Shown: positions 1-64,000 of the stretch, in pieces | How positions within the stretch are numbered: position 1 is the stretch's first letter | Layout of the letters: each line of letters opens with the position of its first letter | IMG/VR virus record: IMGVR_UViG_3300043100_000006 | Location: 38,180 to 102,179 of that record | Strand: one strand, 5' to 3' | DNA length: 64,000 bases | Source of the DNA: a virus | The notes under the pieces: model-generated | What the model was told of the DNA's origin: nothing | Databases searched by the model: none | What the model saw: the letters and a program-made list of their open reading frames with translations, nothing else | Program-made: the position numbers and the translations under genes

Positions 1-29
1 ATCTGCCGCGTCGCGACAGGATTTCAGAA

Positions 30-950
30 GTGCAAGACCGCAAAGAGATTGGAGACCAAGTGACATCGAAGGAATTGGTACAGAAAACTGTGCTGGGCTG
101 GAGTGGCAGACTGGCCGCACACGAAATTTCTTACAATGGCGACGGCCATGTGCATCGTGCGATTCCTTACAACCCCACGACCCCAGCGGTTGCGCTACAG
201 AAGGCGCAACTGATGCAGTCGGACGGAGTGGATATTTGCATCTGCACATGGCAGGGGCCGTGGGCAGAATCCTGCAATGCGGCAGCGATAGCGATGCTGG
301 CCGCGTGTGAGCAGGTAGGGTTGCAGTTTGCGCTACTGCTTGATCCTGGCGGAATGCAGAAGTGGCTAGCAAATCAATCGCAAGCAACAATTACGGACAA
401 TGTGATAGCGGCTCTGCAAGCGGTCTCCACGGTGCAAATGATCGACTCCCCGGCGTACGTGCCAGAACGATGGGTATTGGATTTCAACACAGGCGCGAAC
501 CTGTCTACGCTGAAGACGGCGTTGCCATCGCTTACGTTCCTAGAACAGGGGGCGGGTTTCAGTTGGATTAGCATTCCAGCAATCACAGATTCGACGGCTC
601 GCAACACTGCCGCAGTGGCGAATCTGAAAACGCAGCACGCAAACCCAGCAATGAAGATTGCCAGTTTCTGCAAGTCGTTCGATGACAGCGGCCAGCCTTT
701 ACCGACAGGAGTGCAATCGCAATCGGCGTTTGATGCTGCAGGCGGAGTCCGAAACCTCACCAACTCCGTGTGGAGCGGCCCAGCCCGCATTCTGGAATCG
801 TTTGCGGGCCAGTTCTCGCTGCAACAGTTGGCGACGATCAACCCGGCGACGCCGGTGATCGCCATCTTAACTTGGTCGGATTACGACGAACAGAGTTCCG
901 GTCCTCGCGAAAAAGTAGTCGCCGAGGAGCAGGGAATCGTCTGGTTATAG
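30..950 (+). CDS. Glycoside hydrolase-like TIM-barrel protein (GH99/GH71-like)
   Basis: Q..LMQSDGVD..W.G and ILTWSDYDE motifs resemble the GH99/71 WNDYEE motif; true start may be GTG at 60. Confidence 0.5.
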   Translation: MQDRKEIGDQVTSKELVQKTVLGWSGRLAAHEISYNGDGHVHRAIPYNPTTPAVALQKAQLMQSDGVDICICTWQGPWAESCNAAAIAMLAACEQVGLQFALLLDPGGMQKWLANQSQATITDNVIAALQAVSTVQMIDSPAYVPERWVLDFNTGANLSTLKTALPSLTFLEQGAGFSWISIPAITDSTARNTAAVANLKTQHANPAMKIASFCKSFDDSGQPLPTGVQSQSAFDAAGGVRNLTNSVWSGPARILESFAGQFSLQQLATINPATPVIAILTWSDYDEQSSGPREKVVAEEQGIVWL

Positions 951-985
951 GGCTATAGCCGTGAAAGTGATCAGAGGGAACTGAA

Positions 986-2710
986 ATGGCGCGCGGACTT
1001 GTCCAATCCGGGTTCGGTAAGGCAACGCCGATCAGCCGTGGCTTGTTCGAGCGATTCACGGATGGCGTGAACACACAGATTTCGTCCATCAACCCGATGG
1101 GATGGATGGGGCCGTCGCAGCCGATGGCCAGAGTGGCGCCACGCGGGACGCAGACGCGCATCTGGGATTACCGCTTTGGGCAGAACATCGATTACACGCC
1201 GAAAGCGTTCGAGGGTTACTGCTACGAGGTGCTACGAGACCTAGCGGACGGTTTCGATCTTCTACGGATGGTGATCGAGACGCGAAAGGATCAAGTGAGT
1301 CGCGTTCCGCATTCGTTCACAATGCGAGCGCAGCCAGGCGAGCCGCCGAGCAAAACGAAAGAGCGACAGTTGGAAGATAAGCGCATTGGTAAACTGGAGG
1401 AGTTTTTCTCGAAGCCAGATGGCGTGCACAGTTTCTCCGACTGGCAGCGCATGATTCTCGAAGACATGTTCGTGATCGATGCGCCTTGTGTCTGCCCGCG
1501 CTGGCGGAGAGATGGCGGAGTGTACGGGTTCGATGCGATCGACGGCGCAACAATCAACATCCTAGTGGATGAGAACGGGAGACTTCCGGAGCCGCCAGAC
1601 CCAGCGTATCGGCAGATTATCAAAGGGATGCCGGCAGTGGATATGATGATTCCGACGCCGGCAATTCGGAAGTCGGATCAGTTATTTTATTTCCCACGCA
1701 ACGTGCGGACGCGCTGGCTTTATGGATATAGTCCAGTAGAACAAGTTGTGCTGACCGTCAATATTGGACTGCGGCGCCAAATCCATCAACTTCAATGGTA
1801 CACGGATGGGACGATCCCAGATGTGTTTCTCGAAGCACCAGAGGGTTTGAGCGAGGACCGCTTCACGCAATTCGAGGCGATGTGGAACGAGAAGTTTGCG
1901 ACCACTCAGGCCCGCCGCAAAGCTAATTTCATTCCGCACGGGACTGCGGTCACCTTCGCGAAAGACCCGAAACTGAAAGACGAGATGGATGAATATCTCG
2001 CACGCAAGATCGCTTACGCATTCAGCGTGTCGCCGACAGCTCTGGTCAAGATGGTGAATCGAGCGGCCGGCCAGCAGATGAGCGAGGACGCGAAAGCGGA
2101 AGGGCTCGAACCCATCTTGGCATGGTGGAAAGAGTTCATGGACGATCTACTTGGATTCATGGGCTGCTCGGATATCGAGTATGCGAACGGACAGAGTTCA
2201 CGCGAGAATCCTCTGCTGCAAGCGCAGGTCAATCAAATTTATCTGAGCACGGTCGACGACCAGGGCCACAGCGTTCTGCGGGCAAATGAAGTTAGAGAGG
2301 ATCTCGGTCGCGACCAAATTGACTACGCCGCCGAGGACGACGAAGAATTCCAGAAAGGACTCGATCAGCAGAGTCAGCGCAACGATCTTCAGGCAGACAG
2401 CCAGGAGGATATGATGCGCCGGCAGCAGCAAGTACAGCACGCCGACGAGCCGCGGCCCAAGGCGGCAAAGGCGCTTGCGGAGTGTCCGCTGTGCCGCACG
2501 GGAATGAAGGTAGTGATGCGCGACGGCGATACAGTGACCGGGCCGCATCACGTGGACAGCGACGGCACAGAACTGTTGTGTTATGCGGCGCAAAAGGTTT
2601 TGGGTACGGCGCAAAAAAAAAAGGCTCGAAGCCTACGCGCTACCGGGTCGACTCGGGTTCTCGGAGCGAGCGTCACACGCAAGCTTTTGTCCGAACATCG
2701 AACTTACTGA
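986..2710 (+). CDS. Phage portal protein
   Basis: 574 aa; YGYSPVEQ, DG.TI..LVD..GR.P and position at start of head module. Confidence 0.9.
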   Translation: MARGLVQSGFGKATPISRGLFERFTDGVNTQISSINPMGWMGPSQPMARVAPRGTQTRIWDYRFGQNIDYTPKAFEGYCYEVLRDLADGFDLLRMVIETRKDQVSRVPHSFTMRAQPGEPPSKTKERQLEDKRIGKLEEFFSKPDGVHSFSDWQRMILEDMFVIDAPCVCPRWRRDGGVYGFDAIDGATINILVDENGRLPEPPDPAYRQIIKGMPAVDMMIPTPAIRKSDQLFYFPRNVRTRWLYGYSPVEQVVLTVNIGLRRQIHQLQWYTDGTIPDVFLEAPEGLSEDRFTQFEAMWNEKFATTQARRKANFIPHGTAVTFAKDPKLKDEMDEYLARKIAYAFSVSPTALVKMVNRAAGQQMSEDAKAEGLEPILAWWKEFMDDLLGFMGCSDIEYANGQSSRENPLLQAQVNQIYLSTVDDQGHSVLRANEVREDLGRDQIDYAAEDDEEFQKGLDQQSQRNDLQADSQEDMMRRQQQVQHADEPRPKAAKALAECPLCRTGMKVVMRDGDTVTGPHHVDSDGTELLCYAAQKVLGTAQKKKARSLRATGSTRVLGASVTRKLLSEHRTY

Positions 2711-4062
2711 GGCGATTCTTTAAGCGGTGTCAGGCGAAGTTGGTTGCAATCGCCAAGGAAGTCCCGTCGCTGGGAAAGATTCCAGAGGGCTGGCACTTCT
2801 ACGATCCTGAGAGTGGAGCCGAGCTGCCGAAGGCTGCGGCCGTCGATATGATGCGCGACGTGATGAAGGTCGCGACCGCAATGATCGTGCTGCCGGACTC
2901 TCTGGCGGCGGAAGTAATTGAGAAGGGCACGGCGCTGATTGCGGACGAAGACTTGGCTGGCAAAGGCCGAGAGGATGAGCCGCACATCACGGTCAAGTTT
3001 GGGGTGAGGGAAAATCTGGACGAGACCGCGGAAGTGCTGGTGGAGTTCTATCCGTTCGATGTGACGCTGGGCAAGACGCGAATCTTTTCTCCAAGCCAGA
3101 ACAGCGGAGGCGGATCGGTTGTGTACGTGGAAGTGATTGCGCCGATCCTACAAGACCTGCACGACCAAGTGAGCGATGGCATCGGCTTGCGGCACGATGG
3201 CGCGGATTATGTTCCGCATGTCACGCTGGCCTACGTGAAGACGGAAGAGGCTGCGAAGTACGACGGACTCGATACGTTCGAGGGGTTGAAGTTCACGGCG
3301 AATGTAGTGACGATCAAGCGGAAAGAGGGCGGCGTTTGGAACTTGGACCTCGGCGCTGCACGGCTCACGGCAAAGGCCGGAGACGATGAAGAGGATGAGG
3401 AAATCGAGGAAATCATTCTCGATATTCTCAAAGGGTTCCAGGAGATCGTACCTGCGGTGCAGCACGAACTGGAAGGCACGTATCTGGACCAGGCGCAGAC
3501 GATGGCGACTGCGATGGAGAGCACGGTCCAGTTGTCGGTACTGAATCAGCGAGCTCTGGACTACGCAAGAGCGCGAGCCGCTGAGATGGTTGGCATGAAG
3601 TGGGTGGACGGCGAGTTAGTCACGAACCCGAACGCAGTCTGGGCAATTACGGACACGACGCGGGATGTGCTGAAGGATCTGATCACAAACGCATTCACGC
3701 AAGGGCAGACGCCGGCAGAGTTGACGAAGTCAATTGAGCAGACGGGAGTCTTCAGCGCATATCGAGCTGACATGATCGCTTCGACTGAGATGTCGAAGGC
3801 TACGATCCAAGGCTCCCTTGGAACGGCGAAGGATGTGGGTGCGATTGGTAAGCAGTGGGAAACCAGCGGCGACCACGACATTGACGACGAATGCAACGAC
3901 AACGAGGACGATGGCACGGTTGCAATTGGGGACAGTTTTAGTAGCGGGGATGATGGTCCCCCTTCCCATCCAAACTGCAATTGTGCCCTTGTGTATATCA
4001 CGGCGGACGATCCAGAAGCAGCGGACCTGCTGGAACCTGAAACTGTAGGGGCGGAGGATTGA
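2482..4062 (+). CDS. MuF/SPP1 gp7-like minor head protein with N-terminal 2H phosphoesterase domain (probably reached by -1 frameshift from portal)
   Basis: HITV (~2983) and HVTL (~3217) 2H motifs; C-terminal RA.MIA.TE, K.W, C..N, PP.HPNC.C MuF motifs. Confidence 0.85.
   Translation: MSAVPHGNEGSDARRRYSDRAASRGQRRHRTVVLCGAKGFGYGAKKKGSKPTRYRVDSGSRSERHTQAFVRTSNLLRRFFKRCQAKLVAIAKEVPSLGKIPEGWHFYDPESGAELPKAAAVDMMRDVMKVATAMIVLPDSLAAEVIEKGTALIADEDLAGKGREDEPHITVKFGVRENLDETAEVLVEFYPFDVTLGKTRIFSPSQNSGGGSVVYVEVIAPILQDLHDQVSDGIGLRHDGADYVPHVTLAYVKTEEAAKYDGLDTFEGLKFTANVVTIKRKEGGVWNLDLGAARLTAKAGDDEEDEEIEEIILDILKGFQEIVPAVQHELEGTYLDQAQTMATAMESTVQLSVLNQRALDYARARAAEMVGMKWVDGELVTNPNAVWAITDTTRDVLKDLITNAFTQGQTPAELTKSIEQTGVFSAYRADMIASTEMSKATIQGSLGTAKDVGAIGKQWETSGDHDIDDECNDNEDDGTVAIGDSFSSGDDGPPSHPNCNCALVYITADDPEAADLLEPETVGAED
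2613..2623 (+). other. Candidate -1 frameshift/slippage site (A10 run; A_AAA_AAG)
   Basis: In-frame A AAA AAG heptamer at 2617-2623 in portal, downstream hairpins, overlapping ORF in -1 frame. Confidence 0.65.
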
Positions 4063-4063
4063 G

Positions 4064-4231
4064 ATGGCGCAATATCAGCCCGACCCAGCACCGATCACGC
4101 AGCACGGAATGGGTCCGTGGACGAAGCCAGTATCACCACAGCCTCCAGTGACACCGGGAACGGTGAAAGCGCAACCGCCTGAGAAGCATCAAGGGAGCGC
4201 AGATCATCCACAAGGCAGACCGCCGAAATGA
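4064..4231 (+). CDS. Small Pro-rich hypothetical protein (55 aa)
   Basis: ATG after GGAGG, fills the gap, ATGA overlap with next gene. Confidence 0.55.
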   Translation: MAQYQPDPAPITQHGMGPWTKPVSPQPPVTPGTVKAQPPEKHQGSADHPQGRPPK

Positions 4232-4494
4232 GTGAGCAGGGAGACTTCGCGAAGCAGGTTGCCGACGAAGCCGCGTTGCTGATTGAGATGAAGCGGTTGG
4301 ACCGCAAGAAGCACACGGCATATCTGTGCGGCCAGCGTGCAACCTCGATGGGCATGATGCGAGTGTCGCCGTACTACGAGGATGGGGCAGCGAACGCGGC
4401 GTTCTTTGCGGGGTTCGATGGCAGGGATGAGCCGACGCTGGATGAACTACTCGCTCCGGTGCTTGAGACGACAAATAATGGCGTATCCGCTTAA
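4228..4494 (+). CDS. Hypothetical protein
   Basis: ORF in tightly packed operon. Confidence 0.6.
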   Translation: MSEQGDFAKQVADEAALLIEMKRLDRKKHTAYLCGQRATSMGMMRVSPYYEDGAANAAFFAGFDGRDEPTLDELLAPVLETTNNGVSA

Positions 4495-4684
4495 TGTCGA
4501 ACTGAATGGGCCGCCGCAACCAATCGCTGGCATCCAGTCCTGGAAATGCGGCATGTGTCCGTTTGAGTTCGTTCATATCGAACCAGAAGAGACAATTCTC
4601 GCGGCGTTAAAAATGAGCGAGCATCTATTTCTGATGCACGGCAAGTCAATGAGCGAAGTTCCTGTGCACTGCCAGCAGCACTAA
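4478..4684 (+). CDS. Small hypothetical protein, possible C2H2-type zinc finger
   Basis: CxxC ... HxxxxH. Confidence 0.5.
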   Translation: MAYPLNVELNGPPQPIAGIQSWKCGMCPFEFVHIEPEETILAALKMSEHLFLMHGKSMSEVPVHCQQH

Positions 4685-4698
4685 TTCAGGAGGAAGTC

Positions 4699-5169
4699 AT
4701 GAGTAGGGCACGGCAAGCGAAGCAAGTAAAGAACACGGTCGTAACGGCGAAGTGCAAACTGAGCCGCGAAGAGTGCAAGGACGCAAACTGCCCGGTGCAC
4801 GGCGAGCCGAACGACGAAGCGCCAGGTCCGGCGCCAGCAACGAAGGGCGCGGAGAAACTGGAAGCGGCGGAGGAAGAGGGCCGCAGGATCGCGGCGACTG
4901 GCCACGCGATTCCGATTACCGCAGTTGAGGCGGACGAATCCCTCCACCCGGTGGACTTGCCGGGTCATGTGCTCACGATGTTGCGCGAGGCGCACGACAC
5001 GATCAAACACATTCAACATCAGAACGATTTCACGCGTGACCTTTTGAGGCGGATGGAAAATGTACTGGAGCCGCCTCCGGAGTTGATGACGATCGAAGAG
5101 GCACGGCGGCGTTTGGGCGTAGGTGATGTGATTCGATGCAGCGTAAAGCCGGACCAGTTAGCAGGATAA
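4699..5169 (+). CDS. Hypothetical protein
   Basis: AGGAGG SD; Cys/His motif shared with scaffold. Confidence 0.7.
   Translation: MSRARQAKQVKNTVVTAKCKLSREECKDANCPVHGEPNDEAPGPAPATKGAEKLEAAEEEGRRIAATGHAIPITAVEADESLHPVDLPGHVLTMLREAHDTIKHIQHQNDFTRDLLRRMENVLEPPPELMTIEEARRRLGVGDVIRCSVKPDQLAG
4943..4955. repeat. Dispersed palindrome copy 1 (intragenic)
   Basis: GAATCCC-TCCACCCGGTGGA. Confidence 0.9.
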
Positions 5170-5224
5170 GCAAGGCACGCGCACGAAAATTCAAGTGGCG
5201 CGATGCGCCAGACAGAGGAATTGT

Positions 5225-5833
5225 ATGGGAGCACCCAAAGTTCTAGCGGCGGTTGGGAGCACGCCGGTAGCAGTGACGGCAGGCGCAAGCGGATGGCAGG
5301 TTAGCATCGCGCCAGCACCAGGGCAGAGCGGAGCGTATCAGGTTTACGATCAAAACCAGAATCTACTGGCAACGATCCAGGGGAACGCGAGCCCATACCA
5401 GTGGACGCTTTCCCAGACCGGAGACCCATATTTCTCTGGGCAGATCGTCGGCTACGTGTCGGTGCCATCGGGCACGATGAACATGCTAGTGACGGACACT
5501 GGAACGCAAGCGACCGCCGTACCGCAGAGCGGCGGAGCATTTGGAGCCGCAGGAGCGATCACGCAAAAGAGTGGGCGCGCATTCCTAACCGGTGCAACGG
5601 CCACGGCTTACACTTTGGCTGCGCCGACGCCTGGAGCAGATGACTTCAAGTTGCTTGAGATTACTGACGCGGTGGGTGCCGCTCACACAATCACAACACC
5701 AGTGAACGCTCTGAATGGCACGCAAAGTATCGCGACGTTTGGCGGCACGCGAGGAACTGTGTTGGCATTGCGAGCCTACCAAGGCGTGTGGTACGCAAGC
5801 CCGAGTACCCCGGTTACGCTTAGCGGAACATAA
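5225..5833 (+). CDS. Putative virion structural/decoration protein
   Basis: G/T/A-rich beta protein in head module; GAGGA SD. Confidence 0.55.
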   Translation: MGAPKVLAAVGSTPVAVTAGASGWQVSIAPAPGQSGAYQVYDQNQNLLATIQGNASPYQWTLSQTGDPYFSGQIVGYVSVPSGTMNMLVTDTGTQATAVPQSGGAFGAAGAITQKSGRAFLTGATATAYTLAAPTPGADDFKLLEITDAVGAAHTITTPVNALNGTQSIATFGGTRGTVLALRAYQGVWYASPSTPVTLSGT

Positions 5834-5848
5834 CAAGAAAGGCACGGC

Positions 5849-6235
5849 ATGGCAACGGATCAATTATCCTCCGCGAATGTTTTGCGGGCACAGCTCGATG
5901 CTGCGAACGAATTGCTCCGAAGGTTGACGGCAGTCCTAGCCGCGGTGCTGGTGGATCATCATCGCGGCAGACTGCTGATAACGAGCGAGACGGTAGATGC
6001 GATGTACGGCGACCCGGCGCAAGAGAACGGGTTTATGGTGGATGTGCAAACCGTGCAGCCACTTGGCAAGCACAGGTTGCAGGTAATGCAACCGAATGGC
6101 TCAACGTATGTACCAGCACCAGTAGTGATTGAAGGCGAGACACTGGAAGCCTCGGTCTGCGAGGATCCAAATCATAAGCGCGGCAACGGCTTGCGTTGCG
6201 AGGAGTGTGGGAAACTTCTGGAGAAAAAGGCGTAA
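5849..6235 (+). CDS. Hypothetical protein with C-terminal Zn-ribbon
   Basis: C..H...CxxC at C-terminus. Confidence 0.6.
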   Translation: MATDQLSSANVLRAQLDAANELLRRLTAVLAAVLVDHHRGRLLITSETVDAMYGDPAQENGFMVDVQTVQPLGKHRLQVMQPNGSTYVPAPVVIEGETLEASVCEDPNHKRGNGLRCEECGKLLEKKA

Positions 6236-6441
6236 TGACTCAGGACGAGGTTGACGACTTCGTGATCCCGTCAATATCGTTTACGTCGCGCCCTTCTCAT
6301 CTCGGGAACGATGGTAGCTGGGACCCTGCCATGTCGTTACGCAAACCAAGGGAGGCCACGCGGGAGCAGGTTGACAAGGCGGTAAGTCACTTTATAGACC
6401 TGTTGCACGCTGGCATCGTGCCTATGCCCTACAAGCCATAG
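6235..6441 (+). CDS. Hypothetical protein
   Basis: TAATG overlap with upstream gene. Confidence 0.5.
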   Translation: MTQDEVDDFVIPSISFTSRPSHLGNDGSWDPAMSLRKPREATREQVDKAVSHFIDLLHAGIVPMPYKP

Positions 6442-6489
6442 GTGTATGGGGTGCCAATGGCACGCTGTTGCCAGGAGAGGATTTCTGAC

Positions 6490-8376
6490 ATGGACGCAGA
6501 TAAGGCAGTCCAGTTTCTCGTGAAAGATGACAAGGGTAAGGGACATCTGCCCTACACGAAAGCGGACGGCAAGCCTGACCGCGGTCTCATGGGGGCGGCG
6601 CACGCAGCTCTGACAAGTCCCAAAGGATTTCGTGGCAAAAGGTACGAAGGGCCAGACAAAGCAAAGGCGCTCGCAAAACTGAAGAAGATTTATAAGGAGG
6701 AGAAGATGGAACTTCCCAGCGATAAGGCCGCCGCTGCCCTAATTCATTTAATGGCCCTAAAAGGGCGAATTACAAAGAACGGAGAGCCAGAAAAGCGTGC
6801 AACCTTCGCAATCAAGGGCTGTTACGAAGCACCCCCTGATGATCCTGAACCTGGTCTGTTCGTGGAAGGCATTCTAGCTGCTGAGGAGGTTGATTTCGAG
6901 GGGGAAGTGATGGACTACAAATCCTCGAAGCCGAACTTTCAGCGCTGGAATAAAAGCTTCTCCGACATGACTGGCGGAAAGAGCGTCGGGAACGTGCGTG
7001 GTCAACACAACCCGAAAATTGCGGCCGGTAAATTTGTCGAGATGTCATACGACGACGACAAACTATCTATTCCCGTACTGGCGAAAGTCGTCGATCCTGT
7101 GGAAGCAGATAAAGTACGGCAAGGCGTGTATACCTCATTTTCCATCGGCGCACATTACGCGCGGAAATGGAGAGATGGGAAATATACCCGCTGGACCGCC
7201 GACCCGTTCGAGGGTTCGCTGGTGGATTTTGGCTCGATTCCGATGACTCGCGGATTCACCTACCGCGCAGCCGATGGCAAGGAAGAGCAGCGAGAATTCG
7301 ACGGCGGGCGCCGCGAGTTACGAAAATCGTTCGAAGCGCTCGGCAAACCGCTGGTGGTTGAGGAAGAGGATCGCGTTGTGAAGGCCATCACTGGGATGGC
7401 GGCGGCGAGGAAGGGCCTGTACACAATTTCTGGATTCGCGCAGTTGGTGCAAGAGTTGATCTATATGCGCGACTCCATCACCTTCGAGCGAGAGATGGAA
7501 GGTGATGCCTCTCCGGTCACGGATCGCGTGGCCGAAGCAACGCAAGAACTTTTGGAATGCCTTGCAGCCTATACGCAAGAACAGGTCAGCGAGGAAATCG
7601 GCAAGACTAAGGAGAACACCGTGGAACTGAAGGACCTTGTAAAAGATATCGACACGAAGCACGCATCCGCAGCAGCCGATCCCGCTGACAGCAAGCCAAC
7701 CCCCGACGCCATCAAGACGGCACTGGATAGCGTCAACGAAGGCCTGAAGGTTTTGAAGGCCGCAGGCTATTCTCTGCAACCTGGCTCCGCACCAGCCGGG
7801 CATGACAGTCCGGTGCGCGCATCGGACACAGACAGTAAGGCTGTGGCGACCGACCCGAAGGCGAAGGGTCACGCGGAACTGAGCAAAGAAGATTGCAAGG
7901 CGGAGGAGTGCGACGTGCACAAGAAGGCGAAGGCTGCGGCCGATCCTGACGGCGAGAAGTGCAACAAGACCGCCGAGGAATGCAACGACGAGAAGTGCAT
8001 GACGCACAAGGGCAAGAAGTCGGCAGCGGCGGGAGCCAACGGGGATGTCGCCCTGAAGCGCGCGGACGTTGTGAGCATCGTGAATGATACGATGGGCACG
8101 AAGTTGACGGAGTTCAAGACCGACTTCCAGCGAGAGGTAGTTGAGCCGCTCTCCACTCAACTGAAAGCGATTGGTGACACAATGGTCGCTCTCGGCGAAG
8201 TAAAGTTGCCGACACGCATCGTAGCGCGTCCCGGCACCAAGGCTGTGAGCAAGGACGATGAAGCAATCAAGGAAGCAGAGGACGCGCAGAAGGCAATCGA
8301 GAAAGAAAAGAAAGACGGCACCACTACCAGCACCATTCTGCGAATTCGGGAGAACGGCCAGCGCGTTAGCTGGTAG
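6490..8376 (+). CDS. Prohead protease/scaffold fusion
   Basis: N.RGQH, GVYTSFSIG, EGSLVD HK97-type protease motifs; charged C-terminal half; directly before capsid; in-frame internal GTG at 7621 with AAGGAG SD. Confidence 0.8.
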   Translation: MDADKAVQFLVKDDKGKGHLPYTKADGKPDRGLMGAAHAALTSPKGFRGKRYEGPDKAKALAKLKKIYKEEKMELPSDKAAAALIHLMALKGRITKNGEPEKRATFAIKGCYEAPPDDPEPGLFVEGILAAEEVDFEGEVMDYKSSKPNFQRWNKSFSDMTGGKSVGNVRGQHNPKIAAGKFVEMSYDDDKLSIPVLAKVVDPVEADKVRQGVYTSFSIGAHYARKWRDGKYTRWTADPFEGSLVDFGSIPMTRGFTYRAADGKEEQREFDGGRRELRKSFEALGKPLVVEEEDRVVKAITGMAAARKGLYTISGFAQLVQELIYMRDSITFEREMEGDASPVTDRVAEATQELLECLAAYTQEQVSEEIGKTKENTVELKDLVKDIDTKHASAAADPADSKPTPDAIKTALDSVNEGLKVLKAAGYSLQPGSAPAGHDSPVRASDTDSKAVATDPKAKGHAELSKEDCKAEECDVHKKAKAAADPDGEKCNKTAEECNDEKCMTHKGKKSAAAGANGDVALKRADVVSIVNDTMGTKLTEFKTDFQREVVEPLSTQLKAIGDTMVALGEVKLPTRIVARPGTKAVSKDDEAIKEAEDAQKAIEKEKKDGTTTSTILRIRENGQRVSW

Positions 8377-8489
8377 AAGAGTTTCCGCAAGTCAGAAAGG
8401 TTCCCAGACCTTTCTCATGTACGGCACGTAGCCCTAGACGATCTGGCCCGGATCGTTGACCGGCACATCTTGCATCAGGAGAAAAACAA

Positions 8490-10037
8490 ATGTTGCCTCT
8501 CGGCATGACCGCGGAAACACTTGAGGCCCTGAAAGCCATTCGCGCACGCGGCGGTGTGGCATACAAGGACATCAATACGGGCCTCGGCTATCAGTGGTAC
8601 GATCTGCAACCGCTGGTAGACCGCACCTTCCCACAAATCACCCCTCTAATCTCTGAGGTTCCACGGCTGGCCGGAGACGGCGGCAGTTCGACGAACTGGA
8701 AAGAGATCTATGCCATCAATGCTGGCAACCTGTCGCCTGGCGTTTCGGAACGCAATCGCAACGCGACAGTGTCGACGTTGCTGCGCAACCACTTCGCGCC
8801 GTATGCCGAACTTGGCTACGAAGACTTCGTAACCTGGAAGTCGGAACTCGAAGCCGGTAAGTTGACGCCGGAAGTGAAAGCGGTTGCGGTTGAAGACCTG
8901 TTCTACGCTTCGCGGCAGGCAGAAGAGAAAGTGCTGCTGTGGGGCAACACCGGCTTGGTAAGCGGCGGCAACGGCGTAACTTTCGGAGTCGCACCGACTC
9001 CGGTCGCGGCCTTGGTTGCTGGCGGCGCTTTGACGGCGCAATCCACTTCGCTGTGGGTTGCAGCGCTGACACCAGAAGGCTTCTTCAACTCGACTGTAGC
9101 GGGTGGCGTACCTACTTCGATCACGCGAAACAATGTTGGCGGGTCGACGGACACTTACGGCGGTGGCAGTTCGCAAATCTCCGCCGCATCAAACGCCGTG
9201 ACCACGGCTGGCGGCAACTTGTCAGTGAGTGGCACGGTTGCATGGGTGCCGGGAGCCGTGGCGTATGCATGGTTCATCGGTTTGACTTCTGGCGGTGCTG
9301 CTACGGCGCGGCTGGCTGCAATTACCACGATTAACTCCGTGGTGATTACGGCGAATCCGGCTGTGACCACGCCGATTTCAGGCTCGACCGTTCTTGCTTC
9401 CGGTTGCAGTCAGGACAATACGGGCAACCAGCTTGAGTTTGACGGGATGATGACGCAAACTGTCGCAGGCTATCTCGCGGGTTCAAGCGCGGTAGTAAAC
9501 GCGCAGGCCACGGGCGTGCCTGGTACCGGCACCGGCCTGACCTACGACGGCGCGGGCGGCATCGTGGAGATCGAAGCGGACTTCCTGCAATTCTGGAATG
9601 CTTCGCGGCTAATCCCCGATGAGATCGTCGTTTCAGGGCAGGAGTTGAAGAACATCCTGCAACTGATCATCAACGGCGGCGGCGCTTCGCTCTATCGTTT
9701 GAACTTGGACGGCAACGCGATGCGCGGAGGCATCACGGCAGGAAACCTAATCCGCAGTTACCTTGGAAAGTTCGCAATGGGCGGCGGTCACGAAGTCTCG
9801 ATCAGCCTCCATCCGAACATGCCAGCCGGGACGATTCTGTACCGGACTAAGCAACTGCCGTACCGTATCCAGAACATGCGGAACACGTTTAACATCCGCA
9901 CGTTGCAGGAGTGGCGGCAGATTGATTGGCCAATCGTGCAGCGGTCGTGGGACTACGGCGTCTACGTAACTGAGACGGCAGAAATGCACGCATCTTTCAG
10001 TTTTGGCATAAGATCTAACATCGCCAATATTGGCTAG
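8490..10037 (+). CDS. Major capsid protein
   Basis: 515 aa after scaffold, strong SD; YDL.P..P..TPL...PR N-terminus, HP.MP.GTI and DWP...R...YGVY C-terminus. Confidence 0.85.
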   Translation: MLPLGMTAETLEALKAIRARGGVAYKDINTGLGYQWYDLQPLVDRTFPQITPLISEVPRLAGDGGSSTNWKEIYAINAGNLSPGVSERNRNATVSTLLRNHFAPYAELGYEDFVTWKSELEAGKLTPEVKAVAVEDLFYASRQAEEKVLLWGNTGLVSGGNGVTFGVAPTPVAALVAGGALTAQSTSLWVAALTPEGFFNSTVAGGVPTSITRNNVGGSTDTYGGGSSQISAASNAVTTAGGNLSVSGTVAWVPGAVAYAWFIGLTSGGAATARLAAITTINSVVITANPAVTTPISGSTVLASGCSQDNTGNQLEFDGMMTQTVAGYLAGSSAVVNAQATGVPGTGTGLTYDGAGGIVEIEADFLQFWNASRLIPDEIVVSGQELKNILQLIINGGGASLYRLNLDGNAMRGGITAGNLIRSYLGKFAMGGGHEVSISLHPNMPAGTILYRTKQLPYRIQNMRNTFNIRTLQEWRQIDWPIVQRSWDYGVYVTETAEMHASFSFGIRSNIANIG

Positions 10038-10075
10038 CGCTTACACGGTATAGGTTGCAGATTCGCGGCAAGACA

Positions 10076-10455
10076 AGCAGCATAACTTTCCCTGGCAGGG
10101 CACTTCTGGGATGTATGTCGGGGGAGCCGGAACGGGCGGCGGTTGGGAGACCGTCGCCCTGAAGGTTTTATAATTCAGACATGAACGATCAAGGCTGCTA
10201 CCATATTTGCTGGCCTCCGCCGATGTACAATCCATCGTGGCTCGGCAGGTTGCTCGGTTTCAGTATCGCCCAAGCCATTGGTCTCACCAAGATTATGAGG
10301 CTGGTAGTCAATAAGCCGAGCAAGGGCGAATACGCATTCGACTCGGCCACTGGCGTTTTCACATTCGCGGTCGAAGACGCTGACAGGGAGATTCTGATTG
10401 GATCTGCGATACGTACTATATAAGTCGTGCAGGTTCAAATCCTGCCTATGCTGCT
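10076..10455 (+). ncRNA. Putative tRNA-like structured RNA enclosing an 80-aa ORF
   Basis: 9-bp closing stem 10076-10084/10447-10455; canonical T-arm GCAGG-TTCAAAT-CCTGC 10429-10445; several internal hairpins. Confidence 0.4.
10181..10423 (+). CDS. Hypothetical protein with virion beta-module motif
   Basis: PSKGEY...GVFTF...DA matches a module in adaptor, tail tube and tail tip; no SD. Confidence 0.5.
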   Translation: MNDQGCYHICWPPPMYNPSWLGRLLGFSIAQAIGLTKIMRLVVNKPSKGEYAFDSATGVFTFAVEDADREILIGSAIRTI

Positions 10456-10507
10456 CACATAGATAGCTCGCGCGGTAGCGGGAAACTGGAGGCAAACCAG
10501 TAGAGCG

Positions 10508-10534
10508 AAGGCCGTCCCAAAAAGGACGGCTTTT
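10508..10534 (+). terminator. Rho-independent terminator
   Basis: GCCGTCC/GGACGGC stem followed by TTTT. Confidence 0.75.
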
Positions 10535-10541
10535 CTATTTC

Positions 10542-10554
10542 TCCACCGGGTGGA
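10542..10554. repeat. Dispersed palindrome copy 2
   Basis: TCCACCGGGTGGA-GGGACT. Confidence 0.9.
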
Positions 10555-10569
10555 GGGACTGGGAAATAA

Positions 10570-11415
10570 ATGCTGACCGACATCGCCACGGTAATGCGCG
10601 CGCTGCATCTCGTGACGACCAACAGCGTGCCGGTACTGTCGCCGCTAATTCCTGATCAGAGCCAAGCGTTTCTGGATGAGACCGGGCGCACGACCTTTGA
10701 TCTTGCAAGCTATGTCGAGACGCGGGACGGACTCGGCAACGATACGATGCAGTTGCAGTATTTCCCGGTGCAGTCGGTCGCATCGTTGGTCAAGAATGGC
10801 GTGACGATTCCGCTGTCAACCGCATGGAACATGTGGGGCTACCAGTGGGACGCGCTCGGCAAGATCACGCTGATCTGCGATTCGTTTAACTGCGGGAATA
10901 TCACGTTCAACCGCAAGAACGTTGTTATTACCTACACCGCTGGCTATCCCACGATCACGGTATCGAACGAACTACAAACCATCGTAGCAACGAATCCGCA
11001 AGGGCCAGGGGGGACGGTAGCGACATGGCCTCCGCCGTACACGATTTACGTTCTGCAACCGAACTGGCTGGCGGATGGCGGCGTAAGTTATTTCGGGGGC
11101 GCGGCGTTGACGCCAGTGACAGGACCGCCGAGCGTGGGACAGTATTACGTTTTGGGAAGTGGCGGTTACCTGTTTGCTGCGGCTGATGTGGGCAAGCAGG
11201 TGACGTTGAACTATACCGCATCTGGCTATCCATCAGACTTGGTTGGTGCCGTGACGCGGATGATCGCTCTGCGCTACTATCAGCAGGGGCACGAGGACAA
11301 GAAGCAAGACAAGCTCGGCGAGGGAACAACGACATATTCTAAAGAAGCGTACCCAACAGATGTTGTTAGGATCATCAAGAAATTTAAGAAGCATTTCTTC
11401 CTTCCCGGATTCTAA
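10570..11415 (+). CDS. Head-tail adaptor (gp6-like) with inserted beta module
   Basis: NVVITYTAGY and YTASGYPSDL motifs; position after capsid. Confidence 0.75.
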   Translation: MLTDIATVMRALHLVTTNSVPVLSPLIPDQSQAFLDETGRTTFDLASYVETRDGLGNDTMQLQYFPVQSVASLVKNGVTIPLSTAWNMWGYQWDALGKITLICDSFNCGNITFNRKNVVITYTAGYPTITVSNELQTIVATNPQGPGGTVATWPPPYTIYVLQPNWLADGGVSYFGGAALTPVTGPPSVGQYYVLGSGGYLFAAADVGKQVTLNYTASGYPSDLVGAVTRMIALRYYQQGHEDKKQDKLGEGTTTYSKEAYPTDVVRIIKKFKKHFFLPGF

Positions 11416-11898
11416 ATGCCCAAAGCCTTCGACTTTTCCGTCAGCGGCGACATGGCAGCGCGTGCGCGAATGGAAGGTATGCCAGACCGCCTCGTGCCGC
11501 TGCTAGTGCGAAATTTGAACACGGTCCACACGCAACTCCAGCGGTTTATTGTGAGCGACAAGTTGAGCGGCCAGGTGCTCAAGTCGCACTCTGGAAACCT
11601 GAAGCGAAACATCCTTCAGATCCCTGCAACGGTCGAAGGCTATCAAGTTACGGCCGGTGTAGGGCTCGGCAAGAATGCCAAGTACGGATTGGCGCATGAG
11701 TTCGGCGCCGATATCCCGGAACGAACGCCAGTGAATGCTAAGGCGCTTTCGTGGATCGGCGCGGATGGGGTCCGCGTGTTCTTCATGCGAGCACGGGCGT
11801 TTCATCTGCCAGAGAGAAGTTTCCTGCGATCCTCATTTACTGAGTTCCAGCCAAAGATTCAGGATGCCGCGGCATCCGCAGTGCAAGAAGCCCTATGA
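11416..11898 (+). CDS. Neck/tail completion protein (HK97 gp10-like)
   Basis: SGNLKRNI, Y...HEFG, PERSFLR motifs. Confidence 0.75.
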   Translation: MPKAFDFSVSGDMAARARMEGMPDRLVPLLVRNLNTVHTQLQRFIVSDKLSGQVLKSHSGNLKRNILQIPATVEGYQVTAGVGLGKNAKYGLAHEFGADIPERTPVNAKALSWIGADGVRVFFMRARAFHLPERSFLRSSFTEFQPKIQDAAASAVQEAL

Positions 11899-12386
11899 GT
11901 GGTCCTTCAGTCTTTATTCCTCCATCGCGAGAATCGGTCTACGCCGCGCTGTTCGCGTTACTTCAGTCGGCGACTCTTGGCGGGAATCCGGCCTTCGTAA
12001 CCACGGGGCGCGCCTTGCGGTCACAGGAACAAATCAACGGCATTGAGCAGCCGGCGATGTTCATGTTGCAGACGGATGAAGAGTGGAAGCAGAATGCCAG
12101 CGGCCTGCCCTACGTGTCCGATGCGATGGTCGAGGTGTACATCTTCGCGCAGCAGCCGGACGATCTGGTAGCGCCGTCTCCGCAACTGAATAACTTGGTC
12201 GACGCAGCACTTGCGACCTTGAAACCTCCATACCCAGGACAGAAGCAGACCCTTGGCGGTCTTGTGGAAGCGGTTGTACTCCGCGGCAAAGCAGAATACC
12301 GTCTTGGTCTTCAGGGAGTGATCAATGCTTTCGCAGTCTTTCCGGTTGTACTCATCATGCCGAAGTGGCAGCAGGGTCTCGGCTGA
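11895..12386 (+). CDS. Tail terminator protein
   Basis: Position, size, QTLGGLV motif. Confidence 0.65.
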   Translation: MSGPSVFIPPSRESVYAALFALLQSATLGGNPAFVTTGRALRSQEQINGIEQPAMFMLQTDEEWKQNASGLPYVSDAMVEVYIFAQQPDDLVAPSPQLNNLVDAALATLKPPYPGQKQTLGGLVEAVVLRGKAEYRLGLQGVINAFAVFPVVLIMPKWQQGLG

Positions 12387-12389
12387 GTC

Positions 12390-12668
12390 ATGGTTTGGAA
12401 TCCGGTGCGCATGGCAAACGGGACATGGCTCTGGTGGGCCACACTGCCAAGCGAGTGGACTGCATGGGTAATTGACGATTCCTGGCGTCGAGGGATTGGG
12501 ACAGAGTACAGGATTGCAGTCTCGGTCAAGACGGTGACATTCTTTTCGCCGGGCCGATTCATAGACTTCCGCGAGGCGAAGGTTGCGGCGGTTACTCGAG
12601 CGCTGCATCTCCAGTGGCAACCGCTGGCGAATAACGGGCACTTTTCCAAAGAACGAAAATCCACGTAG
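12390..12668 (+). CDS. Hypothetical protein
   Basis: ORF fills gap. Confidence 0.45.
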   Translation: MVWNPVRMANGTWLWWATLPSEWTAWVIDDSWRRGIGTEYRIAVSVKTVTFFSPGRFIDFREAKVAAVTRALHLQWQPLANNGHFSKERKST

Positions 12669-12682
12669 AAAGGAATAAATCT

Positions 12683-15673
12683 ATGAAGATCATGGGAGGG
12701 CGCATCGTCGCACTGGTGGGCATTCTCTCGCTCATGCTCTGTAGTCTTGTACTTGCGCAGGATATTCAACCAACCACGCAAGGGCCAAACAAAGAGACGG
12801 CAGCCTCGGCGGTAATTTCAATTTCGGGAACGCCGGTCTTCTTCGCGGATAGGGGCGGCACGGTTTCTCAGGATTTTGAAATTGTCGTGAACGGATCTCC
12901 GTCCGCGCTGACAGTCAACGTTTACGGGTGCGGACTCTTTGTTTGTACTGCGCTTCCGCTCGGGACTTCGACAGGAACGGGAAGCCAGCACATCCCGGTG
13001 AGCGGCCCCTACGCCCGGTACGAGGTTGTGCCGACTTTTAGCGGCGGAACTTCGCCGACCGTACAGATTAATCGCTACGCAACGACGGCACGAAGCGGCG
13101 GCACGACGCTCACGGGTACGGCGCCAATCGTAGTCGCGGGAGGGGCAGTGTCATGCCCCACCTGCGGCACTGGTACGGGTAACGTAATCGGCGCCACTAC
13201 GCCAACAGCGGGCGATGCGGCGTCATTTGCCGATACCACTGGCAAGTTGCTAGCAGATGCCGGTGGCCCAGTCCCAACGACCATCGCTCCGGTAGCGACT
13301 CAGTTCTTAAGCGGGTATACCAAGAGCACTGGGGCATTTACGCAACGGGCTCTTGTGAGCGGCGATGTTCCAAACAATGGCGCGAACACAACCGGCAGTG
13401 CTGGAAGTTTTACAGGTAACTTGGTCGGCGACGTGACGGGAGCGCAGGGCGCGACGGTTGTTGGGAAAATCAACGGTGTGCCTTTATGTTCTGGCGTCGT
13501 TCCATCTACGACGCAAGTATTAACCTACACAACAGCGAGCAGCCCGAATCCATGTCTTACGTATGGATCTGTTAGCCCGCTTACGACAACTGGCGACATA
13601 TATATCTACAATAGCGGTAATGCTCGGCTACCATTTGGGGCAAATGGCCAATTCATGTTTGGTGCGAGCGGACTGCCGGCATGGGATGTGAATCTAACTG
13701 ACGTTTCTAACCTACTTTCATATACCGGGGCGAGCGGAATCTCCACCAGTGGGCCGATCGCTGGCGGAACTGGAATAAGTAGCAGTGGATCGGGGGCTGG
13801 ACGATTCAGTGCGGGTGCTGGTGCTACGCCGTTTCCAATTAGCGGCAATGCTTATGAATTAATCGGCCCCGCGCAAACGGGGACGGAGTATCAAGAGATG
13901 GTACCGAATGCTGCAGCGACTGGGTTTCTCTACGATACCTCAATCACTCCAGCGACGGCCGGTACGATCACTTTTAGCGGGACTGGGATTGCTACGATTC
14001 CACTCTCGACGGGCGGCACATATCCAGCAGGGATGTATGCTGGGAGCGGCACCGGGCCTCCTTGTCAAATCTCAGGTAATGGCACGAATGCCACCTGCAC
14101 TACGACGATGAATAGCGGCGGGACGGCTGTCGCAAGCTTTAACGTCGGACTCCCTGGCAGTGGCTACACTTTAGCTACCGCATCCGTGCCCAACCAAAAC
14201 TTTCGCTCTTATCTTGCGACAGCAGGTATTCCTCAAGGCGGTACGGGCCAAGCAACGGCCAATGCGGCATTTAACGCCCTGTCCCCAATGACAACGTTGG
14301 GTGACATTGAGTATGAAAACTCTACTCCAGCAGCCGCTAGATTAGCGGGGAACACGAGTGCGACCAAGAACTTCTTAACACAGACGGGCAATGGAACGAC
14401 ATCATCAGCTCCATTATGGGGGCCACTTGCATCTGGCGACATTCCGAATAATGCGGCGAACACTACAGGCACAGCTAGCAATGCAATCGCTGTCAATACG
14501 AACGCGTTTCCCGCTGCCGGTACCTTCGTTTCGGGTGGTATGCCCTGCTACACGAGCACGACCGTAGAGGCTTCTTCCCTATTGTTTAATACGGCGCAGC
14601 CTATCATCGGGAGCGGCGCTGGCACATGCCCAGTAAGCGCTTCAGGAATTAAGTTTGGAAACAATTTAATTCAAAGCACGGCCAACGCCAGCAATATGAC
14701 CTACTCTTCTGGCAACGGAAACGTCAATGCTAACGTTGCCTTGGGTACGACTACCCTCCAAGGGCCAGATATCAATGGGACTGGCGGAGCAGCGTCTGTC
14801 GGTGGGCAAGCTTTAGTCCGCGGCGGAAACAACGCGGCCACCAACGCATCAAGCACGGCTGGAAACGTCGAAGTAGTGGCCGGGACTAGCGTGAGTGCTA
14901 CGATCGGCCATCAGGGTCTTCATCAATTTGGGGGTGCCTATACAAAAGGCACGACCTATACTCAATGGAATCTTCAGTGCTCACAATCTACGGCGGAACA
15001 AACACAGGACTGCACGGCGAGCCCGACCAATGTGATTGGAGTTGGTGAGAGCGTGAGTGCGACTGGCGTTACGGTGTTGGATGATGGAGATATCCCGATC
15101 AATGCCAGCGCAGCGGTGACGGCCGGGCATTCGGTATGCGCAGGCACGACGGCTGGACAGGTTACGGATAGCGGCGGCACAGGCCCATGCACATTTGGAT
15201 CAACGATTGGGCACGTAACGCATACCAGTGGGACTTACACACTGCCGGATGGCGTGAGCGTTACAGCGAGCACTTCGCTTCCGATTGTCCATTGGGAATA
15301 TCGTGCGCCGACCTTCCCGCAAATGGTGGGTTCGGTTAGTTGCACACAAGCCAACTGCGCATCCTCCGCGACCACGCTATTCACTACAGGTGGAAGCACG
15401 GCACTATATAACATTTTCGCGGCAATTGACTGCACCGGTACGACCTCGACAGCTACGGCACAAATCAGCGTCAAATATACTGATCCCAGCGGGACGGTAC
15501 AAACTCTCGCACCCACGGCTGCGGCCTGCACCGCTTTAGGAAGTTCCTCGGTAGCTATGATAAACCAGAGTGTAGAAGCGCAAAATGCGACAGCGATTCA
15601 ATATCTAACGACGGGAGTAAATTCACCGAACTATCAAGCCCGCGTCTCCATTATCCAGTTAACCACGAACTAA
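12683..15673 (+). CDS. Large Gly/Thr/Cys-rich fibre-like protein with Sec signal peptide
   Basis: MKIMGGRIVALVGILSLMLCSLVLA|Q; fibre-like repeats SPLTTTGDI/SPMTTLGDI and SGDVPNNGANTTG/SGDIPNNAANTTG. Confidence 0.7.
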   Translation: MKIMGGRIVALVGILSLMLCSLVLAQDIQPTTQGPNKETAASAVISISGTPVFFADRGGTVSQDFEIVVNGSPSALTVNVYGCGLFVCTALPLGTSTGTGSQHIPVSGPYARYEVVPTFSGGTSPTVQINRYATTARSGGTTLTGTAPIVVAGGAVSCPTCGTGTGNVIGATTPTAGDAASFADTTGKLLADAGGPVPTTIAPVATQFLSGYTKSTGAFTQRALVSGDVPNNGANTTGSAGSFTGNLVGDVTGAQGATVVGKINGVPLCSGVVPSTTQVLTYTTASSPNPCLTYGSVSPLTTTGDIYIYNSGNARLPFGANGQFMFGASGLPAWDVNLTDVSNLLSYTGASGISTSGPIAGGTGISSSGSGAGRFSAGAGATPFPISGNAYELIGPAQTGTEYQEMVPNAAATGFLYDTSITPATAGTITFSGTGIATIPLSTGGTYPAGMYAGSGTGPPCQISGNGTNATCTTTMNSGGTAVASFNVGLPGSGYTLATASVPNQNFRSYLATAGIPQGGTGQATANAAFNALSPMTTLGDIEYENSTPAAARLAGNTSATKNFLTQTGNGTTSSAPLWGPLASGDIPNNAANTTGTASNAIAVNTNAFPAAGTFVSGGMPCYTSTTVEASSLLFNTAQPIIGSGAGTCPVSASGIKFGNNLIQSTANASNMTYSSGNGNVNANVALGTTTLQGPDINGTGGAASVGGQALVRGGNNAATNASSTAGNVEVVAGTSVSATIGHQGLHQFGGAYTKGTTYTQWNLQCSQSTAEQTQDCTASPTNVIGVGESVSATGVTVLDDGDIPINASAAVTAGHSVCAGTTAGQVTDSGGTGPCTFGSTIGHVTHTSGTYTLPDGVSVTASTSLPIVHWEYRAPTFPQMVGSVSCTQANCASSATTLFTTGGSTALYNIFAAIDCTGTTSTATAQISVKYTDPSGTVQTLAPTAAACTALGSSSVAMINQSVEAQNATAIQYLTTGVNSPNYQARVSIIQLTTN

Positions 15674-15685
15674 TGCGGAGAATGA

Positions 15686-17500
15686 ATGGCTATCTTAAAG
15701 AGAGTCTTAGTCCTATTTTTATTAGTCGCATCCATTGACGCACAACAGCAACTCAATCTGGTTATGGTCGCGCAAGCGCCGCTCGCCTCGGGGGGATCGA
15801 CGGCAGCCCTATATACCGGACTCGTCAATAATGTGTTCCAGCAAGGCGCATCGGGGAGTCTCGCGCGCTATGTAAGTGGCGTGACGCCTATTGTCGCTTG
15901 GAATGTGGTGGACACTGGTACGACTGCTCCATCAATCAATTGGACGACGCTCGATGCCGATCTTAATGCTTGGCTATCAAACGGCGCGCCCTATCTTGGA
16001 ATCATCTTCGCGCCAGCGATCGAAGGCGGCAATAACAACGGAACGCCAGCTTATGTCTTTACGACAACATACCAGGCGGCCATTGGAGCCGCACAGCCGC
16101 AAGATATCGTAGTGACGGGTTCCTATAGGGGTGGCAGCGGCAGTCCTTACGGCAATGCGAATGGCGCAACAGGATGCACGACAGGCTGTGATTACAATAT
16201 CAATACTTGTGTTACCGCTGGCTGCACGTGGACGAATAGCGGCAATGACACGAGCGGACTCCCGGTGAGTATGATCGGGGAACCCATTGTCACCGCATGG
16301 GAATCTTTTGTGCAACAGGTTTACATCCACTTCTCTTCGGCCTGTGCGACGGGCGCGGGAGTGACGGACTGCACAAATGCGGCGACGGTGACCGCTAAAT
16401 TAAAGTACATAAAGTTCGGTCCAACACAAGGCGGCGAAGCGAGTGTAGTTGGATTGGCCCTTTGGCCGATTCCCTCGGCGTACTCGACCTTCTCGCAGGC
16501 TTTTGTGGGAACTAACTCAGTGGCTCCAACTACGCCAACATGCCATCTCACTGGTACGGGTGGCGTGCTCAGTTATCTGGAACAGTTTTACGCTTTGCTG
16601 GGAACCTATATCACAACCTACAATCCCTCGTGGATAGTGGTCGAATCGCTTCACTCGAATGGCAATCCTCCCAACGCTTCTTATGCGGACTGTCAGGCGA
16701 TCTACGCAAAGGGAGACGGGTTGGGATTCGGCACCAACGGGTTAGAGATCAGCGACCAAGCCAATTATGCTGCTAGCAACGCGCCGCTTACGCCAGACCT
16801 TACGAATTGCACGAGCGATTGGTGCTACAACGTAAACGCCTATTGGCTGAATGTGCCGGCGAACTATCTTCAGACGTTGACGATTACCGATCCATCAAAT
16901 GGATATCCACCTGGCGAAGTTACTTCTGGCCAAGCCGGCTCGCTTGTAACCCTACTCACTTTTGCTTCGCAACGCCACGTGAGTATTGCGGAAATCTATC
17001 CGTGCGATGCCATGTTCGCCTTTGCAACCGCATGGAGTGGCCTTCCATCTACAGGTAATGGGGCAAGTTTGACCAACTGCCAGAGTTGGTACAACCAATC
17101 CTCGGGTGGGATTATCGGCTCGTCTGTCGGGGCGATTGGCGCGGGTTACGCGGTCAACGACACAGGCACGGTGACAACGGGCGGGGGTAATGCAACTTAC
17201 ATTGTTACGGCTGTCGTCGGGGGCGGAGTCTCATCTTTCAATATTGTGCTCACTGGGACTGGATACTCGGTTTCAAATGGCCAAGCGACGGCGAAAACTT
17301 CGGGGTCCGGGAATGGAGCATTCACGGTAAATGTAACGGCTATCTCACCGCTTGCGGGGAGTTACAATGCCACTGGCGGCGGAGCAGGGGTGAATAATCA
17401 GTATGCGGAGGCGATTCAAAGTTTCACGTCGGCCAGCCCTGCGGGGACCGCGACTCTCACTGGTAATGCATCTGTAACAGGAAAGGCCTCGATTCAATGA
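15686..17500 (+). CDS. Signal-peptide protein with glycoside-hydrolase-like domain
   Basis: MAILKRVLVLFLLVASIDA|Q; W..VD...INW..LD motif; paralogous to domain inside tail tip. Confidence 0.6.
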   Translation: MAILKRVLVLFLLVASIDAQQQLNLVMVAQAPLASGGSTAALYTGLVNNVFQQGASGSLARYVSGVTPIVAWNVVDTGTTAPSINWTTLDADLNAWLSNGAPYLGIIFAPAIEGGNNNGTPAYVFTTTYQAAIGAAQPQDIVVTGSYRGGSGSPYGNANGATGCTTGCDYNINTCVTAGCTWTNSGNDTSGLPVSMIGEPIVTAWESFVQQVYIHFSSACATGAGVTDCTNAATVTAKLKYIKFGPTQGGEASVVGLALWPIPSAYSTFSQAFVGTNSVAPTTPTCHLTGTGGVLSYLEQFYALLGTYITTYNPSWIVVESLHSNGNPPNASYADCQAIYAKGDGLGFGTNGLEISDQANYAASNAPLTPDLTNCTSDWCYNVNAYWLNVPANYLQTLTITDPSNGYPPGEVTSGQAGSLVTLLTFASQRHVSIAEIYPCDAMFAFATAWSGLPSTGNGASLTNCQSWYNQSSGGIIGSSVGAIGAGYAVNDTGTVTTGGGNATYIVTAVVGGGVSSFNIVLTGTGYSVSNGQATAKTSGSGNGAFTVNVTAISPLAGSYNATGGGAGVNNQYAEAIQSFTSASPAGTATLTGNASVTGKASIQ

Positions 17501-18300
17501 AGGTTCCCTTTATCACAGTAGTCTTCATCGCACTGACAGCAGTGGTCGCTGCGCAAAAGGTTGTACTGCCGATGCAAGTCGAGAGAATTCCCTGCCAGGC
17601 TAACTCAAACTACATCGGCGATTTCGGACCAATGGAGGGCGGCACAAATCCGGCGTTGCGCGCCGAAATTGCAAAGCCGAACGCTGGAGCACCTAACGGC
17701 AGCGTGAGCCTGACATGCACCGCAGGAACAAGCGGAGCCGGACAGGGCGCGGCGATGAGTTTCAATTTTTACCGGGCTACCGCGACGACGGCATCCTGCC
17801 CGGCGAGTGGTTATGTAATCCTTGGCACAAGCCCGATGTTATCCAGTTGTGCATATGCAGATACTACCGTCTCGCCGAACACCACCTACTGCTATACGGC
17901 AACGGATCTAGATATTACGGTTGGTGCGACGTGCCCTGCGGGAGTGGTCTGCGAGAGCGGCCAATCATCGCCGCTTTTAGTCACAGTGCCAGCGCTGCTT
18001 CCGCCAAATCCGCCAACGGGATTGACGGCTGGCCAGATCGTTGCAAAGTCAGTGCCCTTGCAATGGAAGGCTCCAGCGGCCCAGGCTGGCGTGATCGTGG
18101 AATCCTACAATGTGCTGCGGTGCCATGAAGCGAGGTGTCCTGACCCTCCGCTGGCTGCTACGGTGACAGCAACGAAGTACACCGACACCTGCGATTACAC
18201 AAACCTCCTGTGCTACTACGAGATCACGGCCAATGACTTGGTGGGCGGGGTAAAGGAAACGACCGGGCCGAGCAATATCGTGGAAGCCAAGGTTAATTGA
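17497..18300 (+). CDS. Signal-peptide protein with two fibronectin type III-like domains
   Basis: PNPPTGL..V.L.W..P...SYNV.R...Y.D...YYEITA; signal ends AVVAA|Q. Confidence 0.75.
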   Translation: MKVPFITVVFIALTAVVAAQKVVLPMQVERIPCQANSNYIGDFGPMEGGTNPALRAEIAKPNAGAPNGSVSLTCTAGTSGAGQGAAMSFNFYRATATTASCPASGYVILGTSPMLSSCAYADTTVSPNTTYCYTATDLDITVGATCPAGVVCESGQSSPLLVTVPALLPPNPPTGLTAGQIVAKSVPLQWKAPAAQAGVIVESYNVLRCHEARCPDPPLAATVTATKYTDTCDYTNLLCYYEITANDLVGGVKETTGPSNIVEAKVN

Positions 18301-18572
18301 TGCGTCGGCCCCTGAAAACGGCAACAAGCTCTCAATTGCCGGGACGATGCTGTAGCGCAGCGCTCACCGCAAACCAGACGCCAACACTGACTGAGCGGGA
18401 AATTTTAGCATTAAAGTTAGCTGCGGAAGGATTGAGAAACAAAGAAGCTGCCGTGGTTCTTGACTGCTGCAGGACAAACGTGCGGAAACTGTGGCATTCA
18501 GCCTGCGTAAAACTTGGCGCAAACAATAAGTGCCACGCTATTGCACTTGCGATCCGAAGGAAGATCATTTGA
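18297..18572 (+). CDS. LuxR/GerE-type HTH protein
   Basis: LTEREILALKLAAEGLRNKEAA...KLG..N..HAIALAIRRKII. Confidence 0.85.
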   Translation: MMRRPLKTATSSQLPGRCCSAALTANQTPTLTEREILALKLAAEGLRNKEAAVVLDCCRTNVRKLWHSACVKLGANNKCHAIALAIRRKII

Positions 18573-18610
18573 ACGGAACGGAACGCAAAAATCTTCTAGC
18601 GCTCACCGCC

Positions 18611-19154
18611 TCAGGGAACATGCTTCCAGATGTCGCGGCGCACGATTAGCCCGATCAGAGATGGCGAAACGTCATATTTGTCAGCAAGCCGACGATACTC
18701 CGTACCAATACGGGCCTTGCAATCAGTGCGTATCTCTCTCACCTGATCCTCGGTGAGTTTGGACTGAGGAAGGTCCTCTCCCCGCTTGGTGCGGTTGCGC
18801 TTGTTTCTGTCGGCGGCGTTCTGGGCGTCAGTCCCTTCGATAACGTGGCGGGGGTTAAAGCAAGCCGGGGTATCGCAGGTATGGCGAGCCAAAGGATCAG
18901 GCCAGCGCCCGTGAGTCAGGTAGAAAGCAAGCCTATGTGCCCGTACTCTCTGCCCTGCTCCAAAATAGCAACGCCCATAGCCACCACTCATTTTGCCAAA
19001 TGGCCAGATTAGGCACGCATCTGAATTGTGGGCTGCGATAGCCGTTTTCAGATAAAGCAACCGTGCGTCAGCATTTGCGAGATGCCGCGTCCGCATCTCC
19101 TGAAGAACGTCTAATTGTGCAGTAGAAGGTTTGCTAGAATTACGAGGAAGCATC
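18611..19154 (-). CDS. Free-standing HNH homing endonuclease with C-terminal HTH
   Basis: CLIW...GYG...RAHR...RHTCDTPACFNPRH...GT..QN..D; KLTEDQVREIR; start approximate. Confidence 0.9.
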
Positions 19155-19281
19155 GTTGCCCTCCGATGGCAATGGTGGTTTATGGCGAGCACGCTTTCGC
19201 GAGCGTCTCGCCTTTCCTTATTCTAGCAGAGCGCGAGATCGCAAGTCCAAACGCCCTAGGCGTAGAAAAAGGAGAAAGCAT

Positions 19282-20037
19282 ATGGTAATCGAATTCGGAA
19301 GTGGGGTACTATTTGGTAAGCCCATCGCGGGCAACCTGCCCACAAACCCGACGCCGGTGCGTCTCGGCGTCTTACAAGAATGCGCGATCAGTTTCAAGGG
19401 AGACTTGAAAAAGCTTTACGGTCAGTATCAGTTTCCGGTAGCGACGGCGCGCGGCAAAGTGGATATCGACATCAAAGGCAAGTTTGCGGCCTTCGATCCG
19501 ATCGCAATGAACCAGTTGATGTTCGCGCAGCCGCAAACGGCGGGCATTACGCTGATTGCGGATAGCGAGAGCCATCCAATTGCAGCGACCGTTACCACTA
19601 CGAACGCCTCAACCTATGTGGCCTCGGGCGGAGACTTCGGCGTGCAGAACGGTACGACGGGCGCGACGATGATCAACGTGCCATCCTCTCCGGCTGTTGG
19701 CCAGTACAGCGTGAACACCGCGACGGGCGTCTACTCGTTCAACGCGACAGATGTCACGAGCGGGTTCCCGGTTCTGATCAGTTATTTGTATCTGGCCTCG
19801 ACGCGCGGCTGGACTACGGCCCTCACGCAACAGCTCATGGGCTACGCTCCGGTAGTCGAGATGTTTTTCTATGGCGACTTCCGCGGCAAGTACCTGGCGT
19901 GCCAGTTGAACAACGTAACCATCGGAGATATCTCGCTACCCTCGAAGCTTGAGGACTTCTGGATGTCCGATCTCACTGGGTCCGCTAATGCGGACGCGAG
20001 CAATAACGTCGGCTATCTGTACTCGGATGCCGCATAA
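19282..20037 (+). CDS. Major tail tube protein
   Basis: AAGGAG SD; FGSGVL, LQE..I.F....K.LYGQ.QFP...ARG; upstream of chaperones. Confidence 0.8.
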   Translation: MVIEFGSGVLFGKPIAGNLPTNPTPVRLGVLQECAISFKGDLKKLYGQYQFPVATARGKVDIDIKGKFAAFDPIAMNQLMFAQPQTAGITLIADSESHPIAATVTTTNASTYVASGGDFGVQNGTTGATMINVPSSPAVGQYSVNTATGVYSFNATDVTSGFPVLISYLYLASTRGWTTALTQQLMGYAPVVEMFFYGDFRGKYLACQLNNVTIGDISLPSKLEDFWMSDLTGSANADASNNVGYLYSDAA

Positions 20038-20039
20038 TT

Positions 20040-20090
20040 CCCCCCCCCCCCCCCTCCACTTGTCGGGCGGAGCGTTCTGCTTCGCCCGAC
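20040..20090 (+). repeat. C15 homopolymer followed by GC-rich hairpin
   Basis: C run 20040-20054; GTCGGGCGGAGC/GCTTCGCCCGAC stem 20062-20090. Confidence 0.8.
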
Positions 20091-20123
20091 CTCTAACCTC
20101 ATTCCCCGAAAGGAACGAAAGCC

Positions 20124-20585
20124 ATGCGCACGAAAGAAGTAACAGTCAATGAAGTCGCCTACCCCCTAACTTCCCTCAGTTGCGTCCAAGTCGATGAGAT
20201 CATCTTCGCCAACGTAGATCTAAAGCAAGACGGCGCGACTGTCACTGCGGTTGTGCAGGGAACCAAGCGAACGATCCGCGACCGCGTGTGTCCGGCAATC
20301 GCAGCCTCCCTCAATAATGCAGTCGCCATCAATCACAGGACTGGGTTGCCGGGCGATGCCCAATGGTTCCTGCGAGCAAACCGCTGGGATGCTCCCGATG
20401 GTATTGCAGAAGAAAAGTGGGCGACGCCAGAGTCGGTCAGCGAACTGCTTTACGACGAATCAATGCGGCTCTACGGCGAGATCATGATTCTCACCGGACT
20501 GCGTGCCACCGCCGAAGTGACCAAGCGAGCGGAAGTAAAGGTGCAGCCAGAGGGGGAAGAAACAGCCACCAGCGTCGTGCACTAG
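20124..20585 (+). CDS. Tail assembly chaperone (gpG-like)
   Basis: Between tail tube and tape measure; GGGGGAA slippery site at 20552-20558. Confidence 0.75.
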   Translation: MRTKEVTVNEVAYPLTSLSCVQVDEIIFANVDLKQDGATVTAVVQGTKRTIRDRVCPAIAASLNNAVAINHRTGLPGDAQWFLRANRWDAPDGIAEEKWATPESVSELLYDESMRLYGEIMILTGLRATAEVTKRAEVKVQPEGEETATSVVH

Positions 20586-20896
20586 AGGACATGGTTGGCT
20601 GCTTATCGGTGGAACTGCACAAGTTTCCCGAAGAAGTCTGGTGCATGTCGTACTGCGATGCGATGTTGCAGTGGCGGGAGTTTGAAAAGGCTCCGCCCGT
20701 GCGTTATCAGGTCGCGCAATATCTCGGCTACAAAAACCCTCACCGCAAGTGGACCGGCAAGGTTGCTCCTGGCGACTTTATTGAAATGCAGAAGGTCATG
20801 GGACCGGCTGCGCCTATGCCAGCACACTTGAAAGAGGCTATCAAGTGGGCAGAGGGCATGAAGAATAAGCATCCTGGGCTAAAAACCGTGCAGTAA
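20552..20896 (+). CDS. Tail assembly chaperone frameshift extension (gpGT-like)
   Basis: Open -1 frame after GGGGGAA; typical G/GT arrangement. Confidence 0.7.
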   Translation, partial: GGRNSHQRRALEDMVGCLSVELHKFPEEVWCMSYCDAMLQWREFEKAPPVRYQVAQYLGYKNPHRKWTGKVAPGDFIEMQKVMGPAAPMPAHLKEAIKWAEGMKNKHPGLKTVQ

Positions 20897-20904
20897 GTTT
20901 TCAT

Positions 20905-21258
20905 TGGCTACAGACTCGACTCCCTGCTGATTCAACCATAACCCCGATTCCGAGCTAAGGCCGAAACTCAAATGGAGGGAAAACATGGAAAAGATCACAG
21001 CGGAAATAAGAGTAACAGGACTCAAGGTTCAACCGTTCGCTTACAAAGGCAGCACTGGCGATGAGGTTGGAGGCGAATCATTAGAAATGCGGGCTGCTGG
21101 TTTCTGGGTCGATGAAAAGACCAAGGACCACTATCCCGTATCGCTTCACATGACCGTCTATCCGGGGCACGGCGTCGTTCCCGCGATAGGCGATTGCGTG
21201 AACATCTCTGTAGAACGCAGCAGTTAGGCGGTCCGCAGGGGGGTCGAGTCTGTAGCCA
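20905..21258. repeat. 23/24-bp inverted repeat enclosing an 80-aa ORF
   Basis: TGGCTACAGACTCGACTCCCTGC (20905-20927) versus GCAGGGGGGTCGAGTCTGTAGCCA (21235-21258). Confidence 0.9.
20985..21227 (+). CDS. Hypothetical protein (80 aa)
   Basis: GGAGGG SD; inside the inverted repeat. Confidence 0.7.
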   Translation: MEKITAEIRVTGLKVQPFAYKGSTGDEVGGESLEMRAAGFWVDEKTKDHYPVSLHMTVYPGHGVVPAIGDCVNISVERSS

Positions 21259-21270
21259 GCGACAAATCCC

Positions 21271-21283
21271 TCCACCCGGTGGA
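21271..21283. repeat. Dispersed palindrome copy 3
   Basis: AAATCCC-TCCACCCGGTGGA-AGGATTC. Confidence 0.9.
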
Positions 21284-24062
21284 AGGATTCGAGGACAATC
21301 CCATCGACGACGTTGTTTTCAAACTGACAACCGTATACGACGGCGCACAACTAGCCGAAGGTATGTCTGGGTCTACGGCTGTGATCGAGGGCGATGTCGC
21401 CGCATGGAAAGAAGCATTTGCTTCCGCATTTACCCAGATAGAATCCAGCAACGCCGCTGTCGTTGAGTCCATTCGCACTCTCACTGCCGCGATTGACACC
21501 ATCCCAGTTGCATCTACTAAGGCCGCTGCCGAATCAGGGAGCGCCTTCTCCGCCCTTACTGAGCACATCGTTAGTTCTGCTGAGGTAGCAAAGCTAGAAG
21601 CGGCCGGCATCGGCGGAGCTTTCTCTGGACTCGGCGCAATCCTCGGCGGGGGACTTGCCGTAGGGTTCCTCGCACATCTTCTCGATGAAACCAACAAAGA
21701 GGTAATCGCGCTGGGGAACCTTTCCGTGCAGAGTGGAGTGTCAATCAGTTCACTCGCAGGACTACAACTGACGGCGAGAGAACTCGGCATTGATTTCCAG
21801 GTTGTCCAGCAATCCATGACCAGGTTGGAGGCGGCGCAGGCTCGCGCCGTTGAAGGCAGCCGGGCGCAAGTGGAGGCCTTCGCGCGTATTGGGTTGACGG
21901 TCAATGAGATCAAGAATCTTTCACCGGAAGAACTGTTCAATACCGTATCCGGAGCCATACAGCACACGGGCAGTTCCGCGGATATAGCAGCATCCGCGAT
22001 TACGCTTCTCGGTCGCGGTGGACGCGCCTTAATTCCAGTATTCAAGGAATATGGCGGGACGCTCGACGAGGTAATGAAGAAACTCGGGGAGGAGAGCGGC
22101 GTCACTGAGCAAGCTTATCAAGAAGCGCTGAAATACCAGAAGGTCATGGCGGACCTTGGCGACGAGATTCGTAAACTGGCCATCGAGTCCATACCCTACC
22201 TAACGTTCGGGATACAGCACCTGTCGGCGTTCTTGGATGAAGCGAGAGCGGCAGTCGGCGAACTTGTGATCAGATCCGTCGAGTGGGTAGCGGTTAATCG
22301 TGACGTTGCGGATGCGCTGACTGGAACTAAAAGTTTTAGCGAAGCCTATGCGGACATCAAGGTTCAGGCGGCTTTAGCAACTCAGTCCATCGCGCAACTG
22401 AACACCGAGACGGCAAAGTTGGTGAATCAGGACCTCGGCAAAACTCAAGAGAAACCAGGCGACCTAATGAACTGGGTCAACAGCCTCGACAGTGGCAAGA
22501 ATGTACCATCGGGCGCAGGAGCACCGGCAGCGAAAGATAACCGCCTCGAAGACTGGAAACTACAACTTCAGCAGATGCAGGATGCGAGCAACCAGTCGCA
22601 TCTGGAAATGCTGGCGCAGGAAGTGGCGTTCTGGGATAACATCCTGCAAACCGTTAAGTTGAAGACTGCGGAAGAAGTCGAGATCCGGCACACGATTGCG
22701 ACGGCAAATAAAGAGTACACGAAACAGATCGAAGGCGATGTCATTCGGAGTTATCAGGAAGCGGCGCAGGCGGCGGGCGAGGGCACGGAAAAGCAAATCG
22801 CCATTCTGCAAACTCTCGAAGCCTATGTAGAGAAGACCTCGGGCAGCCAGTTCTCAGCAGAAGCCATCCACGCGCAAGAGGAGATCACGAAGGCCAAGAA
22901 TGCGGCGGCGGAAAACGAGATCAAAAACCTCTCGAAGATCGCGTCGATGAATGAGGAGATCGCCGCACAGGAAGCGAAGCGCGCGACTCTCCAAGTCCAA
23001 GAGGCGGTGAAGGACCAGCAAGCGCAGATCATCGAGCAGAAGGACCAGCAAATCAAGCCCACTGGAACCATCGGGGCCGTTGTCGACGCAAGCCAACTCC
23101 AGGCGCGGTCCTCTCAACAGATTGCCATCGCACAGAGTGCCGCGTCTCAGGAAGAAGCAATCAGTGAACAACTCAGAGACAAACAAATCGCAGACGCGGA
23201 AGTTGTGGAGAACGCGAACACCCAAGCCTTCGCGGCTGGTACCATCAGCCTCCAGCAATATCAGGAGGAGCACGACCGCATCGAAGGCGAGATTACAAAG
23301 TTCATCCAGCAGCAGGCAACAGAGCGCGAGGAGATCAACAAGAAACTGAACGATCAGATGGACAAGGCGGACGAGCAGGAAGCGAAGAAGATGATGCAGA
23401 TTCAGGAGCAACTAACCAACTCCTTCGCGGCTGCCTTCGACAAGATGATTTTTCAGTCCAAGAATGCGGGTCAGGCCCTCCGCGATTTGTGGCAGGGGAT
23501 TGTGAAAGCCATCATCGAGCAATTTGTGAAGATGGCAACGCAATTCATCATCCAGCAGACAGTGATGAACGCAATCGCTAAGGCTTTGGCTGCACAGAAG
23601 TTGGCAACGGCAATGGCTGCGGATGAAGCGGAGCACGTCACGACGGTAGCGGCGAACGAACTCCAAGTACAGAGTTATGCGGGAGTGGCGGCTGCGGCTG
23701 CGTTTGCTGCGAATGCCGAAGACCCTGTCGCGGCTGCTGTGGCAGCTACGGCGGCGTTCGCTGCTACAGAAGCTTTCGGATCGGCTGCCGCAGCGGAGCG
23801 CGGGTACGATGTGCCGGGAAAGAGCGGCGTGTATCCAACGTTCCTCCATCCGCGCGAAATGGTTTTGCCGTCCGACATCGCCGGCGGAGTGCGGAGCATG
23901 GTAAACAACTCGACTTCGAACACAAGTGCGGCAGGCCAGACATTCAACGTGCGCCAGGTGTTTGCGCCGACGATCAATACGCCATTCAATCCGGAGGAGC
24001 ACGCGGATAAATTGTTCTCGATGTTCCGCGGCAAGTTGCGGAAGTTGGGGGTGAGCGCATAA
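21279..24062 (+). CDS. Tape measure protein
   Basis: 927 aa helical Ala/Gln/Glu-rich; LLGRGG..LIP; C-terminal AERGYDVP..LHPREMVLP; start uncertain. Confidence 0.9.
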   Translation: MEGFEDNPIDDVVFKLTTVYDGAQLAEGMSGSTAVIEGDVAAWKEAFASAFTQIESSNAAVVESIRTLTAAIDTIPVASTKAAAESGSAFSALTEHIVSSAEVAKLEAAGIGGAFSGLGAILGGGLAVGFLAHLLDETNKEVIALGNLSVQSGVSISSLAGLQLTARELGIDFQVVQQSMTRLEAAQARAVEGSRAQVEAFARIGLTVNEIKNLSPEELFNTVSGAIQHTGSSADIAASAITLLGRGGRALIPVFKEYGGTLDEVMKKLGEESGVTEQAYQEALKYQKVMADLGDEIRKLAIESIPYLTFGIQHLSAFLDEARAAVGELVIRSVEWVAVNRDVADALTGTKSFSEAYADIKVQAALATQSIAQLNTETAKLVNQDLGKTQEKPGDLMNWVNSLDSGKNVPSGAGAPAAKDNRLEDWKLQLQQMQDASNQSHLEMLAQEVAFWDNILQTVKLKTAEEVEIRHTIATANKEYTKQIEGDVIRSYQEAAQAAGEGTEKQIAILQTLEAYVEKTSGSQFSAEAIHAQEEITKAKNAAAENEIKNLSKIASMNEEIAAQEAKRATLQVQEAVKDQQAQIIEQKDQQIKPTGTIGAVVDASQLQARSSQQIAIAQSAASQEEAISEQLRDKQIADAEVVENANTQAFAAGTISLQQYQEEHDRIEGEITKFIQQQATEREEINKKLNDQMDKADEQEAKKMMQIQEQLTNSFAAAFDKMIFQSKNAGQALRDLWQGIVKAIIEQFVKMATQFIIQQTVMNAIAKALAAQKLATAMAADEAEHVTTVAANELQVQSYAGVAAAAAFAANAEDPVAAAVAATAAFAATEAFGSAAAAERGYDVPGKSGVYPTFLHPREMVLPSDIAGGVRSMVNNSTSNTSAAGQTFNVRQVFAPTINTPFNPEEHADKLFSMFRGKLRKLGVSA

Positions 24063-24913
24063 TGTCCTCGCCGCTGCTCACGTTCCCGCTGTCAATTCCT
24101 GCAACGTTCGGCTGGCCTCTGAAACAAACTGCATATGGCACGACAATAACCCAGCATCCGGCAAGCGGGCGCGGCGATATCCGCATTCCGACAATGCTTT
24201 ACCCGCGCTGGAAATTCTCATTGGACCTCTCATTTTTGAAAGGCGACGCTACGGGCGTCAATACGAACTGGCAGTTGTGGACAAACTTTTTTATTGGCGT
24301 CCAGTTTGGAGCTGCGGACTGGCTCTTACTTCACCCATACGACAACATAATTGGCAGTTACAAAGTCACGGGGGCGGTAACGAGCGGGGTCTTCTTCCCG
24401 GACGAACAGGTAGTGCAGGCGACTAGCGGGGCAGCGGCGCAGATGATTGGATCGACCTTTGGAATCGGCCCATTGCTCATGGGACCAATTACAGGCACTC
24501 CAGATGGAACGCATGGATGGGTCGGTCAACAGAGCGGAGCGGTGTTTACGCCGAGCGCGACTCCGGTTGTAAATACCTCGCAGGCAATCGCGACAGGTGA
24601 CGGCACGACTACCGAATTTTCCATTATCAGAACGTTCGTGGTCGGCGGCGCCCAGGAACTTATTCAGAATTTCTCGGTCGGATCGCCACAGGTATTCTTG
24701 AATGGTGCTTTGCAGTCATCCTCGCTGTACAGTATTGACGAGTACGGAACCATCACGTTTACAACCGCACCAGGCGCAGGCGTAGTGATTTCGTGGATTG
24801 GGCAATTCTATTACCGGTGCCACCTCCTGAAAGACGAGTTTGACGATTTGAGCGAGGACTATTACCAGTTATGGTCCTGCAGTTCCGTGGAGTTTGAAAG
24901 CAGCCTTCTCTGA
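24062..24913 (+). CDS. Distal tail protein (DUF2460-like)
   Basis: SGR..R....YPRW; GDGTTT.F; G.ITFTTAPGAG..ISW.G.FYYRC. Confidence 0.8.
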   Translation: MSSPLLTFPLSIPATFGWPLKQTAYGTTITQHPASGRGDIRIPTMLYPRWKFSLDLSFLKGDATGVNTNWQLWTNFFIGVQFGAADWLLLHPYDNIIGSYKVTGAVTSGVFFPDEQVVQATSGAAAQMIGSTFGIGPLLMGPITGTPDGTHGWVGQQSGAVFTPSATPVVNTSQAIATGDGTTTEFSIIRTFVVGGAQELIQNFSVGSPQVFLNGALQSSSLYSIDEYGTITFTTAPGAGVVISWIGQFYYRCHLLKDEFDDLSEDYYQLWSCSSVEFESSLL

Positions 24914-24914
24914 A

Positions 24915-26042
24915 ATGAAGAAAATATCTCCCGCCCTCCAAGCCTTCTTGCTCACAGCGAACGGCATCATGTCGCGCGCCGATCTTGTGAGCATCACGCT
25001 TCCGAACGGGATGACGCTCAATGTTGTCTCCGGCACGAACACCGATATCGTTTTCCCTGCGAACGGAATCCGGTTCTATTGCTCAAAATACGGCGTTTGG
25101 GAGCGCGGCGCGTTCACGAACAAGGCAGACTTTAAGCCAAGCAGCGAGTCGATGGAACTAAAAGGACTGATTAAGGAAACGGTCTTCTACCCTGGAACCA
25201 CTACCCCATTGATGCAGGTGATCAATCTCGGAATGTTGAGCGGAGCGACAGTCAGCATCCAGAGCATCTTCTGGTCCGCGGGTGCCCCGACTGCATCCTT
25301 CTATCTTCCTGCCAACCTGAATGTAGGATGGACAGGCGGAAACGTTACCGGCATCAGCATGGGTTCGATGCAATTGACGGTTGGGCAGATCGGAAATATC
25401 AAGAACGCGGGCCGGTCGAATATTATCTGTGAAGTCTTTGATCTGCTTTACATCCTGAACCGCCAGGTACCTCCGTTCAGCATCCAGTCCGCGTGTCGTC
25501 ATTCCGTCTTCGATCCAAGTTGCACGCTAAATGTGGCGAACTTTCAAAGCACGAATGTTCCACTGGATGCGACCAGCACAAGCCTTTACTTGAATCTCGA
25601 TCTGCCAGCGCGCGCAAGCGGCACAGCGTATGCGTTCGGCAACTTGATCAATGTCGGCAACGTGATCTACATGTGCACAACGGCAGGAACGTCGGCTGGC
25701 AGCGCTCCAACGTTCAACTCCGCACGCGGCGCGATTACATCGGACGGCTCTACGCTCAGATGGACCTCGCAAAACGGCGCCTATCCGTTGGGTTACGTGT
25801 TCTTCACGGGCGGCCAAAACACAGGACTCAAGTGGTCGGTGAAGGCGCAGGCGATCACGGTAGTGGGCAGTCTCCAGCAGTTGCAACTCATCAAGCCCCT
25901 TCCGTTCCCGGTGGCACCGGGAGATACGATTCAACTGATTCCAGGGTGCGATAAGACAACTGCGACGTGCTTGGGCGCATTCAATAACTTGATTCACTAT
26001 GGCGGCCAAAATCTGGTTCCCAATCCCGAAGTGGCGGTATGA
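24915..26042 (+). CDS. Baseplate hub protein (DUF2163 + BR0599 C-terminus)
   Basis: C.H..FD..C and PGCDKT.ATC...FNN...YGG...VPNPE. Confidence 0.85.
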   Translation: MKKISPALQAFLLTANGIMSRADLVSITLPNGMTLNVVSGTNTDIVFPANGIRFYCSKYGVWERGAFTNKADFKPSSESMELKGLIKETVFYPGTTTPLMQVINLGMLSGATVSIQSIFWSAGAPTASFYLPANLNVGWTGGNVTGISMGSMQLTVGQIGNIKNAGRSNIICEVFDLLYILNRQVPPFSIQSACRHSVFDPSCTLNVANFQSTNVPLDATSTSLYLNLDLPARASGTAYAFGNLINVGNVIYMCTTAGTSAGSAPTFNSARGAITSDGSTLRWTSQNGAYPLGYVFFTGGQNTGLKWSVKAQAITVVGSLQQLQLIKPLPFPVAPGDTIQLIPGCDKTTATCLGAFNNLIHYGGQNLVPNPEVAV

Positions 26043-26076
26043 ACCATCAATCAAATTCTGATTCGAGAAATGCGGC

Positions 26077-26553
26077 GTGAGCACTCTCCGCGAGCAGATA
26101 CTAGCCTCAGCGCTCTCGTGGAAAAACACCCCCTATCATGACAGGGCCGGTATACGTGGAGTCGGGGTTGACTGCGCCCTACTGCCCCTTCGCGTTTGTC
26201 AGGAGGTTGGTCTTGCGCCGCAAGATTTCGTAGTGCCAGTGTATAGCCCACAGCAATGGCTTAATTCTAAAAGCCAGACTGACAAGTATCATCTGAAGTT
26301 TGAGGACCGAACGATGCTAGACATCGTTTTGAAACTTACGAACCGCGAGATCACAGAAGCGGAAGTGCTGCCAGCCGATCTTGTTCTCTACAAAGTCGCG
26401 GCGTCATGGACTCACCTTGCATTTGTGATTCACTGGCCAGATTATCTTCTGCATCCCATCAAGGGACTCGGCGTCATCGGTTCTGCATCGAATGAAGGCT
26501 TTCTGAATAACCGCCCGCGCAGATTCTTTACCCTCGTGCCTCCAGGTCAGTAA
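26077..26553 (+). CDS. NlpC/P60-family tail-associated peptidase
   Basis: A.SW..TPYH.....GVGVDC; D.VLY...HLA. Confidence 0.85.
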   Translation: MSTLREQILASALSWKNTPYHDRAGIRGVGVDCALLPLRVCQEVGLAPQDFVVPVYSPQQWLNSKSQTDKYHLKFEDRTMLDIVLKLTNREITEAEVLPADLVLYKVAASWTHLAFVIHWPDYLLHPIKGLGVIGSASNEGFLNNRPRRFFTLVPPGQ

Positions 26554-26561
26554 CTTTCCAT

Positions 26562-29500
26562 ATGAGTCTTTTTCAGAACAACGACAATCGTCCCCAGACT
26601 CGCTACAACGAACTCCGTACCTCTGAGGCGGTCTTAGGCACACCCCTGCCCATTCTGATCGGGCAGCAGCGTATAAGCTGGAAGTTGCTCTGGTATGGCG
26701 CGTTTACTTCTGCACAAGCGAAGCAGCAAGGCGGGAGTGGCGGCGGAAAGGGCGTGACAAGCTACGTCTACTCCGCTAGCGTAGCAGGCGCACTCTGCAT
26801 GGGGCCGTGCGTAAACTTCCTTGGCGTGTGGGATGGCGTCGGGAAGTTTGGCATCGAAAGCCAGTCTCTTGCGGCCACTCTCCCGAGCAGCGGTTCGATC
26901 ATCTTCACACCTCCGAACGGGACGCAGTATAAGCAAGACCTTGGTGTCGCCCTGCTCGTGCCCTACAGTCATACCGCAAACGACTACGGCTCGCCGGGCG
27001 CAATTGCCCTCACTGGAACTCAACAGGGTCCACTCGTCTACACTCCAAGCCCAACTCCAGGACCCGGCGAGTACACCGTTGTCGGTACGCCAAGCATTGG
27101 CCCATTTCAAATCACATCGATCGATGCGGCGGTGGGCGGAAACACCACTTACAACGGTGTGGTAACGGGCGGAGCCGCGAACGCATTTGCAGGGTATGTG
27201 TTCGTGATGGAAACTGCGAGCACCCTCTACCCGCAGAATGTTGGGCAGTTCACTTGCGTAGCCTCCACCGCTACAAGCGTCACGCTGAACAATCCAAACG
27301 GAGTGGCGGCGGCCTCGGTGGTTTTCCAGGCTGCGGTTCTTGCCGGCGCGCCAGTCTACGTTTTCAATGCGGCGCAAGCCGGAGCGCAGATTGTCGTCAA
27401 CATCGCATATCTGCGATATCTCATCCAAGCGAACGAAAACGATATCGCGGCGGGTACTGTCATCGTTGAGTACCAAGCGCAATATAACTTCGATTCGGGG
27501 GTGACTTACTACCCATCAGGAGTCGCTCTGACTCCGGTGGCAGGCACTCCAACGGTGACCGGGACCTACAATCCAAACGGCGGTGGGCCACTTGGAACCT
27601 CCAATAGTCCATCGGGTGGCGTCTATCTGTTTGCGCCGGGCGATTGGGGGCAAGCTGTCACGATTGACTACGCTTATAACGATCCGAACATCGATGACAA
27701 CACGACGAACTATCAGAACCTAACTTTCTTCGGCGGGTCGCTTGGGCAAGCGCCGTGGTCCTATCTCACGAGCAGTTTCCCGAGCGATGCTCTCGGCTAC
27801 AGCGAAGTCTGCTATATGGCGAGCATCGCGCTCTATTTGGGATTCTCGAATCTCCTGCCGCAACTCAACTTCGAAATCCTTGGCCCGTACAGTTTCGGCG
27901 GCGGTGTCCCTGACGCGAATCCGGCCGATGCAATCTTTGGACTGCTGACCAACCCTTCCTATAAGTACAATTTCCCGGCCGCAAATATCGATACATCGCT
28001 CTTGGGAATCTACGCCGTCACGGGAGCCGTGAGCAGTGGCACATTCACCTCCGGCGAAGTAGTGAAGCAGACTACCACCGGCGCAACGGCGAATCTCATC
28101 GGCACAGTGACGGGTTCGAACCCGATGCAAACGACGCTGATTGTCGGTACGGCAAATGGGACCAGCACATGGGTTGGGCAGACCAGTGGCGCGATCTACA
28201 CTCCAACGGATTCCCCGACATCCTCTTCGGCCAGAGCGCAGTGGTCTACAAACGATTTCTTTATTTCTGACATCCTCGATTCCCAGACCTCGCTCATGGA
28301 TACGATCTCGCGATGGTGCGAGGCCGGTCAGGTCTATATCTCGTGGGACGAAGGGCTGCTGAAATTCATTCCGCTATGCGACACCACGACCGTGGGGAAC
28401 GGGATCATCTACTCACCGCCGACGCAGCCAGTGATCGATCTGGACGATAGCGACTTTGTTCCCGAAGAGAAAGATAAAGATCCAATCACGATCGCGCAGA
28501 CGCCGTGGCAGAACCGCTGGAACCGTGTCAACGTGCGGTGGAGCGTCCGGACCAACGACTACAACGAAGATATTCTTCAGGTCCAAGATGAGGCTTCAGT
28601 CCAGCAGTACGGATTGATGAGCGAGAGCGCGCAGGATTATCAGTTCATCTGCACGGAAGACGCAGCTCAGTACGCGGCGGCGATGCGTTTGCAGCGGCTG
28701 TCAGCGATCTACACGACCTACAATTTCACACTAAAATCCAACTTTGCTTTTGTCAGTCCAGGCGACGTTGTAACTGTCACAGACGGACTATTGGGGACTT
28801 CGGGAACGATGTTCGGACGCACGCCGGTGCGTCTCACGAAAGTTACCGACGATCCAACAAAAGGGATTGTCTGCGAGGCGGAAAACTTCCCTTGGTCGGT
28901 GGGCGCGGCGGTTCTCAATAACGTTCAGGCGCAGAACCCAAGCAACACGAACGATGGGCCGCAAGAGTATCCGGGCAACACGATCCCAGCAATCTTCGAA
29001 GTCCCGAATCAGGCTGCGCAGTGGAACGGTGGGACCATCTATATTTTTGCGAACGGCTCCAACGTAAACTGGGGAGGCTTTGAGCTCTACGTTTCGTTCA
29101 ACGGGGTCGATTACACCTATTACGGCAAATACAGCACGCCGGGCCGAATCGGCGTTACGGCAAATGATTTTCCGGGAGGCAGCGGCAGCGCTCCGGAGAA
29201 TACGGCAAAGCTTTATGTATTCCAGCCTCCAGCCGGAGGCAGTTCGAGCCTTGCGACGATCTACGCGAACGCGGATGGCGCGGTCGTGGCTATCCCGTGG
29301 TCAGCCGATAATGTTTCGCCGACGCTTGGCGGGTGGGAGACATCCAGCGGATCGGCGAGTGCAGGCTACAACTTCACGGACTTTGATGCTGTGATCAACA
29401 CGCAGATCGGTTACGGCGCAACTTCAGTTGTCGTTCTCCTCGAGCCGGTTTCCTTTGAGCCAGCGAACGGATACACGCCGAACTATGTGTTCACGACCGG

Positions 29501-32393
29501 ATATGCAACGAGCATCAGTTCACCAACCGGCCAACTCTATACCGCCGCCAGTACCTTCTATCCAGGCAGCGGCGCAATTCCGGTCAACACTTGCGCTCAG
29601 GGGGTGGACAACACCGCATTCCCAGCAGCTTTCCAAGCGCCATTCGTCACCGCATGGAAGGCCGCAGTCGTCGCAGCCCTGAACCACATGAAGGCCGCAA
29701 GTTACGCTTCAAAGATCGCATATGTTCGAGTCGGGTGCAGCACGGGAGGGCAGTCGAATCCGGTGTCAGTGGCGGCTCTTGAAACGATCTGTTCGCCGGC
29801 AACGTTCGCCGGATTGCAGACTGCATGGCTTGCTTATGTGAATGCGGTCGAGGTGGCCATCGTAGGAACCGCGAGCGGGTTTTTGTTTGACCAGGCAATA
29901 TCGGGTGGCATGTTCTCTGGAGTCAACGCAATTCCTTATTCGTTCGCGGATGCGATGGCGGCTCAGGCCGTGGCAAATGGGTTTGGGGTCGGCGGCCAAG
30001 GTTTACAAAATTACGACATTACAGCCTTCGGAACCTACGGAACCATATCTGGAGGGTCGGCCACAAGTGGCTATCCATCGGCCGATTTCTGTTATGTGTG
30101 GGCCACGTATCCCGGCAGTTTGCATGAGTCTCAAACAGTCGCTGCAAGCAATCCAGCTTTTGTGGGAACACCATCGCAGGGGGTTATGGGGTCGTTGGTT
30201 CCACTGGTTCCCTTTGCGGTCGCGCGCGGGACGAATCGCATGGAACTGTACTATGCGGACTGGCAGGTAGCGTTCGACTCATCCAGTCCCTACTATTCAA
30301 GTTACAGTGCGGCCTATCAGGCTACTTTCGCAGCAGCGCGAGCAGGGAGCACCGGCAGCGGCACGCCTTACCCGCAAAACTATCTGGACAACACGAATAC
30401 GCTGATCGTGAACATGCAACAGTCTGGAGCTACGTTGCAAAGCGTAACGGCTGCGGATCGCGATGCGCTGGTAACGCTGTCCGCGATTGTTTCGCCAGGT
30501 CAAGCCTTTACTCAACAAAACACGGCGACTGTGGGGCAGAGCGTAGGTACGTCGGCGTCCGGGGCCAGCGTCGGTTCGGCTGGGCCTAACGTAGCTCTCA
30601 CTGCCCAAGATGTCGATTACTCCAGTCCTCGGGCTATCTGGAGCAACGTTAATGGAGTCCTCGGCAGTTCCAGTTACGCGAGCGTCGTGCTCAATTGTCC
30701 GGGGCCGTATGCCGTAAACTCAGACCTATTGGTGGCATTAACGAACTTCGATGTGCCTTCGCCCGGCATCGGCCCCATTGTTGGGGTCGCTGTGTCCTTT
30801 AAGGCGTACTACACGCAGAGCAGTGGCCCAACCTCCACTCCGGGACTCGCTGTGGCAATCGCCGAGGGGGAGAATTATTTCCTCGCAGGAACACAGGTCC
30901 AATCACTTACGACAACTCCAACGACATACACGCTTGGAGGGGCTTCAGATTTGTGGGACTTTCCTGCTGGCAATCTGTACGCTATCGACGGAATCCTTAA
31001 CGGACTGGGCTTCACGTTGGAAGGAATCAATAACGTCGTCGGCTCCGATGTGACTGTTTACGTCCAGGACGTTCTAGTCACGATTTATTGGAATGCAGCT
31101 GGCGCGGCAATTCAATGGAGCAGTCCATCCTGTATCACCGGGACCAGTTGCGATGCTTCGGTGAGTTTCACATCCTCGGACGTATCGCAATGGCTCGCTG
31201 CAACAAATTTCGGATTCAGTCTTCCCTTCGGATTTGTCCTCGACGGAATCGTGGTTACAGTGACCGGCAAAATGAACTCAGCGCCTGGGACTATAACCGC
31301 TCAACTCATGTATCAGGGCTTGCGTATCGGCAGCGCAAAAAGCTTGGTGCTTGGAACGGGCGGGGGCTTTGGGTTGGCATATACATTCGGCACGGCTACC
31401 GACATATGGTCGGCGGAGCAAACTCTTGATCTCGACGCGCTTAATGACCCGAGTTTCGGCGTCGCATTTCAGTGCTCCGGGGATTTTGGCGACGATGCTT
31501 TCTTGCAGAACGCTCAGATCACCCTGAACGGAACCAGCACAACGAACCTAGAACTGATTTCCTACGAGACAGCCACTCTGATTGGATTGAACACCTATGC
31601 ACTGACCAGCATGAGGCGCGGAGTGGACGGCTCCTATCCATGCGACCATCCGCCAGGTTCGGTCTTTGTCCGGCTTGACCAAGCGACATTGACCTATACC
31701 ATCCCTTCGAACTTTATCGGCGAGTCGCTGTTTTTCAAATTCCTCAGCTTCAATGCATACGGAAATCAACTTCAATCGCTTGCAAATGTGCAGGCCTACG
31801 AGGTGGAGATTGGAAGTTTGTCTCCGGGGGCAATTGACGCAGCGACCGGCGCTCTGTTGACAGGCACGCCGAACTGGGACGTGTCGCTGATTGAGTCGGC
31901 GATTTCCGCGCTGTACGGCTCGTACGGTATCGACAACATTCCGCCAGGGTATGCACTCATGGGCAATCCACTACTAGGAGTGAGCGGCATACCTCAATGG
32001 GTTCCACTCGCTGGCGGCCCGAATCAGGGTGCTGCTCCTGGCGTCAATGATATGTACATCTACATCCCGCCGATCGCGGGAACCTATGGACCGGCTCAAG
32101 AACTTTACTTCTCTCAGCCAGTCCGTAATGTCATCTTCCCAAGTGGAATGACCAGTTCCAATTCTGGGTGCCGCGTTGCGCCCACTGGAAACATAGTAGT
32201 CTCGCTCAATAAGAACGGGATTCAGTTTGGAACAGTCAACATCGCCGCCGGCGCGACAACCGCAACGTTCACCGTATCCTCAAGCGTCATGTTCAATGGC
32301 CTCACGGACACATTCAGCATCACCGCGCCTGTGACTGTGGACAAAACATTCGCTGGTTTCTGGCTAGATATCTACGCCACGCGCAATAATTAG
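26562..32393 (+). CDS. Giant tail-tip/host-specificity protein with inserted modules
   Basis: 1943 aa; G.P.PI..G..R, LPQLNFEI, DANPAD, PGDVV, RRG..G....H..G..FVRLD, FFKFLSFN.YG motifs. Confidence 0.85.
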   Translation: MSLFQNNDNRPQTRYNELRTSEAVLGTPLPILIGQQRISWKLLWYGAFTSAQAKQQGGSGGGKGVTSYVYSASVAGALCMGPCVNFLGVWDGVGKFGIESQSLAATLPSSGSIIFTPPNGTQYKQDLGVALLVPYSHTANDYGSPGAIALTGTQQGPLVYTPSPTPGPGEYTVVGTPSIGPFQITSIDAAVGGNTTYNGVVTGGAANAFAGYVFVMETASTLYPQNVGQFTCVASTATSVTLNNPNGVAAASVVFQAAVLAGAPVYVFNAAQAGAQIVVNIAYLRYLIQANENDIAAGTVIVEYQAQYNFDSGVTYYPSGVALTPVAGTPTVTGTYNPNGGGPLGTSNSPSGGVYLFAPGDWGQAVTIDYAYNDPNIDDNTTNYQNLTFFGGSLGQAPWSYLTSSFPSDALGYSEVCYMASIALYLGFSNLLPQLNFEILGPYSFGGGVPDANPADAIFGLLTNPSYKYNFPAANIDTSLLGIYAVTGAVSSGTFTSGEVVKQTTTGATANLIGTVTGSNPMQTTLIVGTANGTSTWVGQTSGAIYTPTDSPTSSSARAQWSTNDFFISDILDSQTSLMDTISRWCEAGQVYISWDEGLLKFIPLCDTTTVGNGIIYSPPTQPVIDLDDSDFVPEEKDKDPITIAQTPWQNRWNRVNVRWSVRTNDYNEDILQVQDEASVQQYGLMSESAQDYQFICTEDAAQYAAAMRLQRLSAIYTTYNFTLKSNFAFVSPGDVVTVTDGLLGTSGTMFGRTPVRLTKVTDDPTKGIVCEAENFPWSVGAAVLNNVQAQNPSNTNDGPQEYPGNTIPAIFEVPNQAAQWNGGTIYIFANGSNVNWGGFELYVSFNGVDYTYYGKYSTPGRIGVTANDFPGGSGSAPENTAKLYVFQPPAGGSSSLATIYANADGAVVAIPWSADNVSPTLGGWETSSGSASAGYNFTDFDAVINTQIGYGATSVVVLLEPVSFEPANGYTPNYVFTTGYATSISSPTGQLYTAASTFYPGSGAIPVNTCAQGVDNTAFPAAFQAPFVTAWKAAVVAALNHMKAASYASKIAYVRVGCSTGGQSNPVSVAALETICSPATFAGLQTAWLAYVNAVEVAIVGTASGFLFDQAISGGMFSGVNAIPYSFADAMAAQAVANGFGVGGQGLQNYDITAFGTYGTISGGSATSGYPSADFCYVWATYPGSLHESQTVAASNPAFVGTPSQGVMGSLVPLVPFAVARGTNRMELYYADWQVAFDSSSPYYSSYSAAYQATFAAARAGSTGSGTPYPQNYLDNTNTLIVNMQQSGATLQSVTAADRDALVTLSAIVSPGQAFTQQNTATVGQSVGTSASGASVGSAGPNVALTAQDVDYSSPRAIWSNVNGVLGSSSYASVVLNCPGPYAVNSDLLVALTNFDVPSPGIGPIVGVAVSFKAYYTQSSGPTSTPGLAVAIAEGENYFLAGTQVQSLTTTPTTYTLGGASDLWDFPAGNLYAIDGILNGLGFTLEGINNVVGSDVTVYVQDVLVTIYWNAAGAAIQWSSPSCITGTSCDASVSFTSSDVSQWLAATNFGFSLPFGFVLDGIVVTVTGKMNSAPGTITAQLMYQGLRIGSAKSLVLGTGGGFGLAYTFGTATDIWSAEQTLDLDALNDPSFGVAFQCSGDFGDDAFLQNAQITLNGTSTTNLELISYETATLIGLNTYALTSMRRGVDGSYPCDHPPGSVFVRLDQATLTYTIPSNFIGESLFFKFLSFNAYGNQLQSLANVQAYEVEIGSLSPGAIDAATGALLTGTPNWDVSLIESAISALYGSYGIDNIPPGYALMGNPLLGVSGIPQWVPLAGGPNQGAAPGVNDMYIYIPPIAGTYGPAQELYFSQPVRNVIFPSGMTSSNSGCRVAPTGNIVVSLNKNGIQFGTVNIAAGATTATFTVSSSVMFNGLTDTFSITAPVTVDKTFAGFWLDIYATRNN

Positions 32394-32416
32394 TCGCTAA
32401 AACGCGAAAGGAAATT

Positions 32417-33709
32417 ATGGCACTCCAGTTCCTGATGTCGGGTGGAAACTTTATCGCAACCGTTGGCGTGAACGGAGCGGCGGGAGTTTGGGCCTCCGGT
32501 TCTGGTGGGTGGGTGATCGTCCAAGCTACGCCGGGAGGAAGTATTGTCGGTGACAGCTATTGGCACCAATCGGCGTCGCCTAGCAGTCCAGTTTTAATTA
32601 CTCCTGCTCTCGGCGCCGGTGGCTGGTCGGGACTCATCGCGGGGTGCAGGATGAACGTAGCAGCCTTGTCGAACAACCAGGCTTTGATTCGATTCCTCGA
32701 TGCTGCAAATAACGCGCAATGCGATGTTCGGATGAATGCCGCTGGACAATTATTTTTCACCAGAAATGGAATCGTCATCAGTTCAAACAGTTCATTTGCA
32801 CTGACAGCAGTCAGTGATTTTTATATAGAGTTCAAGGCGATTTTCTCTACTACGTCTGGAGGAACTTGCGAAGTTCGGATCAATGGCATAGCAGTCCTAA
32901 CCGTCACCGGAGTAACTAATGCGGTGAACGTAAACGGCGGAACGGTTGCTGTGTTCTGTTCGGTTAATCCCAGTGGCTGCTACCTTCGTGATTTCTATGT
33001 ACTCGATACAACTTCTGGATCGAACGTAGGCTATCTCGGCGATCTTGCCGTCGTGGAGTTATTCGGCGATGGTCCGGGAGTCAATAGTGCTTGGACTCCG
33101 AACGTCGGACCATTCTCGATTACCTCAGTCGCGAATGCTTCTGGAGGAAACACTGTCTACACTGGCGCGATCACGGGCGGAGCCAGCAATACGTATCTCG
33201 GATATAACTTTCTTCCAAGCGGCTTCGCGCACTCCCAAAACAATACTGGAGGATCGAATCCAGCCTTCTTCGAGTGTGTCGCTTCGACGGCGACGACGAT
33301 CACACTTAACAATCCTTCAGGTGTGAGCGATACGACAGGAAGCATTGCCTTTCAGTGTATCGTACAAGCTGGCATCAATCAGACAGGCACAAGACCGAAC
33401 GCCGACGTGACATACATCTCAGATGCCACCACCGGCGACATCTCCGACTTTGTACACACGCCGCTCGTGTTAACTGGAATCGTTTTTGGAGTAGTTCATC
33501 AGTCCTACTTACGCAAAGACGATCTCGGCACGCGGCAAGTTGCGCAAGTCTGTCTATCGGGAGGCTCCACTGAGCAGGGCGCAACTATATCGGTCGGTAA
33601 TTCTTATCAGTATTATCAAGATGTTTTAGAGGTTGATCCCAATACTTCAACTCAATTCAGCATTTCCGGCTTAAACGCGGCTTCGTTCGGCATAAAGGAG
33701 ATCACGTAG
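32417..33709 (+). CDS. Minor tail/fibre protein
   Basis: Lectin-like beta protein after tail tip; shares a module with the tail tip. Confidence 0.65.
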   Translation: MALQFLMSGGNFIATVGVNGAAGVWASGSGGWVIVQATPGGSIVGDSYWHQSASPSSPVLITPALGAGGWSGLIAGCRMNVAALSNNQALIRFLDAANNAQCDVRMNAAGQLFFTRNGIVISSNSSFALTAVSDFYIEFKAIFSTTSGGTCEVRINGIAVLTVTGVTNAVNVNGGTVAVFCSVNPSGCYLRDFYVLDTTSGSNVGYLGDLAVVELFGDGPGVNSAWTPNVGPFSITSVANASGGNTVYTGAITGGASNTYLGYNFLPSGFAHSQNNTGGSNPAFFECVASTATTITLNNPSGVSDTTGSIAFQCIVQAGINQTGTRPNADVTYISDATTGDISDFVHTPLVLTGIVFGVVHQSYLRKDDLGTRQVAQVCLSGGSTEQGATISVGNSYQYYQDVLEVDPNTSTQFSISGLNAASFGIKEIT

Positions 33710-33710
33710 C

Positions 33711-33953
33711 ATGGCAGCACGTAACGACCAAGACCTACCGATTGCAGCAACCCTGCCATCCTCATCGAAGGCGCGCGATGCGCAGGACATGGCCCTGGCT
33801 GGAACCCTGCCATCGTCGTCAAAGGCGCGCGATGCGCAGGAAGGTATTATTGTTGCCGCATTGCCATCCATTGCGCGCTCACGGAACGGCCAGCAAGTGA
33901 TCTTGGTTGCGCTCGGCAAGTCTCGCTTCCCTGTAACTTTTGTGGTTACATAA
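33711..33953 (+). CDS. Small protein of 18-aa tandem repeats
   Basis: R(N/D)xQ.....TLPSSSKA repeated about four times (54-bp unit). Confidence 0.7.
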   Translation: MAARNDQDLPIAATLPSSSKARDAQDMALAGTLPSSSKARDAQEGIIVAALPSIARSRNGQQVILVALGKSRFPVTFVVT

Positions 33954-33957
33954 ACCG

Positions 33958-33970
33958 TCCACCCGGCGGA
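33958..33970. repeat. Dispersed palindrome copy 4 (one mismatch)
   Basis: TCCACCCGGCGGA-CAGATTT. Confidence 0.8.
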
Positions 33971-34003
33971 CAGATTTCGCCCCGAAAACAGGTGTCCTTA
34001 AGC

Positions 34004-34162
34004 TTATTGGCCTATGCTGCTGCCTACCTGGCTGAATACGTTGTTGGCGTTGTTTCCTATGAGCCGGATTGTGCCTATCACGATCACGAGAATCACGGCC
34101 AGCATTACGGCATACTCCGCGATATCTTGAGCTGCCTCATCCTTCCAAAACATTCTGAACAC
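34004..34162 (-). CDS. flp: Flp/Fap (type IVc) pilin homologue, 52 aa
   Basis: Hand translation MFRMFWKDEAAQDIAEYAVMLAVILVIVIGTIRLIGNNANNVFSQVGSSIGQ; AGGAGG 7 nt upstream of GTG; not in ORF track. Confidence 0.85.
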   Translation of the reverse strand: MFRMFWKDEAAQDIAEYAVMLAVILVIVIGTIRLIGNNANNVFSQVGSSIGQ

Positions 34163-34565
34163 GATAGAACCTCCTGTAGGCCAATTTTAGTTTTCGAACG
34201 CTGAACATGATGATGCCGATAAAAAGAAGAATGTCCCCGACGCTGTAGAACCATAACCTCGCATTGTCGGCCAGTATGAGCCAATGACTCCCGGCACCGG
34301 ATGCGCTCCAAATGCCAGCGGCTGGGACTATCGAGGACGGCATTCCGATGACTGGCATGATTCCGCCATTGCCCACCGTCACGACCGCGTTACTTAGAAC
34401 GCCAGAGAAAAGAAAGATGGCTTCCGGCTCCGACATCTTCCGGCTACGCAATGCGATTTCCAAGACTGAGAAGATTGAAAGCCAGTAGCCAGCACAGGTA
34501 AAGACGCCGGGGGCTGACCGCCACACAAACCAGAAAATGGCTACGACAATAAATCTCAACTTCAC
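34137..34565 (-). CDS. DUF5317-like membrane protein
   Basis: N..V...NGG.MPV ... L.D ... SVGD motifs, several TM segments. Confidence 0.65.
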   Translation of the reverse strand: MKLRFIVVAIFWFVWRSAPGVFTCAGYWLSIFSVLEIALRSRKMSEPEAIFLFSGVLSNAVVTVGNGGIMPVIGMPSSIVPAAGIWSASGAGSHWLILADNARLWFYSVGDILLFIGIIMFSVRKLKLAYRRFYRVQNVLEG

Positions 34566-34572
34566 GGCTCAT

Positions 34573-34602
34573 ACATTACTAGTGAATCCGGCAGTCTGTC
34601 AA
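34573..34602 (-). promoter_or_regulatory. sigma70-type leaderless promoter with GATTCACTAGTA operator
   Basis: TTGACA-18-TAATGT-7-GTG; operator at 34577-34588. Confidence 0.65.
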
Positions 34603-34614
34603 GCCCCGAATTCC

Positions 34615-34627
34615 TCCACCGGGTGGA
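34615..34627. repeat. Dispersed palindrome copy 5
   Basis: CCGAATTCC-TCCACCGGGTGGA-AGGATTCGG. Confidence 0.9.
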
Positions 34628-34794
34628 AGGATTCGGACGGGCAAGAAAAAGCATTGCATCCAAAGGGCGATGGGATAGAATGGGGATGCCTCCCCAGTCC
34701 TGCCGCACGGCACGGTTCGGCACGGTTCCGTCTTTCGTAAATTTTACTGTTGCTGTGTTGAAAATCTCAAGTTATAGTAAAAACTTGGAGAACC

Positions 34795-35133
34795 GTGATT
34801 GAACAACCTCTGGCACTGGCGGTTGATATCGGCGGCGATCTACTTTCCCAGGTTCGGGGAGCAGCCATTCAACTTATCGTACTGGCTGTGGTGGGGATAT
34901 TTAGCACTGTTAGTGCCGTCTTTTGCTGGCTTGTGCGGCGTGATCTCAGTCGTGCGGCTCAGGAAGAAGCAAAGCGCGGCCTTGCACACGCGGCACTCGC
35001 AGAGCGATTCGAGGATCATGTCAGGCGATCTGGAAATGAAACAAAAGATATTGAGTACCGTTTGGGCATTCTGGCAACGCAGTGTCAGCGCGTTATTCCA
35101 GAGGTCACCATCCCAGAGTGGCCAAGCCGTTAA
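34795..35133 (+). CDS. Single-TM membrane protein (lysis module)
   Basis: GGAG SD; TM followed by coiled coil. Confidence 0.55.
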   Translation: MIEQPLALAVDIGGDLLSQVRGAAIQLIVLAVVGIFSTVSAVFCWLVRRDLSRAAQEEAKRGLAHAALAERFEDHVRRSGNETKDIEYRLGILATQCQRVIPEVTIPEWPSR

Positions 35134-35164
35134 GCCGTGGAGTTGGTGGAGGGAGCGGCGGAAT

Positions 35165-35602
35165 ATGCGGGAGCAATTAAAACTCCACAAACAATTCCTT
35201 CGAGACAAGGAGGAATTGGAGCGCCATATCAACAAGAAAGGCATAGCCCTGATCCGGTCTTTATTCCTTGCCCTGGCTTGCACGATGGCAGTGTTTGCGT
35301 TCTCCTACCAGCCGAAATATGAAGTCGTGACCGAGCACAACGTCGCAATCCTAGAACAGTTGAACGATGGAGATTTCGCTTACAAAAGCGACGAAAAGCC
35401 GGAGGGTGACATCTACCGACCGTGCGAGATTGATAGGAAGCACGGTATTGACGTAACAGGAATGCTGCGGCAGGCAATCGGATACGTGGCCGACAAAGCT
35501 ACTTGGCAGGAGCGCGGGACATGCAAGAGTATTCTCAGGCCGGAGTGGCAATTCTGGTTCCGGGATGCGAATAACAGTTTCACTTATGTGAGGGTAAAAT
35601 AA
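35165..35602 (+). CDS. Membrane-anchored hypothetical protein
   Basis: One TM followed by soluble domain. Confidence 0.55.
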   Translation: MREQLKLHKQFLRDKEELERHINKKGIALIRSLFLALACTMAVFAFSYQPKYEVVTEHNVAILEQLNDGDFAYKSDEKPEGDIYRPCEIDRKHGIDVTGMLRQAIGYVADKATWQERGTCKSILRPEWQFWFRDANNSFTYVRVK

Positions 35603-35827
35603 TGGCTGGACCACCGAACAAATGGGTTAAGCAGCAAATTTCAGCAATATCCGATCCCAGCGCACCGACCAGCGATTGGGTACTCACTCAGTTGACCGGC
35701 AACCTACCTATCAACGCTGCCCTTTCTTCGGTGTGCAGCGACGGCACATTCGCTTTCGTCGGGGTCTATAGCACCTAAAGTCAGCGCACGGCAAGGCACG
35801 GCATGATCAGCCCTCGGAGGGTAGGCT

Positions 35828-36259
35828 ATGTCGCCCCTTGAGCTTCAGATTGTCACCATTGTATTTGGAGCCATGCTGACTGCGATCCTTGCGATCTGCG
35901 GCTATGTGCTCGTGACCATTACCAAGCATGGCGAACGCATAGGTATAGTGGAAACTCAGGTCAGTCCGCTGTGGGCGCGCGTGCAGGCGCAAATCTCTGC
36001 CGATCTCCATCATCCGGACGACAGGCACTCCGAAATGGATCGGCTTTTGGAAAAACTGGACCACCTGCAAATTACGCTTGCAGAGCGCGCAGTCTTGAGG
36101 AATCTGCTCAGGGAACGAATGCATGATCCAAGCGTTAGTCTCACGGAGCAGAAATCGGCAGCAATGATGATTACCGTAATGGAACGAGTATTGATCGAAG
36201 CACACGACGCGGAAGTTGGAGCTAGCGCCGATGATGCGCCCGATACCGAACAAGGCTGA
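35828..36259 (+). CDS. N-terminal TM protein (holin/antiholin-like)
   Basis: GGAGG SD; TM plus coiled coil; upstream of endolysin. Confidence 0.55.
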   Translation: MSPLELQIVTIVFGAMLTAILAICGYVLVTITKHGERIGIVETQVSPLWARVQAQISADLHHPDDRHSEMDRLLEKLDHLQITLAERAVLRNLLRERMHDPSVSLTEQKSAAMMITVMERVLIEAHDAEVGASADDAPDTEQG

Positions 36260-36391
36260 AATCGAATCCAAAATTGAGCAGTTAGAGCAACTACTGGAGT
36301 TTAATCCCACAGGGCTGCCGGCCGCGGCGATTGCGACCGAACTCATGCGACTGGAGAAACAGTTGAAAGAACTGGAGAAAGAGGAAAGTGA

Positions 36392-36829
36392 ATGAACTAC
36401 GACGGCGACGACTTGGAATCGATGCGGCTGTGTATCTGGCGCGAGGCCAGGGGTGAGAAGGAAGAGGGTATGCAGGCGGTCGCCAGTGTCATTGTAAACC
36501 GCGCCAGCCAATGGTTTCCAACGGACCAGGCCCCGCTGCATCGCGTCATCTTCCAAAAGAACCAATTTTCGTCGATGAGCATTCCTTCCGATCCAGAGTT
36601 CCATTTGCAGCCAGCGCCGGACGATCCGCAGTACGCGTTCGCTCTTTCGATCTGTGAACCCACGATTAACGGAACGAACCCCGACCCGACCCACGGAGCC
36701 CTCTATTACGCCTATCTGAGCGAGGTCACGTCTGGATGGTTCTCTCGCAACATCTCAGGGCCGGATGGCAAGGGAACGCCAGCGCATCCACTGTTGGCAG
36801 TAATCGGCAAACAAAACTTCTACCGATAG
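36392..36829 (+). CDS. Endolysin, SleB/Hydrolase_2 cell-wall hydrolase
   Basis: EARGE...AVA.VI.NR...QFS...DPT.GALYY...IG...FY. Confidence 0.9.
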   Translation: MNYDGDDLESMRLCIWREARGEKEEGMQAVASVIVNRASQWFPTDQAPLHRVIFQKNQFSSMSIPSDPEFHLQPAPDDPQYAFALSICEPTINGTNPDPTHGALYYAYLSEVTSGWFSRNISGPDGKGTPAHPLLAVIGKQNFYR

Positions 36830-36837
36830 GGGGACCG

Positions 36838-37317
36838 ATGCAATTTGAAAGGCTCGACCTGTACGTCGGCGCGGCAGTGCTGATTGCTGTGCTTCTGATC
36901 GCGCTGGCATGGAAGATCGTTAACCAATCCGCATGGAGCCTGCCAAGCGTCCAGGACATTCAAGAACTTGCCACGATGTGCAACACGAAGGGCGGCATCG
37001 TTTTGCTTCTGGTTACAATGTGGGCGTTCACTTTAACGATCATCTTAATATTCAGCATCTGGGTGATCATCAAAGGGATTGATCCGCAGAACGCAATCGT
37101 GGTTCTCGTGTTGGGGATGATGACCAGCGGCGCATTCGGAACGATCAACGGCGCCCTTTTCCGCACAATGACAGGGGAAGATCCGAAGGCACCGGCTGGC
37201 GTCTCCACGGAAACGACTTCGACAAAGAGCACGGCGACCACGGAGGTAGCGGCACCCACGGTCCAGCCAGCGGCTCCTGCCGCTTCGCAGACTGGCACAG
37301 CCAAGTCTTTCCTCTGA
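36838..37317 (+). CDS. Holin-like three-TM protein
   Basis: Three hydrophobic segments directly after endolysin. Confidence 0.55.
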   Translation: MQFERLDLYVGAAVLIAVLLIALAWKIVNQSAWSLPSVQDIQELATMCNTKGGIVLLLVTMWAFTLTIILIFSIWVIIKGIDPQNAIVVLVLGMMTSGAFGTINGALFRTMTGEDPKAPAGVSTETTSTKSTATTEVAAPTVQPAAPAASQTGTAKSFL

Positions 37318-37374
37318 GCACAATTGAGCATCTAAGATGTGTTCGGTCAGACACAATGAATCTAGGAGGCTTAT

Positions 37375-37581
37375 ATGCCAATGCTCTATCTGCTCGGTAT
37401 TCTGGTTTGTGCGATTGCGGTTGGATGCTTTGCGGTGTGGGCTATCCGCAAGTTTGTTCCCGCTGAAATGCAGAAGTGGGTATTCCTTCTGGTGGGACTG
37501 GTCGCGCTTGTTTTCTTCTGCTACTTCGTGATGACCCTGGTGGGTAGCGGGGGTTCGTTCGCGCCTCTTAGGATTCGCTAA
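37375..37581 (+). CDS. Small two-TM membrane protein
   Basis: AGGAGG SD; two TM segments. Confidence 0.65.
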   Translation: MPMLYLLGILVCAIAVGCFAVWAIRKFVPAEMQKWVFLLVGLVALVFFCYFVMTLVGSGGSFAPLRIR

Positions 37582-37601
37582 TCAGGTTTTCTCTCTCCAT
37601 C

Positions 37602-37631
37602 CGGCCTGCCCTTCGCGGCGGGCCGCTTTTT
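37602..37631 (+). terminator. Rho-independent terminator ending late operon
   Basis: CGGCCTGCC/GGCGGGCCG stem followed by T run. Confidence 0.75.
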
Positions 37632-37670
37632 CTCTTGCGCCAAAGTTCCTTTGCGCGTATCTTTTCCCGC

Positions 37671-37877
37671 ATGGCATTCGGAACGAAACAGGTCGCTGGC
37701 AACTTCGAGGTCGTAGACTATGAGGATGATTGTGTGACGGTGCGCCATCTCGCCACGGAGGTAGAATACACGTTCACGATTGCGGACGGAGCCGCGGACA
37801 AGTTTCTCGAAGTGCTACCGCTCGGGACTTTCTTCGCGGGAGCGCTGGAGATTGAGGATGACGTTCATTATTGCTGA
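37671..37877 (+). CDS. Hypothetical protein (leaderless)
   Basis: TTGCGC-17-TATCTT-7-ATG. Confidence 0.6.
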   Translation: MAFGTKQVAGNFEVVDYEDDCVTVRHLATEVEYTFTIADGAADKFLEVLPLGTFFAGALEIEDDVHYC

Positions 37878-38089
37878 TAGGCAGGAGCGGCGCGTGTTGC
37901 CGAACGGCGTTCTGTTGATCACGGACTTTGAGCGTGGCATTGCGCTGATCTGCGATCCTGAGGCTGGCAGGATTTGCCGGTGTTGCGGGAAGGTAAGTTC
38001 GTTCTGGGATGTGACCATAGGGTATGAGGTGGTGGGGACGGAGCAGATGCAGCAACCGCCGTTCAAGATGAGGCTGGGGTTTAACTAAG

Positions 38090-38596
38090 ATGAACACGAC
38101 TGCGGAAGTAATCGAGATCGTCGGATTGGATCGCAGCGCGAAATTACCAGTGCGCATTGAGCAGTTCAGCAACTTCCGCATGGAAGTCTGGGAAAAGTTG
38201 CAAACCAAAGCGCCTTGCCCAGACAAAGCGCGGGCATACTGCTGTTACATGAACACGGTAATTTTCTATGTTGGCCCAAGATATATCGTTCGACCCTGGC
38301 ACCATCTCTGGCGGTGCAACGGCAGACTGCTGGCAGAGAAACCCGGCAGTAGTTTCGAAGAGTGGGGGCGTACGGAGTACGAACTATATTGGGACCGCGT
38401 GTTTCGCTGGCGTGGCAATGAATGGGAAGTCGGGGGCGGCTCGGTTCTTTGGCTCGGCAAAGGGCTTGGTTGGTGGATGAAGCACGGAGCGAGAAAGAGA
38501 GTTAGCGATGAAGGACAAAACCGTAACAGTCACTTGCAAAGAGGCGCGGGAGATGCTGGCGAAGTACGAGCAAATCATCATCCACTGGCGTCCTGA
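38090..38596 (+). CDS. Hypothetical protein
   Basis: ORF in operon. Confidence 0.45.
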   Translation: MNTTAEVIEIVGLDRSAKLPVRIEQFSNFRMEVWEKLQTKAPCPDKARAYCCYMNTVIFYVGPRYIVRPWHHLWRCNGRLLAEKPGSSFEEWGRTEYELYWDRVFRWRGNEWEVGGGSVLWLGKGLGWWMKHGARKRVSDEGQNRNSHLQRGAGDAGEVRANHHPLAS

Positions 38597-38662
38597 TGGC
38601 CTTATCAATCACCGTGAAGCAGACTACGACCCGGCAGTGGTGACGGTATTCGGCTGAAAGCT

Positions 38663-38675
38663 TCCACCGGGTGGA
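38663..38675. repeat. Dispersed palindrome copy 6
   Basis: TCCACCGGGTGGA-AGGATTT. Confidence 0.9.
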
Positions 38676-38704
38676 AGGATTTGCCGCCTACAGCAAAACC
38701 CGCC

Positions 38705-38734
38705 TTGACACGGATTCACTAGTACAGTTAAATT
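38705..38734 (+). promoter_or_regulatory. Leaderless promoter with GATTCACTAGTA operator
   Basis: TTGACA-18-TAAATT-7-ATG(38742); operator 38713-38724. Confidence 0.65.
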
Positions 38735-38741
38735 CAGAATC

Positions 38742-38948
38742 ATGCCCGTACTGGAAATGCTCGAAGAGATTGACGGAGTCGGTGTCGCAGACATCGGTTG
38801 GTGCCCTGCTTCGGAAGAAGGAGAGCACGAGCGGCTTGTGCGTGATGCGCGGGCAGAGCGGGAGCGGATGGGATTCGACGTTGCGGAGTCTTCGGTGGTT
38901 TGCGGCCGGTGCCACATGCTGATTCCGCTGGAGTGCCGGGTCGGATAG
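38742..38948 (+). CDS. Hypothetical protein
   Basis: Leaderless start. Confidence 0.55.
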   Translation: MPVLEMLEEIDGVGVADIGWCPASEEGEHERLVRDARAERERMGFDVAESSVVCGRCHMLIPLECRVG

Positions 38949-39003
38949 AGGTCGAAATGCACGGTCAAGAAACCGTTTCAAAAGCAAGCCAGATGGCTCT
39001 CTG

Positions 39004-39381
39004 GTGAAGATGGTTGTAACGAACAGCCCACTCTCGCGCAACGCGGAACGCAGTCGTCTTGCTGGAAGCCTACCCATTGACTTCCGGTGTCCTGAGTGCA
39101 GCGCCGATCTAGGCACCCTCTGCTATCATGCGGATCGGCAGCATCGCGTCAAAGCTTTCCATGCTCGGCGGAAACTCATGGCTAACGCTGCAGCGCGGGC
39201 GATGGGGCTTGTCTATCCTCGGCGATTGAGGACCAAGCCGAGTCTTGGTACTGGTCAATTGCAGATGGGGAAAATGCTAGTTACCGACTTCGCGCAGCGA
39301 GCAATAGAAGAGCATGATCCACAAAAGGCGGTTCGCATTGTGAAACTGTGGAGGGGAGACAGGAAAGTTGATAAACGATGA
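39004..39381 (+). CDS. Zinc-finger protein
   Basis: CPEC.A..G..C...H..R. Confidence 0.6.
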   Translation: MKMVVTNSPLSRNAERSRLAGSLPIDFRCPECSADLGTLCYHADRQHRVKAFHARRKLMANAAARAMGLVYPRRLRTKPSLGTGQLQMGKMLVTDFAQRAIEEHDPQKAVRIVKLWRGDRKVDKR

Positions 39382-39644
39382 CCTCGACTATGTGTACCTG
39401 GCACCAGCGGCACACTGGCGGGGTGGAAGACTTTTTATCGAAGCCCAGCCATCGGCTGTCGCAGGTCCACAGCTTGCCGCGTTGAGTTCGCGCCAGCACC
39501 ACCTACCGTGCGTGTTCCTTCTGCTCCGTTAAAGCATCGGCGACCTCGCGCAGCGCGGATAGTAAAGATGGGTTGAGCACTTTTGCACAGACTTCAACCG
39601 CCAGTCGGAGCATCATAGAAGGGCTAACATTCTCGGAGGCTGAC

Positions 39645-39968
39645 ATGGCAACCAAGAAAGCCAAGAGAAAGGCACGGCCCAAAGCAGCGCTTCCCACTCC
39701 TGAACCCTTTCCGCTCCCAGAGCCGGACTGCGGCCAGCACGAAGCCAAGTACGAACAACCCGAGGAACTCGGCCAGCAGCCAACCGAAGTTCCAAAGCCG
39801 GAAATTGCCGTTGTAAAGATCGAAGCGCCGGAACCAGATGAGCGGCTCATCGTGCTTCAGGTGAAAGGACAGCCCGAACATCTACCTGAGCCAATGCTGC
39901 CAGAAGTGCCCGTGGAAATTGAGCAGACCCCACTGAAGAAATCTTTCTGGCAATGGCTTGGGCTTTGA
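39645..39968 (+). CDS. Pro/Glu-rich hypothetical protein
   Basis: GGAGG SD. Confidence 0.6.
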   Translation: MATKKAKRKARPKAALPTPEPFPLPEPDCGQHEAKYEQPEELGQQPTEVPKPEIAVVKIEAPEPDERLIVLQVKGQPEHLPEPMLPEVPVEIEQTPLKKSFWQWLGL

Positions 39969-40015
39969 GGTAATCTGTACGGGACCGTCCGATTCTGATC
40001 GCGGAGAAAACTATC

Positions 40016-40564
40016 ATGCCCGAACCAAAGAAAATCAAGGAAGCCCCTCTGCCAGTCAAGTTCAACGTGTCAACCCATATCATCGGGCATGGCGAGAAAG
40101 CGAAATTCATCTTTCACCCGGTCGGCGCGGATGGTGTAGGCATCGCGCTTCCGAAAGGTACGGACAAATTGGCGTTCGAAGCGAGCGACCCAGCCGCACT
40201 GCATTTGCAGCCTGACACAACCGACATCGGCGGGTTGACAGTGATTGGGAAGCCAGTGGCCCCAGGCCTTGAACTGGACGGGCTCACGGTGCACGGCCAA
40301 GTTGTTCTGCCCGGCGCCGATGCTCCGATCGAGGGTACGTCCGAGCCGATCAACTGCGTCTATGGTCCCATCGGAGCCCACGGGCACAAACTGGAATTGC
40401 CAGAGACGGACGAACAGAAGGCCGCGAAGGCGAAGGCCAAGAGCGATGCGAAGGAGCGGTCAGAGAAGGCGCGGGCCGAGCGAAAGAAAGCTGCGGAGCC
40501 AACTCCGGTGCACGCGAAACCAGCACAGCCGGGGAAGGCAGTAGCGCGGCTACACGAAGAGTAA
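40016..40564 (+). CDS. Hypothetical protein, possible Ig-like domain
   Basis: GGAG SD; resembles C-terminal half of 60277-61032. Confidence 0.6.
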   Translation: MPEPKKIKEAPLPVKFNVSTHIIGHGEKAKFIFHPVGADGVGIALPKGTDKLAFEASDPAALHLQPDTTDIGGLTVIGKPVAPGLELDGLTVHGQVVLPGADAPIEGTSEPINCVYGPIGAHGHKLELPETDEQKAAKAKAKSDAKERSEKARAERKKAAEPTPVHAKPAQPGKAVARLHEE

Positions 40565-40581
40565 AGCGAATGCCGAATCTT

Positions 40582-40594
40582 TCCACCGGGTGGA
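40582..40594. repeat. Dispersed palindrome copy 7
   Basis: CCGAATCTT-TCCACCGGGTGGA-GAGATTCGG. Confidence 0.9.
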
Positions 40595-40849
40595 GAGATT
40601 CGGTGTTATATTCATCCGGCCAGCGGTGTGGCAACGCGAGACTCCAGCCGCCGACTTTTTCTCCGTCATGCACGGTCTGACCAAACTCGAATACGCCGCG
40701 ATTCTGCTCACGGCAGTATGGGTCGGCTATCGCGCCTATCCTGGCTACGCGCTGGCCGACATGGTTGGCAGTTTGTTCGTTATGTTGTTTGCCTACCTTG
40801 CGATGACGGTAATCGTGATCTGGATCAAGAGCGGCGGCGACACGCATTT

Positions 40850-41215
40850 ATGACGCCCGCCGAGATCGTCGCTACGCTCCAGCGCTACCGCTTCAGTTGT
40901 GCCACGGAAGATGAGTTGCAACGCGGCATAGCGCTGGCGTTGGTCGCACCACTCGGCGGCGAGACATGGAAGCGCGAAGTCAGACTCACCCCTCAGGACC
41001 GCCCCGATTTTTTTCTCGAATCATACGGCATCGTGATCGAAGTCAAAATCAAAGGCTCATTCGGAAACACATTGCGACAGCTTGACCGCTACGCATCGCT
41101 CCCCGCCGTGAAGGGAATCGTCTTGGTAACGACCAGGTCGGTGCAGGCGTTGCGTATGCCATACATGCTGCAAGGAAAGCCGCTCGCGGTCTGTTGTCTC
41201 CATGCTTTATGCTGA
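40850..41215 (+). CDS. PD-(D/E)XK nuclease-like protein
   Basis: RE......RPDF....IVIEVK...QL.RYA. Confidence 0.7.
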   Translation: MTPAEIVATLQRYRFSCATEDELQRGIALALVAPLGGETWKREVRLTPQDRPDFFLESYGIVIEVKIKGSFGNTLRQLDRYASLPAVKGIVLVTTRSVQALRMPYMLQGKPLAVCCLHALC

Positions 41216-42894
41216 AAGCGAAAGTGCAAGACCCACACGGCGTAGTGTCGTTCTGGGAAGATGGAAACTGTTGGCTGATTAAAACGAAACCACACATCGC
41301 GCTCCGGATGAAGCGCATCTTCCCAAAGATCAATCCCGGAGAGCAGGGAATCCTGCGCCTTGCGGACACACCGGAAAATTGCCGCGACCTCGAATGGTTT
41401 CTCGAACGCTATCCGCATGACTGCCCTTACTTCCGAATGCTGCGAGAAAGGGCGAAGTCGCACCGAGAAGCAGAGGCAGTCATTACTAGCCTGATGAAAA
41501 CCGTTCCAACGAACGGGCGCGTAAAAGAATTCAAGATGGCGAAGCCGCCGCGCGACTATCAAGTGCAAGTGGCGGATTTACTCAAGGCATCTGGCGGCCT
41601 ACTCTGCGCGGACGACGTCGGCCTGGGGAAGACCGTGAGTTGCATCACAGCCATCGTCGATCCGAAACTCCAACCCGCGCTCGTGGTTTGCTTGGCGCAT
41701 CTCCCGTTGCAGTGGCGAAACTTCATCCGCGAGTTCGCGCCGCATCTCCGCGTGCACATTCTTAGCAAAGGCACGCCATACAATTTCAAAGACAAGTGGG
41801 GTGATCTGCCGGACGTGATCATTAGCAGTTATGGGAAGATGCGAGATTGGGCAGAGACGCTGGCCGCCATAGTAAAGAGCGTTACCTGGGACGAGGGGCA
41901 AGAATTGCGGCATGAAGGGACGCAACGCTATGCGGCGGCGCGCGTCATCGCCAACGCGGTTCCCTACCGATTGTGTTTAACAGCTACACCCATTTACAAC
42001 TTCGGAATCGAGATGTACAACGTGATGCGGTGCGTGAAACCGGAAGCTCTCGGAAGCCGCGATGAGTTTGTGACGGAGTGGTGCGCTGGCGAAGCGATTC
42101 GCGACCCACGCGCGTTCGGAGAGTACATGCGAGCTTCCGGCCTCATGCTTCGCCGCACGAGGGTCGATGTCAAACGAGAACTCCCGCCGTGCCAGTCCAT
42201 TGTGCATTCCATTGAATGCGATGAAAAGGCGCTAGAGGCGGGCATCTCGGGCTGTGATGAACTTGCAAACATCATCGTAAGTCGAAGCGAGACTTTCCGC
42301 GGGCAGAAGATGCAAGCGGCGGCCGAGTTCGATATGCGAATGCGGCAGGCCACGGGGATTGCGAAGGCCGGTTACGTTGCAGAGTTTGTGAGGATGCTGG
42401 TCGAGGGTGGGCAGAAAGTTGCGCTGTATGGTTGGCACAGGGCCGTATATTCGATATGGCTGAAGCGGCTCGAAGATTTGGGCGCAACGATGTACACGGG
42501 CAGCGAGAGTCCAGCGCAAAAGAACTTTGCGAAGGAACGGTTCGTGAGCGGCGATTCGAAAGTGATCATGATCAGCCTGCGCAGCGGCGCCGGCCTTGAT
42601 GGATTGCAGAAAGTGTGTAGCACTGTCGTGTACGGAGAGTTGGATTGGAGCCCCGGATGTATGCAGCAGTGTACCGGGCGAGTCTTTCGCGACGGACAGG
42701 AGAATCCCGTCATGGCCTACTATCTGGTTTGCGATTACGGCTCGGACCCAATCATGTCGGACACTCTGGGAATCAAGCGGCAGCAGAGCGAAGGGATTCT
42801 GAATCCGGCAGCGGACATCATCGAAGGACTTCAAATAGATCCTGAGCATGTGCGGAAACTAGCGGAGGCGTATCTTCGGCGAAAACATGCTTGA
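41209..42894 (+). CDS. SNF2-family helicase/ATPase
   Basis: RDYQ, ADDVGLGKT, DEGQ, LTATPI.N, LRR, GAGLDGLQ, Q..GR..R.GQ. Confidence 0.9.
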   Translation: MLKAKVQDPHGVVSFWEDGNCWLIKTKPHIALRMKRIFPKINPGEQGILRLADTPENCRDLEWFLERYPHDCPYFRMLRERAKSHREAEAVITSLMKTVPTNGRVKEFKMAKPPRDYQVQVADLLKASGGLLCADDVGLGKTVSCITAIVDPKLQPALVVCLAHLPLQWRNFIREFAPHLRVHILSKGTPYNFKDKWGDLPDVIISSYGKMRDWAETLAAIVKSVTWDEGQELRHEGTQRYAAARVIANAVPYRLCLTATPIYNFGIEMYNVMRCVKPEALGSRDEFVTEWCAGEAIRDPRAFGEYMRASGLMLRRTRVDVKRELPPCQSIVHSIECDEKALEAGISGCDELANIIVSRSETFRGQKMQAAAEFDMRMRQATGIAKAGYVAEFVRMLVEGGQKVALYGWHRAVYSIWLKRLEDLGATMYTGSESPAQKNFAKERFVSGDSKVIMISLRSGAGLDGLQKVCSTVVYGELDWSPGCMQQCTGRVFRDGQENPVMAYYLVCDYGSDPIMSDTLGIKRQQSEGILNPAADIIEGLQIDPEHVRKLAEAYLRRKHA

Positions 42895-42920
42895 CGATTT
42901 CACTAGCAATCTTCTAAACT
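42891..42920 (+). promoter_or_regulatory. Leaderless promoter with variant operator
   Basis: TTGACG-18-TAAACT-7-ATG; ATTTCACTAGCA 42897-42908. Confidence 0.6.
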
Positions 42921-42927
42921 TGCACTC

Positions 42928-43254
42928 ATGAGAACGCCACTACCGAGCGGCCCGAATCGCTTCACGGCGAAGCGCGGCGGGAAGCAGGCCACAAACGGCA
43001 AGTCGATTCCTGTTACGTGCTATCCACGCAAGCGAACAAAAGCGCTGCTGGTGGAGATTGCGCAGCAAGTTGAGCAGGGTGTGAGTGCATTCCTGATTAT
43101 CTCTGGACTGGAGAAGGTTGCACGCATTAAGGCGCAGGGCAACAAAGTTGAGGTATTGACGGAGAGCGAGTTAGAGTCCGCGGTGAGATCGTTGATTCCG
43201 GAAGAAGAGTACGCCGAGCTTTTGCGGAAGCGCGGCGGCAAGGGAAAGAAATGA
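42928..43254 (+). CDS. Putative ribbon-helix-helix regulator
   Basis: Basic N-terminus, IPVTCY strand, K.LL...A......VS.F helices. Confidence 0.5.
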   Translation: MRTPLPSGPNRFTAKRGGKQATNGKSIPVTCYPRKRTKALLVEIAQQVEQGVSAFLIISGLEKVARIKAQGNKVEVLTESELESAVRSLIPEEEYAELLRKRGGKGKK

Positions 43255-43559
43255 AACTGGCTCGAATGCTCATACGTGACAGGCATCTTCGTTGCCGTAG
43301 AGGCTCAGACAGTTTTGCGAAATGGAATTGGATGACCGCCGAACAGAAACGCGAAGCCCGATATCGCAAACTGTGCTCCCGTTGCAAGTCCGTTCCCGCA
43401 GTCCGTCGCAATGTCATGGGCTCGCCGATGTGGTTGCACGATTCGACAGTCGAATGCAAAGCGGCAGCGGAACGCGAAAAGGATTTTCAGTCCGACAAGA
43501 AAGAGGCAAGCGATGGACAGTCAGATGATCAAGCGCAGGTGCGACAACCCAACCTGTGA
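43251..43559 (+). CDS. Hypothetical protein
   Basis: ATGA overlap; CxxC. Confidence 0.5.
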   Translation: MKLARMLIRDRHLRCRRGSDSFAKWNWMTAEQKREARYRKLCSRCKSVPAVRRNVMGSPMWLHDSTVECKAAAEREKDFQSDKKEASDGQSDDQAQVRQPNL

Positions 43560-43839
43560 CACGGTTCTTGTTATCGATCCGCAAAACCCGCCACTTACGG
43601 AACTGACGCACTGGATCGCGCTTATATTCACGAGCATCGTTGACGGGAAGCCAGCGCCGCGCATGAAACAGGCGTGCCGGAAAACATGCGCGGTGAATAT
43701 CGTCAACCTGGAAGAAGATGCGCCGGCGACAACCGAGCTGGAACCCCGGAAGGCGGAGGACAAGCCGAACCTCGCCAAACTGAAAGCGGCTGCGGTTGCG
43801 ACGGCTGTACCCATGCCTCATCTAATTCCCCCTTCGTAA
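43513..43839 (+). CDS. Hypothetical Zn-binding protein
   Basis: CDNPTC...C...C; GAGG SD. Confidence 0.55.
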   Translation: MDSQMIKRRCDNPTCDTVLVIDPQNPPLTELTHWIALIFTSIVDGKPAPRMKQACRKTCAVNIVNLEEDAPATTELEPRKAEDKPNLAKLKAAAVATAVPMPHLIPPS

Positions 43840-43844
43840 AAGTG

Positions 43845-43857
43845 TCCACCGGGTGGA
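43845..43857. repeat. Dispersed palindrome copy 8
   Basis: G-TCCACCGGGTGGA-CTGATC. Confidence 0.9.
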
Positions 43858-44010
43858 CTGATCAGCAACACTAAAAGGAACCATCATGGAAATCCCCGGC
43901 ATCATGTGGGAATGGGATCACGCTCGATTCCTCGGCCACGAGGAATACGAATACTGGATGATGAACCCGCTGCCCTTTGGATGGTCGATTGTTTCCGCGC
44001 CAGTTTCCGC

Positions 44011-44039
44011 TTGACTGATTCACTGGTATTCTGTATTCT
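44011..44039 (+). promoter_or_regulatory. Leaderless promoter with operator variant
   Basis: TTGACT-17-TATTCT-6-ATG; GATTCACTGGTA 44017-44028. Confidence 0.7.
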
Positions 44040-44045
44040 GCCTTC

Positions 44046-44654
44046 ATGTCGCACGGTCCCATCCTGCTTGATGTCGATTCCCATCAATACACGAGAGACG
44101 GCATCCCCTACCGCAGCGTGACCCAAGTGATCGCAGACGCGGGGTGGTGCGACTTCTCGTTTGTGGAAGAGGAGTTGCGCGTGCACAGTATGAAGCGCGG
44201 AAAGAGCGTGCACTGGATGACGTGCCTTGAGGACCAGGGAGGTTTGGATTATCGGCGGGTGCCAGCGGCCTTGCGAGGATACAGACGGGCATGGAACGCA
44301 TGGAAACGGGCAAGCGGATTCATGGCCGAATTGATCGAGTGGCGATTTATTTCGGCATACGGCTATGGCGGAACGCTTGACAGGTACGGGATGCTGCCAG
44401 CGACGGAGATGTGTCCGGTCGCGACTCATGCCGTCATCGATCTGAAGACCGGCGTTGTCCCTGACTGGGCCAGATTCCAACTCGCTGCCTATGCCGTAGG
44501 ATGGCAACCAAAACTTGCCCTGGCGCGCCGCATCCGCAGGATCGGAGTATCGGTCCTCGCCAACGGAAAATATTCGACACGAGAGTTTCCGATCGCCTCG
44601 TTTGATTCCGATTTCTCGCTGTTTGCGGAAGCGGCGCGACAGGGCAACGAGTAG
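44046..44654 (+). CDS. PD-(D/E)XK exonuclease (RecB/Cas4-like fold)
   Basis: H.Y...SVTQ, RG..VH, YGGTLDR, IDLKTG, QLAAY. Confidence 0.85.
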   Translation: MSHGPILLDVDSHQYTRDGIPYRSVTQVIADAGWCDFSFVEEELRVHSMKRGKSVHWMTCLEDQGGLDYRRVPAALRGYRRAWNAWKRASGFMAELIEWRFISAYGYGGTLDRYGMLPATEMCPVATHAVIDLKTGVVPDWARFQLAAYAVGWQPKLALARRIRRIGVSVLANGKYSTREFPIASFDSDFSLFAEAARQGNE

Positions 44655-44743
44655 GGGAAGTTTGGCAAGTGCAGGTGTGGTTAACGCAGCAGGCGGAAGG
44701 CACAGTCTTGACAAGTTCTGGCAAGATGATGCAGTATACTGGC

Positions 44744-45031
44744 ATGGAACGGTCAGAGATTTCGCGGCACGAAGTCCAGATTTACCAAGTTCTTAAGAAC
44801 AATCCTACCCAATGGTTCACCAACAAGACTCTGTCCGATGCTAGCAAGGTCACAGGGCGTACCGTTAGGCTGCATACCAACCGCTTTGTTAAGCTCGGCA
44901 TAGTTGATTTAGCCGAAGTCTTCCCGGCCCATCGCTATAGATTCGCAGAGAAAGCATCACGAAGAAATGCTGCCTACGTGCAACGATTGGAAAACGCGGT
45001 CGAAGTATTCACGGAGGCAGTTCGATGTTGA
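44744..45031 (+). CDS. Winged-HTH protein
   Basis: IYQVLK..P.QWFT...L...V..RTVR.H. Confidence 0.55.
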   Translation: MERSEISRHEVQIYQVLKNNPTQWFTNKTLSDASKVTGRTVRLHTNRFVKLGIVDLAEVFPAHRYRFAEKASRRNAAYVQRLENAVEVFTEAVRC

Positions 45032-46069
45032 TCGGCTATTTTGACGGTTGTTGGGTTTGTATTACACTAGCGCCATGAAACTCCATTGTACTGAGCTCGC
45101 TTGGCAGGCAGGAATCATGGACGGTGAGGGATGTATAACTCTCGCCAAGCAACTTCGCAAAGGTAGGCCGTCGCCAGCCTTTCGCCCGACTGTCACCGTG
45201 ACCAATACCGACCCGGCGATATGCCAGCCATTCGTAGCAGCCTGGGGCGGGAAGTTGTACGAGCGCCCCGACAAAAGAGTAGTTAAAAAGTGGGCACTAT
45301 CCTTCACTTGGTATTGCCCTCGCTCATCGGTGTGGTCGTTTTTAAGCTACATACGACCGTACCTAGTTTCAAAGCGGAAACAGGCTGATCTTCTCATTGA
45401 TTTTGTGGCCAGATGCCGAGAATTCCCTCGCTATAAGGGGAGCACTTCAGGTAGCGCGAGGGGGGGCTCAAAACCATTAGGAAGCGCTGAGATTAAATAT
45501 CGGGAAAGGATATGGAATGAAATCAGAAAACTCAACACTAAGGGACAATTCTCGCGGAAAGGGGGAATCCCAACGGCATCTATCGAATAGCGTCTTAACG
45601 GCCTATTTCGATGGGTGCTGCTAGCGAACCGGTCAATCCGGGCGGTCATGCAGCTTGGGGCGCATGTCTCTGGCGTGGTGACGTAGAAGTCTGGCGCGAC
45701 AAGGGCTACTGCGGAAGTGGGCCGAAGGCGTCAAACAACGTGGCGGAATACTCTGGAGTCTGCGCCGTGCTGGAACGGCTTAGACATGAGACCGAGCCCT
45801 GTTTGATTCGCGGCGACTCGAAGTTGGTCATCTACCATTTGGTGCCAGACCCAAGCATCGGGCGAAAGTGGAAGGTCAACGGCGGACTCTATATGCCGTT
45901 CCATGTGAAGGCCAAGGCGCTGTACGAGCAGATGAAGGACCGCGTGAGTTTCGAGTGGATATCGCGGGATCAGAATGCGATCTGCGACGTTCTCTCGAAA
46001 GCGGTGTTGCATGAGCGAGGGGTTGTGTTCAAGATTCAGCCGGAAAGGCCGGAAAGAAAGCGAGCGTAA
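45025..46069 (+). CDS. rnhA: RNase HI-like protein, split: join(45025..45053,45625..46069), 157 aa
   Basis: Join reads MLIGYFDGCCEPVNPGG...NNVAEY...RGDS...NAICD with all four acidic catalytic residues; GGAGG SD at exon 1. Confidence 0.8.
45054..45624 (+). mobile_element. 571-bp intervening element encoding a LAGLIDADG endonuclease
   Basis: Precise removal restores the RNase H frame (boundary can shift by 1 nt). Confidence 0.75.
45075..45590 (+). CDS. Single-motif LAGLIDADG homing endonuclease
   Basis: LAWQAGIMDGEGCI, V.VTNTD, PYL..KRKQA. Confidence 0.9.
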   Translation: MKLHCTELAWQAGIMDGEGCITLAKQLRKGRPSPAFRPTVTVTNTDPAICQPFVAAWGGKLYERPDKRVVKKWALSFTWYCPRSSVWSFLSYIRPYLVSKRKQADLLIDFVARCREFPRYKGSTSGSARGGSKPLGSAEIKYRERIWNEIRKLNTKGQFSRKGGIPTASIE

Positions 46070-46073
46070 GGCT

Positions 46074-46787
46074 ATGCCCGAAGTAATCGCAGAGCAGGAG
46101 CAGGAACTAACCCAGCAGGCGCTCACGATTGTGGAGCGCGCAACCGCAGTAGTCATTAAAGATCAAGCCAGTTACGATTCAGCGTGTGCGCTGCTGCTGA
46201 ACGACATCAAACCGTTTCGCGCCAAGTGGGACGCATACTGGAAAGGTTCTGACTCAGCGCCAGGGCCAATAAAACTGGCGTATCGCGCCTACAAATCGCT
46301 ACTCGACAAGTTCAACGAGATCGACAACCCGGCGGAACTCGCGGAGAAAACCGTCAAGGCGGCAACGATAAAATGGGAGCAGGACCAGGAACGCATTCGC
46401 CAAGAACTACAACGCAAGGCGCAAGAGGACGCGGAGCGCGAGGCCGAAGAGGAGCGCGACCGTGCGGCGATTGTCGCGGAGAATGCCGGAGCCACGGAAG
46501 AGGAAGTGCAGGCAATCGCGGCAACTCCTGTGATGGCGGTCGCTGCGCCGGTTGCGCAAACGTTCCAACGAGCGGCGGGGATGAGCAAACCGCGTGACAA
46601 CTGGAAATGTATCTGCAAGGACATTAAGAGACTGTGCGCGGCAGTGGCGAAAGGAATTGTGCCGCCAACCTATGTGGAACCGAACCAGGTTGCGCTGGAC
46701 GCGCGCGCACGCGCAGATCGCCAAACCTTGAATATCCCAGGCTGTGTCCCTTTTAACGATCCTGTGGCATCGGCGAGGCGACGGTGA
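46074..46787 (+). CDS. Coiled-coil phage protein (recombination module)
   Basis: Coiled coil with C-terminal R.NW...IPG. Confidence 0.6.
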   Translation: MPEVIAEQEQELTQQALTIVERATAVVIKDQASYDSACALLLNDIKPFRAKWDAYWKGSDSAPGPIKLAYRAYKSLLDKFNEIDNPAELAEKTVKAATIKWEQDQERIRQELQRKAQEDAEREAEEERDRAAIVAENAGATEEEVQAIAATPVMAVAAPVAQTFQRAAGMSKPRDNWKCICKDIKRLCAAVAKGIVPPTYVEPNQVALDARARADRQTLNIPGCVPFNDPVASARRR

Positions 46788-47017
46788 CCTACCATCCCCT
46801 TGCAAACGAAACCGGCGGCGATGACTTTGCGCGGAACCGCGAAGCGCACTCGATCATCTTCGACATGCAGTTGTACGCGAAGGTGGGAGAGATGACGGAG
46901 CGGGAGCGAGACTTCGTGACGCAGTCGAAGGACCGACTGGAGCGGTACGGGGTGAAGGCGATGTTCAGCGCGAAACAGTGTTTCTGGCTCAGGGATCTGA
47001 AAGACGTTTATCTTTAG
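46784..47017 (+). CDS. Hypothetical protein
   Basis: GTGA overlap; ERDFV...SAKQ..WL. Confidence 0.6.
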   Translation: MTYHPLANETGGDDFARNREAHSIIFDMQLYAKVGEMTERERDFVTQSKDRLERYGVKAMFSAKQCFWLRDLKDVYL

Positions 47018-47019
47018 AA

Positions 47020-47048
47020 TTGACACCCGCGCGATTCACTAGTATTCT
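47020..47048 (+). promoter_or_regulatory. sigma70 promoter with GATTCACTAGTA operator
   Basis: TTGACA-17-TATTCT; operator 47033-47044 overlaps -10. Confidence 0.75.
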
Positions 47049-47069
47049 ATCGGCTAGGAGAACGACATC

Positions 47070-48614
47070 ATGATTCGAGGTATTACGCATACCGAAGACG
47101 GTCAGCAGATTCAGCGGTTGGCCGTTTCAACGAAGGTCGCCATAGGATTGCCGCCTAACCCGGCAGAAGGCAAGAAGGCGCATCCATCCAAGCTCGACCA
47201 TTTCATATTTTTACGAAAGTCTCCCGCCCAGCAAAACGCTTGGGAACTCGACGATAAATTGATGAAGGCCTACGGGACGAAGTGCAAAGAGTTCGAGATC
47301 GTTCTTTTGGATGACGAGATTGAGAACGTGTTCCCGACTAAACTTGCGTGGTTCACTCAATCTGAGTGTAAATGCTTCGGGGATGGAGAATCGGCCACGC
47401 GACGCACGGCAGAACATCCAGAGGGCCAGCCGTGGTCTCCATGCGGGAAAGCATGTCCAGACCTTGAAAACGGTTCCTGTAAACCGGCCGCAGACTTGCG
47501 TTTCATGCTAGCAGCCTTCCCGCAACTCGGCGCGGTCGCGCGGATTCACACATCGAGTTATCGCAGCATCATGCAAATTTCTTCTAGCCTGCAGCAAATC
47601 CAAACTATCACCGGGGGGCGGCTGGCCGGCATCCGAGCGAAGTTGGTTGTCAGGCCGGAAAAAACGTCGTACATGGGCGCGGACCAGAAACGTCATTCGA
47701 CCACCGTGTTCGCGCTGAATCTGGAAATCCAGGCGGCAGGAATCAAGGAACTGGTCACGCACATGACAGACCATGCGCGGCTGTTCGAGCACACTCGAAA
47801 ACTGTTGGGCACCGGGCGGATCGAAGTGATCGAAGATGATTCGGCACGCGCTGGAGAAATCACGCCAGAGTTTTACCCAGAAGTTTCGCCGCCGAAGTTC
47901 CCGACCGCGGAAGAGGCAGGGCAAGCCGATCCTGAAATCATCCCACCGATAAAGCAGGCGAACATGGACGTGATGTGCCAGGAGTGCCGACAGGTGAACG
48001 GGCACAAGCCGGATTGCTTCCACGCAACGCAGTCGGTAACTGGCAAAAGCGATCAATGCCAAGACTGCAAAGCGTTCGGGGGACACTTGCCATCCTGCAA
48101 ACACCACGCGGCATGGAAAGCCTCTCTCGGCCAACCGGCAACGGCTAAGCCCTCAGGACAGACTGCCATCGCGCCAGCGGAAGCCGCACAGCCACAAACG
48201 ACGGCAGCGGCCACTGAGACTGCCAAGCCAGCGGACCAGGCTCCTGCGGGGCTGGAAACGATGACGCTGGTGGTCATGGGAGTCGCCCCCAAAGAGAAAG
48301 CGGCCATGAAAGGAAGGAATCCAACCGGCGAGAAACAGCAATACCGAATCCTGACCGTGGTCAGCAAGGGCGATCTCCAGTGGGCGCTTTACGCTTGGGA
48401 CCCAAAACACTTCGAGTTCTTGGATCCGATCCCTTCTGGAACTAAGTGCGAATTCCAGACGAAGAAAACGAAGTCAGGGTACTACCAGTTGGAGCACATA
48501 TTGGACACGGGCGGATTGAAATTCAAGGACGACAAGCCGATGGTTGCGGTTGAGGGCGAGGTCCTGGTGGATGAGGGCGAAGACTGGTCGCTGCTGGACG
48601 AACAGCCGAAGTAG
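47070..48614 (+). CDS. Recombination-directionality-factor-like (gp3-like) protein
   Basis: P.KLDHF, C.GDG..A, C...C....CK....L.F.L, G......T.S..S. Confidence 0.6.
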   Translation: MIRGITHTEDGQQIQRLAVSTKVAIGLPPNPAEGKKAHPSKLDHFIFLRKSPAQQNAWELDDKLMKAYGTKCKEFEIVLLDDEIENVFPTKLAWFTQSECKCFGDGESATRRTAEHPEGQPWSPCGKACPDLENGSCKPAADLRFMLAAFPQLGAVARIHTSSYRSIMQISSSLQQIQTITGGRLAGIRAKLVVRPEKTSYMGADQKRHSTTVFALNLEIQAAGIKELVTHMTDHARLFEHTRKLLGTGRIEVIEDDSARAGEITPEFYPEVSPPKFPTAEEAGQADPEIIPPIKQANMDVMCQECRQVNGHKPDCFHATQSVTGKSDQCQDCKAFGGHLPSCKHHAAWKASLGQPATAKPSGQTAIAPAEAAQPQTTAAATETAKPADQAPAGLETMTLVVMGVAPKEKAAMKGRNPTGEKQQYRILTVVSKGDLQWALYAWDPKHFEFLDPIPSGTKCEFQTKKTKSGYYQLEHILDTGGLKFKDDKPMVAVEGEVLVDEGEDWSLLDEQPK

Positions 48615-48616
48615 GG

Positions 48617-49372
48617 GTGAATGCGTCCACCGGGTGGAAGGATTCGATGCCAACGCATGAGTGCTCGATTGACGAACGCGACCAGGACCCAGACGCGCCA
48701 GTTACGATGAAGGCGGCAGAAGCCTATGCTGACGCCGTGGAGTCGCTAGCGCGTGCACTGATCGATGCTCGCGAAAACATCCCGCTCGGATTCACGGAGA
48801 TTGCCACGAAGCACGAGTGGATGCACAGACTGTCATTCCTGGCATTTGCGTGCGAGCATCCCAGTCGGAGAAAGAGGACACCAATGGACGTGGAGGACAT
48901 GATTGGAAAATGGTTACCGCTGATTCGGCAACTGGCAATGGCGCATGACATTGACGAGCGAGATGCGGCGAGTTCGCAACTCGATGAATTCTTGACGCCG
49001 ATCATCGCTGCGCCAGTCGCGCAGATTCGGGAGTTCTACCGCGAGCTCGTGAAGCGGATGAAGGCCGATCCCACAGTCCCTTGGTGCGTCTGGAAGATGT
49101 TTGAATTCTGGGGGACGAATGTCTTGGACAAGATCGAGAAAGAGGAAGTGATCGGACTCAAGACGGAGATAGCAAAACGCATCGCAGAAAACTCGTTTGC
49201 TCAGATACCGCGGTCTGACTGGATCGATTCGATGGTGGGCGCTTTGCAGTGGCGTGAACCGGAGAAACTGGAGAAGATCGAGAAGGCAATCGAGGCCGGC
49301 GAAAAGCCGCGCGTGCGAGGGAAACAGAGTTGCTTGTTTATGCAGGTCGCTGGGTTGGAGGTCATGTTGTGA
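48617..49372 (+). CDS. Hypothetical protein (start uncertain)
   Basis: Long ORF in operon. Confidence 0.55.
   Translation: MNASTGWKDSMPTHECSIDERDQDPDAPVTMKAAEAYADAVESLARALIDARENIPLGFTEIATKHEWMHRLSFLAFACEHPSRRKRTPMDVEDMIGKWLPLIRQLAMAHDIDERDAASSQLDEFLTPIIAAPVAQIREFYRELVKRMKADPTVPWCVWKMFEFWGTNVLDKIEKEEVIGLKTEIAKRIAENSFAQIPRSDWIDSMVGALQWREPEKLEKIEKAIEAGEKPRVRGKQSCLFMQVAGLEVML
48626..48638. repeat. Dispersed palindrome copy 9
   Basis: GAATGCG-TCCACCGGGTGGA-AGGATTC. Confidence 0.9.
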
Positions 49373-49638
49373 GCGACACATTCTACACGTACACACTTGA
49401 ATGCACGTTTGAGTGCGGAGCCAAGATCGAGGTTACAGACAAGCATCCTGGCGACAAATGCGATGCTGCGGCTGAGGCATTGGGGTGGGCTACATTCGAC
49501 GTGCCGAATCCCAAGAAGCAGCGGAAGGGACAGAAGAGCGATACCCAAGACGTGGTGTGTCCGGACTGCATCGAGAAGGTGCGGGCGATCTACCACCAGG
49601 TTGCGGGACCGGAACTGGAACCATGAACGGAGGCAGTA

Positions 49639-49938
49639 ATGCCAATTGAGACGTTGACGCAGTTGCAGTACAGCGAAGATCGGCAGGGCCCGTGGCAGCT
49701 TTACGTCTACGATCCGAACAGTCAATACCATCGCGGCGGTCAGTGGTTTAGAAACAAACCGCAGTATCCAGACGAGGAAATCACGACGGAGCGGGCGTGC
49801 AGCATCGCCAAAGAAGCCTTCATTGCTGGTCGCGAGGTTCGCGTTTGCGACGGTGGAGACATGCTCGTGTTCCACTCTAAGGGCAAGTCTATTCTGTACG
49901 GCGACAACTTCTGGGAAGATATAACCCGGAGCAAATGA
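49639..49938 (+). CDS. Hypothetical protein
   Basis: GGAGG SD. Confidence 0.6.
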   Translation: MPIETLTQLQYSEDRQGPWQLYVYDPNSQYHRGGQWFRNKPQYPDEEITTERACSIAKEAFIAGREVRVCDGGDMLVFHSKGKSILYGDNFWEDITRSK

Positions 49939-50220
49939 TGCCGCGTTGCGACGATGACTCCATGCACAAGCACCACTGCGACTGCGGACTTGTGTGGGAA
50001 CATCCTGACACCTGTTTCGGCGAGGATCGATTACACAAGTGTCCGGGCTGTGGAGCGGAAGAGTATTTCAAAGCAGACATTACATTGACGGTTACGGTCT
50101 GCCACTGGCCGCCGAGTCCTTAACAGTCATCAACAGATTACCGGCGTTGTCCACAGGAAACGCACAGCGGAACTAAAATCGGCAATAGACAAGATTTGGA
50201 ATTGCGCGTAGAGTTTGGGC

Positions 50221-50430
50221 TTGCAAGCACCAGAGGTTGTGCGGTAGAGTGAACATGGATTCCGGGGTTGGCGCGCTGGAAAATCTTAGCCGGTTCGCCG
50301 GCCCCAGCCCCGAGCAATCCAAGAAGGAACCGGCTAACTTGAAACCCAAAAAGCTTCGTCGCGTTCGGCGTCATTGGCTCTTTGAGATGGAGGAGGATTG
50401 GAATTTATGGTCCTTCCTGGGGTTGCCATG
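50221..50430 (+). promoter_or_regulatory. Promoter plus structured leader (P4 CI/c4-like) before replication genes
   Basis: TTGCAA-18-TAGAGT; CGGGGTTGG/CCAGCCCCG stem; TTAGCCGGTTC complementary to downstream GAACCGGCTAA. Confidence 0.5.
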
Positions 50431-51132
50431 ACCGACAAACCGACTCCAACGCCCTTTGAACATTCCGTCATCACTGAATGTTTTGCCATCCAAGACCTCG
50501 AAGAGGAGCTGCGCTCTCGGAAAGCAGAACTGCTAGAATATCTCGGCGAAGAGGCGGATGCACTGAGGGCAAGCCGGGTCCTAGCCATTCTGTACTGGAG
50601 ACACAGCAACATCACGAATTCCGTGGACCTCGCCGAAATATTGAACTGTACTAACCTATCCCTCCGCAAGATGTGCGGTCGCATAAAGGTCTGTCTGGAA
50701 TGCCTGGATTGCGGCGACGAGGTAGAGGTTACCTGCAAAAGTCGGGCAGAACTTACCCGCAGGCGAACCATCGTGCTCTGCGTTGCGTGCGAAGAGACGC
50801 GTAGGGTTCAGCGAGAGCGTGATGCCGCAGCATGGCACCAGCGGTCGACTGCACTGGTCGCACAGCGCTCCGCACGGATAGAAGCATTGCGGTCGATGCC
50901 ATATGGCGATTATTTGCAGACGCCAGAGTGGAGGGAGCGCCGCCTATATGCCTTGAGACGCGCAAGGTATGCTTGCCAGTTATGTTCATCGAAAACCCAA
51001 CTCCAGGTCCATCACAGAACTTATGAGAGGCGCGGGAATGAGAAAGAGGAGGACCTCATCGTTCTTTGCGACGACTGCCATTCCAAGTTTCATGACAAGC
51101 CGTCCCTGTCAGAAAAGGCGGCTAGTTTATGA
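50428..51132 (+). CDS. HNH-domain zinc-finger protein
   Basis: Y..YL.TPEW...R...CQLC.....LQVHH.TY...G.E...DL..LC..CH. Confidence 0.8.
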   Translation: MTDKPTPTPFEHSVITECFAIQDLEEELRSRKAELLEYLGEEADALRASRVLAILYWRHSNITNSVDLAEILNCTNLSLRKMCGRIKVCLECLDCGDEVEVTCKSRAELTRRRTIVLCVACEETRRVQRERDAAAWHQRSTALVAQRSARIEALRSMPYGDYLQTPEWRERRLYALRRARYACQLCSSKTQLQVHHRTYERRGNEKEEDLIVLCDDCHSKFHDKPSLSEKAASL

Positions 51133-51899
51133 GGTTGGGTTTTGACTTCGTCCCATTCCCTCGTGAAATCTGGACGGACGGTATTGAGTTATCGCAGTCC
51201 GAGTTCCGGCTATTGGGTTGGTTTTGTGCTCATCTGAAGTTCGGGCAGTCGCAGTTCGACATGACGGACGACAACATCCTTTCCGGCGTCAACAAAGATG
51301 GACGCGCGTACCCGCCTGTTGGACTTTCTCGAAATTCCATGCAGGCAGCTAGGTCTGCTCTTGTCGAAAAGAAATTGCTCATGGCGATACAGATGGCAGG
51401 CGGTGGCGGACGAGGAAAAGTCGCACAATGGGCTTATCGACTAAACCTCTCAGACGTTGAGGAGAATACGCCAGAAACCTCTCAACCTTTGACAAAAAAC
51501 CCCGCAGAGCCTGAGATGTTTACCCAGCCAAACCTCTCAAACTTTGATAATGCAATAAAGGAAGTAAAGATAGAACCAGAGAAAGGAAAGAAAACAAGCA
51601 CGACTTTGATTCTCCCGGACTGGGTTCCTGCTGAATCATGGGATGGATTTATAGAGATGCGCCGCAAGATGCGACATGCCCCCCTCACCGACCGGGCGGT
51701 GGGGATGCTCCTAAAAGAGTTGTGCGCTTTGCGTGCAGCAGGCGAAGATCCTGAGCGGGTACTAGATGTGGCTACGACTAAAGGCTGGCGAGGGTTATTT
51801 CCGGTCAGCGAAAAGAGGAATGGCAATGGAAACAGCAAGCCCAGACAAAGCAGCGCAGAGCGCGAAGCCCAAGAACTCGCATTCATCCGGGGACATTGA
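51129..51899 (+). CDS. Phage replication initiator
   Basis: N-terminal wHTH; LPDW.....W..F..MR....L.....GW.GLF. Confidence 0.7.
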   Translation: MRLGFDFVPFPREIWTDGIELSQSEFRLLGWFCAHLKFGQSQFDMTDDNILSGVNKDGRAYPPVGLSRNSMQAARSALVEKKLLMAIQMAGGGGRGKVAQWAYRLNLSDVEENTPETSQPLTKNPAEPEMFTQPNLSNFDNAIKEVKIEPEKGKKTSTTLILPDWVPAESWDGFIEMRRKMRHAPLTDRAVGMLLKELCALRAAGEDPERVLDVATTKGWRGLFPVSEKRNGNGNSKPRQSSAEREAQELAFIRGH

Positions 51900-52647
51900 G
51901 CGGATCATGAAATCTCTCAATGGGTTCTATGACCTCGTGGGGCACAAGCCGGAAGAGACGGGCACGCTATCGAAGATGGCTGCGTACCTGGCCCAAAACG
52001 CCACGCCAGAAATGGTTTCAGCCGCGCTTGACCGCTGCGTGAAGGAGTGCCGCTACCCGGTGCGCTTGCCCGACATCACGCAACGCATCGTCGGCATGGA
52101 AGTGCCAGCAGTGGAAGCGGAGATGCGTGCAGCCTGGGATACAGTTGTAAAGTATTGCGCGAGGTACATTGGCGCGGACCCAGAAGGCAATTACGGGCCA
52201 GAGTTTGGGATGTACGGAGCATGGGGCGGGGAAGATGCGGATGGGAATCCGCGGCATCCCGCACGCTATCCTGAACTGCCGCAACGCTTGCTCGATTGCG
52301 TGCGGCGTACGGGCGGATGGATTCAATACAAGCGCATGACGGAGGAAGACCAACCGTTTCAGCAGAAGCGCTTCTTCGAGGAGTACGTTGCATGGACCGC
52401 GGTGGAGCCCGTCGCTCAGCAGTTCGCCAAATTGGTGCAACCGAAGGAACTGAAGCAACTCGCGGCAGGCAAGGGCATGGAGGCCGTAAAGAACCCGGCA
52501 CCTGTAAAGAAATCTGCGACCGTAAAGAATTCCGCGCCAATGCCGGAACGCGACTTTGGGCGCAAAGATCCCGCAGTCGAGAAAGCGCGGCTGGCGGAAT
52601 GGCTGAAAGACCATCCGGAAACTGCGGACTGGAGGAGCGTGAAGTGA
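51826..52647 (+). CDS. Putative helicase loader
   Basis: Follows initiator; AL.RC..EC.YP....DI, AW..V, GGW. Confidence 0.45.
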   Translation: METASPDKAAQSAKPKNSHSSGDIERIMKSLNGFYDLVGHKPEETGTLSKMAAYLAQNATPEMVSAALDRCVKECRYPVRLPDITQRIVGMEVPAVEAEMRAAWDTVVKYCARYIGADPEGNYGPEFGMYGAWGGEDADGNPRHPARYPELPQRLLDCVRRTGGWIQYKRMTEEDQPFQQKRFFEEYVAWTAVEPVAQQFAKLVQPKELKQLAAGKGMEAVKNPAPVKKSATVKNSAPMPERDFGRKDPAVEKARLAEWLKDHPETADWRSVK

Positions 52648-53270
52648 CACCGAACGACTATATCCAAGCTGCGAGAGTTCCAGAACGGCTGAAACCACAG
52701 GCGTTTGGGCGATGGGAAATCTTTCGGGCGTGGGCTCATGACTCGCAGACAGTTGTAGGGAGCTTTCTCTTTCAAGAGCAGGTAGGATTCAATAGTCAGA
52801 CGCAATTGCTCGCGCACACGATGGCGACCTTGCACCGGAAGCGCGGCGAGGTAGTGATGGAGGATGGGATAAGCGAACTACGAAAGCATCTACCAATCTG
52901 GCTGTGTGCGAAAGGCCACGTATTGGTCACAGGCCTTGGTCTCGGATGCGTCGTGCGCGGACTGCTAGCCTCGCCAGACGTTGAGCAGATTACAGTGGTC
53001 GAGATCGATGCTGACATTTTGCGAGTCGTTGGGCATGAGTTCCGCGCAAACCCGCACGTGCGCTTGGTTCATGGCGATGCGTTCAAAGTGCAACTGCCAG
53101 AGAAATTTGATTGCGCGTGGCACGATCTATGGACCGATGGCGACACTCATTTACAGGTGCTTCACGCGAAACTGCTGAAACGGTTCCGGCCTAAAGTTCG
53201 AGGGGTACAGGGTGCGTGGGAGTTGCCACGGTATATCAAGCGGCAGATGCCGGAATGGGTGCTGAGATAA
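52644..53270 (+). CDS. SAM-dependent methyltransferase (spermidine-synthase-like fold)
   Basis: VLVTGLGLG, ITVVEID, GDAF, FD..WHD.W. Confidence 0.8.
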   Translation: MTPNDYIQAARVPERLKPQAFGRWEIFRAWAHDSQTVVGSFLFQEQVGFNSQTQLLAHTMATLHRKRGEVVMEDGISELRKHLPIWLCAKGHVLVTGLGLGCVVRGLLASPDVEQITVVEIDADILRVVGHEFRANPHVRLVHGDAFKVQLPEKFDCAWHDLWTDGDTHLQVLHAKLLKRFRPKVRGVQGAWELPRYIKRQMPEWVLR

Positions 53271-53644
53271 TGGGGCTCTACAATTTCCAAGCACGATTCG
53301 TGGCGAAAATCCTCTCCGGAGAAAAGCAGCACACCATCCGTGCCACCCGAGCGAATCCAGACAAGCCGGGTAATATGTTGCATCTCTACACCGGACTGCG
53401 GCAAAAGGGCGCGAAGTTACTGATGCGCGCGCCGTGCGTGAAGGTGGAAGAGATCGAGATCAAAGATGGCGCATTCGGCGACGAACACCACGCATTGATC
53501 GCCATCGATGGAGTAAAGTTGGACCGGAGCGAGAAGGAAGCGCTGGCGCGGCGGGATGGATTCACGGACCTGGAGCAGATGATTCAGTTCTGGCGTGGCC
53601 GACTGCCGTTCAAGGGGCACATCATCCACTGGAGGAAGTCATGA
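53270..53644 (+). CDS. ASCH/PUA domain protein
   Basis: I..G.K.HTIR, LYTGLR, A..DGF. Confidence 0.8.
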   Translation: MGLYNFQARFVAKILSGEKQHTIRATRANPDKPGNMLHLYTGLRQKGAKLLMRAPCVKVEEIEIKDGAFGDEHHALIAIDGVKLDRSEKEALARRDGFTDLEQMIQFWRGRLPFKGHIIHWRKS

Positions 53645-53919
53645 TCTTATTTGGCGAAACACCGGCAGTCGAACTAGAAGGCAGAAACATGAGCGCACAC
53701 GATTTCGCGGCTGCTCATGCTCCTAAAGGACCCATATCGCTAATGTTCGGGACGAATAAGCACATGACGGCAAAGGCGCTGCGCGAACTAGCCGACAAAC
53801 TGGAGAGAGACGAAGTGCATGTCCTCGGGGCCAAGGTGCTCACAGTGGCAACCAGTGAAGACTTCACCCGCTCAGTTTTGCGGCTTAGTTTCGTGGAGAG
53901 CGTGAAAGTCAAGGCGTGA
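53641..53919 (+). CDS. Hypothetical protein
   Basis: ATGA overlap. Confidence 0.55.
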   Translation: MILFGETPAVELEGRNMSAHDFAAAHAPKGPISLMFGTNKHMTAKALRELADKLERDEVHVLGAKVLTVATSEDFTRSVLRLSFVESVKVKA

Positions 53920-53933
53920 TAGACTTCCATCCG

Positions 53934-53946
53934 TCCACCGGGTGGA
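53934..53946. repeat. Dispersed palindrome copy 10
   Basis: TCCACCGGGTGGA-GAGATTC. Confidence 0.9.
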
Positions 53947-53966
53947 GAGATTCAGAGAGGCTGAAA

Positions 53967-54329
53967 ATGCGAAACGTCGCGCTGTTAGTTTGTATGATCG
54001 TCGCACCACACTCACAGGGCGTTACGATATGCCATCTCCAACCCTCTAAACCTTCATGTACATTCAATCTGCCATCTCGCACCGTGAGCGTGGCTGTGGA
54101 GGAGATCGCAGAGAACAAAAGTGACTGTTGCGTGGTTATCATGGGATGCATTGGTGCCAGATGCCACGAACTTGATCGAAACGGTCGTTTCCCAGCGATT
54201 CAATCCGTGTCAACGCCGATATTCGGCGGATATGATCGCATTGTGCTGCGATTTACTGGCGGCGGTTCCATTGTGGCGGCCATCGTTATCACAAGACTTG
54301 GCAAGGAGGACGAGATTGATGGAGAGTGA
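53967..54329 (+). CDS. Hypothetical protein, possible signal peptide
   Basis: GAGG SD; MRNVALLVCMIVA. Confidence 0.45.
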   Translation: MRNVALLVCMIVAPHSQGVTICHLQPSKPSCTFNLPSRTVSVAVEEIAENKSDCCVVIMGCIGARCHELDRNGRFPAIQSVSTPIFGGYDRIVLRFTGGGSIVAAIVITRLGKEDEIDGE

Positions 54330-54618
54330 TCTGGGAGTCCGACGCTCTACCGGAGAGCCGCTTATCCGTGTCCGGAAACGGTTCTTTGGTCCAAAGGTCG
54401 GGCAGTATACGTTCGACGGCAGCACTTGGACATTCAGCCGTAGAGATCAAGGCCGAGTCATGGTCACGTTTGTAGCGAATGGCATAGTTTTCAACAGCAT
54501 CGAAGTAGCTCTGCAAAAGACGTGGCTACGAAACCGCAATATTTTCGAGTACAGTAAACTGCTGGAGAAAGAGAGGTACGTCATCAATGTTCCGCACGGA
54601 AGCAGAAGAGACGCATGA
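54319..54618 (+). CDS. Hypothetical protein
   Basis: AGGAGG upstream. Confidence 0.5.
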   Translation: MESDLGVRRSTGEPLIRVRKRFFGPKVGQYTFDGSTWTFSRRDQGRVMVTFVANGIVFNSIEVALQKTWLRNRNIFEYSKLLEKERYVINVPHGSRRDA

Positions 54619-54886
54619 ACTCTGCCGCGAAGTAATCGCGGACCTGATGCAGCGGCCAGCGGAGCGGTTTTACGCGGGCGAACAGATAGCGCTGAATGCG
54701 GCATCGCTCGGACTTTATCGACAGGACCAGGACTTGCTCGACTGGCTGTTCGATCTGCGCCGGATGACGGCGCGAGCACTAGAGGGGAATATTGACATAT
54801 ACGCCATCGCAGGCAAGCCAGAGCGAATCGAACACCGATTGACGCGGCGTGAGATCATGGTGCCGTACATGCCGAGGATTCGATGA
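54587..54886 (+). CDS. Hypothetical protein
   Basis: Packed ORF. Confidence 0.5.
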   Translation: MFRTEAEETHELCREVIADLMQRPAERFYAGEQIALNAASLGLYRQDQDLLDWLFDLRRMTARALEGNIDIYAIAGKPERIEHRLTRREIMVPYMPRIR

Positions 54887-55278
54887 AGGCGCGGGACATC
54901 ATAGCGAACTGGCCACGCGGTCGCAGTTCAAGCCGACCGATTCGAATTCCCGCATGGTTCCGCTTCGCATGGTACAAGTCAAGGATGGAGGCCGCAGGGC
55001 ATCCAATCTTTGGGCCGACCGATGCAGCATTTGAGGAGTTCACGCGGACGAACATGATTCTGTTTTTTGAAGCGGAGGCTGAGGCGAAGTACCGCGCAGA
55101 GCAGGACCGCATGACGGATGCCTATAGACTGGAGCAGTTTGGAGAAAGGGAATTCGTTCGCATCTTCGGACGCGCGGACATCACCCGCGAGGAGATCGAG
55201 AAACTGTTTCCAGGCAAATGCGAATTTCCATTCGACAAACTCCCGCGCAAGATTGCAACAGCCGAGGCCCAACAATGA
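54883..55278 (+). CDS. Hypothetical protein
   Basis: ATGA overlap. Confidence 0.5.
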   Translation: MKARDIIANWPRGRSSSRPIRIPAWFRFAWYKSRMEAAGHPIFGPTDAAFEEFTRTNMILFFEAEAEAKYRAEQDRMTDAYRLEQFGEREFVRIFGRADITREEIEKLFPGKCEFPFDKLPRKIATAEAQQ

Positions 55279-56180
55279 GCAAAAAGAAATTCCAGGAAAT
55301 CATCCCGCCCGACGACTTAATCAACCACGCAGAGAACCTTGACCGCGAAGCTCGCCGACTCTGGACCGAGATGGACATGCACATCACGGCGGCGGAAATC
55401 ATCAGCATCCCATTCGGGAAAGTCTGCCAAGAAATGAAAGACCAGGCATTGCACAAGATGGTGCGTAAGGCCCACTCGCGGAAGGGCTACCCGTCTTTCC
55501 CGGAGTGGGTAGAGTCGGTGACGAACGGAAAACTGTCGAGCAGTTCACTTTACATGGCGATGGGGCTCCATCGGTTGACAGAAGGGCCGAACGCGATTCC
55601 TGCCGAAGAAATTGTGCAGATGCCGAAAGAGAATGCCTATCGACTTTCGACGCAACTCACGCCGGAGCAGCGGACGCCGGAGATGATTGAGAAGGCGAAG
55701 AAAACCACGAAAGAGGAATTCCCGAAGCGCATCCAGGAGAAATTGAACGAAGGATTGCCGGCGGATAAGCAGGTTGTCATCCGCGTGGAGTTCTTTCGGC
55801 AGTGGGCGCCGGACGTGGTCAACAAGCTGGAAGCGACGATTGAGCGGTTCACGCATTTGCCGATCGTGCGTGATCACAACCGGGAACTGACTTTGCAGGA
55901 GAAGGCGGTGTTGGCGATTTGCTTTGCCGCGGAGAGTGATTGCGATTTATTGTTGAAGCAAGCGGAGGCGGAACACAGTGCGGAGATCGAACTACCTGAA
56001 GCGAAAGAAGCCGTTGCCGAGACAAACGAAGCCGTTGAAGCGGACGGCGATCAAACGGAAAGCGACATGGAAGACCTTGAAGCGGCAAACGGGGATACGT
56101 TCGCGGAAGGAGACATCGTCGAGCAAGAGGAGTTCCACGAAACGCGGCGGGTGGTCCCGCTCGAAGAAGTCGAGAGTTAA
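55275..56180 (+). CDS. Hypothetical protein with acidic tail
   Basis: GY.SF.EW motif; ATGA overlap. Confidence 0.6.
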   Translation: MSKKKFQEIIPPDDLINHAENLDREARRLWTEMDMHITAAEIISIPFGKVCQEMKDQALHKMVRKAHSRKGYPSFPEWVESVTNGKLSSSSLYMAMGLHRLTEGPNAIPAEEIVQMPKENAYRLSTQLTPEQRTPEMIEKAKKTTKEEFPKRIQEKLNEGLPADKQVVIRVEFFRQWAPDVVNKLEATIERFTHLPIVRDHNRELTLQEKAVLAICFAAESDCDLLLKQAEAEHSAEIELPEAKEAVAETNEAVEADGDQTESDMEDLEAANGDTFAEGDIVEQEEFHETRRVVPLEEVES

Positions 56181-56981
56181 GCCGGACATCGAGATAATCG
56201 ACGATCCGTATTCGCCTTCGGCAGACCGCAAGCGGGTGCTCTACCACTCGAAAGAAGCGATAGCATCGTTGCACTTGGAGTTGTGGACCTTGGCAGGCGG
56301 GATGTGCGAGGCGCATGTAGACATCGCAAGGCTGGCGGCAATGGGCAAGATGGTAAGCGAACCGCACCCGGCTCATCGGATTCGACTGGAAGATATGCAA
56401 CCGCATCATCGGCACGGGCGGGGCGCTGGCAAAAGAGAGGACCGACCTTTTATCACGCTGGACGATGGGCGACTGCTACGGATGGCGCTGTGTGTGTGTC
56501 AGCGCGGGCACGACCTGATTCACGAGTTCGCATTGCTGAGGGATTTTCTGACAGAGGTGAGATGACCAAGATTCTGTGGGCAATCGAGACGCATCGTGCC
56601 GGCGTGTGGACCCTGCTCCCTAACACCATCATGGTTGATCGTCGTAATGCCGAATTCGAGATGGAGTGCCTGCGAAAAGAAGAAACCAAGAAAGCCAATC
56701 CAGAAAGATACCGACTAGTTCGTTATCAGCGAATCGAAGGTTAGGAGTCTAAATGAAAACGTACAGCAATGCCGAATTAATGATGGGCCGAACACCGCAG
56801 AGCAGGGGGCGCGACATGAGCACCTACCGTCAGTCACGCCGCCGCACTCATCTCGCGGAAGCGAGACAAGAAATCACAAAACGCTTTGCAGGCACCGGGC
56901 GGGGCGGGAACTTGCAATGGCCGGAAGAGTTATGTCCGCGACGCCGGCGGCGTTCCATTATCCGCGCAAAGGCGAAACGCC

Positions 56982-57626
56982 ATGTGGACTAAGGAAGCAC
57001 CGAAGGAGCCGGGGTTCTACTGGTTTAGATATCCGCAGATGACCCCGATTTACAGGGACGACAACCCAACCATCGTGCGCGTGCTGAAACCGCTGTATGA
57101 TGGCGGTCCAGTGCAGTGCGCGTTTCCGGGGAACGAAGAATGTCCACATTCGATAAACATTCCCGGCGATCCAGAGTGGTGGAGCGAGCGCATTATCTCG
57201 CCATCGGAGCACGTGTTATTCGATGGATTCTTCGCACCGAAAGACTTCCCTGATCAAATGGCGCGCATCTTTGAGACGCGATATACGTGTCTGGTAAAGC
57301 AAAAGTCGGTGCAGTCTGTTCACGAAGGCGACGTTGTAGTCCTGCCGGAATATGGGCGGCTTTGGGTGCGCAAGATTGGTCCACCGAATACGGACGGATC
57401 CGTTCAACTCGAATGTTCAAACCGCCCACCAGAATGGTTAGCATTTGCGCCAGTCGGGAGCGAGCCAATCTCTCCACCGGGTGGACAAATGATCTGCTCG
57501 TCGGCAGACATGCCTTCGGAGACTGGCACACTGGTGATGCCTGGGCGCGCCGAATCGCAGCGAGCAGCAGGACTGCGGACCATCGCGAAGCCGGGAGAGC
57601 CGGGGTACAAGGAGCCAGCGCAATGA
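56982..57626 (+). CDS. Hypothetical protein
   Basis: WT...P.EPG.YW motif common in phage small genes. Confidence 0.55.
   Translation: MWTKEAPKEPGFYWFRYPQMTPIYRDDNPTIVRVLKPLYDGGPVQCAFPGNEECPHSINIPGDPEWWSERIISPSEHVLFDGFFAPKDFPDQMARIFETRYTCLVKQKSVQSVHEGDVVVLPEYGRLWVRKIGPPNTDGSVQLECSNRPPEWLAFAPVGSEPISPPGGQMICSSADMPSETGTLVMPGRAESQRAAGLRTIAKPGEPGYKEPAQ
57473..57485. repeat. Dispersed palindrome copy 11 (intragenic)
   Basis: CAATCTC-TCCACCGGGTGGA. Confidence 0.9.
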
Positions 57627-58084
57627 AAGCCTTGACTCTCTGGCAACCTTGGGCGAGTTTGGTAGCGGTAGGCCAGAAAGAAGTGGAGACTCGCTGTTGG
57701 CAAACAAAGTATCGCGGCGAACTGGCGATTCACTCAGCCGCAAATCTTCCCGCGAAGTGGCTCGGAGCTTCGCGACATCAGCCAGAGTTCCGCGACAAAA
57801 TAGCGGATATTTTCAACGCTCGGCGGGACCGTGACGAGCGAACAGGCTTCCACGTAGACGATGCGATTCGCAAACTTCCATTCGGGAAAGTGCTCTGCAT
57901 CGTTCGGCTCGTGGACATTCAAGAGACGGGCAGCATGGATTGCTGTGAACTGGCGGAGACGGAGCGACTATTCGGCAACTACGAACTCGGCAGATATGCT
58001 TGGTTCCTTGAGATGGTGGAGAAATTTGAGGAGCCGATACCGGCGAAAGGAAACAGGATGCTATGGAATTGGAATCAGGACTAA
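57623..58084 (+). CDS. ASCH domain protein
   Basis: KALTLWQPWASL...G.K.VETR.W...YRG.LAIH. Confidence 0.9.
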   Translation: MKALTLWQPWASLVAVGQKEVETRCWQTKYRGELAIHSAANLPAKWLGASRHQPEFRDKIADIFNARRDRDERTGFHVDDAIRKLPFGKVLCIVRLVDIQETGSMDCCELAETERLFGNYELGRYAWFLEMVEKFEEPIPAKGNRMLWNWNQD

Positions 58085-58408
58085 CTACAGGAATGACGGC
58101 ATCGAATTCCGCTCAAGCCCAGAAGCCCATATCGCTCTCTGATCTCCAAGACTCTCTCGCGGCGATTAAAGCAATTGAGCCATCCGATAGCGTACTCTGG
58201 GTTAATCAGGCGACAATGGAAATATTAAAAGCACAACTGCCACGGGCGACGGGGCCGCGATCACGCCACTTAATGGACCTCGAAATCTACATTGATGAGA
58301 GCGTGCCCTATCGAACAGTGGAAAGCGGTGTATGGGCGAGGATGAGCGATTTCAAAGAAGGGGAAAGCGGTCGCATGAAATCCGTGCGCCATCGATACAT
58401 GATTTGAC

Positions 58409-58451
58409 TTGACACCCTTTTCCTTTTGCTGATAAAAATTACTAGTGAATC
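58409..58451 (+). promoter_or_regulatory. Promoter with inverted operator copy
   Basis: TTGACA 58409; TACTAGTGAATC 58440-58451. Confidence 0.6.
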
Positions 58452-58485
58452 AACCGGAACAAAGAAATCGGAAGGAGCGCACGGC

Positions 58486-60171
58486 ATGGCCACGGCAGAG
58501 CAAGTAATCGGTGAATCAGTGTTTGAGATTTCGCTAGACCAGATTGTCCCATCCCCAAACAATCCCCGCAAGAACTTCGACGAGGGCGCGCTGGCTGAAC
58601 TGGCGACGACCATCGACCGCGATGGTTTGCAATCGCCCATCTTGGTGCGACCGCTGCCGGAAGGCAAAAACGAAATCGTTTGCGGTGAGCGCAGGTTTCG
58701 TGCGTTCATGCTTTTGGGGCGCGGATCAATTCCGGCCATTGTTCGCGAGATGACGGACGAGCAGGCAGATGAGGCGCGCATTGTCGAGAACCTGCAACGC
58801 GCGGACCTCGAACCACTGGACGAAGCGCAAGCATTCAAGGCGCTCATGGGTGACGGCACGGTCGCGGACGTTGCCGCGAAGGTGGGCAAGGAAGAGTCCT
58901 ACGTCGCGAAGCGGCTCAAATTGACCGACCTGATTCCGGAAGCTGCGAAAGCTTTGAGCACCGGGAAGATCCAACTCGGGCACGCGCTGGAGATTTCGCG
59001 GCTGAACGTTGCCGATCAAAAGCGCACACTAAAATTCTGCCAGAGCGAGAGCCAGGTCAATACCGGCGATTCATGGGAGAACGTCAAGACTACGATCACG
59101 GTCGAGTCTCTGCGGAAGTTTATCCAAGGCAGTCTGCTGGTGCAACTGAGCAATGCGAAGTTCGACTTGGCGGACCCAAACCTGAATCCAGAGATGGGCG
59201 CCTGTACCGCATGTCCGCATAACACAGCGAACCAAGGCGCGCTGTTTTCCGATGTCAAGAATGCGCGATGCACGCTGCCGGAATGTTTCTTCGGAAAAGA
59301 GAAGGCGGCACTGGAAGGGAAAGTCGAAGCTGTTGCGGTCGAGACGGGCAAGAAAGTGTTTCGGCTCGGGATTGGCAGCGAGCACGCGAACCGCGGAATG
59401 ACGAAAGTTCCGGTCGATGGATACTTCCAGGAGCACAGTTCGGCGATTGCGGTAGTCGATAAGGGCAAGGAGTGCGAGTCGGCAGTACCAGCGGTCGTGA
59501 CGTTTGTCGATCCAAACTCAGAAACCAAACTCGCGCCGGGCAAGCAGATCACCATCTGTACCGACGAGAAGTGTAAGATTCATCACGGGGCAGCGTCCTC
59601 GAGCAGCGGAGCAAAGAAACCGCTCAAGGGTCTGGCGAAAGTCGAGCACAAGGCGGAAGTGCTTGCGGAGAATCTCGGGCAGCGGGTGCGGGACGAAGCG
59701 TTCAGTCAGCTCGCCGACAAGTTGCTGGCTCAGGCGAAGTTGGGAGGCAAAGCAGTATCGTTCGACGCGCTCTCGGCCTTTGTGCAAGCGCATCTGCACA
59801 GCGACCGCTTCCGTGATATGGGCAATGCGCTGCAACTTCCGAAGCCGGAAAAGAAAGACGAATTCCGGGGAGCGGATTGGGAGGGTGCGGTCGCGAAGTG
59901 CTTCGAAAAGAATCCTTCAGCGTTCCTCCTGGCAATGGTTGCAGCGGAAGGCTTGCAGGATGAGGACCGCAAGAACGTACTCTATCGAATGGCCGACGAG
60001 TACAAAGTTGATGTGAAGAAGATCGAGACAGTGATCGCCGCCGAAGACAAAGCAGCCATCAAGGAAATGCGGGACCGGGCGAAGGAGCGAGAGAAGCCGA
60101 AAGCGGAGAAGAAGGCGAAGGCTCCAAAGAAAGAGAAGAAGGCGAAGAAAACCAAGGTCGTCGACGCATAG
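58486..60171 (+). CDS. parB: ParB/Spo0J-family protein
   Basis: NPRK.F, GLQSPILVR, GERRFRA, ENLQR.DL, HTH; long C-terminal extension; AAGGAG SD. Confidence 0.9.
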   Translation: MATAEQVIGESVFEISLDQIVPSPNNPRKNFDEGALAELATTIDRDGLQSPILVRPLPEGKNEIVCGERRFRAFMLLGRGSIPAIVREMTDEQADEARIVENLQRADLEPLDEAQAFKALMGDGTVADVAAKVGKEESYVAKRLKLTDLIPEAAKALSTGKIQLGHALEISRLNVADQKRTLKFCQSESQVNTGDSWENVKTTITVESLRKFIQGSLLVQLSNAKFDLADPNLNPEMGACTACPHNTANQGALFSDVKNARCTLPECFFGKEKAALEGKVEAVAVETGKKVFRLGIGSEHANRGMTKVPVDGYFQEHSSAIAVVDKGKECESAVPAVVTFVDPNSETKLAPGKQITICTDEKCKIHHGAASSSSGAKKPLKGLAKVEHKAEVLAENLGQRVRDEAFSQLADKLLAQAKLGGKAVSFDALSAFVQAHLHSDRFRDMGNALQLPKPEKKDEFRGADWEGAVAKCFEKNPSAFLLAMVAAEGLQDEDRKNVLYRMADEYKVDVKKIETVIAAEDKAAIKEMRDRAKEREKPKAEKKAKAPKKEKKAKKTKVVDA

Positions 60172-60276
60172 GAAATTTGTTTAGAAATTAACTTGAACGC
60201 TGGTCTGTTCTGTGCGATAAATACTGAGCATAACAGACCAGTCCGCATCGCCCCACTGTTGTAAGATAGAGAGACT

Positions 60277-61032
60277 ATGAATATCCCTCAGCAACTTTGC
60301 CAGATCAAGTTAGGCGTCGACCGCATCGAAGACGCCGTAAAAAGCATTCCCGAACTGGCCGATTTGCTGGCGGAGCAGACTTTGCTGATAGGACGCAACC
60401 TCGCCGCCGTCAGTAAAGAAGTGCTGGCGATGACGGATCAGGTAAGTTCGATCAACCGCGAGATCGAAGCGCAAGGGCTGCAAATCACGGCACTCGTGAA
60501 CCTTTTAACACCCAAGCCAGCTGTAAGCGCAGTCGGCTCGGTAATCGCTCGCAACCCGCAAGCCATTGAGCTTGCAGAAAATGATGGAGAAGACGACATG
60601 TTGAAATTCAAAGGACGCAAACTTTCAGGCAAGCCGGCAGTTCGAAAAGCCGGTGCCGACGTTGAGATCCAGGACGACGGAACAGCACTTTATACCGTAA
60701 CCGCCCTGGACTCAGACGGCAATCCGACCGCATGGCCTGCGGGCGCAACGTTGACCAACCCGGTCGTTACCGACCCGAGCACGGTCGCTGGTGGGCCGTA
60801 CTGGGCAGTGACGCCGAACGCGGCAGACCCGACAGGCGCAAGCCTAATCGGCACGCCGCAGAACGTGAACCCGGCTCCGGCTGGCGCACTGCCTGACACG
60901 GGCGTGGGCGTATCGGTGACGGTGACGTTCCCGAACGTTGCGCCATTCAGCATCCCATTCCCGCTGATCGACGTGATTGCCGATCCTAACGCGGCCAGCG
61001 CGAGCGGTGGAGTGGCAGTCGCTACAACCTAA
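60277..61032 (+). CDS. Hypothetical protein: coiled coil plus Ig-like domain
   Basis: Possible internal start at 60598 (GGAG SD). Confidence 0.55.
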   Translation: MNIPQQLCQIKLGVDRIEDAVKSIPELADLLAEQTLLIGRNLAAVSKEVLAMTDQVSSINREIEAQGLQITALVNLLTPKPAVSAVGSVIARNPQAIELAENDGEDDMLKFKGRKLSGKPAVRKAGADVEIQDDGTALYTVTALDSDGNPTAWPAGATLTNPVVTDPSTVAGGPYWAVTPNAADPTGASLIGTPQNVNPAPAGALPDTGVGVSVTVTFPNVAPFSIPFPLIDVIADPNAASASGGVAVATT

Positions 61033-61066
61033 ATCGCGGGCGAACTCTGAACCCGAGAGAGAAAGA

Positions 61067-61099
61067 GCCCGGCCTGAAAATGGCCGGGTTTTGTTTTTT
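61067..61099 (+). terminator. Rho-independent terminator
   Basis: CCCGGCC/GGCCGGG stem followed by T run. Confidence 0.75.
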
Positions 61100-61128
61100 G
61101 CGTAAAACAAAATCAGAAAGGAAATTCT

Positions 61129-62943
61129 ATGCCAATTCAACGCAGTTACGGTCGGCGGCGCGTGCCGCCAGCGCTTCCCGCACACATGATGTTGACGCGA
61201 GTCAGTCCAGTGCTGCCGATCTCTGTAGACCTCAGAGCATTCGACGGGCCAATCAAGGACCAGCAAAACTTGGGCTGCCACGATGACAAGACCGAAGTGT
61301 TGACAGAAACAGGTTGGACCCCTTGGCCGAAATACGACGGTGCTGCTCAACTTGCCACAGTGAATCCCTTGAGCGGAATGTTGGAGTATCAAGAACCCTC
61401 GGCAATTACGCAGTACGACTACGATGGCGAAATGGTTTCGCTGGAACACTGTAGTCTAGATTTCAGCCTCACGCCGAATCACAGGATGTTCGTGAGAAAG
61501 TGGGTTGAGTCCGCTCGCACCCTTTCGTCTTCGTATGAGTTCGTGCCAATCTCCGGCATTGGATGGTACAGCGGACTGCTGGCTTCTCCCTCTGGCTTTG
61601 TCGGAACTCAACTTGACAAAATATCTATCGGTAGGCGTAGTTACTCGGGCGACGACTTCATTGCAATGCTCGCGCTAATTGCGTCGGACGGATGGGTAGG
61701 GGGGACGGATAACAACAAGAATACGGTTAGCTTTTGTTGCTTTAAGGAATCTCGCCGACCGGCAGTTGAAGCGCTCGCTCATCGCATGGAGTTGCGCGAG
61801 GTTCCTTCACGGCGAGGCGTTTGGAAGTGGGCCGACCCAGACCTCGCACATTGGGTCCGTGTGAATATGTTTACTGGAGATCGATATCGTTCGCCATTCA
61901 AGCGCGTACCGGATATCGTCAAATGCGCCGCGCAAAGCCAAATCTCAATGTTCTTCGAGTTTTTTGGCGACAAGCATGTTAACCCAGAGCGAGGCCGACA
62001 GTTCTACACATCGAGCCAAAGAATGGCGGACGACATCCAAGAGCTGTGTCTAAAGATCGGCAAACGATGCAGTACGTTCGGGCCGATTCCAGCCAGTGAC
62101 GTAAAACTGAAAGACGGCAGGGAGATTCTCGCGGAGAACTGTGCAGACGCGTACACCCTCACGGAATGGACAAGCAACAACCTGTCAATCGAACGCAAAC
62201 GGCAGATTCGCTCTGAGCCCTACAAGGGCACAGTGTTCTGCGCTACCGTTCCCAACTCAACTCTAATCACTCGGCGCAATGGCACGGTCTTAATCTCAGG
62301 CAATAGCTGCACCGGGCACGCGTTCGCTTCGTCTCTCGAATGGATCTTCCGAAAGTATCTCAAAAAGCAACCGATCTTGAGCCCACTCTACGTGTATTCC
62401 AAAGAACTCATCGCAGACGGAAACTTCCCGAACGATGATGGCTCGGACGGGGTGACCGGGTGCAACGTGGTGATCGTGAATGGGGCGTGCGAAGATTCGC
62501 TGTACCCAGACGCATCGCAGAGAATCACGAAGCCGACTCCGGAGATGGATGCGAATGCAGCGCAGTATCGGGTCGGATCATACCACGGACTTACTGGAGC
62601 ACAGGTCGCAAAGAGTGTATTGGGTGACCCCGTTCCATGGCCAGTCCAGATAGGCTTCAACGTGGCAGCATCGTTCGAGTCGGACGAGGTTGCTAAGACC
62701 GGAATCTATAACCCGCAACCCGGCGAGCAGATTGTCGGAGGTCATGAAGTGAAGGCTAGCGGCTATGACCTAGGACCGACGCCGACGCTTCGACCTGCAG
62801 GATGCCCGCCTGCATTCCTTATTCAGAATTCGTGGTCGGACGATTGGGGGCTGAAGGGGTATTTCTGGATGCCGACATCGGTACTGGATGATCCCGCGAC
62901 AGACTGCAAGATCGTGCATTCAGGCGGCCCCTGGCGGCAATAG
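61129..62943 (+). CDS. Papain-family (C1A) cysteine protease containing an intein
   Basis: Spliced VDLR...IKDQQNLG|SCTGHA ... GGHEV ... IQNSW...WG..GYFW. Confidence 0.9.
   Translation: MPIQRSYGRRRVPPALPAHMMLTRVSPVLPISVDLRAFDGPIKDQQNLGCHDDKTEVLTETGWTPWPKYDGAAQLATVNPLSGMLEYQEPSAITQYDYDGEMVSLEHCSLDFSLTPNHRMFVRKWVESARTLSSSYEFVPISGIGWYSGLLASPSGFVGTQLDKISIGRRSYSGDDFIAMLALIASDGWVGGTDNNKNTVSFCCFKESRRPAVEALAHRMELREVPSRRGVWKWADPDLAHWVRVNMFTGDRYRSPFKRVPDIVKCAAQSQISMFFEFFGDKHVNPERGRQFYTSSQRMADDIQELCLKIGKRCSTFGPIPASDVKLKDGREILAENCADAYTLTEWTSNNLSIERKRQIRSEPYKGTVFCATVPNSTLITRRNGTVLISGNSCTGHAFASSLEWIFRKYLKKQPILSPLYVYSKELIADGNFPNDDGSDGVTGCNVVIVNGACEDSLYPDASQRITKPTPEMDANAAQYRVGSYHGLTGAQVAKSVLGDPVPWPVQIGFNVAASFESDEVAKTGIYNPQPGEQIVGGHEVKASGYDLGPTPTLRPAGCPPAFLIQNSWSDDWGLKGYFWMPTSVLDDPATDCKIVHSGGPWRQ
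61276..62304 (+). mobile_element. Intein, 343 aa, with LAGLIDADG-like domain
   Basis: Starts CHDDKTEVLT, block B TPNHRM, LALIASDG, ends VFCATVPN..LITRRNG....SGN followed by Ser. Confidence 0.9.
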
Positions 62944-63099
62944 TCCGAGACTCTGATTTGTAACTGCGAACTCTCCGAACATCTCGATAGCCGCAGCATC
63001 ATAAGACTGGGCTGCGGCTATCCTGCTTTTGAAACGGCCGAGATTGCGGCGGCTCTTCATGTTGGGAGTATTGCCGCCTATTGATGCTCTCCAGTTCAC
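62920..63099 (-). pseudogene. AP2-domain remnant of an HNH-AP2 endonuclease gene cut by the IS
   Basis: Hand translation WRASIG...NLGRFKSRIAAAQSYDAAAIEMFGEFAVTN begins at the IS end. Confidence 0.75.
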
Positions 63100-64000
63100 G
63101 ATTATTTACCTGACGAGTTCCGCAAATGAAAGTGGATCACAGGTCACCATATGACGCAAGGTTTCGGTAAACAGGTCGCGATTCTTTCTCCGGTTGAAGC
63201 GGAACTCCATCTCCGCCAGATACCGGGCAAGATGCTTGGCCGAAACCTTGTGCCACGATCCCACGATGCCGCGCTTGAGCAGCGAGAACGCCGATTCGAC
63301 GGTGTTGGTATGAACGTCGCCTTCGACATAGACGCCAGCCGAGTGCTTGATGGTCTTGTGCTTCGACCGCATGTTGCCGAACAGGGGAGGCGCGGCATCG
63401 TCCAGCGCACGCGGGTAGCTACTGGAATCATCCGTCACGATCACTTCCACGGAGCCGCTAACGTGCTCTTGGACGAACTTCGCCAGAGTGCCACTCTTAA
63501 CGTCGTCAACGTGGAAGAAGCGCAAATCGCCGCCGCGCTGCCGAATGCCGAGCACGATGTCTTTGTCAGTTCCGCGTCCGCGCTTCCCGCCGCGCTCGAC
63601 TCCGCCGACATAGGTTTCGTCCAGTTCAACCGTGCCAGTCAGGGGCGGACGTTCCGCTGTCGCCATAGCGAAGCGGATACGATGGCACAAGTACCAGGCC
63701 GTCTTGTAGCTCACACCGATGGTTCGCTTGAGTTGATTCGCAGACATGCCTTTCCGCGCTTCACAGAGCAGCAGGACAGCGAGAAACCAAGTTTCCAAGG
63801 GAAGCTTCGTGTCTCCGAAGATCGTGCCTGTAGTGACTCGGAACTCGTAATGGCAGGCATAGCAGATCAGGATAGCGCCGCGTCTGGACACGTCGCCCTG
63901 ACACCTGATACATTTCGGAGCGATGGGCCAGCGCAAACGCTCAAGCAAGTCCCGGCAGCAATCTTCATCGGAGAAACGCGACATGAGATCACGAAGAGTC
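63099..64000 (-). mobile_element. IS1595-family insertion sequence (runs off the window)
   Basis: Transposase plus candidate terminal IR GTCAGGTAAATAATCG (63099-63114) overlapping its stop. Confidence 0.8.
63106..63984 (-). CDS. IS1595 (ISXO2-like) DDE transposase
   Basis: Zn ribbon LRWP..C..C; VELDETY, TD...Y, HTNTVES, YLAE..FRFN.R; frame open to window edge. Confidence 0.95.
   Translation of the reverse strand: MSRFSDEDCCRDLLERLRWPIAPKCIRCQGDVSRRGAILICYACHYEFRVTTGTIFGDTKLPLETWFLAVLLLCEARKGMSANQLKRTIGVSYKTAWYLCHRIRFAMATAERPPLTGTVELDETYVGGVERGGKRGRGTDKDIVLGIRQRGGDLRFFHVDDVKSGTLAKFVQEHVSGSVEVIVTDDSSSYPRALDDAAPPLFGNMRSKHKTIKHSAGVYVEGDVHTNTVESAFSLLKRGIVGSWHKVSAKHLARYLAEMEFRFNRRKNRDLFTETLRHMVTCDPLSFAELVR

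Follow-up and report, generated by a model that had tools for sequence, protein, structure and literature searches.

The portal gene of the phage analysed here appears to yield two products of different length. Judging from the sequence and its conservation, we suggest with a probability of roughly 80% that a fraction of the portal subunits is extended by recoding at a run of adenines into a 1025-aa protein in which the portal is followed by 2H phosphoesterase and MuF domains. The DNA derives from an uncultured phage with 102 kb of sequence, of which a stretch of 64 kb, referred to below as the window, was analysed. An earlier note on the same DNA had proposed a recoding-made portal-2H-MuF fusion, and this proposal is supported by four lines of evidence: conservation of the site despite differing run lengths, a switch of the selected reading frame at the run, a Lys-Lys-Lys (KKK) motif followed by short tails in portal homologues, and the existence of in-frame relatives.

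The portal gene (P0001) occupies positions 986..2710 of the plus strand, from an ATG at 986 to a TGA at 2708-2710, and encodes 574 aa. Its product matches the portal family PF04860 with 52.8 bits against a Pfam cut-off of 39.1, as well as positions 13-465 of the 717 positions of the PHROG profile phrog_2662. It is overlapped by an ORF in the -1 frame, which is open from a stop at 2320 through 4062. The part of this ORF that would extend the portal (2623..4062, plus strand) comprises 479 codons plus a stop, and its 479 residues together with residues 1-546 of the portal make up exactly 1025 aa, the length that had been estimated as about 1025, with the modules in the order portal, 2H, MuF along the predicted chain. 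The two HxT motifs and the MuF domain previously noticed in the -1 frame were confirmed by matches to PF13563 (E 1e-10) and PF04233 (E 3e-11), respectively. A PHROG scan of the ORFs adjoining the portal and 2H-MuF ORFs gave no match.

Close to the end of the portal gene lies a run of ten adenines (2613..2622, plus strand), which the portal frame does read as CAA AAA AAA AAG, as the earlier note had it. The proposed recoding site within it, A_AAA_AAG at 2617-2623, is a slippery heptamer of the X_XXY_YYZ type that is in phase with the upstream frame. As this is the sole run of eight or more A's in the window, and as both AAAAAAG (2 observed against 8.95 +/- 3.06 expected in the 128 kb of the two strands) and AAA-AAR lysine dicodons (7 of 36 KK pairs outside the A10 site) are depleted, the run is no product of chance. 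The other AAAAAAG (minus strand, 24286) is irrelevant, being antisense within a plus-strand ORF.

At the DNA level the region was compared by MAFFT alignment in three distinct genomes, i.e. the window, L002 and L082, with L118 counted together with L082 since the two are identical over 9320 nt. The proteins of L002 and L082/L118 are about 71-80% identical to those of the window. Conservation of the A run in homologues, which the earlier note had regarded as informative, was found in both: L002 and L082 contain nine A's, with an in-phase A_AAA_AAG, the same -1 relation and the same position of the 0-frame stop as in the window. The difference between A9 and A10 is a substitution, not an indel, with CTA replacing CAA. 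Blastn at default settings produced no alignments between the window and these relatives, whereas the MAFFT alignment spans the region, and blastn of positions 986-4062 against phage GenBank records gave no match. A scan of metagenomes added L082 as the sole close relative, a genome scan returned one irrelevant archaeal match, and a degenerate DNA pattern for the conserved linker matched two already-known IMG/VR contigs and no others.

Selection changes frame exactly at the A run. In the 123 nt upstream of it, substitutions between the window and L002/L082 number 6, 6 and 22 at the first, second and third positions of portal-frame codons; here the portal frame is conserved, while the -1 frame is not and is interrupted by a stop in L002/L082. 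Over the 117 nt that follow the run, the counts by codon position of the -1 frame are 0, 1 and 16 (P = 2.7e-7), i.e. 16 of 17 substitutions occupy third positions of this frame, and for the portal-frame tail they fall on second positions. These nucleotides encode the linker that would join the portal to the 2H domain (2623..2739, plus strand), whose 39 codons include no start codon of their own. It is identical to that of L002/L082 at 38 of 39 residues, whereas the 0-frame tail of the unshifted portal (2624..2710, plus strand; 28 codons plus TGA) diverges and is not conserved as a protein. The linker is strongly basic, the pI of extension residues 1-45 being 11.8. The -1 ORF is thus under coding selection from the site onwards and at the same time startless, with no ATG, GTG or TTG in its frame between 2578 and 2740.

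The same pattern is visible in a broader set of portal proteins, as at least 13 further homologues retain the KKK and then end in a short divergent tail. All of P0046-P0060, collected from JGI, Logan, ENA and NCBI and 65-83% identical to the window portal, have KKK followed by a divergent tail of 23-37 aa. Among 20 homologues the tails vary widely, yet every one of them is terminated by a tyrosine and a stop. For the ten closest portals, 23-28 of 29 tail positions proved compatible with the conserved -1 peptide, compared with a null mean of about 15-19 and a null maximum of 20-24; for the distant portals P0056-P0065 this comparison carries no information.

The MuF (SPP1 gp7-like) head domain is located at 3382..4002 of the plus strand, with a Pfam core at 3670-3990 that scores 44.4 bits for PF04233 against a cut-off of 29.6. 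The MuF region corresponds to positions 485-709 of phrog_2662, a family of fused portal-MuF proteins, so that the two ORFs of the window match its two consecutive halves. Dozens of single-ORF portal-MuF relatives of 720-830 aa exist. The relative P0311, whose portal is 79% identical to that of the window, runs in frame through the KKK into the linker and then the MuF domain, with no 2H domain; its residues 540-612 are homologous to the -1 linker of the window (E 4e-18). In more distant phages, portal, 2H and MuF are found in a single ORF (L105 and L074, the latter an open frame of 1027 aa), while in L083 and L102 the 2H-MuF part forms a separate, translationally coupled gene (ATGA and TAATG junctions, respectively). 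Searches for near or longer proteins did not find a close in-frame version carrying the 2H domain. Fused portal-MuF head proteins have been described in Microbacterium phages of clusters EA3/EA5/EA8 and EB (PMC7302621). These and the other members of phrog_2662 share both head modules and their order with the window; in the latter, by contrast, the modules are placed in different frames connected through a slippery A run, with the 2H domain between them.

By which means the -1 frame would be entered is a separate question. The hairpins reported after the A run are present in the window; as stimulators, however, they are unconvincing, being short, not conserved in L002/L082 and associated with no excess of folding. 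The RNA downstream of the run folds no better than shuffled sequences (z = 0.69, -0.10 and -0.24), and none of 31 predicted pairs displays covariation in the three genomes. L002/L082 have a CGCUAC...GUAGCG stem that begins 14 nt past the heptamer, but its pairing is disrupted in the window. Neither RNA structure at 5-9 nt downstream nor an upstream Shine-Dalgarno (SD)-like element, for which the sequence before the heptamer was inspected by eye, accompanies the site. Because an unusual or conserved downstream structure and an upstream SD-like element are both lacking, the classical signal of a stimulated -1 frameshift is incomplete. The heptamer A_AAA_AAG is known to be strongly shift-prone for hosts of the E. 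coli type in particular. E. coli dnaX uses the same heptamer; the window differs in having no detectable stem-loop or SD-like stimulator. Both dnaX and the lambda G/GT genes resemble the arrangement proposed here in that a short and a C-terminally extended product are made in a fixed ratio from one mRNA, although G/GT is a pair of tail chaperones and the pair in the window consists of a portal and its MuF cargo. A published frameshift from portal to MuF was not found in the literature searched, and the word 'portal' is not mentioned in a 2016 review of recoding that treats polymerase slippage as well (PMC5009743).

A variant of recoding, which does not exclude ribosomal shifting, places the shift in the RNA: a polymerase stuttering on the run of nine or ten A's would insert one extra A in a share of the transcripts, in place of a ribosomal -1 shift. 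Bacterial RNA polymerase slips efficiently on 9 or more A/T. The conserved run (A10 in the window, A9 in L002/L082) is of this length in all three genomes and longer than the seven bases that a ribosomal site needs, the codon preceding the lysines ends in A both times (CAA, CTA), and the lack of a conserved downstream structure or upstream stimulator is also in line with slippage. On the other hand, the A_AAA_AAG phase is correct in every genome, though slippage does not need it, and the run length could simply follow from the conserved KKK, which is kept by the in-frame P0311. Transcriptional slippage at A9-A11 runs has been reported for Thermus thermophilus dnaX and Citrobacter tssM (PMC4256274), which are similar to the window in having a 9-10-base A run at the point of entry into a second frame; the phase of the heptamer is irrelevant in these genes, whereas it is conserved in the lineage of the window. 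Replacement of the ribosomal shift by a stuttering polymerase can be entertained only tentatively, at well under an even chance. Nevertheless, the ribosomal shift put forward in the earlier note is no favourite either: transcriptional slippage appears equally likely on the sequence features available, by which the two are indistinguishable.

Another explanation dispenses with recoding and assumes two ordinary genes, a portal gene ending at 2710 and a 2H-MuF gene starting from GTG 2578 or TTG 2740, with the run merely encoding three lysines. It agrees with the practice of gene callers, which annotate a separate protein of 404-444 aa in every relative, and with the separate, coupled 2H-MuF genes of the L083 and L102 lineages. 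Start-like codons (TTG, GTG or ATG) are found near 2740 in most relatives, and also 12 codons upstream of the run; in the three aligned genomes they occupy both places, the upstream one being GTG 2578 in the window and TTG in L002. However, none of them is accompanied by a convincing SD sequence. The pairing with the anti-SD is -2.0 to -3.7 kcal/mol for the -1 frame candidates GTG 2482, GTG 2578, TTG 2740 and ATG 2848, compared with -6.3 kcal/mol for the clear start of the portal gene, -10.3 for that at 4699 and -9.7 for that at 24062, which bears out the earlier reading of the -1 ORF. The TTG at 2740..2742 (plus strand), from which gene callers begin the 440-aa '2H-MuF' protein P0003, is probably not the main start, given its weak SD (-3.7 kcal/mol), its replacement by CTG in L002, the called starts, which differ in every homologue, and the coding conservation that continues upstream of it. 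ATG 2848 was rejected as the main start, the 36 codons preceding it being conserved as protein in relatives. A start at either 2740 or 2848 leaves the strict purifying selection of the -1 frame over the 39 linker codons unexplained, while a start at 2578 would give a non-conserved N-terminus, an SD of -2.2 kcal/mol and an overlap of about 130 nt. Moreover, the change of frame exactly at one of the two AAAAAAG in 128 kb would have to be a coincidence, and the linker belongs to the portal chain in P0311, L074 and L105. We therefore consider two independently started genes unlikely, although some independent initiation at the start-like codons may occur. Still less probable is that a continuous portal-2H-MuF ORF lost one A in assembly or through a recent mutation: in its favour, long homopolymers are error-prone, an uninterrupted frame would yield an identical protein and the in-frame relatives P0311 and L074 exist. 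However, the -1 relation recurs in three distinct genomes whose two run lengths are due to a 5'-edge substitution, and portals that terminate soon after the KKK make up 13 or more additional clusters, drawn from four data sources with identities as low as 65%. The searches for near or longer proteins gave no close in-frame version with the 2H domain, P0311 being of another architecture that lacks it, and a lesion retained over such divergence with purifying selection on both sides would amount to functional recoding or separate expression.

The 2H phosphoesterase domain (2869..3348, plus strand) matches PF13563 with 42.2 bits against a cut-off of 27 and PF02834 with an E of 5.7e-6. Its two HxT motifs are encoded on the plus strand at 2983-2991 (H-I-T, in PHITV) and 3217-3225 (H-V-T, in PHVTL). 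In P0003 numbering these are H82-x-T84 and H160-x-T162, which do not vary among 10 sequences; in a set of 46 sequences H52, T54 and H130 are likewise invariant. The AF2 model of the domain (pLDDT 90.9) has the duplicated lobe fold of the 2H superfamily with both motifs, and gave 52 PDB matches at E <= 1e-3, those listed being mostly 2H phosphoesterases.

The earlier note had regarded this domain as a candidate anti-defence enzyme comparable to T4 Acb1. The 2H assignment held, the likeness to Acb1 less so. The closest PDB folds of the model are LigT/ThpR-like (1vdx, 1iuh and 5h7e at the top), with LigT, ThpR and CPDase structures at ranks 1-10, the penguinpox cGAMP phosphodiesterase at 28 and 34 and 9q2g at 41; in a BFVD structure search Acb1 entries appeared at rank 26 and below. 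The Acb1 family PF23474 stayed below its gathering cut-off of 27 (21.7 bits for P0002 and 22.1 for P0003), though it was weakly matched by all 10 members of the clade (best E 1e-6). The best PDB sequence matches of the family profile are of the Acb1 type (7t26, 9q2g and 9bkq), but they are weak (E 0.012-0.06). As modelled, the domain is LigT-like and not demonstrably Acb1-like, and an anti-CBASS activity would be one possible role among several. T4 Acb1 and the viral cyclic-oligonucleotide phosphodiesterases have in common with it two HxT motifs on a 2H fold; Acb1, however, is a free early protein, whereas the domain in the window sits in a predicted head protein.

Fusions of 2H to MuF or portal proteins are known from polyvalent and head-packaged phage effectors, for which the published accounts of 2017 (PMC5512222) and 2022 (PMC9503650), as far as the parts covered go, propose a head-packaged, injected enzyme that acts as an RNase, processes RNA ends or degrades immune nucleotide signals. 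The MuF/portal-linked 2H family is large, at 2910 representatives, and includes many giant proteins of multiple domains. The window contains the corresponding arrangement, with an enzyme domain joined to portal and MuF in the packaging gene cluster; a protein of this class would be present in the virion and delivered to the host. In the covered parts of the two papers by Iyer et al., the fusions are in frame, and nothing is said of a recoding junction or of loading at sub-stoichiometric levels. The architecture and the idea of an injected counter-defence enzyme were thus already published; what appears to be new is the conserved recoding junction.

We infer the following course of events, from the shift, its frequency and its mechanism to packaging, release and the substrate of the enzyme. 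Most ribosomes would read CAA AAA AAA AAG, 28 non-conserved codons and a stop, producing the ordinary 574-aa portal without a shift. Some decoding events would enter the -1 frame, with tRNA-Lys slipping back one base on A_AAA_AAG; alternatively or additionally, some transcripts might receive an extra A when RNA polymerase copies the A9/A10 run. The shifted chain would continue through the basic 39-residue linker into the 2H phosphoesterase, an acidic spacer and MuF, to a total of 1025 aa. Since the extension would be attached at the portal C-terminus, on the inside of the capsid, a dodecamer would accommodate a few extended, enzyme-bearing subunits. The enzyme would thereby be packaged beside the channel through which the DNA leaves and be set free in the host on infection, its copy number being set by the efficiency of recoding.

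Phage recoding with an evident structural rationale is known from few sites, namely the tail chaperones G/GT and some capsid extensions. A wider reading, to which we would give slightly less than even odds, is that portal recoding serves as a dosing device, by which about 1-3 of 12 subunits would carry a counter-defence or RNA-end-processing enzyme at the exit channel, where it would be the first to leave the capsid. Related phages would then switch between three ways of carrying the same cargo, fused in frame, fused by frameshift or encoded by a separate coupled gene, and portal-to-MuF recoding would join G/GT as the second widespread class of conserved recoding in the structural genes of tailed phages. 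If true, the shift from portal to MuF enzyme would illustrate how phages can fix the number of copies of an internal cargo protein, and it would explain the start-less '2H-MuF' genes reported by gene callers in this lineage. For annotation, the portal and 2H-MuF genes should be joined rather than the latter called from an arbitrary TTG or GTG. Such a shift would also provide a directly testable system for the host delivery of portal-tethered enzymes and for the substrates of the widespread MuF/portal-linked 2H enzymes, a matter of prediction since 2017.

A further feature of the portal C-terminal region is a CxxC...HH...C motif (2483..2581, plus strand), which takes the form CPLCR...GPHHVD...ELLCY. 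It is kept in P0046-P0058 and in L002/L082, is absent from P0059-P0065, and may possibly form a small zinc-binding module.

The portal ORF of the window extends on the plus strand from an ATG at position 986 to a TGA at 2708-2710 and encodes a protein of 574 aa (P0001; PF04860, 52.8 bits). It is overlapped on the same strand by a -1 frame, open from 2320 to 4062, which encodes a 2H phosphoesterase domain (PF13563, E 1e-10), whose two HxT motifs do not vary among homologues, followed by a MuF domain (PF04233, E 3e-11). An earlier note, made from the sequence alone, had described this arrangement and proposed a fusion of roughly 1025 aa by -1 frameshifting at a run of ten A's; the arrangement is confirmed and the length estimate agrees. 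The portal frame reads CAA AAA AAA AAG over the run (2613-2622, plus strand), therefore the classical heptamer A_AAA_AAG (2617-2623) is in phase with it, and a shift at the heptamer would join 546 and 479 residues into a 1025-residue product. We consider it probable (about 0.8) that this junction is a real, conserved recoding site, and its predicted product is a minority portal-2H-MuF subunit.

The DNA-level comparison comprised two distinct relatives besides the window, L002 and L082 (a third contig, L118, matches L082 without a single difference over 9320 nt). The earlier note had suggested looking for the A run in homologues; both relatives keep it as A9, because the preceding codon CAA is replaced by CTA (CTA AAA AAA AAG), a substitution and not an indel. 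The same -1 shift is required in both, and the portal-frame stop lies at the identical place. Over the 123 nt 5' of the run, the window and L002 differ by 6, 6 and 22 substitutions at portal-frame codon positions 1, 2 and 3, and the -1 frame is unconserved, with a stop in L002 and L082. Over the 117 nt 3' of the run the substitutions number 0, 1 and 16 by -1 frame codon position (P = 2.7e-7 for at least 16 of 17 changes on one given phase), and the -1 frame shares 38 of 39 residues, in contrast to the divergent portal-frame translation. The selected frame therefore switches exactly at the A run, and this pattern argues that the -1 frame is translated over 39 codons lacking any start codon.

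Among proteins, the homologous portals P0046-P0060 (65-83% identical; found in assemblies of JGI, Logan, ENA and NCBI) all carry the KKK encoded by the run at the equivalent place, followed by freely divergent tails of 23-37 residues that end in Y-stop in every case; five more distant homologues have LKKN instead. The tails of the ten closest portals are compatible with the conserved -1 peptide at 23-28 of 29 positions (shuffled mean about 15-19, shuffled maximum 20-24), a test without power for the distant homologues. Just 5' of the run, the C-terminal region of the window portal contains a CxxC...HH...C motif (CPLCRTGMKVV...GPHHVD...ELLCY, 2483-2581), which is kept in P0046-P0058, is absent from the shorter portals P0059-P0065 and may form a small zinc module.

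The 2H-MuF protein might instead be initiated independently in the -1 frame, which we regard as improbable. Initiation at TTG 2740, where gene callers start a 440-aa product, or at ATG 2848 leaves the coding conservation 5' of these codons unexplained. A GTG at 2578 (TTG in L002) lies upstream of the run, but its SD is weak (-2.2 kcal/mol), in keeping with the earlier note's view that the frame has no convincing SD-led start; its use would also require a 130-nt overlap and an unconserved N-terminus, and the heptamer would then lie where it does by chance. Gene finders choose a different start codon (TTG, GTG or ATG, up to 70 codons apart) in almost every relative, as expected if a real start is absent. 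Low-level internal initiation beside recoding is possible. An assembly error or a recent deletion of one A from a gene that is really in frame is unlikely, since the same -1 relation occurs at two run lengths across three genomes and the portal stops just after KKK in at least 13 further clusters from four sources; moreover, searches for near homologues and for longer proteins found no close in-frame relative with a 2H domain.

As regards the mechanism of the proposed recoding, the hairpins that the earlier note placed downstream of the run did not withstand comparison: GGCTCGAAGCC reads AGTCTCAAAGCC in the relatives, where the second hairpin is reduced to 3 bp. The 77 nt 3' of the run fold no better than shuffled sequences (z = 0.69, -0.10, -0.24), and 0 of 31 consensus pairs 3' of the run show covariation. 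In hosts whose tRNA-Lys(UUU) decodes AAG, A_AAA_AAG can shift with no stimulator. The run exceeds the need of the heptamer by two to three A's and falls, at A9-A10, within the lengths at which bacterial RNA polymerases insert or skip a base. Given possible stimulator-free shifting and this excess length, ribosomal -1 shifting and transcriptional slippage appear about equally likely, and both may act. Shift efficiency would set the number of extended subunits per portal dodecamer.

Slippery lysine sequences seem to be avoided elsewhere in the genome. The window has a single run of eight or more A's, at 2613-2622, AAAAAAG is found twice where 8.95 +/- 3.06 copies are expected, and AAA opens just 7 of the 36 Lys-Lys dicodons of long ORFs, although it makes up 41% of lysine codons. 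Among these 36, portal site counted in, AAG-AAA occurs 18 times, AAA-AAG four and AAA-AAA three times.

The AF2 model of the 2H domain (window 2830-3400; pLDDT 90.9, pTM 0.84) has as its best PDB structural neighbours LigT/ThpR-type 2',3'-cyclic phosphodiesterases or '2'-5' RNA ligases' (1vdx, 1iuh, 5h7e, 2d4g, 1jh6, 5ldm; E 4e-7 to 1e-5). Cyclic-dinucleotide phosphodiesterases stand lower: the penguinpox cGAMP PDE takes ranks 28 and 34, and 9q2g, from a Burkholderia phage, rank 41. By sequence, the family profile matches only these viral enzymes and one plant CPDase in the PDB, all weakly (E 0.012-0.06), and the score with the Pfam model of Acb1 is 21.7-22.1 bits, below its cut-off of 27. The best viral-model matches are 2H domains within phage structural proteins of about 1000 aa, and the family comprises 2910 representatives, many in proteins of 1000-5700 aa. 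Together with the HxT motifs, these matches point to a bona fide 2H enzyme with a predicted intact active site, for which cyclic oligonucleotide immune signals, 2'-5' linked oligonucleotides and RNA ends bearing the 2',3'-cyclic phosphate that host anticodon nucleases leave are candidate substrates.

The record containing the window (bases 38180-102179) is a complete 102,179-bp IMG/VR phage with direct terminal repeats, and no GenBank phage record matched the locus. Neither the ORF upstream of the portal (3-950) nor the six ORFs downstream of 2H-MuF (4228-8376) matched a PHROG family at E <= 1e-3, which suggests an undescribed phage lineage; protease, scaffold and capsid genes were not recognisable by sequence in these two regions.

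Fusions of 2H domains to MuF or portal proteins are described by Iyer et al. 2017 (PMC5512222) and by Iyer et al. 2022 (PMC9503650), who propose that they are packaged and injected, as RNases or destroyers of nucleotide immune signals. Neither this architecture nor its proposed counter-defence role is therefore novel. Full-text literature searches, transcriptional slippage included, brought up no account of recoding between portal and MuF, and the word 'portal' is absent from the accessible parts of the 2016 recoding review and the PRFect paper. Recoding of phage structural genes is known and so is the cargo architecture; the application of one to the other appears to be a new variant.

The 717-position 'portal' profile phrog_2662 is matched by P0001 at positions 13-465 and by the -1 ORF at 485-709. 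This family is a portal-MuF fusion, which supports the view that the two ORFs belong together. Single-ORF portal-MuF proteins of 720-830 aa are numerous among more distant homologues, and such fusions have been described in Microbacterium phages (PMC7302621). In P0311 (1157 aa), whose portal is 79% identical to that of the window, the frame continues through KKK into a linker, QKITSVRIDTSQHSDRHQQAVERTSGLLQKFFKRQKSKLVA...PDGWHLYDP, that aligns with the window -1 peptide (E 4e-18), and then into MuF at 55% identity; P0311 has no 2H domain. In more distant phages of about 95 kb, portal, 2H and MuF share a single ORF (open over 1027 aa in L074 and over 953 aa, open-ended, in L105), and in still other lineages 2H-MuF is a gene by itself, whose start is canonical and coupled (ATGA in L083, TAATG in L102). 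The module is therefore found in three arrangements: fused in frame, fused across a proposed frameshift, and as a gene of its own.

Several further variants were observed. P0311, encoded on a 24,576-bp Logan contig, has an extra C-terminal region of about 300 aa with two copies of LKYSPDQ.RDD.GRW, near residues 881 and 1047, which could be a module-boundary or processing motif. In the 94-kb phage L021, a 1730-codon open frame (1391-6580), one region of which is 42% identical to the 2H-MuF protein, probably encodes a larger portal-anchored multi-domain protein. The portal gene of L082 (1827-2960, identical in L118) has an in-frame insert of about 378 aa, starting ...SRLYGF|CFSPDTEVLTRDGW, after which the portal resumes with ...SPVEQL; it resembles an intein whose middle part has the size of a homing endonuclease, and P0052 (944 aa) appears to carry the same insert. 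The 2H domain of P0012 (647 aa, from a 5,741-bp JGI contig) is split directly after the second HxT motif by about 205 aa of unrelated inserted sequence.

Follow-up and report, generated by a model that had tools for sequence, protein, structure and literature searches.

The window analysed here, 64,000 nucleotides in length, comprises bases 38180-102179 of the whole 102,179-bp genome of an uncultured soil phage; this genome has a terminal repeat of 123 bp. It contains ten exact copies and one single-mismatch copy (33958, GGCGGA) of the palindrome TCCACCSGGTGGA, all of which had been located correctly in an earlier sequence-only reading (Table 1). In dinucleotide-shuffled sequences, chance copies per window averaged 0.09 and never exceeded one. 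The whole genome carries 17 exact and two one-mismatch copies, about one per 5 kb and mostly intergenic, and a relative that is approximately 75% identical (G001) carries ten exact and three one-mismatch copies. Apart from TCCACC-S-GGTGGA, neither genome contains a repeated 6-N-6 palindrome, and the sites are spaced more evenly than random (CV 0.61 vs 0.93, p = 0.018).

Table 1. Palindrome copies, neighbouring signals, and candidate binders in the window.
Feature	Coordinates	Strand	Context
Motif copy, centre C	4943..4955	.	inside conserved structural ORF 4699-5169
Canonical intrinsic terminator, hairpin + T-run	10508..10541	+	read from sequence; copy 10542 directly downstream
Motif copy	10542..10554	.	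15 nt before start of gene 10570-11415
Motif copy, centre C	21271..21283	.	overlaps start of tape-measure gene 21279-24062
One-mismatch motif copy	33958..33970	.	4 nt past stop of gene 33711-33953; convergent genes either side
Motif copy with 31-bp extended palindrome	34606..34636 (core 34615-34627)	.	divergent intergenic spacer
Motif copy	38663..38675	.	5 nt past stop, 29 nt before conserved sigma-70-like promoter
Sigma-70-like promoter TTGACA-18-TAAATT	38705..38734	+	conserved spacer word GATTCACT; downstream of copy 38663
Motif copy with 31-bp palindrome	40573..40603 (core 40582-40594)	.	17 nt past stop, 31 nt before start
Small ORF, alternative candidate binder (earlier read as ribbon-helix-helix)	42928..43254	+	53% conserved in relative
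Motif copy, poor flanks	43845..43857	.	5 nt past stop
Motif copy	48626..48638	.	11 nt past stop of Gp3-like gene, 8 nt before next start
Motif copy	53934..53946	.	14 nt past stop, 20 nt before start
Motif copy	57473..57485	.	inside uncertain ORF, 1 kb upstream of parB; specific to this phage
Orphan ParB-family protein, 561 aa, leading candidate binder	58486..60171	+	ParB_N + HTH_ParB

According to the crude gene calls made in this analysis, six copies follow a stop codon by 4-17 nt (33958, 38663, 40582, 43845, 48626, and 53934), two stand at or just before gene starts (10542 and 21271) and two lie within ORFs (4943 and 57473), a placement that agrees with the earlier description. Copy 4943 falls in a variable linker of the protein encoded by its ORF, and copies 21271 and 38663 have orthologues in the relative at G001 82086 and G001 95527, respectively. 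A block of DNA homology between the two genomes terminates at the 40573-40603 copy, and downstream of copy 48626 the two differ in gene content.

The full conserved site spans about 29 bp, AATC-NN-TCCACC-S-GGTGGA-NN-GATT, i.e., the 13-bp core plus half-site extensions. The extended flank consensus proposed earlier is real, as are the near-perfect 31-bp palindromes (two non-complementary positions at 34606-34636 and one at 40573-40603), but the flanks are asymmetric: over ten positions in the 32 sites of both genomes, the right flank holds 8.3 bits (+9 G, +10 A, +11 T, +12 T, and +14 G being conserved) versus 5.6 bits in the left (-12 A, -11 A, -10 T, and -9 C). All 12 arm positions are essentially invariant across these sites. 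Identity between the members of 11 orthologous pairs is 98% in the arms but falls to 59% in the flanks and 26% in the outer spacer, and the spacer around the sites is unalignable between the genomes. The centre is always G or C and flips from one to the other in four of the 11 pairs, which on duplex DNA amounts to the same site on the other strand. No covariation between left and right flanks was detected at +/-7 to 16 in 53 distinct sites, and predicted RNA hairpin energies vary from -8 kcal/mol (copy 43845, where only the core pairs) to -26 kcal/mol, with one copy preferring another fold; the flanks thus behave as half-sites, and it is the sequence of the arms, rather than a structure, that is conserved. 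A terminator or generic RNA hairpin was rejected on these grounds, together with the flipping centre and the lack of a U tail at the copies. The terminator adjoining copy 10542 indicates that the phage uses ordinary U-tailed terminators elsewhere, in keeping with the earlier view that the palindrome functions at the DNA level. Judged from sequence, the conservation, symmetry, and flank pattern fit a symmetric protein on double-stranded DNA.

The explanation that we favour, giving it somewhat less than an even chance, is that the palindromes are docking sites for a two-fold symmetric protein, most likely the phage's own partner-less ParB, which is the leading though unproven candidate. Its ParB_N domain, with a GERRFRA box and ENLQR, is followed by a ParB HTH, whose recognition helix (KEESYVAKRLKL) is divergent, and by a C-terminal part rich in Cys and His. 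The best solved relatives are Spo0J (1vz0, E 5e-37) and KorB (8qa8, E 3e-16), and a match to the Pfam KorB domain falls below threshold (E 0.0019). Neither ParA nor a canonical parS was found in the phage or its relative. Five DNA-binding candidates were checked for retention in the relative (ParB, the ORF at 42928, a LuxR-type HTH, a wHTH, and a cold-shock protein); ParB is kept at 75%, and among those kept it alone has a recognised sequence-specific duplex-DNA-binding domain. The LuxR-type HTH (18297) and wHTH (44669) proteins, both named earlier as possible binders, are unlikely to fill this role since they are missing from a relative that retains the motif. The overall interpretation offered by the sequence-only reading is partly supported.

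A symmetric protein produced during infection would, under this explanation, dock on duplex sites of about 29 bp roughly every 5 kb along the phage chromosome. By analogy with KorB, ParB, having a CTP box and a ParB-type HTH, might be loaded at every site, there close into a clamp, and then slide along adjoining genes, the outcome being genome-wide coating or regulation instead of partition. The same 29 bp or so, repeated between genes, may double as a homology patch for the exchange of gene blocks among related phages, which would explain the link with mosaic junctions described below.

ParBs 49-55% identical to that of the phage (P0008, P0010, P0012, and P0013) are encoded on roughly 100-kb contigs, and more distant homologues in the Burkholderiales suggest a family-level parallel for ParB as the binder. 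Homologous long ParBs occur in Variovorax phage VarioGold (38% identity), Acidovorax phage Aval (35%) and a 36.9-kb Comamonas phage-like plasmid (42%), and these elements carry a different palindrome, GTGCASANNTSTGCAC, with six copies in VarioGold and five in Aval (0.03 and 0.09 expected from shuffles) and, as a raw count, five copies of this type (four exact, one with one mismatch) in the 26-kb portion of the plasmid examined. One copy lies inside parB in each of the three. Their recognition helix reads (K/M)SRxYV(Y/F)xRLK vs KEESYVAKRLK in this phage, so that a different dispersed palindrome appears to go with a different helix; because the three are related to each other, they provide one extra lineage only.

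Several observations count against ParB. The parB gene of the relative lies within a 25.7-kb motif-free stretch, and the copy nearest to parB in the phage itself, 1 kb away, is not conserved. In an Acidobacteriota MAG, true copies complete with both flanks occur singly in two prophage-like regions, while the ParB-like matches of this MAG are on other contigs; integrase-bearing metagenome contigs have true copies and no ParB in the stretches examined; and no clear family of palindromes emerged in two proviruses that encode ParB homologues of 37-39% identity. At about 29 bp, the conserved span exceeds the usual 16-bp parS, and the stronger conservation of the right flank might indicate a directional role, perhaps one played by the RNA.

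The duplex sites may instead dock another protein, such as the product of ORF 42928-43254, some other small phage protein that escaped recognition, or a host factor common to phages of one host group; we consider this alternative unlikely but credible. A dimer of dimers could well bind a conserved span of about 29 bp laid out in four blocks, the relative retains ORF 42928, and the element recurs in MAG regions lacking ParB on the same contig and in several acid-soil contigs of phages or prophages that are otherwise unrelated, a distribution consistent with a small exchangeable regulator or with a host factor. However, ORF 42928-43254 is without match in Pfam and PHROGs, so its fold and DNA binding are guesses; a host factor would be expected to have sites in hosts, yet the core is at about control level in 401 Acidobacteriota genomes; and the motif-bearing contigs showed no small regulator in common, the one gene widely shared among them being g0_57, with a coiled-coil-like product.

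It is improbable that the element acts as RNA, either as an intercistronic hairpin that hides the downstream Shine-Dalgarno sequence, which would give translational coupling or repression through a hairpin-binding protein, or as a processing or stabilising site. Such a role would suit the 12 of 32 sites in tight stop-(4-27 nt)-motif-(8-33 nt)-start junctions, where the right arm and flank (GGTGGA-RGGA) often form the sole SD-like purine run, as at 48626, 8 nt from the ATG; it would also suit the greater conservation of the right flank, the centre G borne on the coding strand by 16 of the 19 copies in the phage, and the phage-encoded cold-shock-domain RNA chaperone. In the relative, however, centres are divided between seven G and six C and flip between orthologues, and exact sequence is kept where stability is not, the extended stem showing no compensatory change. 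Several copies stand either upstream of promoters or 170-580 nt away from the next gene, and would mark 3' ends rather than 5' leaders. The U tail is absent. RNase III substrates usually have roughly two helical turns, whereas the continuous stem here is at most 15 bp and usually less, with mismatches at +/-7-8.

The prediction that synteny breakpoints would fall on the motif held modestly: breaks occur at 10 of 16 motif junctions vs 46 of 128 others in the phage (p = 0.039) and at 7 of 11 vs 47 of 140 in the relative (p = 0.049), and no copy lies between two collinear orthologues in this comparison. One cassette in the phage has an intact copy at one end and a decayed copy at the other, and the gene of this cassette directly follows a motif copy in both phages, at two different genome positions. 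Homology blocks among integrase-bearing soil contigs and the MAG prophage regions likewise start or stop at the motif, and the same 27-31 bp are common to contigs with almost no protein similarity. All this would agree with a main role in recombination, as a linker or as the boundary of a mobile cassette in the manner of the PeSLs of T4-type phages, or with a small selfish palindrome that spreads between co-infecting phages, protein binding being secondary. We nevertheless hold such a main role to be distinctly improbable. The enrichment is modest (p 0.03-0.1) and comes from one genome pair with crude gene calls, and breakpoints naturally fall at regulatory sites between genes in any case. At eleven orthologous positions strong purifying selection has preserved the site despite divergence of the spacers, which argues that the phage needs these copies. 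Furthermore, no transposase, RAYT or integrase able to move the sites was found in either genome, neither target-site duplication nor clean presence/absence polymorphism was seen, and a selfish element would not be expected to be evenly spaced.

A host-genome repeat, compositional artefact or CRISPR-repeat mimic is scarcely credible: the G+C-rich core contains CCSGG and would find chance matches in high-GC genomes, but shuffles yield only the 0.09 copies per window given above, the first 120 matches listed from a scan of 185,579 species genomes are singletons except for three loci with two copies and carry both flanks in only two cases, the 401 Acidobacteriota genomes have core counts of 0-8, close to a reversed-pattern control and highest in genomes of 70-75% GC whose matches lack flanks, and no array of the motif appears among the matches listed or in the Acidobacteriota genomes. 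Candidate host genomes thus lack a dense motif, whereas equal density in the host chromosome was what the earlier reading had named as grounds for its own refutation. This speaks against the REP-like host unit also suggested earlier.

The proposed ParB docking sites can be compared with several known systems. The PeSLs of T4-type phages are composite early-promoter and terminator motifs confined to hyperplastic regions (PMC2839356, PMC4122927). Both they and the phage palindromes are repeated intergenic elements flanking variable genes at insertion, deletion or replacement boundaries, but the palindrome is accompanied by neither a promoter consensus nor a U tail and occurs in the structural module as well. 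The stoperators of Cluster A mycobacteriophages, also 13-bp sites in short intergenic gaps across the genome, bind the prophage repressor, lack symmetry and point in the direction of transcription (PMC4351075). The stoperator-like role proposed earlier fails in the strict sense, as the site here is truly palindromic, its centre flips between orthologous copies, no repressor was recognised and no integrase was found in the phage or its relative by tblastn with two integrases from acidobacterial contigs. Cluster O mycobacteriophages carry 17-bp dyad repeats (TGTTCGGNNNCCGAACA; 34 copies in Corndog), for which, as here, a dimeric DNA-binding protein was predicted and of which few lie at insertion, deletion or rearrangement points (PMC4351075). 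The sequence, host phylum, and spacer (3 bp vs 1 bp here) differ, and here the sites are enriched at synteny breaks. Shared features are invariant inverted arms, numerous copies across a siphovirus genome, the majority of them within or close to gaps between genes, central bases without orientation to transcription, an encoded protein with a ParB-like domain, and a lifestyle that is not obviously temperate.

Chromosomal parS and Noc-binding sites are likewise palindromes that occur in multiple copies and load a CTP-dependent clamp of the ParB fold, for which the phage protein is a candidate, its N-terminal 180 residues being approximately 37-40% identical to Spo0J. The phage differs in having KEE for KSR and GHALE for GHGRT in its recognition helix, in lacking canonical parS and ParA, and in that its sites are not clustered near parB. 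KorB of the IncP-1 plasmid RK2 recognises a 13-bp palindrome with a G/C centre, present as twelve OB sites on about 60 kb, and forms a CTP-dependent clamp that slides away from these sites (PMC13768133). The replicon here is a 102-kb tailed phage in which no ParA/IncC partner or KorA/TrbA-like lock proteins were recognised, its conserved span is about 29 bp, site binding is a prediction, and a long Cys/His-rich part takes the place of the KorB C-terminal domain. Nevertheless, both replicons carry perfect 13-bp palindromes with a G/C centre (TTTAGC-S-GCTAAA vs TCCACC-S-GGTGGA), dispersed at about one per 5 kb along their whole length and at variable distances from promoters, and the ParB-family protein that each encodes combines a CTP box with an HTH.

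The palindrome TCCACC-S-GGTGGA is a real, selected and phage-specific element. The window holds eleven copies of TCCACCSGGTGGA, ten exact and one with a single mismatch, exactly as the sequence-only reading had reported, where shuffled versions of the window gave a mean of 0.09. Across the whole 102,179-bp IMG/VR virus record, of which the window is bases 38180-102179, there are 17 exact and two one-mismatch copies (~170 per Mb), and a palindrome search in this genome and in G001, a relative of 102,896 bp with 10 exact and three one-mismatch copies, returned the motif as the only repeated 6-N-6 palindrome in either. Among 32 sites there is hardly any variation at the twelve arm positions; at the centre, 23 have G, nine have C and none has A or T. 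Conservation extends into AATC and GATT half-blocks at ±9 to 12 and a G at +14, with positions ±7 and 8 variable, giving an element of 27-31 bp. Information content is higher in the right flank than in the left (8.3 against 5.6 bits), partly because stop codons and coding ends overlap the left flank, in which TAATCC is frequent. The core includes CCSGG, a common C5-methylase target, and one copy lies within a C5 methylase ORF of the phage itself (see table).

The phage is siphovirus-like, with portal, tape measure, helicase, an O-like initiator, exonucleases, two DNA methylases and ParB, its genes nearly all on one strand and the ends of its record forming a 123-bp terminal repeat. No GenBank phage matched in a megablast with 10 kb of window sequence; an IMG/VR pattern scan yielded G001 and fragments, the former sharing collinear blocks of 65-85% DNA identity and reciprocal best hits for 59 of ~150 genes. 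Four contigs with 61-62% capsid identity lacked any such palindrome in their structural regions, and the motif is therefore confined to a narrow clade, with scattered single copies elsewhere. An ISXO2-like transposase gene lies near the phage genome end, and the phage encodes a cold-shock-domain protein that could melt RNA or DNA hairpins.

Sixteen of the 19 copies in the phage are intergenic, with several genes between successive copies, and their spacing is more even than random (coefficient of variation 0.61 versus 0.93, p = 0.018). Tight junctions, in which a stop codon is followed after 4-27 nt by the motif and after a further 8-33 nt by a start, account for 12 of the 32 sites, and in some other copies the distance to the next gene is 170-580 nt; four sites are positioned 11-29 nt upstream of sigma-70-like -35 boxes. 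A conserved promoter of sigma-70-like type, listed in the table with its G001 counterpart, precedes a stretch without called genes that may encode a non-coding RNA or small unannotated genes.

At 11 positions orthologous between the phage and G001, ungapped identity is 98% in the arms, 59% in the flanks and 26% in the outer spacer, so that in this sequence comparison the core is an island of conservation; four of the 11 pairs differ in having G or C at the centre. The copies are probably docking sites for a symmetric DNA-binding protein of some kind. The leading candidate is the phage ParB-family protein, to which we assign the role only tentatively. Its N-terminal domain matches PF02195 (E 1e-24), a GERRFRA CTP box and ENLQRADL being readable in the alignment with Spo0J (1vz0), and its first 180 residues match Spo0J at E 5e-37 and KorB (8qa8) at E 3e-16; the DNA-binding domain matches PF17762 HTH_ParB (E 1e-12). 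The recognition helix differs from that of canonical ParB (KEESYVAKRLKL versus KSRPHIANHLRL in Spo0J), and the helix KEExYVAKRLKL is kept, together with a Cys/His-rich C-terminal part, in 13 full-length homologues of 49-100% identity. The invariant residues of the C-terminal half (residues ~230-370) in these homologues are C240, C243, C262, C267, C330, C358, C363, H366 and H367, which suggests zinc-binding modules that canonical ParB lacks. Plasmid matches to the protein include a 'PRTRC system ParB family protein'. The homologues P0006 (72% identity) and P0008, P0010, P0012 and P0013 (49-55%) are encoded on contigs of ~100 kb. An ordinary ParABS partition system is rejected on two grounds: a ParA partner was not found (tblastn, best E 0.09), and a centromere beside or inside the par genes is missing, with neither canonical parS in either genome nor a conserved motif site at parB.

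A tblastn search of GenBank phages and PLSDB plasmids identified homologous long ParBs in Variovorax phage VarioGold, Acidovorax phage Aval and a 36.9-kb Comamonas phage-like plasmid, which are related temperate phage elements of Burkholderiales. Identity is 35-42% through residue ~290, Cys motif included, and their recognition helix reads (K/M)SRxYV(Y/F)xRLK. Each element carries dispersed copies of a palindrome, written GTGCAGACGTCTGCAC in VarioGold, with one copy inside each parB (770-950-aa product). By these counts and the helix, one further ParB lineage combines a dispersed palindrome of its own with a helix of its own, which is suggestive of co-variation between palindrome and recognition helix across ParB lineages, on the strength of one extra lineage. 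The VarioGold copy that follows the capsid gene forms the tip of a hairpin resembling a terminator. Two proviruses with 37-39% ParB homologues had no clear palindrome family; in the 38% GC provirus G006 (39% identical ParB), four copies of AGTAATT-N5-AATTACT look like bidirectional terminators. The Acidisarcina plasmid pACPOL3 encodes a 37% identical ParB, yet has one 1-mismatch match, inside a gene.

The motif might instead be bound by something other than ParB. G001 parB lies in a 25.7-kb motif-free stretch; an Acidobacteriota MAG has two prophage-like regions with one both-flank copy each, its ParB-like matches being on other contigs; and true copies are also present in the integrase-bearing soil contigs Ga0210394_10000328, Ga0210394_10000394 and Ga0302326_10001083, whose stretches as read have almost no protein in common with the phage. 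Such scattered copies away from ParB may be passengers of module exchange or a sign of another binder. The LuxR-type HTH and wHTH proteins, proposed earlier as alternative binders, are both missing from G001, which keeps the motif. What G001 does keep is ParB (75%), the ORF at 42928 (53%), the cold-shock protein and a coiled-coil protein; the 42928 ORF, previously called RHH, has no match in Pfam or PHROGs. Motif matches beside parAB, seen in the metagenome contig L189 and the Chitinophagaceae MAG L060, were set aside as support, two of 240 scanned stretches being close to chance: L189 has two exact canonical parS sites, making its ParB ordinary, and the L060 match falls within a gene, in a genome of 38% GC. 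A tandem repeat in L189, which lies upstream of chromosomal-type parAB in this 67% GC soil contig and has the 13-mer in each unit, is provisionally judged a coincidence.

That the motif acts as an RNA element is improbable. The right arm and flank often supply the Shine-Dalgarno-like purines of the next gene, and the coding-strand centre is G in 16 of the 19 phage copies. Against this stand the spread of folding energies, from -8 to -26 kcal/mol with one copy preferring a different fold, the G/C centre flips between orthologues and the absence of flank covariation: over 53 distinct sites from all sources, pairing at ±7 to 16 was no higher than with the right-hand letters shuffled, and what is conserved in the flank blocks is therefore their sequence, not their pairing. 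Taken together, the flank result and the centre flips favour a protein of two-fold symmetry bound to duplex DNA over a structural RNA. The earlier view that the motif is not an intrinsic terminator holds, the flank consensus NRGATTSG containing no T run; ordinary U-tailed terminators are present in the phage, one of them directly upstream of a motif copy.

A host interspersed repeat of REP type, raised as an alternative in the sequence-only reading, is contradicted by the copy number, which is not high in the most likely host phylum, the one covered here. Acidobacteriota is the likely host phylum, judging from ParB homologues of 33-40% identity, whose names trace to Acidobacteria MAGs, and from the forest-soil and peat origin of the metagenome contigs that bear the motif. 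In 401 genomes of this phylum, 145 have at least one copy (range 0-8, typically 0-2 per 2-9 Mb), core counts being close to those of a reversed-pattern control; the genomes with 5-8 copies are of 70-75% GC and their matches lack flanks. This tally takes in the unpublished genome G167 (one match), and the conclusion is independent of it. A scan of 185,579 species, one genome each, returned at least 120 stretches, which among the matches listed were singletons except for three two-copy loci, both flanks being present in two of 120 of those listed.

The remaining candidates can be dismissed briefly. A promoter or activator site for a phage RNA polymerase would leave no room for a -10 box and leader, since starts follow many copies by 8-31 nt, and sequence information is absent beyond ±15; no RNA polymerase gene was recognised among ~70 phage proteins scanned. 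A CRISPR-repeat mimic is rejected, with an array of the motif in none of the 401 Acidobacteriota genomes, as is a tRNA-like or attP origin of the flanks, whose spacing does not fit tRNA T-arm sequences. Integron attC sites are imperfect palindromes of 57-141 bp in a cassette array beside an intI integrase; the motif differs in its shorter element, in having several genes between copies and in lacking a matching integrase, none having been found in the phage or G001 by tblastn with two tyrosine integrases from related soil contigs.

The suggestion that synteny breakpoints fall on the motif was modestly borne out. Motif junctions are synteny breaks more often than others in the phage (10/16 versus 46/128, p = 0.039) and in G001 (7/11 versus 47/140, p = 0.049). 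No motif junction separates collinear orthologues, a position held by 28/128 of the other junctions in the phage (versus 0/16, p = 0.025) and by 28/140 in G001 (versus 0/11, p = 0.096). A one-gene cassette of the phage lies after a motif and ends in a decayed copy in which both flank blocks survive, the right-flank word ACTTTCGGGA being present at both ends; in soil contigs and MAG regions, homology blocks begin or end at the motif. The association with mosaic joints is a real property, treated as secondary because the junction statistics come from one genome pair with crude gene calls. Two related soil contigs, L274 and L158, carry the motif upstream of a tyrosine integrase gene, and their DNA homology ends at the motif.

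Coordinates of motif copies, neighbouring features and related palindromes (window, the stretch studied; genome, the full record)
Feature	Source	Position	Remarks
Motif copy	window	33958	one mismatch
Motif copy	window	10542	directly downstream of U-tailed terminator
Motif copy	genome	13817	inside C5 methylase ORF, 56 nt before stop
C5 cytosine DNA methylase ORF	genome (locus L153)	12995-13873	outside window; covers only first half of Pfam model
Cold-shock-domain protein	genome	32002-32214 (L154:12002-12214)	PF00313, E 1e-27; kept in G001 and G002
One-gene cassette	genome (locus L154)	33226-33534	
Cassette gene	genome (locus L154)	33254-33514	directly after motif
Positions listed with cassette	G001	4037 and 56583	homologous gene directly after different motif
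Sigma-70-like promoter region	window	38705-39260	conserved; TTGACA, spacer word GATTCACT; then ~550 nt without called gene
Counterpart of promoter region	G001	95558-96534	~970 nt without called gene
Second promoter of same type	window	44011-44039	
ParB gene	window	58486-60171 (+)	561 aa
ISXO2-like (IS1595 family) transposase gene	window	63106-63891 (-)	
Motif and integrase gene	L274, soil contig	95-1643	motif ~270 nt upstream of gene
Motif and integrase gene	L158, soil contig	4842-6366	motif ~270 nt upstream of gene
64-bp tandem repeat	L189, soil contig	400-560	between two exact canonical parS
Palindrome GTGCASANNTSTGCAC	VarioGold (L315, OP296522)		6 copies, expected 0.03
Palindrome GTGCASANNTSTGCAC	Aval (L316, OP131589)		5 copies, expected 0.09
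Palindrome GTGCASANNTSTGCAC	Comamonas plasmid (L317, NZ_CP083453)		5 copies in 26-kb portion read, of which 4 exact and one with a single mismatch; count without shuffle control
AGTAATT-N5-AATTACT	G006 (IMGVR_UViG_3300025921_000697)	33165, 45674, 55258, 70301	each between A and T runs

A broader reading, speculative and on balance unlikely in its entirety, is that a lineage of large soil phages, apparently lytic and probably infecting Acidobacteriota, runs plasmid-style genome-wide control through an orphan ParB clamp whose loading sites double as module joints. The CTP-dependent clamp would load at the evenly spaced palindromes, ~19 in number, and cover the entire phage chromosome, serving expression timing, compaction or protection from host nucleases, while the same sites would act as joints for gene-module exchange among unrelated phages of the same hosts. 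We found no paper describing such a dispersed-site ParB clamp control system in tailed phages. The link between motif and mosaic joints bears on phage module exchange, and if the binder is other than ParB, the sites would offer a route to a global regulator in this group of uncultured phages.

A few phage groups have exact palindromes dispersed through their genomes, without a function having been found; the nearest described phage case is that of Cluster O mycobacteriophages, with a dyad repeat of 17 bp (PMC4351075). The stoperators of Cluster A mycobacteriophages are asymmetric, oriented with transcription and bound by the prophage repressor (PMC4351075), whereas the motif is a perfect palindrome whose centres in G001 are seven G and six C and flip between orthologues, and the stoperator-like role suggested from sequence alone is thereby contradicted. 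Like the PeSLs, composites of a promoter and a stem-loop terminator at variable-gene boundaries (PMC2839356, PMC4122927), the motif is associated with such boundaries, but unlike them it has neither an attached promoter consensus, there being no information beyond ±15, nor a terminator tail. As a working model for the motif and ParB, the closest is KorB, which has twelve OB palindromes of 13 bp with a G/C centre on RK2 (PMC13768133). Should ParB prove to be the binder, silencing by a sliding clamp, as modelled for KorB, would extend from plasmids to tailed phages and give a role to the many orphan ParB genes of phage genomes, with a parallel at the family level in the cultured or isolate-derived Burkholderiales elements VarioGold, Aval and the Comamonas plasmid.

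What the first reader, a model, noticed from the sequence alone, without database searches (positions are those of the whole stretch)
45025..46069. RNase H split by a ribozyme-less LAGLIDADG element carrying a recoded exon-1 mimic and a switchable guide strand
Seen: exon 1 (GGAGG SD, MLIGYFDGC-TG, 45025-45053) joined to 45625 gives MLIGYFDGCCEPVNPGG and a complete 157-aa RNase HI; the downstream ORF alone lacks the first catalytic Asp. The 571-bp insert is 516 bp of endonuclease ORF with only about 21 and 34 nt of flank, leaving no room for a separate group I/II core, and it is not in frame so it is not an intein. Its 3' end repeats exon 1 with only third-position changes (TAT TTC GAT GGG TGC versus TAT TTT GAC GGT TGT) but then reads TGC TAG C, a stop and a frame break. 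Segment 45569-45590 can pair either with this mimic (hairpin 45574-45620) or with exon 1 across the 5' junction (CCCAACGGC with GTTGTTGGG, 45047-45055). The insert's first bases GGTTTG pair with exon-2 CGAACC, and TAGCGCC pairs with GGTGCTG. The endonuclease has a hybrid promoter (-35 TTGACG from exon 1, -10 TACACT from the insert) and an ATGA-coupled leader peptide. Inference: a minimal intron, translational bypass or recombinational excision element of an undescribed type.
Basis: partly seen in the sequence, partly recalled or inferred. Interest (0 to 1): 0.85.

Follow-up and report, generated by a model that had tools for sequence, protein, structure and literature searches.

The report
Homing-endonuclease cassette breaking phage RNase H
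A selfish DNA-cutting-enzyme gene has landed in the first codons of a phage RNase H gene, bringing a spare copy of the gene's start plus a conserved four-base stop-containing insert that probably protects the cassette from its own enzyme and that ribosomes would have to skip for the RNase H to be made.

Summary
The native RNase H start (45025-45053) is cut off from the gene body (45626-46069) by 571 nt. That insert holds a 171-aa I-CreI-type LAGLIDADG endonuclease gene, a synonymously diverged second copy of the RNase H start, and then TAGC.

The intron reading does not hold. No group I/II core was found, and the proposed guide pairings are at chance level.

In five other metagenomic loci, relatives of this endonuclease sit directly upstream of an RNase H gene. 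That gene has its own ribosome-binding site and start, and carries a stop-plus-one-base insert (TAGC, TAGT, TGAC) at the same codon boundary. Where the upstream DNA can be read (L002, L086; L085 ambiguous), no stranded exon 1 is present. All 59 endonuclease-free RNase H loci in IMG/VR are intact.

I therefore read the element as a mobile endonuclease cassette. It resembles fungal mitochondrial mORFs and, most closely, T4 mobA/gene 60. It carries a replacement 5' end and a target-site insert that protects it from its own enzyme.

Several features suggest ribosomes shift or hop over the insert (about 50%):
- the insert sequence is conserved;
- the downstream frames are intact;
- the N-terminal mini-ORFs are preserved.

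The alternative is that the gene is simply dead. In this window the replacement start is itself damaged. This scan has noted similar cassettes in other genes before.

The parts
45014..45018 (+). GGAGG ribosome-binding site of the original RNase H gene, now serving the leader ORF
   Evidence: Sequence. It lies 6 nt before the ATG at 45025, which overlaps the stop of the upstream ORF (44669-45031).
45025..45053 (+).
   Evidence: Identical to the N-terminus MLIGYFDG of the intact homologue P0001. It is one arm of the direct repeat.
45025..45078 (+). 17-codon leader ORF (native rnh start plus 8 cassette codons). Its TGA overlaps the endonuclease ATG (ATGA), giving probable translational coupling.
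   Evidence: The same layout is seen in L082, where MTYEGWFDGCCGKITP ends with a stop overlapping the endonuclease ATG.
45054..45074 (+). Left linker of the cassette
   Evidence: Aligns with the linker of L082 (GGT..ACA..CCATGAAAC).
45075..45590 (+). Single-motif LAGLIDADG homing endonuclease gene (171 aa; motif LAWQAGIMDGEG)
   Evidence: Matches phrog_5046 at E = 3e-20. A profile of 17 homologues hits I-MsoI, I-CvuI and I-CreI in the PDB (E from 9e-16 to 1e-6). D16, G17, E18 and G19 are invariant. It is the only copy in the genome.
45573..45591 (+). Damaged start region of the cassette-borne rnh copy. ACG stands where L082 has ATG. The region is read in the endonuclease frame and ends in a first TAG C.
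   Evidence: Alignment by eye with L082 and L002; inference.
45592..45621 (+). Cassette-borne replacement rnh 5' end (VLTAYFDGCC, frame 1), the 'mimic'
   Evidence: The repeat with exon 1 differs only at third codon positions. (M/V)LTAYFDGCC is a common N-terminus of intact homologues such as P0007 and P0016.
45622..45625 (+). TAGC: a 4-nt insert (in-frame stop plus one base) at the CC|EP codon boundary. It is the probable centre of the endonuclease target and a candidate recoding site.
   Evidence: The same position carries TAGC in L002 and L084/85, TAGT in L083 and TGAC(+GGC) in L086. It is absent from 59 endonuclease-free rnh loci. Identity at the insert is 0.70, against 0.30 at flanking four-fold sites.
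45626..46069 (+). Body of rnh (EPVNPGG... to the stop), open, with the remaining catalytic residues
   Evidence: Matches Pfam RNase_H and RVT_3 below Pfam's own cut-offs, and phrog_531. It is 87-88% identical to P0001. It is the only rnh in the genome.
45517..45624 (+). 35-codon frame-1 ORF with AAGGA 6 nt upstream; the only canonical start that could feed the replacement 5' end
   Evidence: It is not conserved in relatives, because the ATG arises from the endonuclease codons AAT GAA. It is a weak candidate.

Best explanation
This is a free-standing, I-CreI-type LAGLIDADG homing-endonuclease cassette that has homed into the catalytic-Asp motif of a phage RNase H gene.

The cassette consists of four parts:
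- a short linker;
- the endonuclease gene, translated by coupling to the stranded native rnh start;
- its own, foreign copy of the rnh 5' end;
- a 4-nt insert (TAGC) exactly at the CC|EP codon boundary, where the native copy is interrupted.

The insert splits the probable cleavage site, so a genome carrying the cassette is not cut again. It also puts a stop and a +1 frame change between the first catalytic Asp and the rest of the enzyme.

Active RNase H can then be made only if some ribosomes pass the site. They could do so by a +1 shift at the UAG (adding a Ser, AGC). Alternatively, peptidyl-tRNA could make a short hop from UGC/UGU/AGU to the adjacent NGY codon, which would restore FDGCC-EP.

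What is shown:
- the anatomy of the locus;
- the endonuclease family;
- the linkage of endonuclease and insert across loci;
- the absence of an intron.

What is inferred:
- target-site protection (about 75%);
- recoding in the family (about 50%).

In this window the replacement start is degraded (ACG for ATG, plus an extra TAG C). Its own RNase H is therefore probably made poorly or not at all (about 30% functional).
For: - Endonuclease identity.
- Intact homologue P0001 equals exon 1 plus the gene body.
- No intron family between 44500 and 46500.
- Relatives of the endonuclease (44-62% identical) lie directly upstream of rnh in L002, L083, L084/85, L086 and L088, and in L082 as far as that contig reaches. 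In L002, L083, L084/85 and L086, rnh has its own SD and start, an FDG-containing mini-ORF, then TAGC, TAGT or TGAC and a +1 frame change. L002 and L086 have no exon 1 upstream.
- L082 and L087 share the window's layout of stranded start plus ATGA-coupled endonuclease.
- Of 60 rnh loci in IMG/VR, only the endonuclease-linked one is broken.
- All endonuclease-linked rnh bodies are open and keep the E, D, D catalytic residues. All mini-ORFs keep the Asp, with synonymous variation.
- Pairwise identity at the insert is 0.70, against 0.30 at neighbouring four-fold sites.
- Further frame-broken N-termini appear at the same point among protein clusters. Ser precedes EP in 12 of 15 cases in total, and one such allele is seen in five assemblies.
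- Precedents: T4 mobA plus the gene 60 bypass insert, which blocks MobA (PMC5009743 and bioRxiv 10.1101/2022.08.31.505936); and fungal mORFs, which carry a foreign gene end and leave the native one as a relic (PMC3630166).
Against: - No expression or protein data.
- The P-site codons UGC, UGU and AGU cannot re-pair in the +1 frame, so this is not a prfB-type slippery site. No stimulatory SD-like element or structure is conserved.
- Insert length seems to vary. It appears to be 5 nt in L082 (a low-coverage contig end) and, as deduced from proteins only, in P0034, P0051, P0093 and P0152. It is 7 nt in L086. Several of these lack an in-frame stop, so one simple mechanism does not fit all cases.
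- P0285 is broken again further downstream, so some copies do decay.
- The endonuclease and rnh trees are not congruent for L083. The cassette therefore moves between lineages, and intact bodies could simply reflect recent invasions.
- In the window the replacement copy has no conserved start codon.
- No tRNA is encoded by the phage, and TAG is an ordinary stop codon in it.
Confidence: 0.55

Rival explanations
1. The cassette is the same, but there is no recoding. The 4-nt insert is only a self-protecting scar, and rnh is knocked out wherever the cassette lands. Intact downstream frames reflect recent invasions of a gene the phage can do without.
For: - The shift site does not fit known +1 rules, and apparent insert lengths vary.
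- The window's replacement copy has lost its ATG and carries a second frame break.
- P0285 shows further decay.
- The L002 endonuclease is itself truncated.
- The L083 endonuclease and rnh have different nearest relatives, which implies horizontal movement.
Against: - Across cassettes that are only 44-62% identical, the insert sequence and the internal 11-16-codon mini-ORF stay conserved. The mini-ORF keeps its SD, start and catalytic Asp, while neighbouring four-fold sites are saturated.
- 13 of the 14 broken copies in which the downstream frame can be read keep a full-length body with the catalytic residues; the contig of the fifteenth, L082, ends right after the insert.
- The phage has no second rnh.
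Confidence: 0.35
2. Split RNase H. The mini-ORF ending at TAG releases a 10-16-aa peptide carrying the catalytic Asp. The body is then made by re-initiation at the ATG formed by GAT-G, 11 nt upstream of the stop. The two pieces reassemble as in RNase S.
For: - All six DNA-level copies use GAT rather than GAC for the Asp. This creates an ATG in the downstream frame in the 4-nt class.
- A stop codon at the site is conserved in 5 of 6 loci.
Against: - In L084 a TGA closes that frame between the ATG and the body.
- No precedent is known to me for an RNase H complemented by a 12-residue strand.
- The ATG follows automatically from the Asp-Gly codons.
Confidence: 0.05
3. One reading: the whole 571-nt insert is removed or bypassed, joining 45053 to 45625. 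The proposed routes are a ribozyme-less intron, a long translational bypass or precise excision.
For: - The join would give a perfect 157-aa RNase H equal in length and start to P0001.
- The insert ends in G.
Against: - No intron model matches, and only 21 and 34 nt lie outside the ORF.
- The guide pairings are at chance level and are not conserved.
- Relatives have the same broken start without any exon 1.
- There are no matching take-off and landing codons and no stop after the take-off codon in exon 1.
- Repeat-mediated deletion would retain TAGC.
Confidence: 0.03
4. TAGC is an assembly or sequencing error in an otherwise in-frame replacement N-terminus.
For: None beyond the general error rate of metagenome assemblies.
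Against: The same kind of insert at the same codon boundary appears in five independent assemblies, and in the N-termini of predicted proteins in further ones.
Confidence: 0.01

Closest known systems
Phage T4-type mobA / gene 60 cassette (Bonocora et al. 2011, as described in PMC5009743 and bioRxiv 10.1101/2022.08.31.505936)
   Same: - A free-standing homing endonuclease travels together with a non-coding insert in the adjacent target gene.
- The insert blocks the endonuclease.
- A stop codon directly follows the last codon read before the insert.
- Ribosomes must get across the insert to make the host protein.
   Different: - The endonuclease is LAGLIDADG rather than HNH, and the target is RNase H rather than topoisomerase.
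- The insert is 4 nt (perhaps 4-8) rather than 50 nt.
- Landing would be on a near-cognate overlapping codon, or decoding would be a plain +1 shift.
- No nascent-peptide signal or take-off hairpin has been shown.
- The cassette also duplicates the gene's 5' end.
- Bypass is untested here.
Mobile endonuclease ORFs (mORFs) of fungal mitochondria: Allomyces macrogynus atp6; Glomus atp6, atp9, cox2 and nad3 (PMC3630166)
   Same: - An endonuclease ORF with no intron or intein is inserted in a gene.
- It carries a foreign copy of the gene's terminal segment, diverged mostly at synonymous sites.
- The native segment is left as a relic beside it.
   Different: - The arrangement is a mirror image: the 5' end is replaced, not the 3' end.
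- The host is a phage, not a mitochondrion.
- The hybrid gene is not in frame, because it carries the stop-plus-one insert.
I-CreI / I-MsoI / I-CvuI homodimeric LAGLIDADG endonucleases
   Same: - One LAGLIDADG motif in a protein of about 170 aa.
- Profile homology over residues 3-113.
   Different: - The solved enzymes are encoded in group I introns of rRNA genes, whereas this one is free-standing.
- No Pfam LAGLIDADG model reaches E = 0.1.
- It has a distinct C-terminal part (EIxYRE...LNxKGxFSRKGG) whose last codons supply the SD of the downstream rnh.
prfB (RF2) programmed +1 frameshift
   Same: An in-frame stop in a weak context (UAG C, UGA C) where the downstream frame is +1.
   Different: - There is no slippery P-site codon; UGC, UGU and AGU cannot re-pair at +1.
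- There is no conserved SD-like stimulator.
- There is no autoregulatory logic.

Membership tests
LAGLIDADG homing endonuclease (single-motif, I-CreI type) | LAGLIDADG helix motif ending in a conserved acidic residue and Gly | tested here: met
   The motif is LAWQAGIMDGEG. D16, G17, E18 and G19 are invariant in 17 homologues.
LAGLIDADG homing endonuclease (single-motif, I-CreI type) | Sequence homology to solved family members | tested here: met
   The profile hits I-MsoI (9e-16 for the tandem construct), I-CvuI (3e-8) and I-CreI (about 1e-6).
LAGLIDADG homing endonuclease (single-motif, I-CreI type) | Match to the curated Pfam LAGLIDADG models | tested here: not met
   No Pfam family reaches E <= 0.1. 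PHROG 5046 matches but is labelled 'HNH endonuclease'.
LAGLIDADG homing endonuclease (single-motif, I-CreI type) | Site-specific cleavage leaving 4-nt 3' overhangs in the empty allele | not testable with these tools
   Needs the purified enzyme and the uninterrupted rnh allele.
Group I intron | Conserved catalytic core (P3-P9) detectable by covariance model | tested here: not met
   Rfam 15 in E-value mode up to E = 10 over 44500-46500 gave only a chance lncRNA hit.
Group I intron | An upstream exon is present wherever the element occurs | tested here: not met
   L002 and L086 have the endonuclease and the broken rnh start but no upstream exon 1.
Group II intron | 5' GUGYG, 3' AY, and domains V/VI | tested here: not met
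   The insert begins GGTTTG, and there is no Rfam group II hit.
Intein | In-frame insertion with Hint splicing blocks | tested here: not met
   The insert is 571 nt, which is not a multiple of 3. Three different frames are used. There is no Hint domain.
mORF-type endonuclease cassette (gene-end replacement) | Endonuclease ORF plus a foreign duplicate of the gene's terminal segment, with the native segment stranded | tested here: met
   The repeat 45036-53 / 45603-20 differs only at third codon positions. The native copy matches P0001, and the cassette copy matches the N-termini of other homologues.
mORF-type endonuclease cassette (gene-end replacement) | The hybrid gene is in frame | tested here: not met
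   TAG C and a +1 shift lie between the replacement end and the gene body.
mobA/gene 60-type endonuclease plus bypass cassette | A non-coding insert in the target gene, found only in endonuclease-linked alleles | tested here: met
   Five endonuclease-linked loci carry it. 59 endonuclease-free IMG/VR loci do not.
mobA/gene 60-type endonuclease plus bypass cassette | Matched take-off and landing codons, with a stop codon 3' of the take-off | tested here: inconclusive
   A stop is present in 5 of 6 DNA-level loci. The would-be landing codon is NGY, matching the take-off codon at 2 of 3 positions. It is cognate only in L084 (AGU to AGC).
mobA/gene 60-type endonuclease plus bypass cassette | The insert protects against the endonuclease, and ribosomes bypass it | not testable with these tools
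   Needs cleavage assays and reporter or mass-spectrometry data.
prfB-type +1 programmed frameshift | A P-site codon able to re-pair in the +1 frame | tested here: not met
   UGC to GCU, UGU to GUU and AGU to GUU give no re-pairing.
prfB-type +1 programmed frameshift | An in-frame stop in a weak context, and an SD-like element just upstream | tested here: inconclusive
   UAG C or UGA C is present in 4 of 5 loci. A GGGUG element is present only in the window, L002 and L082.

The most novel reading that the evidence does not exclude
The TAGY insert, together with its longer variants that keep an AGY codon next to GAR, is a programmed recoding site. It would work as a short stop-hop or a +1 shift. 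It travels with a LAGLIDADG homing endonuclease as a self-protecting 'saviour indel'. That would make it a second natural family of endonuclease-plus-recoding cassettes after T4 mobA/gene 60. In this window two successive TAG C steps (45588-91 and 45622-25) would even link the endonuclease frame, the replacement N-terminus and the RNase H body into one product.
Probability: 0.4. Interest if true: 0.8.

Novelty: new variant of a known kind. Interest (0 to 1): 0.6.

Why it matters
Homing endonucleases that sit in genes without an intron or intein must avoid two things: cutting their own genome, and killing a useful host gene. The only well-studied case in which a non-coding insert solves the first problem and ribosomal bypass solves the second is T4 gene 60, long treated as unique.

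Here the insert is only four bases, with a conserved stop, in the catalytic motif of a small enzyme that is easy to assay. It recurs in several diverged lineages. If it is decoded, this would be a compact and tractable system for studying how selfish elements recruit recoding. It would also be a warning that such 'pseudogenes' in phage annotations may be live genes. If it is not decoded, it documents a gene drive that spreads while destroying its target.

Tried and rejected
Searches that found nothing useful:
- Group I/II intron search (Rfam, E up to 10): nothing.
- blastn against phage GenBank records: no match.
- tRNA search of the window and of the whole 102-kb genome, looking for a suppressor or quadruplet-reading tRNA: none. 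TAG is a normal stop codon.
- IMG/VR pattern scans for the 4-nt class: only the L002 contig.
- IMG/VR pattern scan for the 5-nt class: 11 chance hits, none in rnh.
- Endonuclease scan of genome contigs: only distant relatives (<= 40% identity, one short segment 50%), none next to rnh.
- Search for genes syntenic with the window's neighbours among all loci: none.
- N-terminal region search in the protein collection: only 2 candidates.

The DNA of the closest endonuclease relatives (P0122-P0132) and of the protein-only broken rnh cases could therefore not be read.

Ideas considered and rejected:
- The 15-nt repeat 45572-86 / 45597-611 as a third nested rnh remnant. It is probably chance: there are ten such repeat families in 900 nt, and the region aligns better with the start region of L082.
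- The IE/FD hairpin as a recoding signal. It is also present in intact alleles.
- No bulge-helix-bulge scan was made.
Full report
**What is in the window.** The window is part of a complete 102,179-bp virus record with direct terminal repeats.

- At 45014-18 a GGAGG precedes an ATG at 45025.
- The ORF that starts there reads MLIGYFDGC and then eight unrelated codons. It stops at TGA 45076-78, overlapping the ATG at 45075 of a 171-codon ORF that ends at TAG 45588-90.
- Downstream, frame 1 reads VLTAYFDGCC (45592-45621).
- Then comes TAG C (45622-25).
- From 45626, frame 2 reads EPVNPGG... to the stop at 46067-69.
- This frame-2 stretch matches Pfam RNase_H only from profile position 16, just below the curated cut-off, and matches phrog_531.

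The closest intact homologue, P0001, is 157 aa and 87-88% identical. It begins MLIGYFDGVCEPKNPGG. The 18-nt direct repeat (45036-53 / 45603-20) is 14 of 18 identical, and all differences are at third codon positions.

**What the insert encodes.** The 171-aa protein has no Pfam hit. It does match phrog_5046. A profile of 17 homologues finds the single-motif LAGLIDADG enzymes I-MsoI, I-CvuI and I-CreI among solved structures. The DGEG of the motif is invariant. It is the only copy in the genome, and the interrupted rnh is the only rnh.

**Why it is not an intron.**
- An Rfam E-value scan of 44500-46500 finds no group I or II intron.
- Only 21 and 34 nt lie outside the ORF.
- The insert is out of frame and has no Hint domain.
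- The pairings proposed as a switchable guide are no better than chance. 177 of 500 shuffles give an equally long helix, and L082 has no counterpart.
- The promoter-like match is one hit where one is expected by chance.
- The short hairpin between the I-E and F-D codons also forms in intact alleles, because ATCGAA and TTCGAT are reverse complements.
- Recombination between the two repeats would still leave TAGC in the gene.

**The decisive comparison.** I searched metagenome and viral contigs with the endonuclease alignment. I then searched the resulting loci with RNase H. Relatives of the endonuclease (44-62% identical) lie directly upstream of an rnh gene in L002, L083, L084/L085, L086 and L088, and L082 (whose contig ends just past the start of its downstream copy) has the same layout as far as it can be read.

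Type I loci (L002, L083, L084/85, L086):
- The last endonuclease codons (..KGG) form the SD of rnh.
- The rnh gene has its own start and an 11-16-codon mini-ORF ending in FDGCC, FDGAC or IDGLS.
- Then comes TAGC (L002, L084/85), TAGT (L083) or TGAC plus GGC (L086).
- The rest of RNase H continues in the +1 frame.
- L002 and L086 have no rnh fragment upstream of the endonuclease. In L083 the upstream DNA is missing, and in L084/85 it is ambiguous. So there is nothing to splice from.

Type II loci (the window, L082, L087):
- A stranded rnh start precedes the endonuclease.
- In L082 the linker and the ATGA overlap align with those of the window.
- L087 even has two nested FDG remnants upstream.

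L088 carries the endonuclease in front of an in-frame rnh whose motif is substituted rather than interrupted.

In contrast, an rnh-based scan of IMG/VR returned 60 loci. 59 are intact and have no endonuclease within 1.5 kb. The only broken one is the L002 contig. Two pattern scans for the insert in context again returned only that contig.

**Reading of the architecture.**
- The stranded start matches the native lineage (P0001).
- The second copy matches N-termini of other homologues, (M/V)LTAYFDGCC.
- The gene body is native-like from its first codons (GACLWR is shared with P0001).

This is the pattern of the mobile endonuclease ORFs of fungal mitochondria. Those bring a foreign copy of a gene end and leave the native end as a relic (PMC3630166). 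Here it is mirrored to the 5' end.

The stranded start then serves as a leader that couples translation to the endonuclease. It also serves as the left homology arm for further homing.

The native copy is interrupted at the same codon boundary at which the cassette copy carries its insert. I infer that this boundary is the centre of the cleavage site, and that the insert keeps carriers from being cut. This is what the 50-nt insert of T4 gene 60 does for MobA (PMC5009743; bioRxiv 10.1101/2022.08.31.505936).

**Is the broken gene still used?**

For recoding:
- In all five DNA-level loci the rnh body is open to its normal end and keeps the catalytic E, D, D.
- The mini-ORF keeps the first catalytic Asp, with synonymous variation around it.
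- The four insert positions are 0.70 identical pairwise, while four-fold sites of flanking codons are at 0.30. The sample is small.
- Among protein clusters there are further rnh products whose N-terminus is the out-of-frame reading of FDGCC followed by SEP: P0034, P0051, P0093, P0152, P0162, P0173 and P0227. In P0060 the residue before EP is Arg, not Ser.
- One of these alleles occurs in five assemblies.
- In 12 of 15 broken cases the codon before GAR is Ser. It is AGC or AGT wherever DNA is available.
- The site can be written as take-off [U/A]GY, then one or more bases that usually complete a stop, then NGY, then GAR. In L084 take-off (AGU) and landing (AGC) are cognate.
- A short hop would restore FDGCC-EP. 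A +1 shift would add one Ser; that product is P0139.

Against recoding:
- The P-site codons cannot re-pair at +1.
- No stimulator is conserved.
- Apparent insert lengths of 5, 7 and 8 nt exist, some without a stop. Several of these are deduced from proteins only, and one comes from a low-coverage contig end.
- P0285 is broken again downstream.
- The L002 endonuclease is truncated.
- The endonuclease and rnh have different nearest relatives in L083. Intact bodies could therefore be recent acquisitions.
- The phage encodes no tRNA and uses TAG as a stop.

I put recoding in the family at about one half.

**The window's own copy.**
- Compared with L082, the replacement copy has ACG (45573-75) where L082 has ATG.
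- The endonuclease stop seen in L082 is lost.
- The endonuclease frame runs on to a first TAG C (45588-91), after which frame 1 carries VLTAYFDGCC to the second TAG C.
- If each TAG C counted as one step, the N-terminal extension would have the same length as in L082. This is a curiosity I cannot evaluate.
- The only canonical start for frame 1 is an unconserved ATG at 45517.

I think this phage makes little or no RNase H (about 30% functional).

**Comparison, novelty and limits.** The element works like a hybrid of the fungal mORF design and the T4 mobA/gene 60 design, with an I-CreI-type enzyme. It is not a group I or II intron or an intein, and it does not meet the re-pairing rule of prfB-type sites.

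Notes of this scan report similar endonuclease cassettes with frame breaks in gmd, gp5 and a head gene of other genomes. I did not test those. They show that the kind recurs, but not that it is decoded.

I therefore have no RNA or read evidence, and no DNA for the nearest relatives.

**Verdict.** The intron, guide and excision reading is rejected. The locus is a new variant of a known kind of mobile element, with a testable and possibly general recoding site.

Noticed in passing
window 45573-45591: ACG stands where the L082 relative has the ATG of its downstream rnh copy. The endonuclease frame runs through it to a TAG C. The window therefore has two TAG C steps 34 nt apart (frame 0 to 1 to 2). 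A third TAGCG lies in the left linker at 45068-72.
   Followed up: partly
L087:2381-2470: Two nested RNase H start remnants (..YFDGACEK stop and ..FFDGVI stop) lie upstream of the endonuclease gene. This suggests repeated invasions that each left a stub.
   Followed up: no
L002:2475-3607: The endonuclease lacks its C-terminal ~30 residues (144 aa). The frame-shifted rnh ORF runs about 80 codons past the usual end, so it is either a fusion or has lost its stop.
   Followed up: no
protein P0136 (no DNA available): This endonuclease homologue begins with an RNase H-like MADTGYFDGATEP fused in frame to the LAGLIDADG domain. Here the stranded rnh start is used directly as the endonuclease N-terminus.
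   Followed up: no
window 45610-12; L002, L082, L083, L084, L086 at the FDG codons: All six endonuclease-linked copies use GAT for the catalytic Asp. All five readable ones use AAT for the Asn of NPGG. Intact alleles mix GAT/GAC and AAT/AAC. In the 4-nt class, GAT-G creates an ATG in the downstream frame.
   Followed up: partly
protein P0285: This rnh appears to have a 1-nt insert at the same motif and is also frame-broken after ..IIRG. It is a truly decaying copy.
   Followed up: no
window 44046-44654 and 46074-46787: rnh lies between two exonuclease-like genes (phrog_298/466 and phrog_10477) and after a small HTH-like ORF (44669-45031). This is a replication and recombination module. None of these neighbours has a match in any fetched locus.
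   Followed up: partly
L084:1009-2232: A 408-codon open frame follows the small frame-broken rnh. I did not identify it.
   Followed up: no
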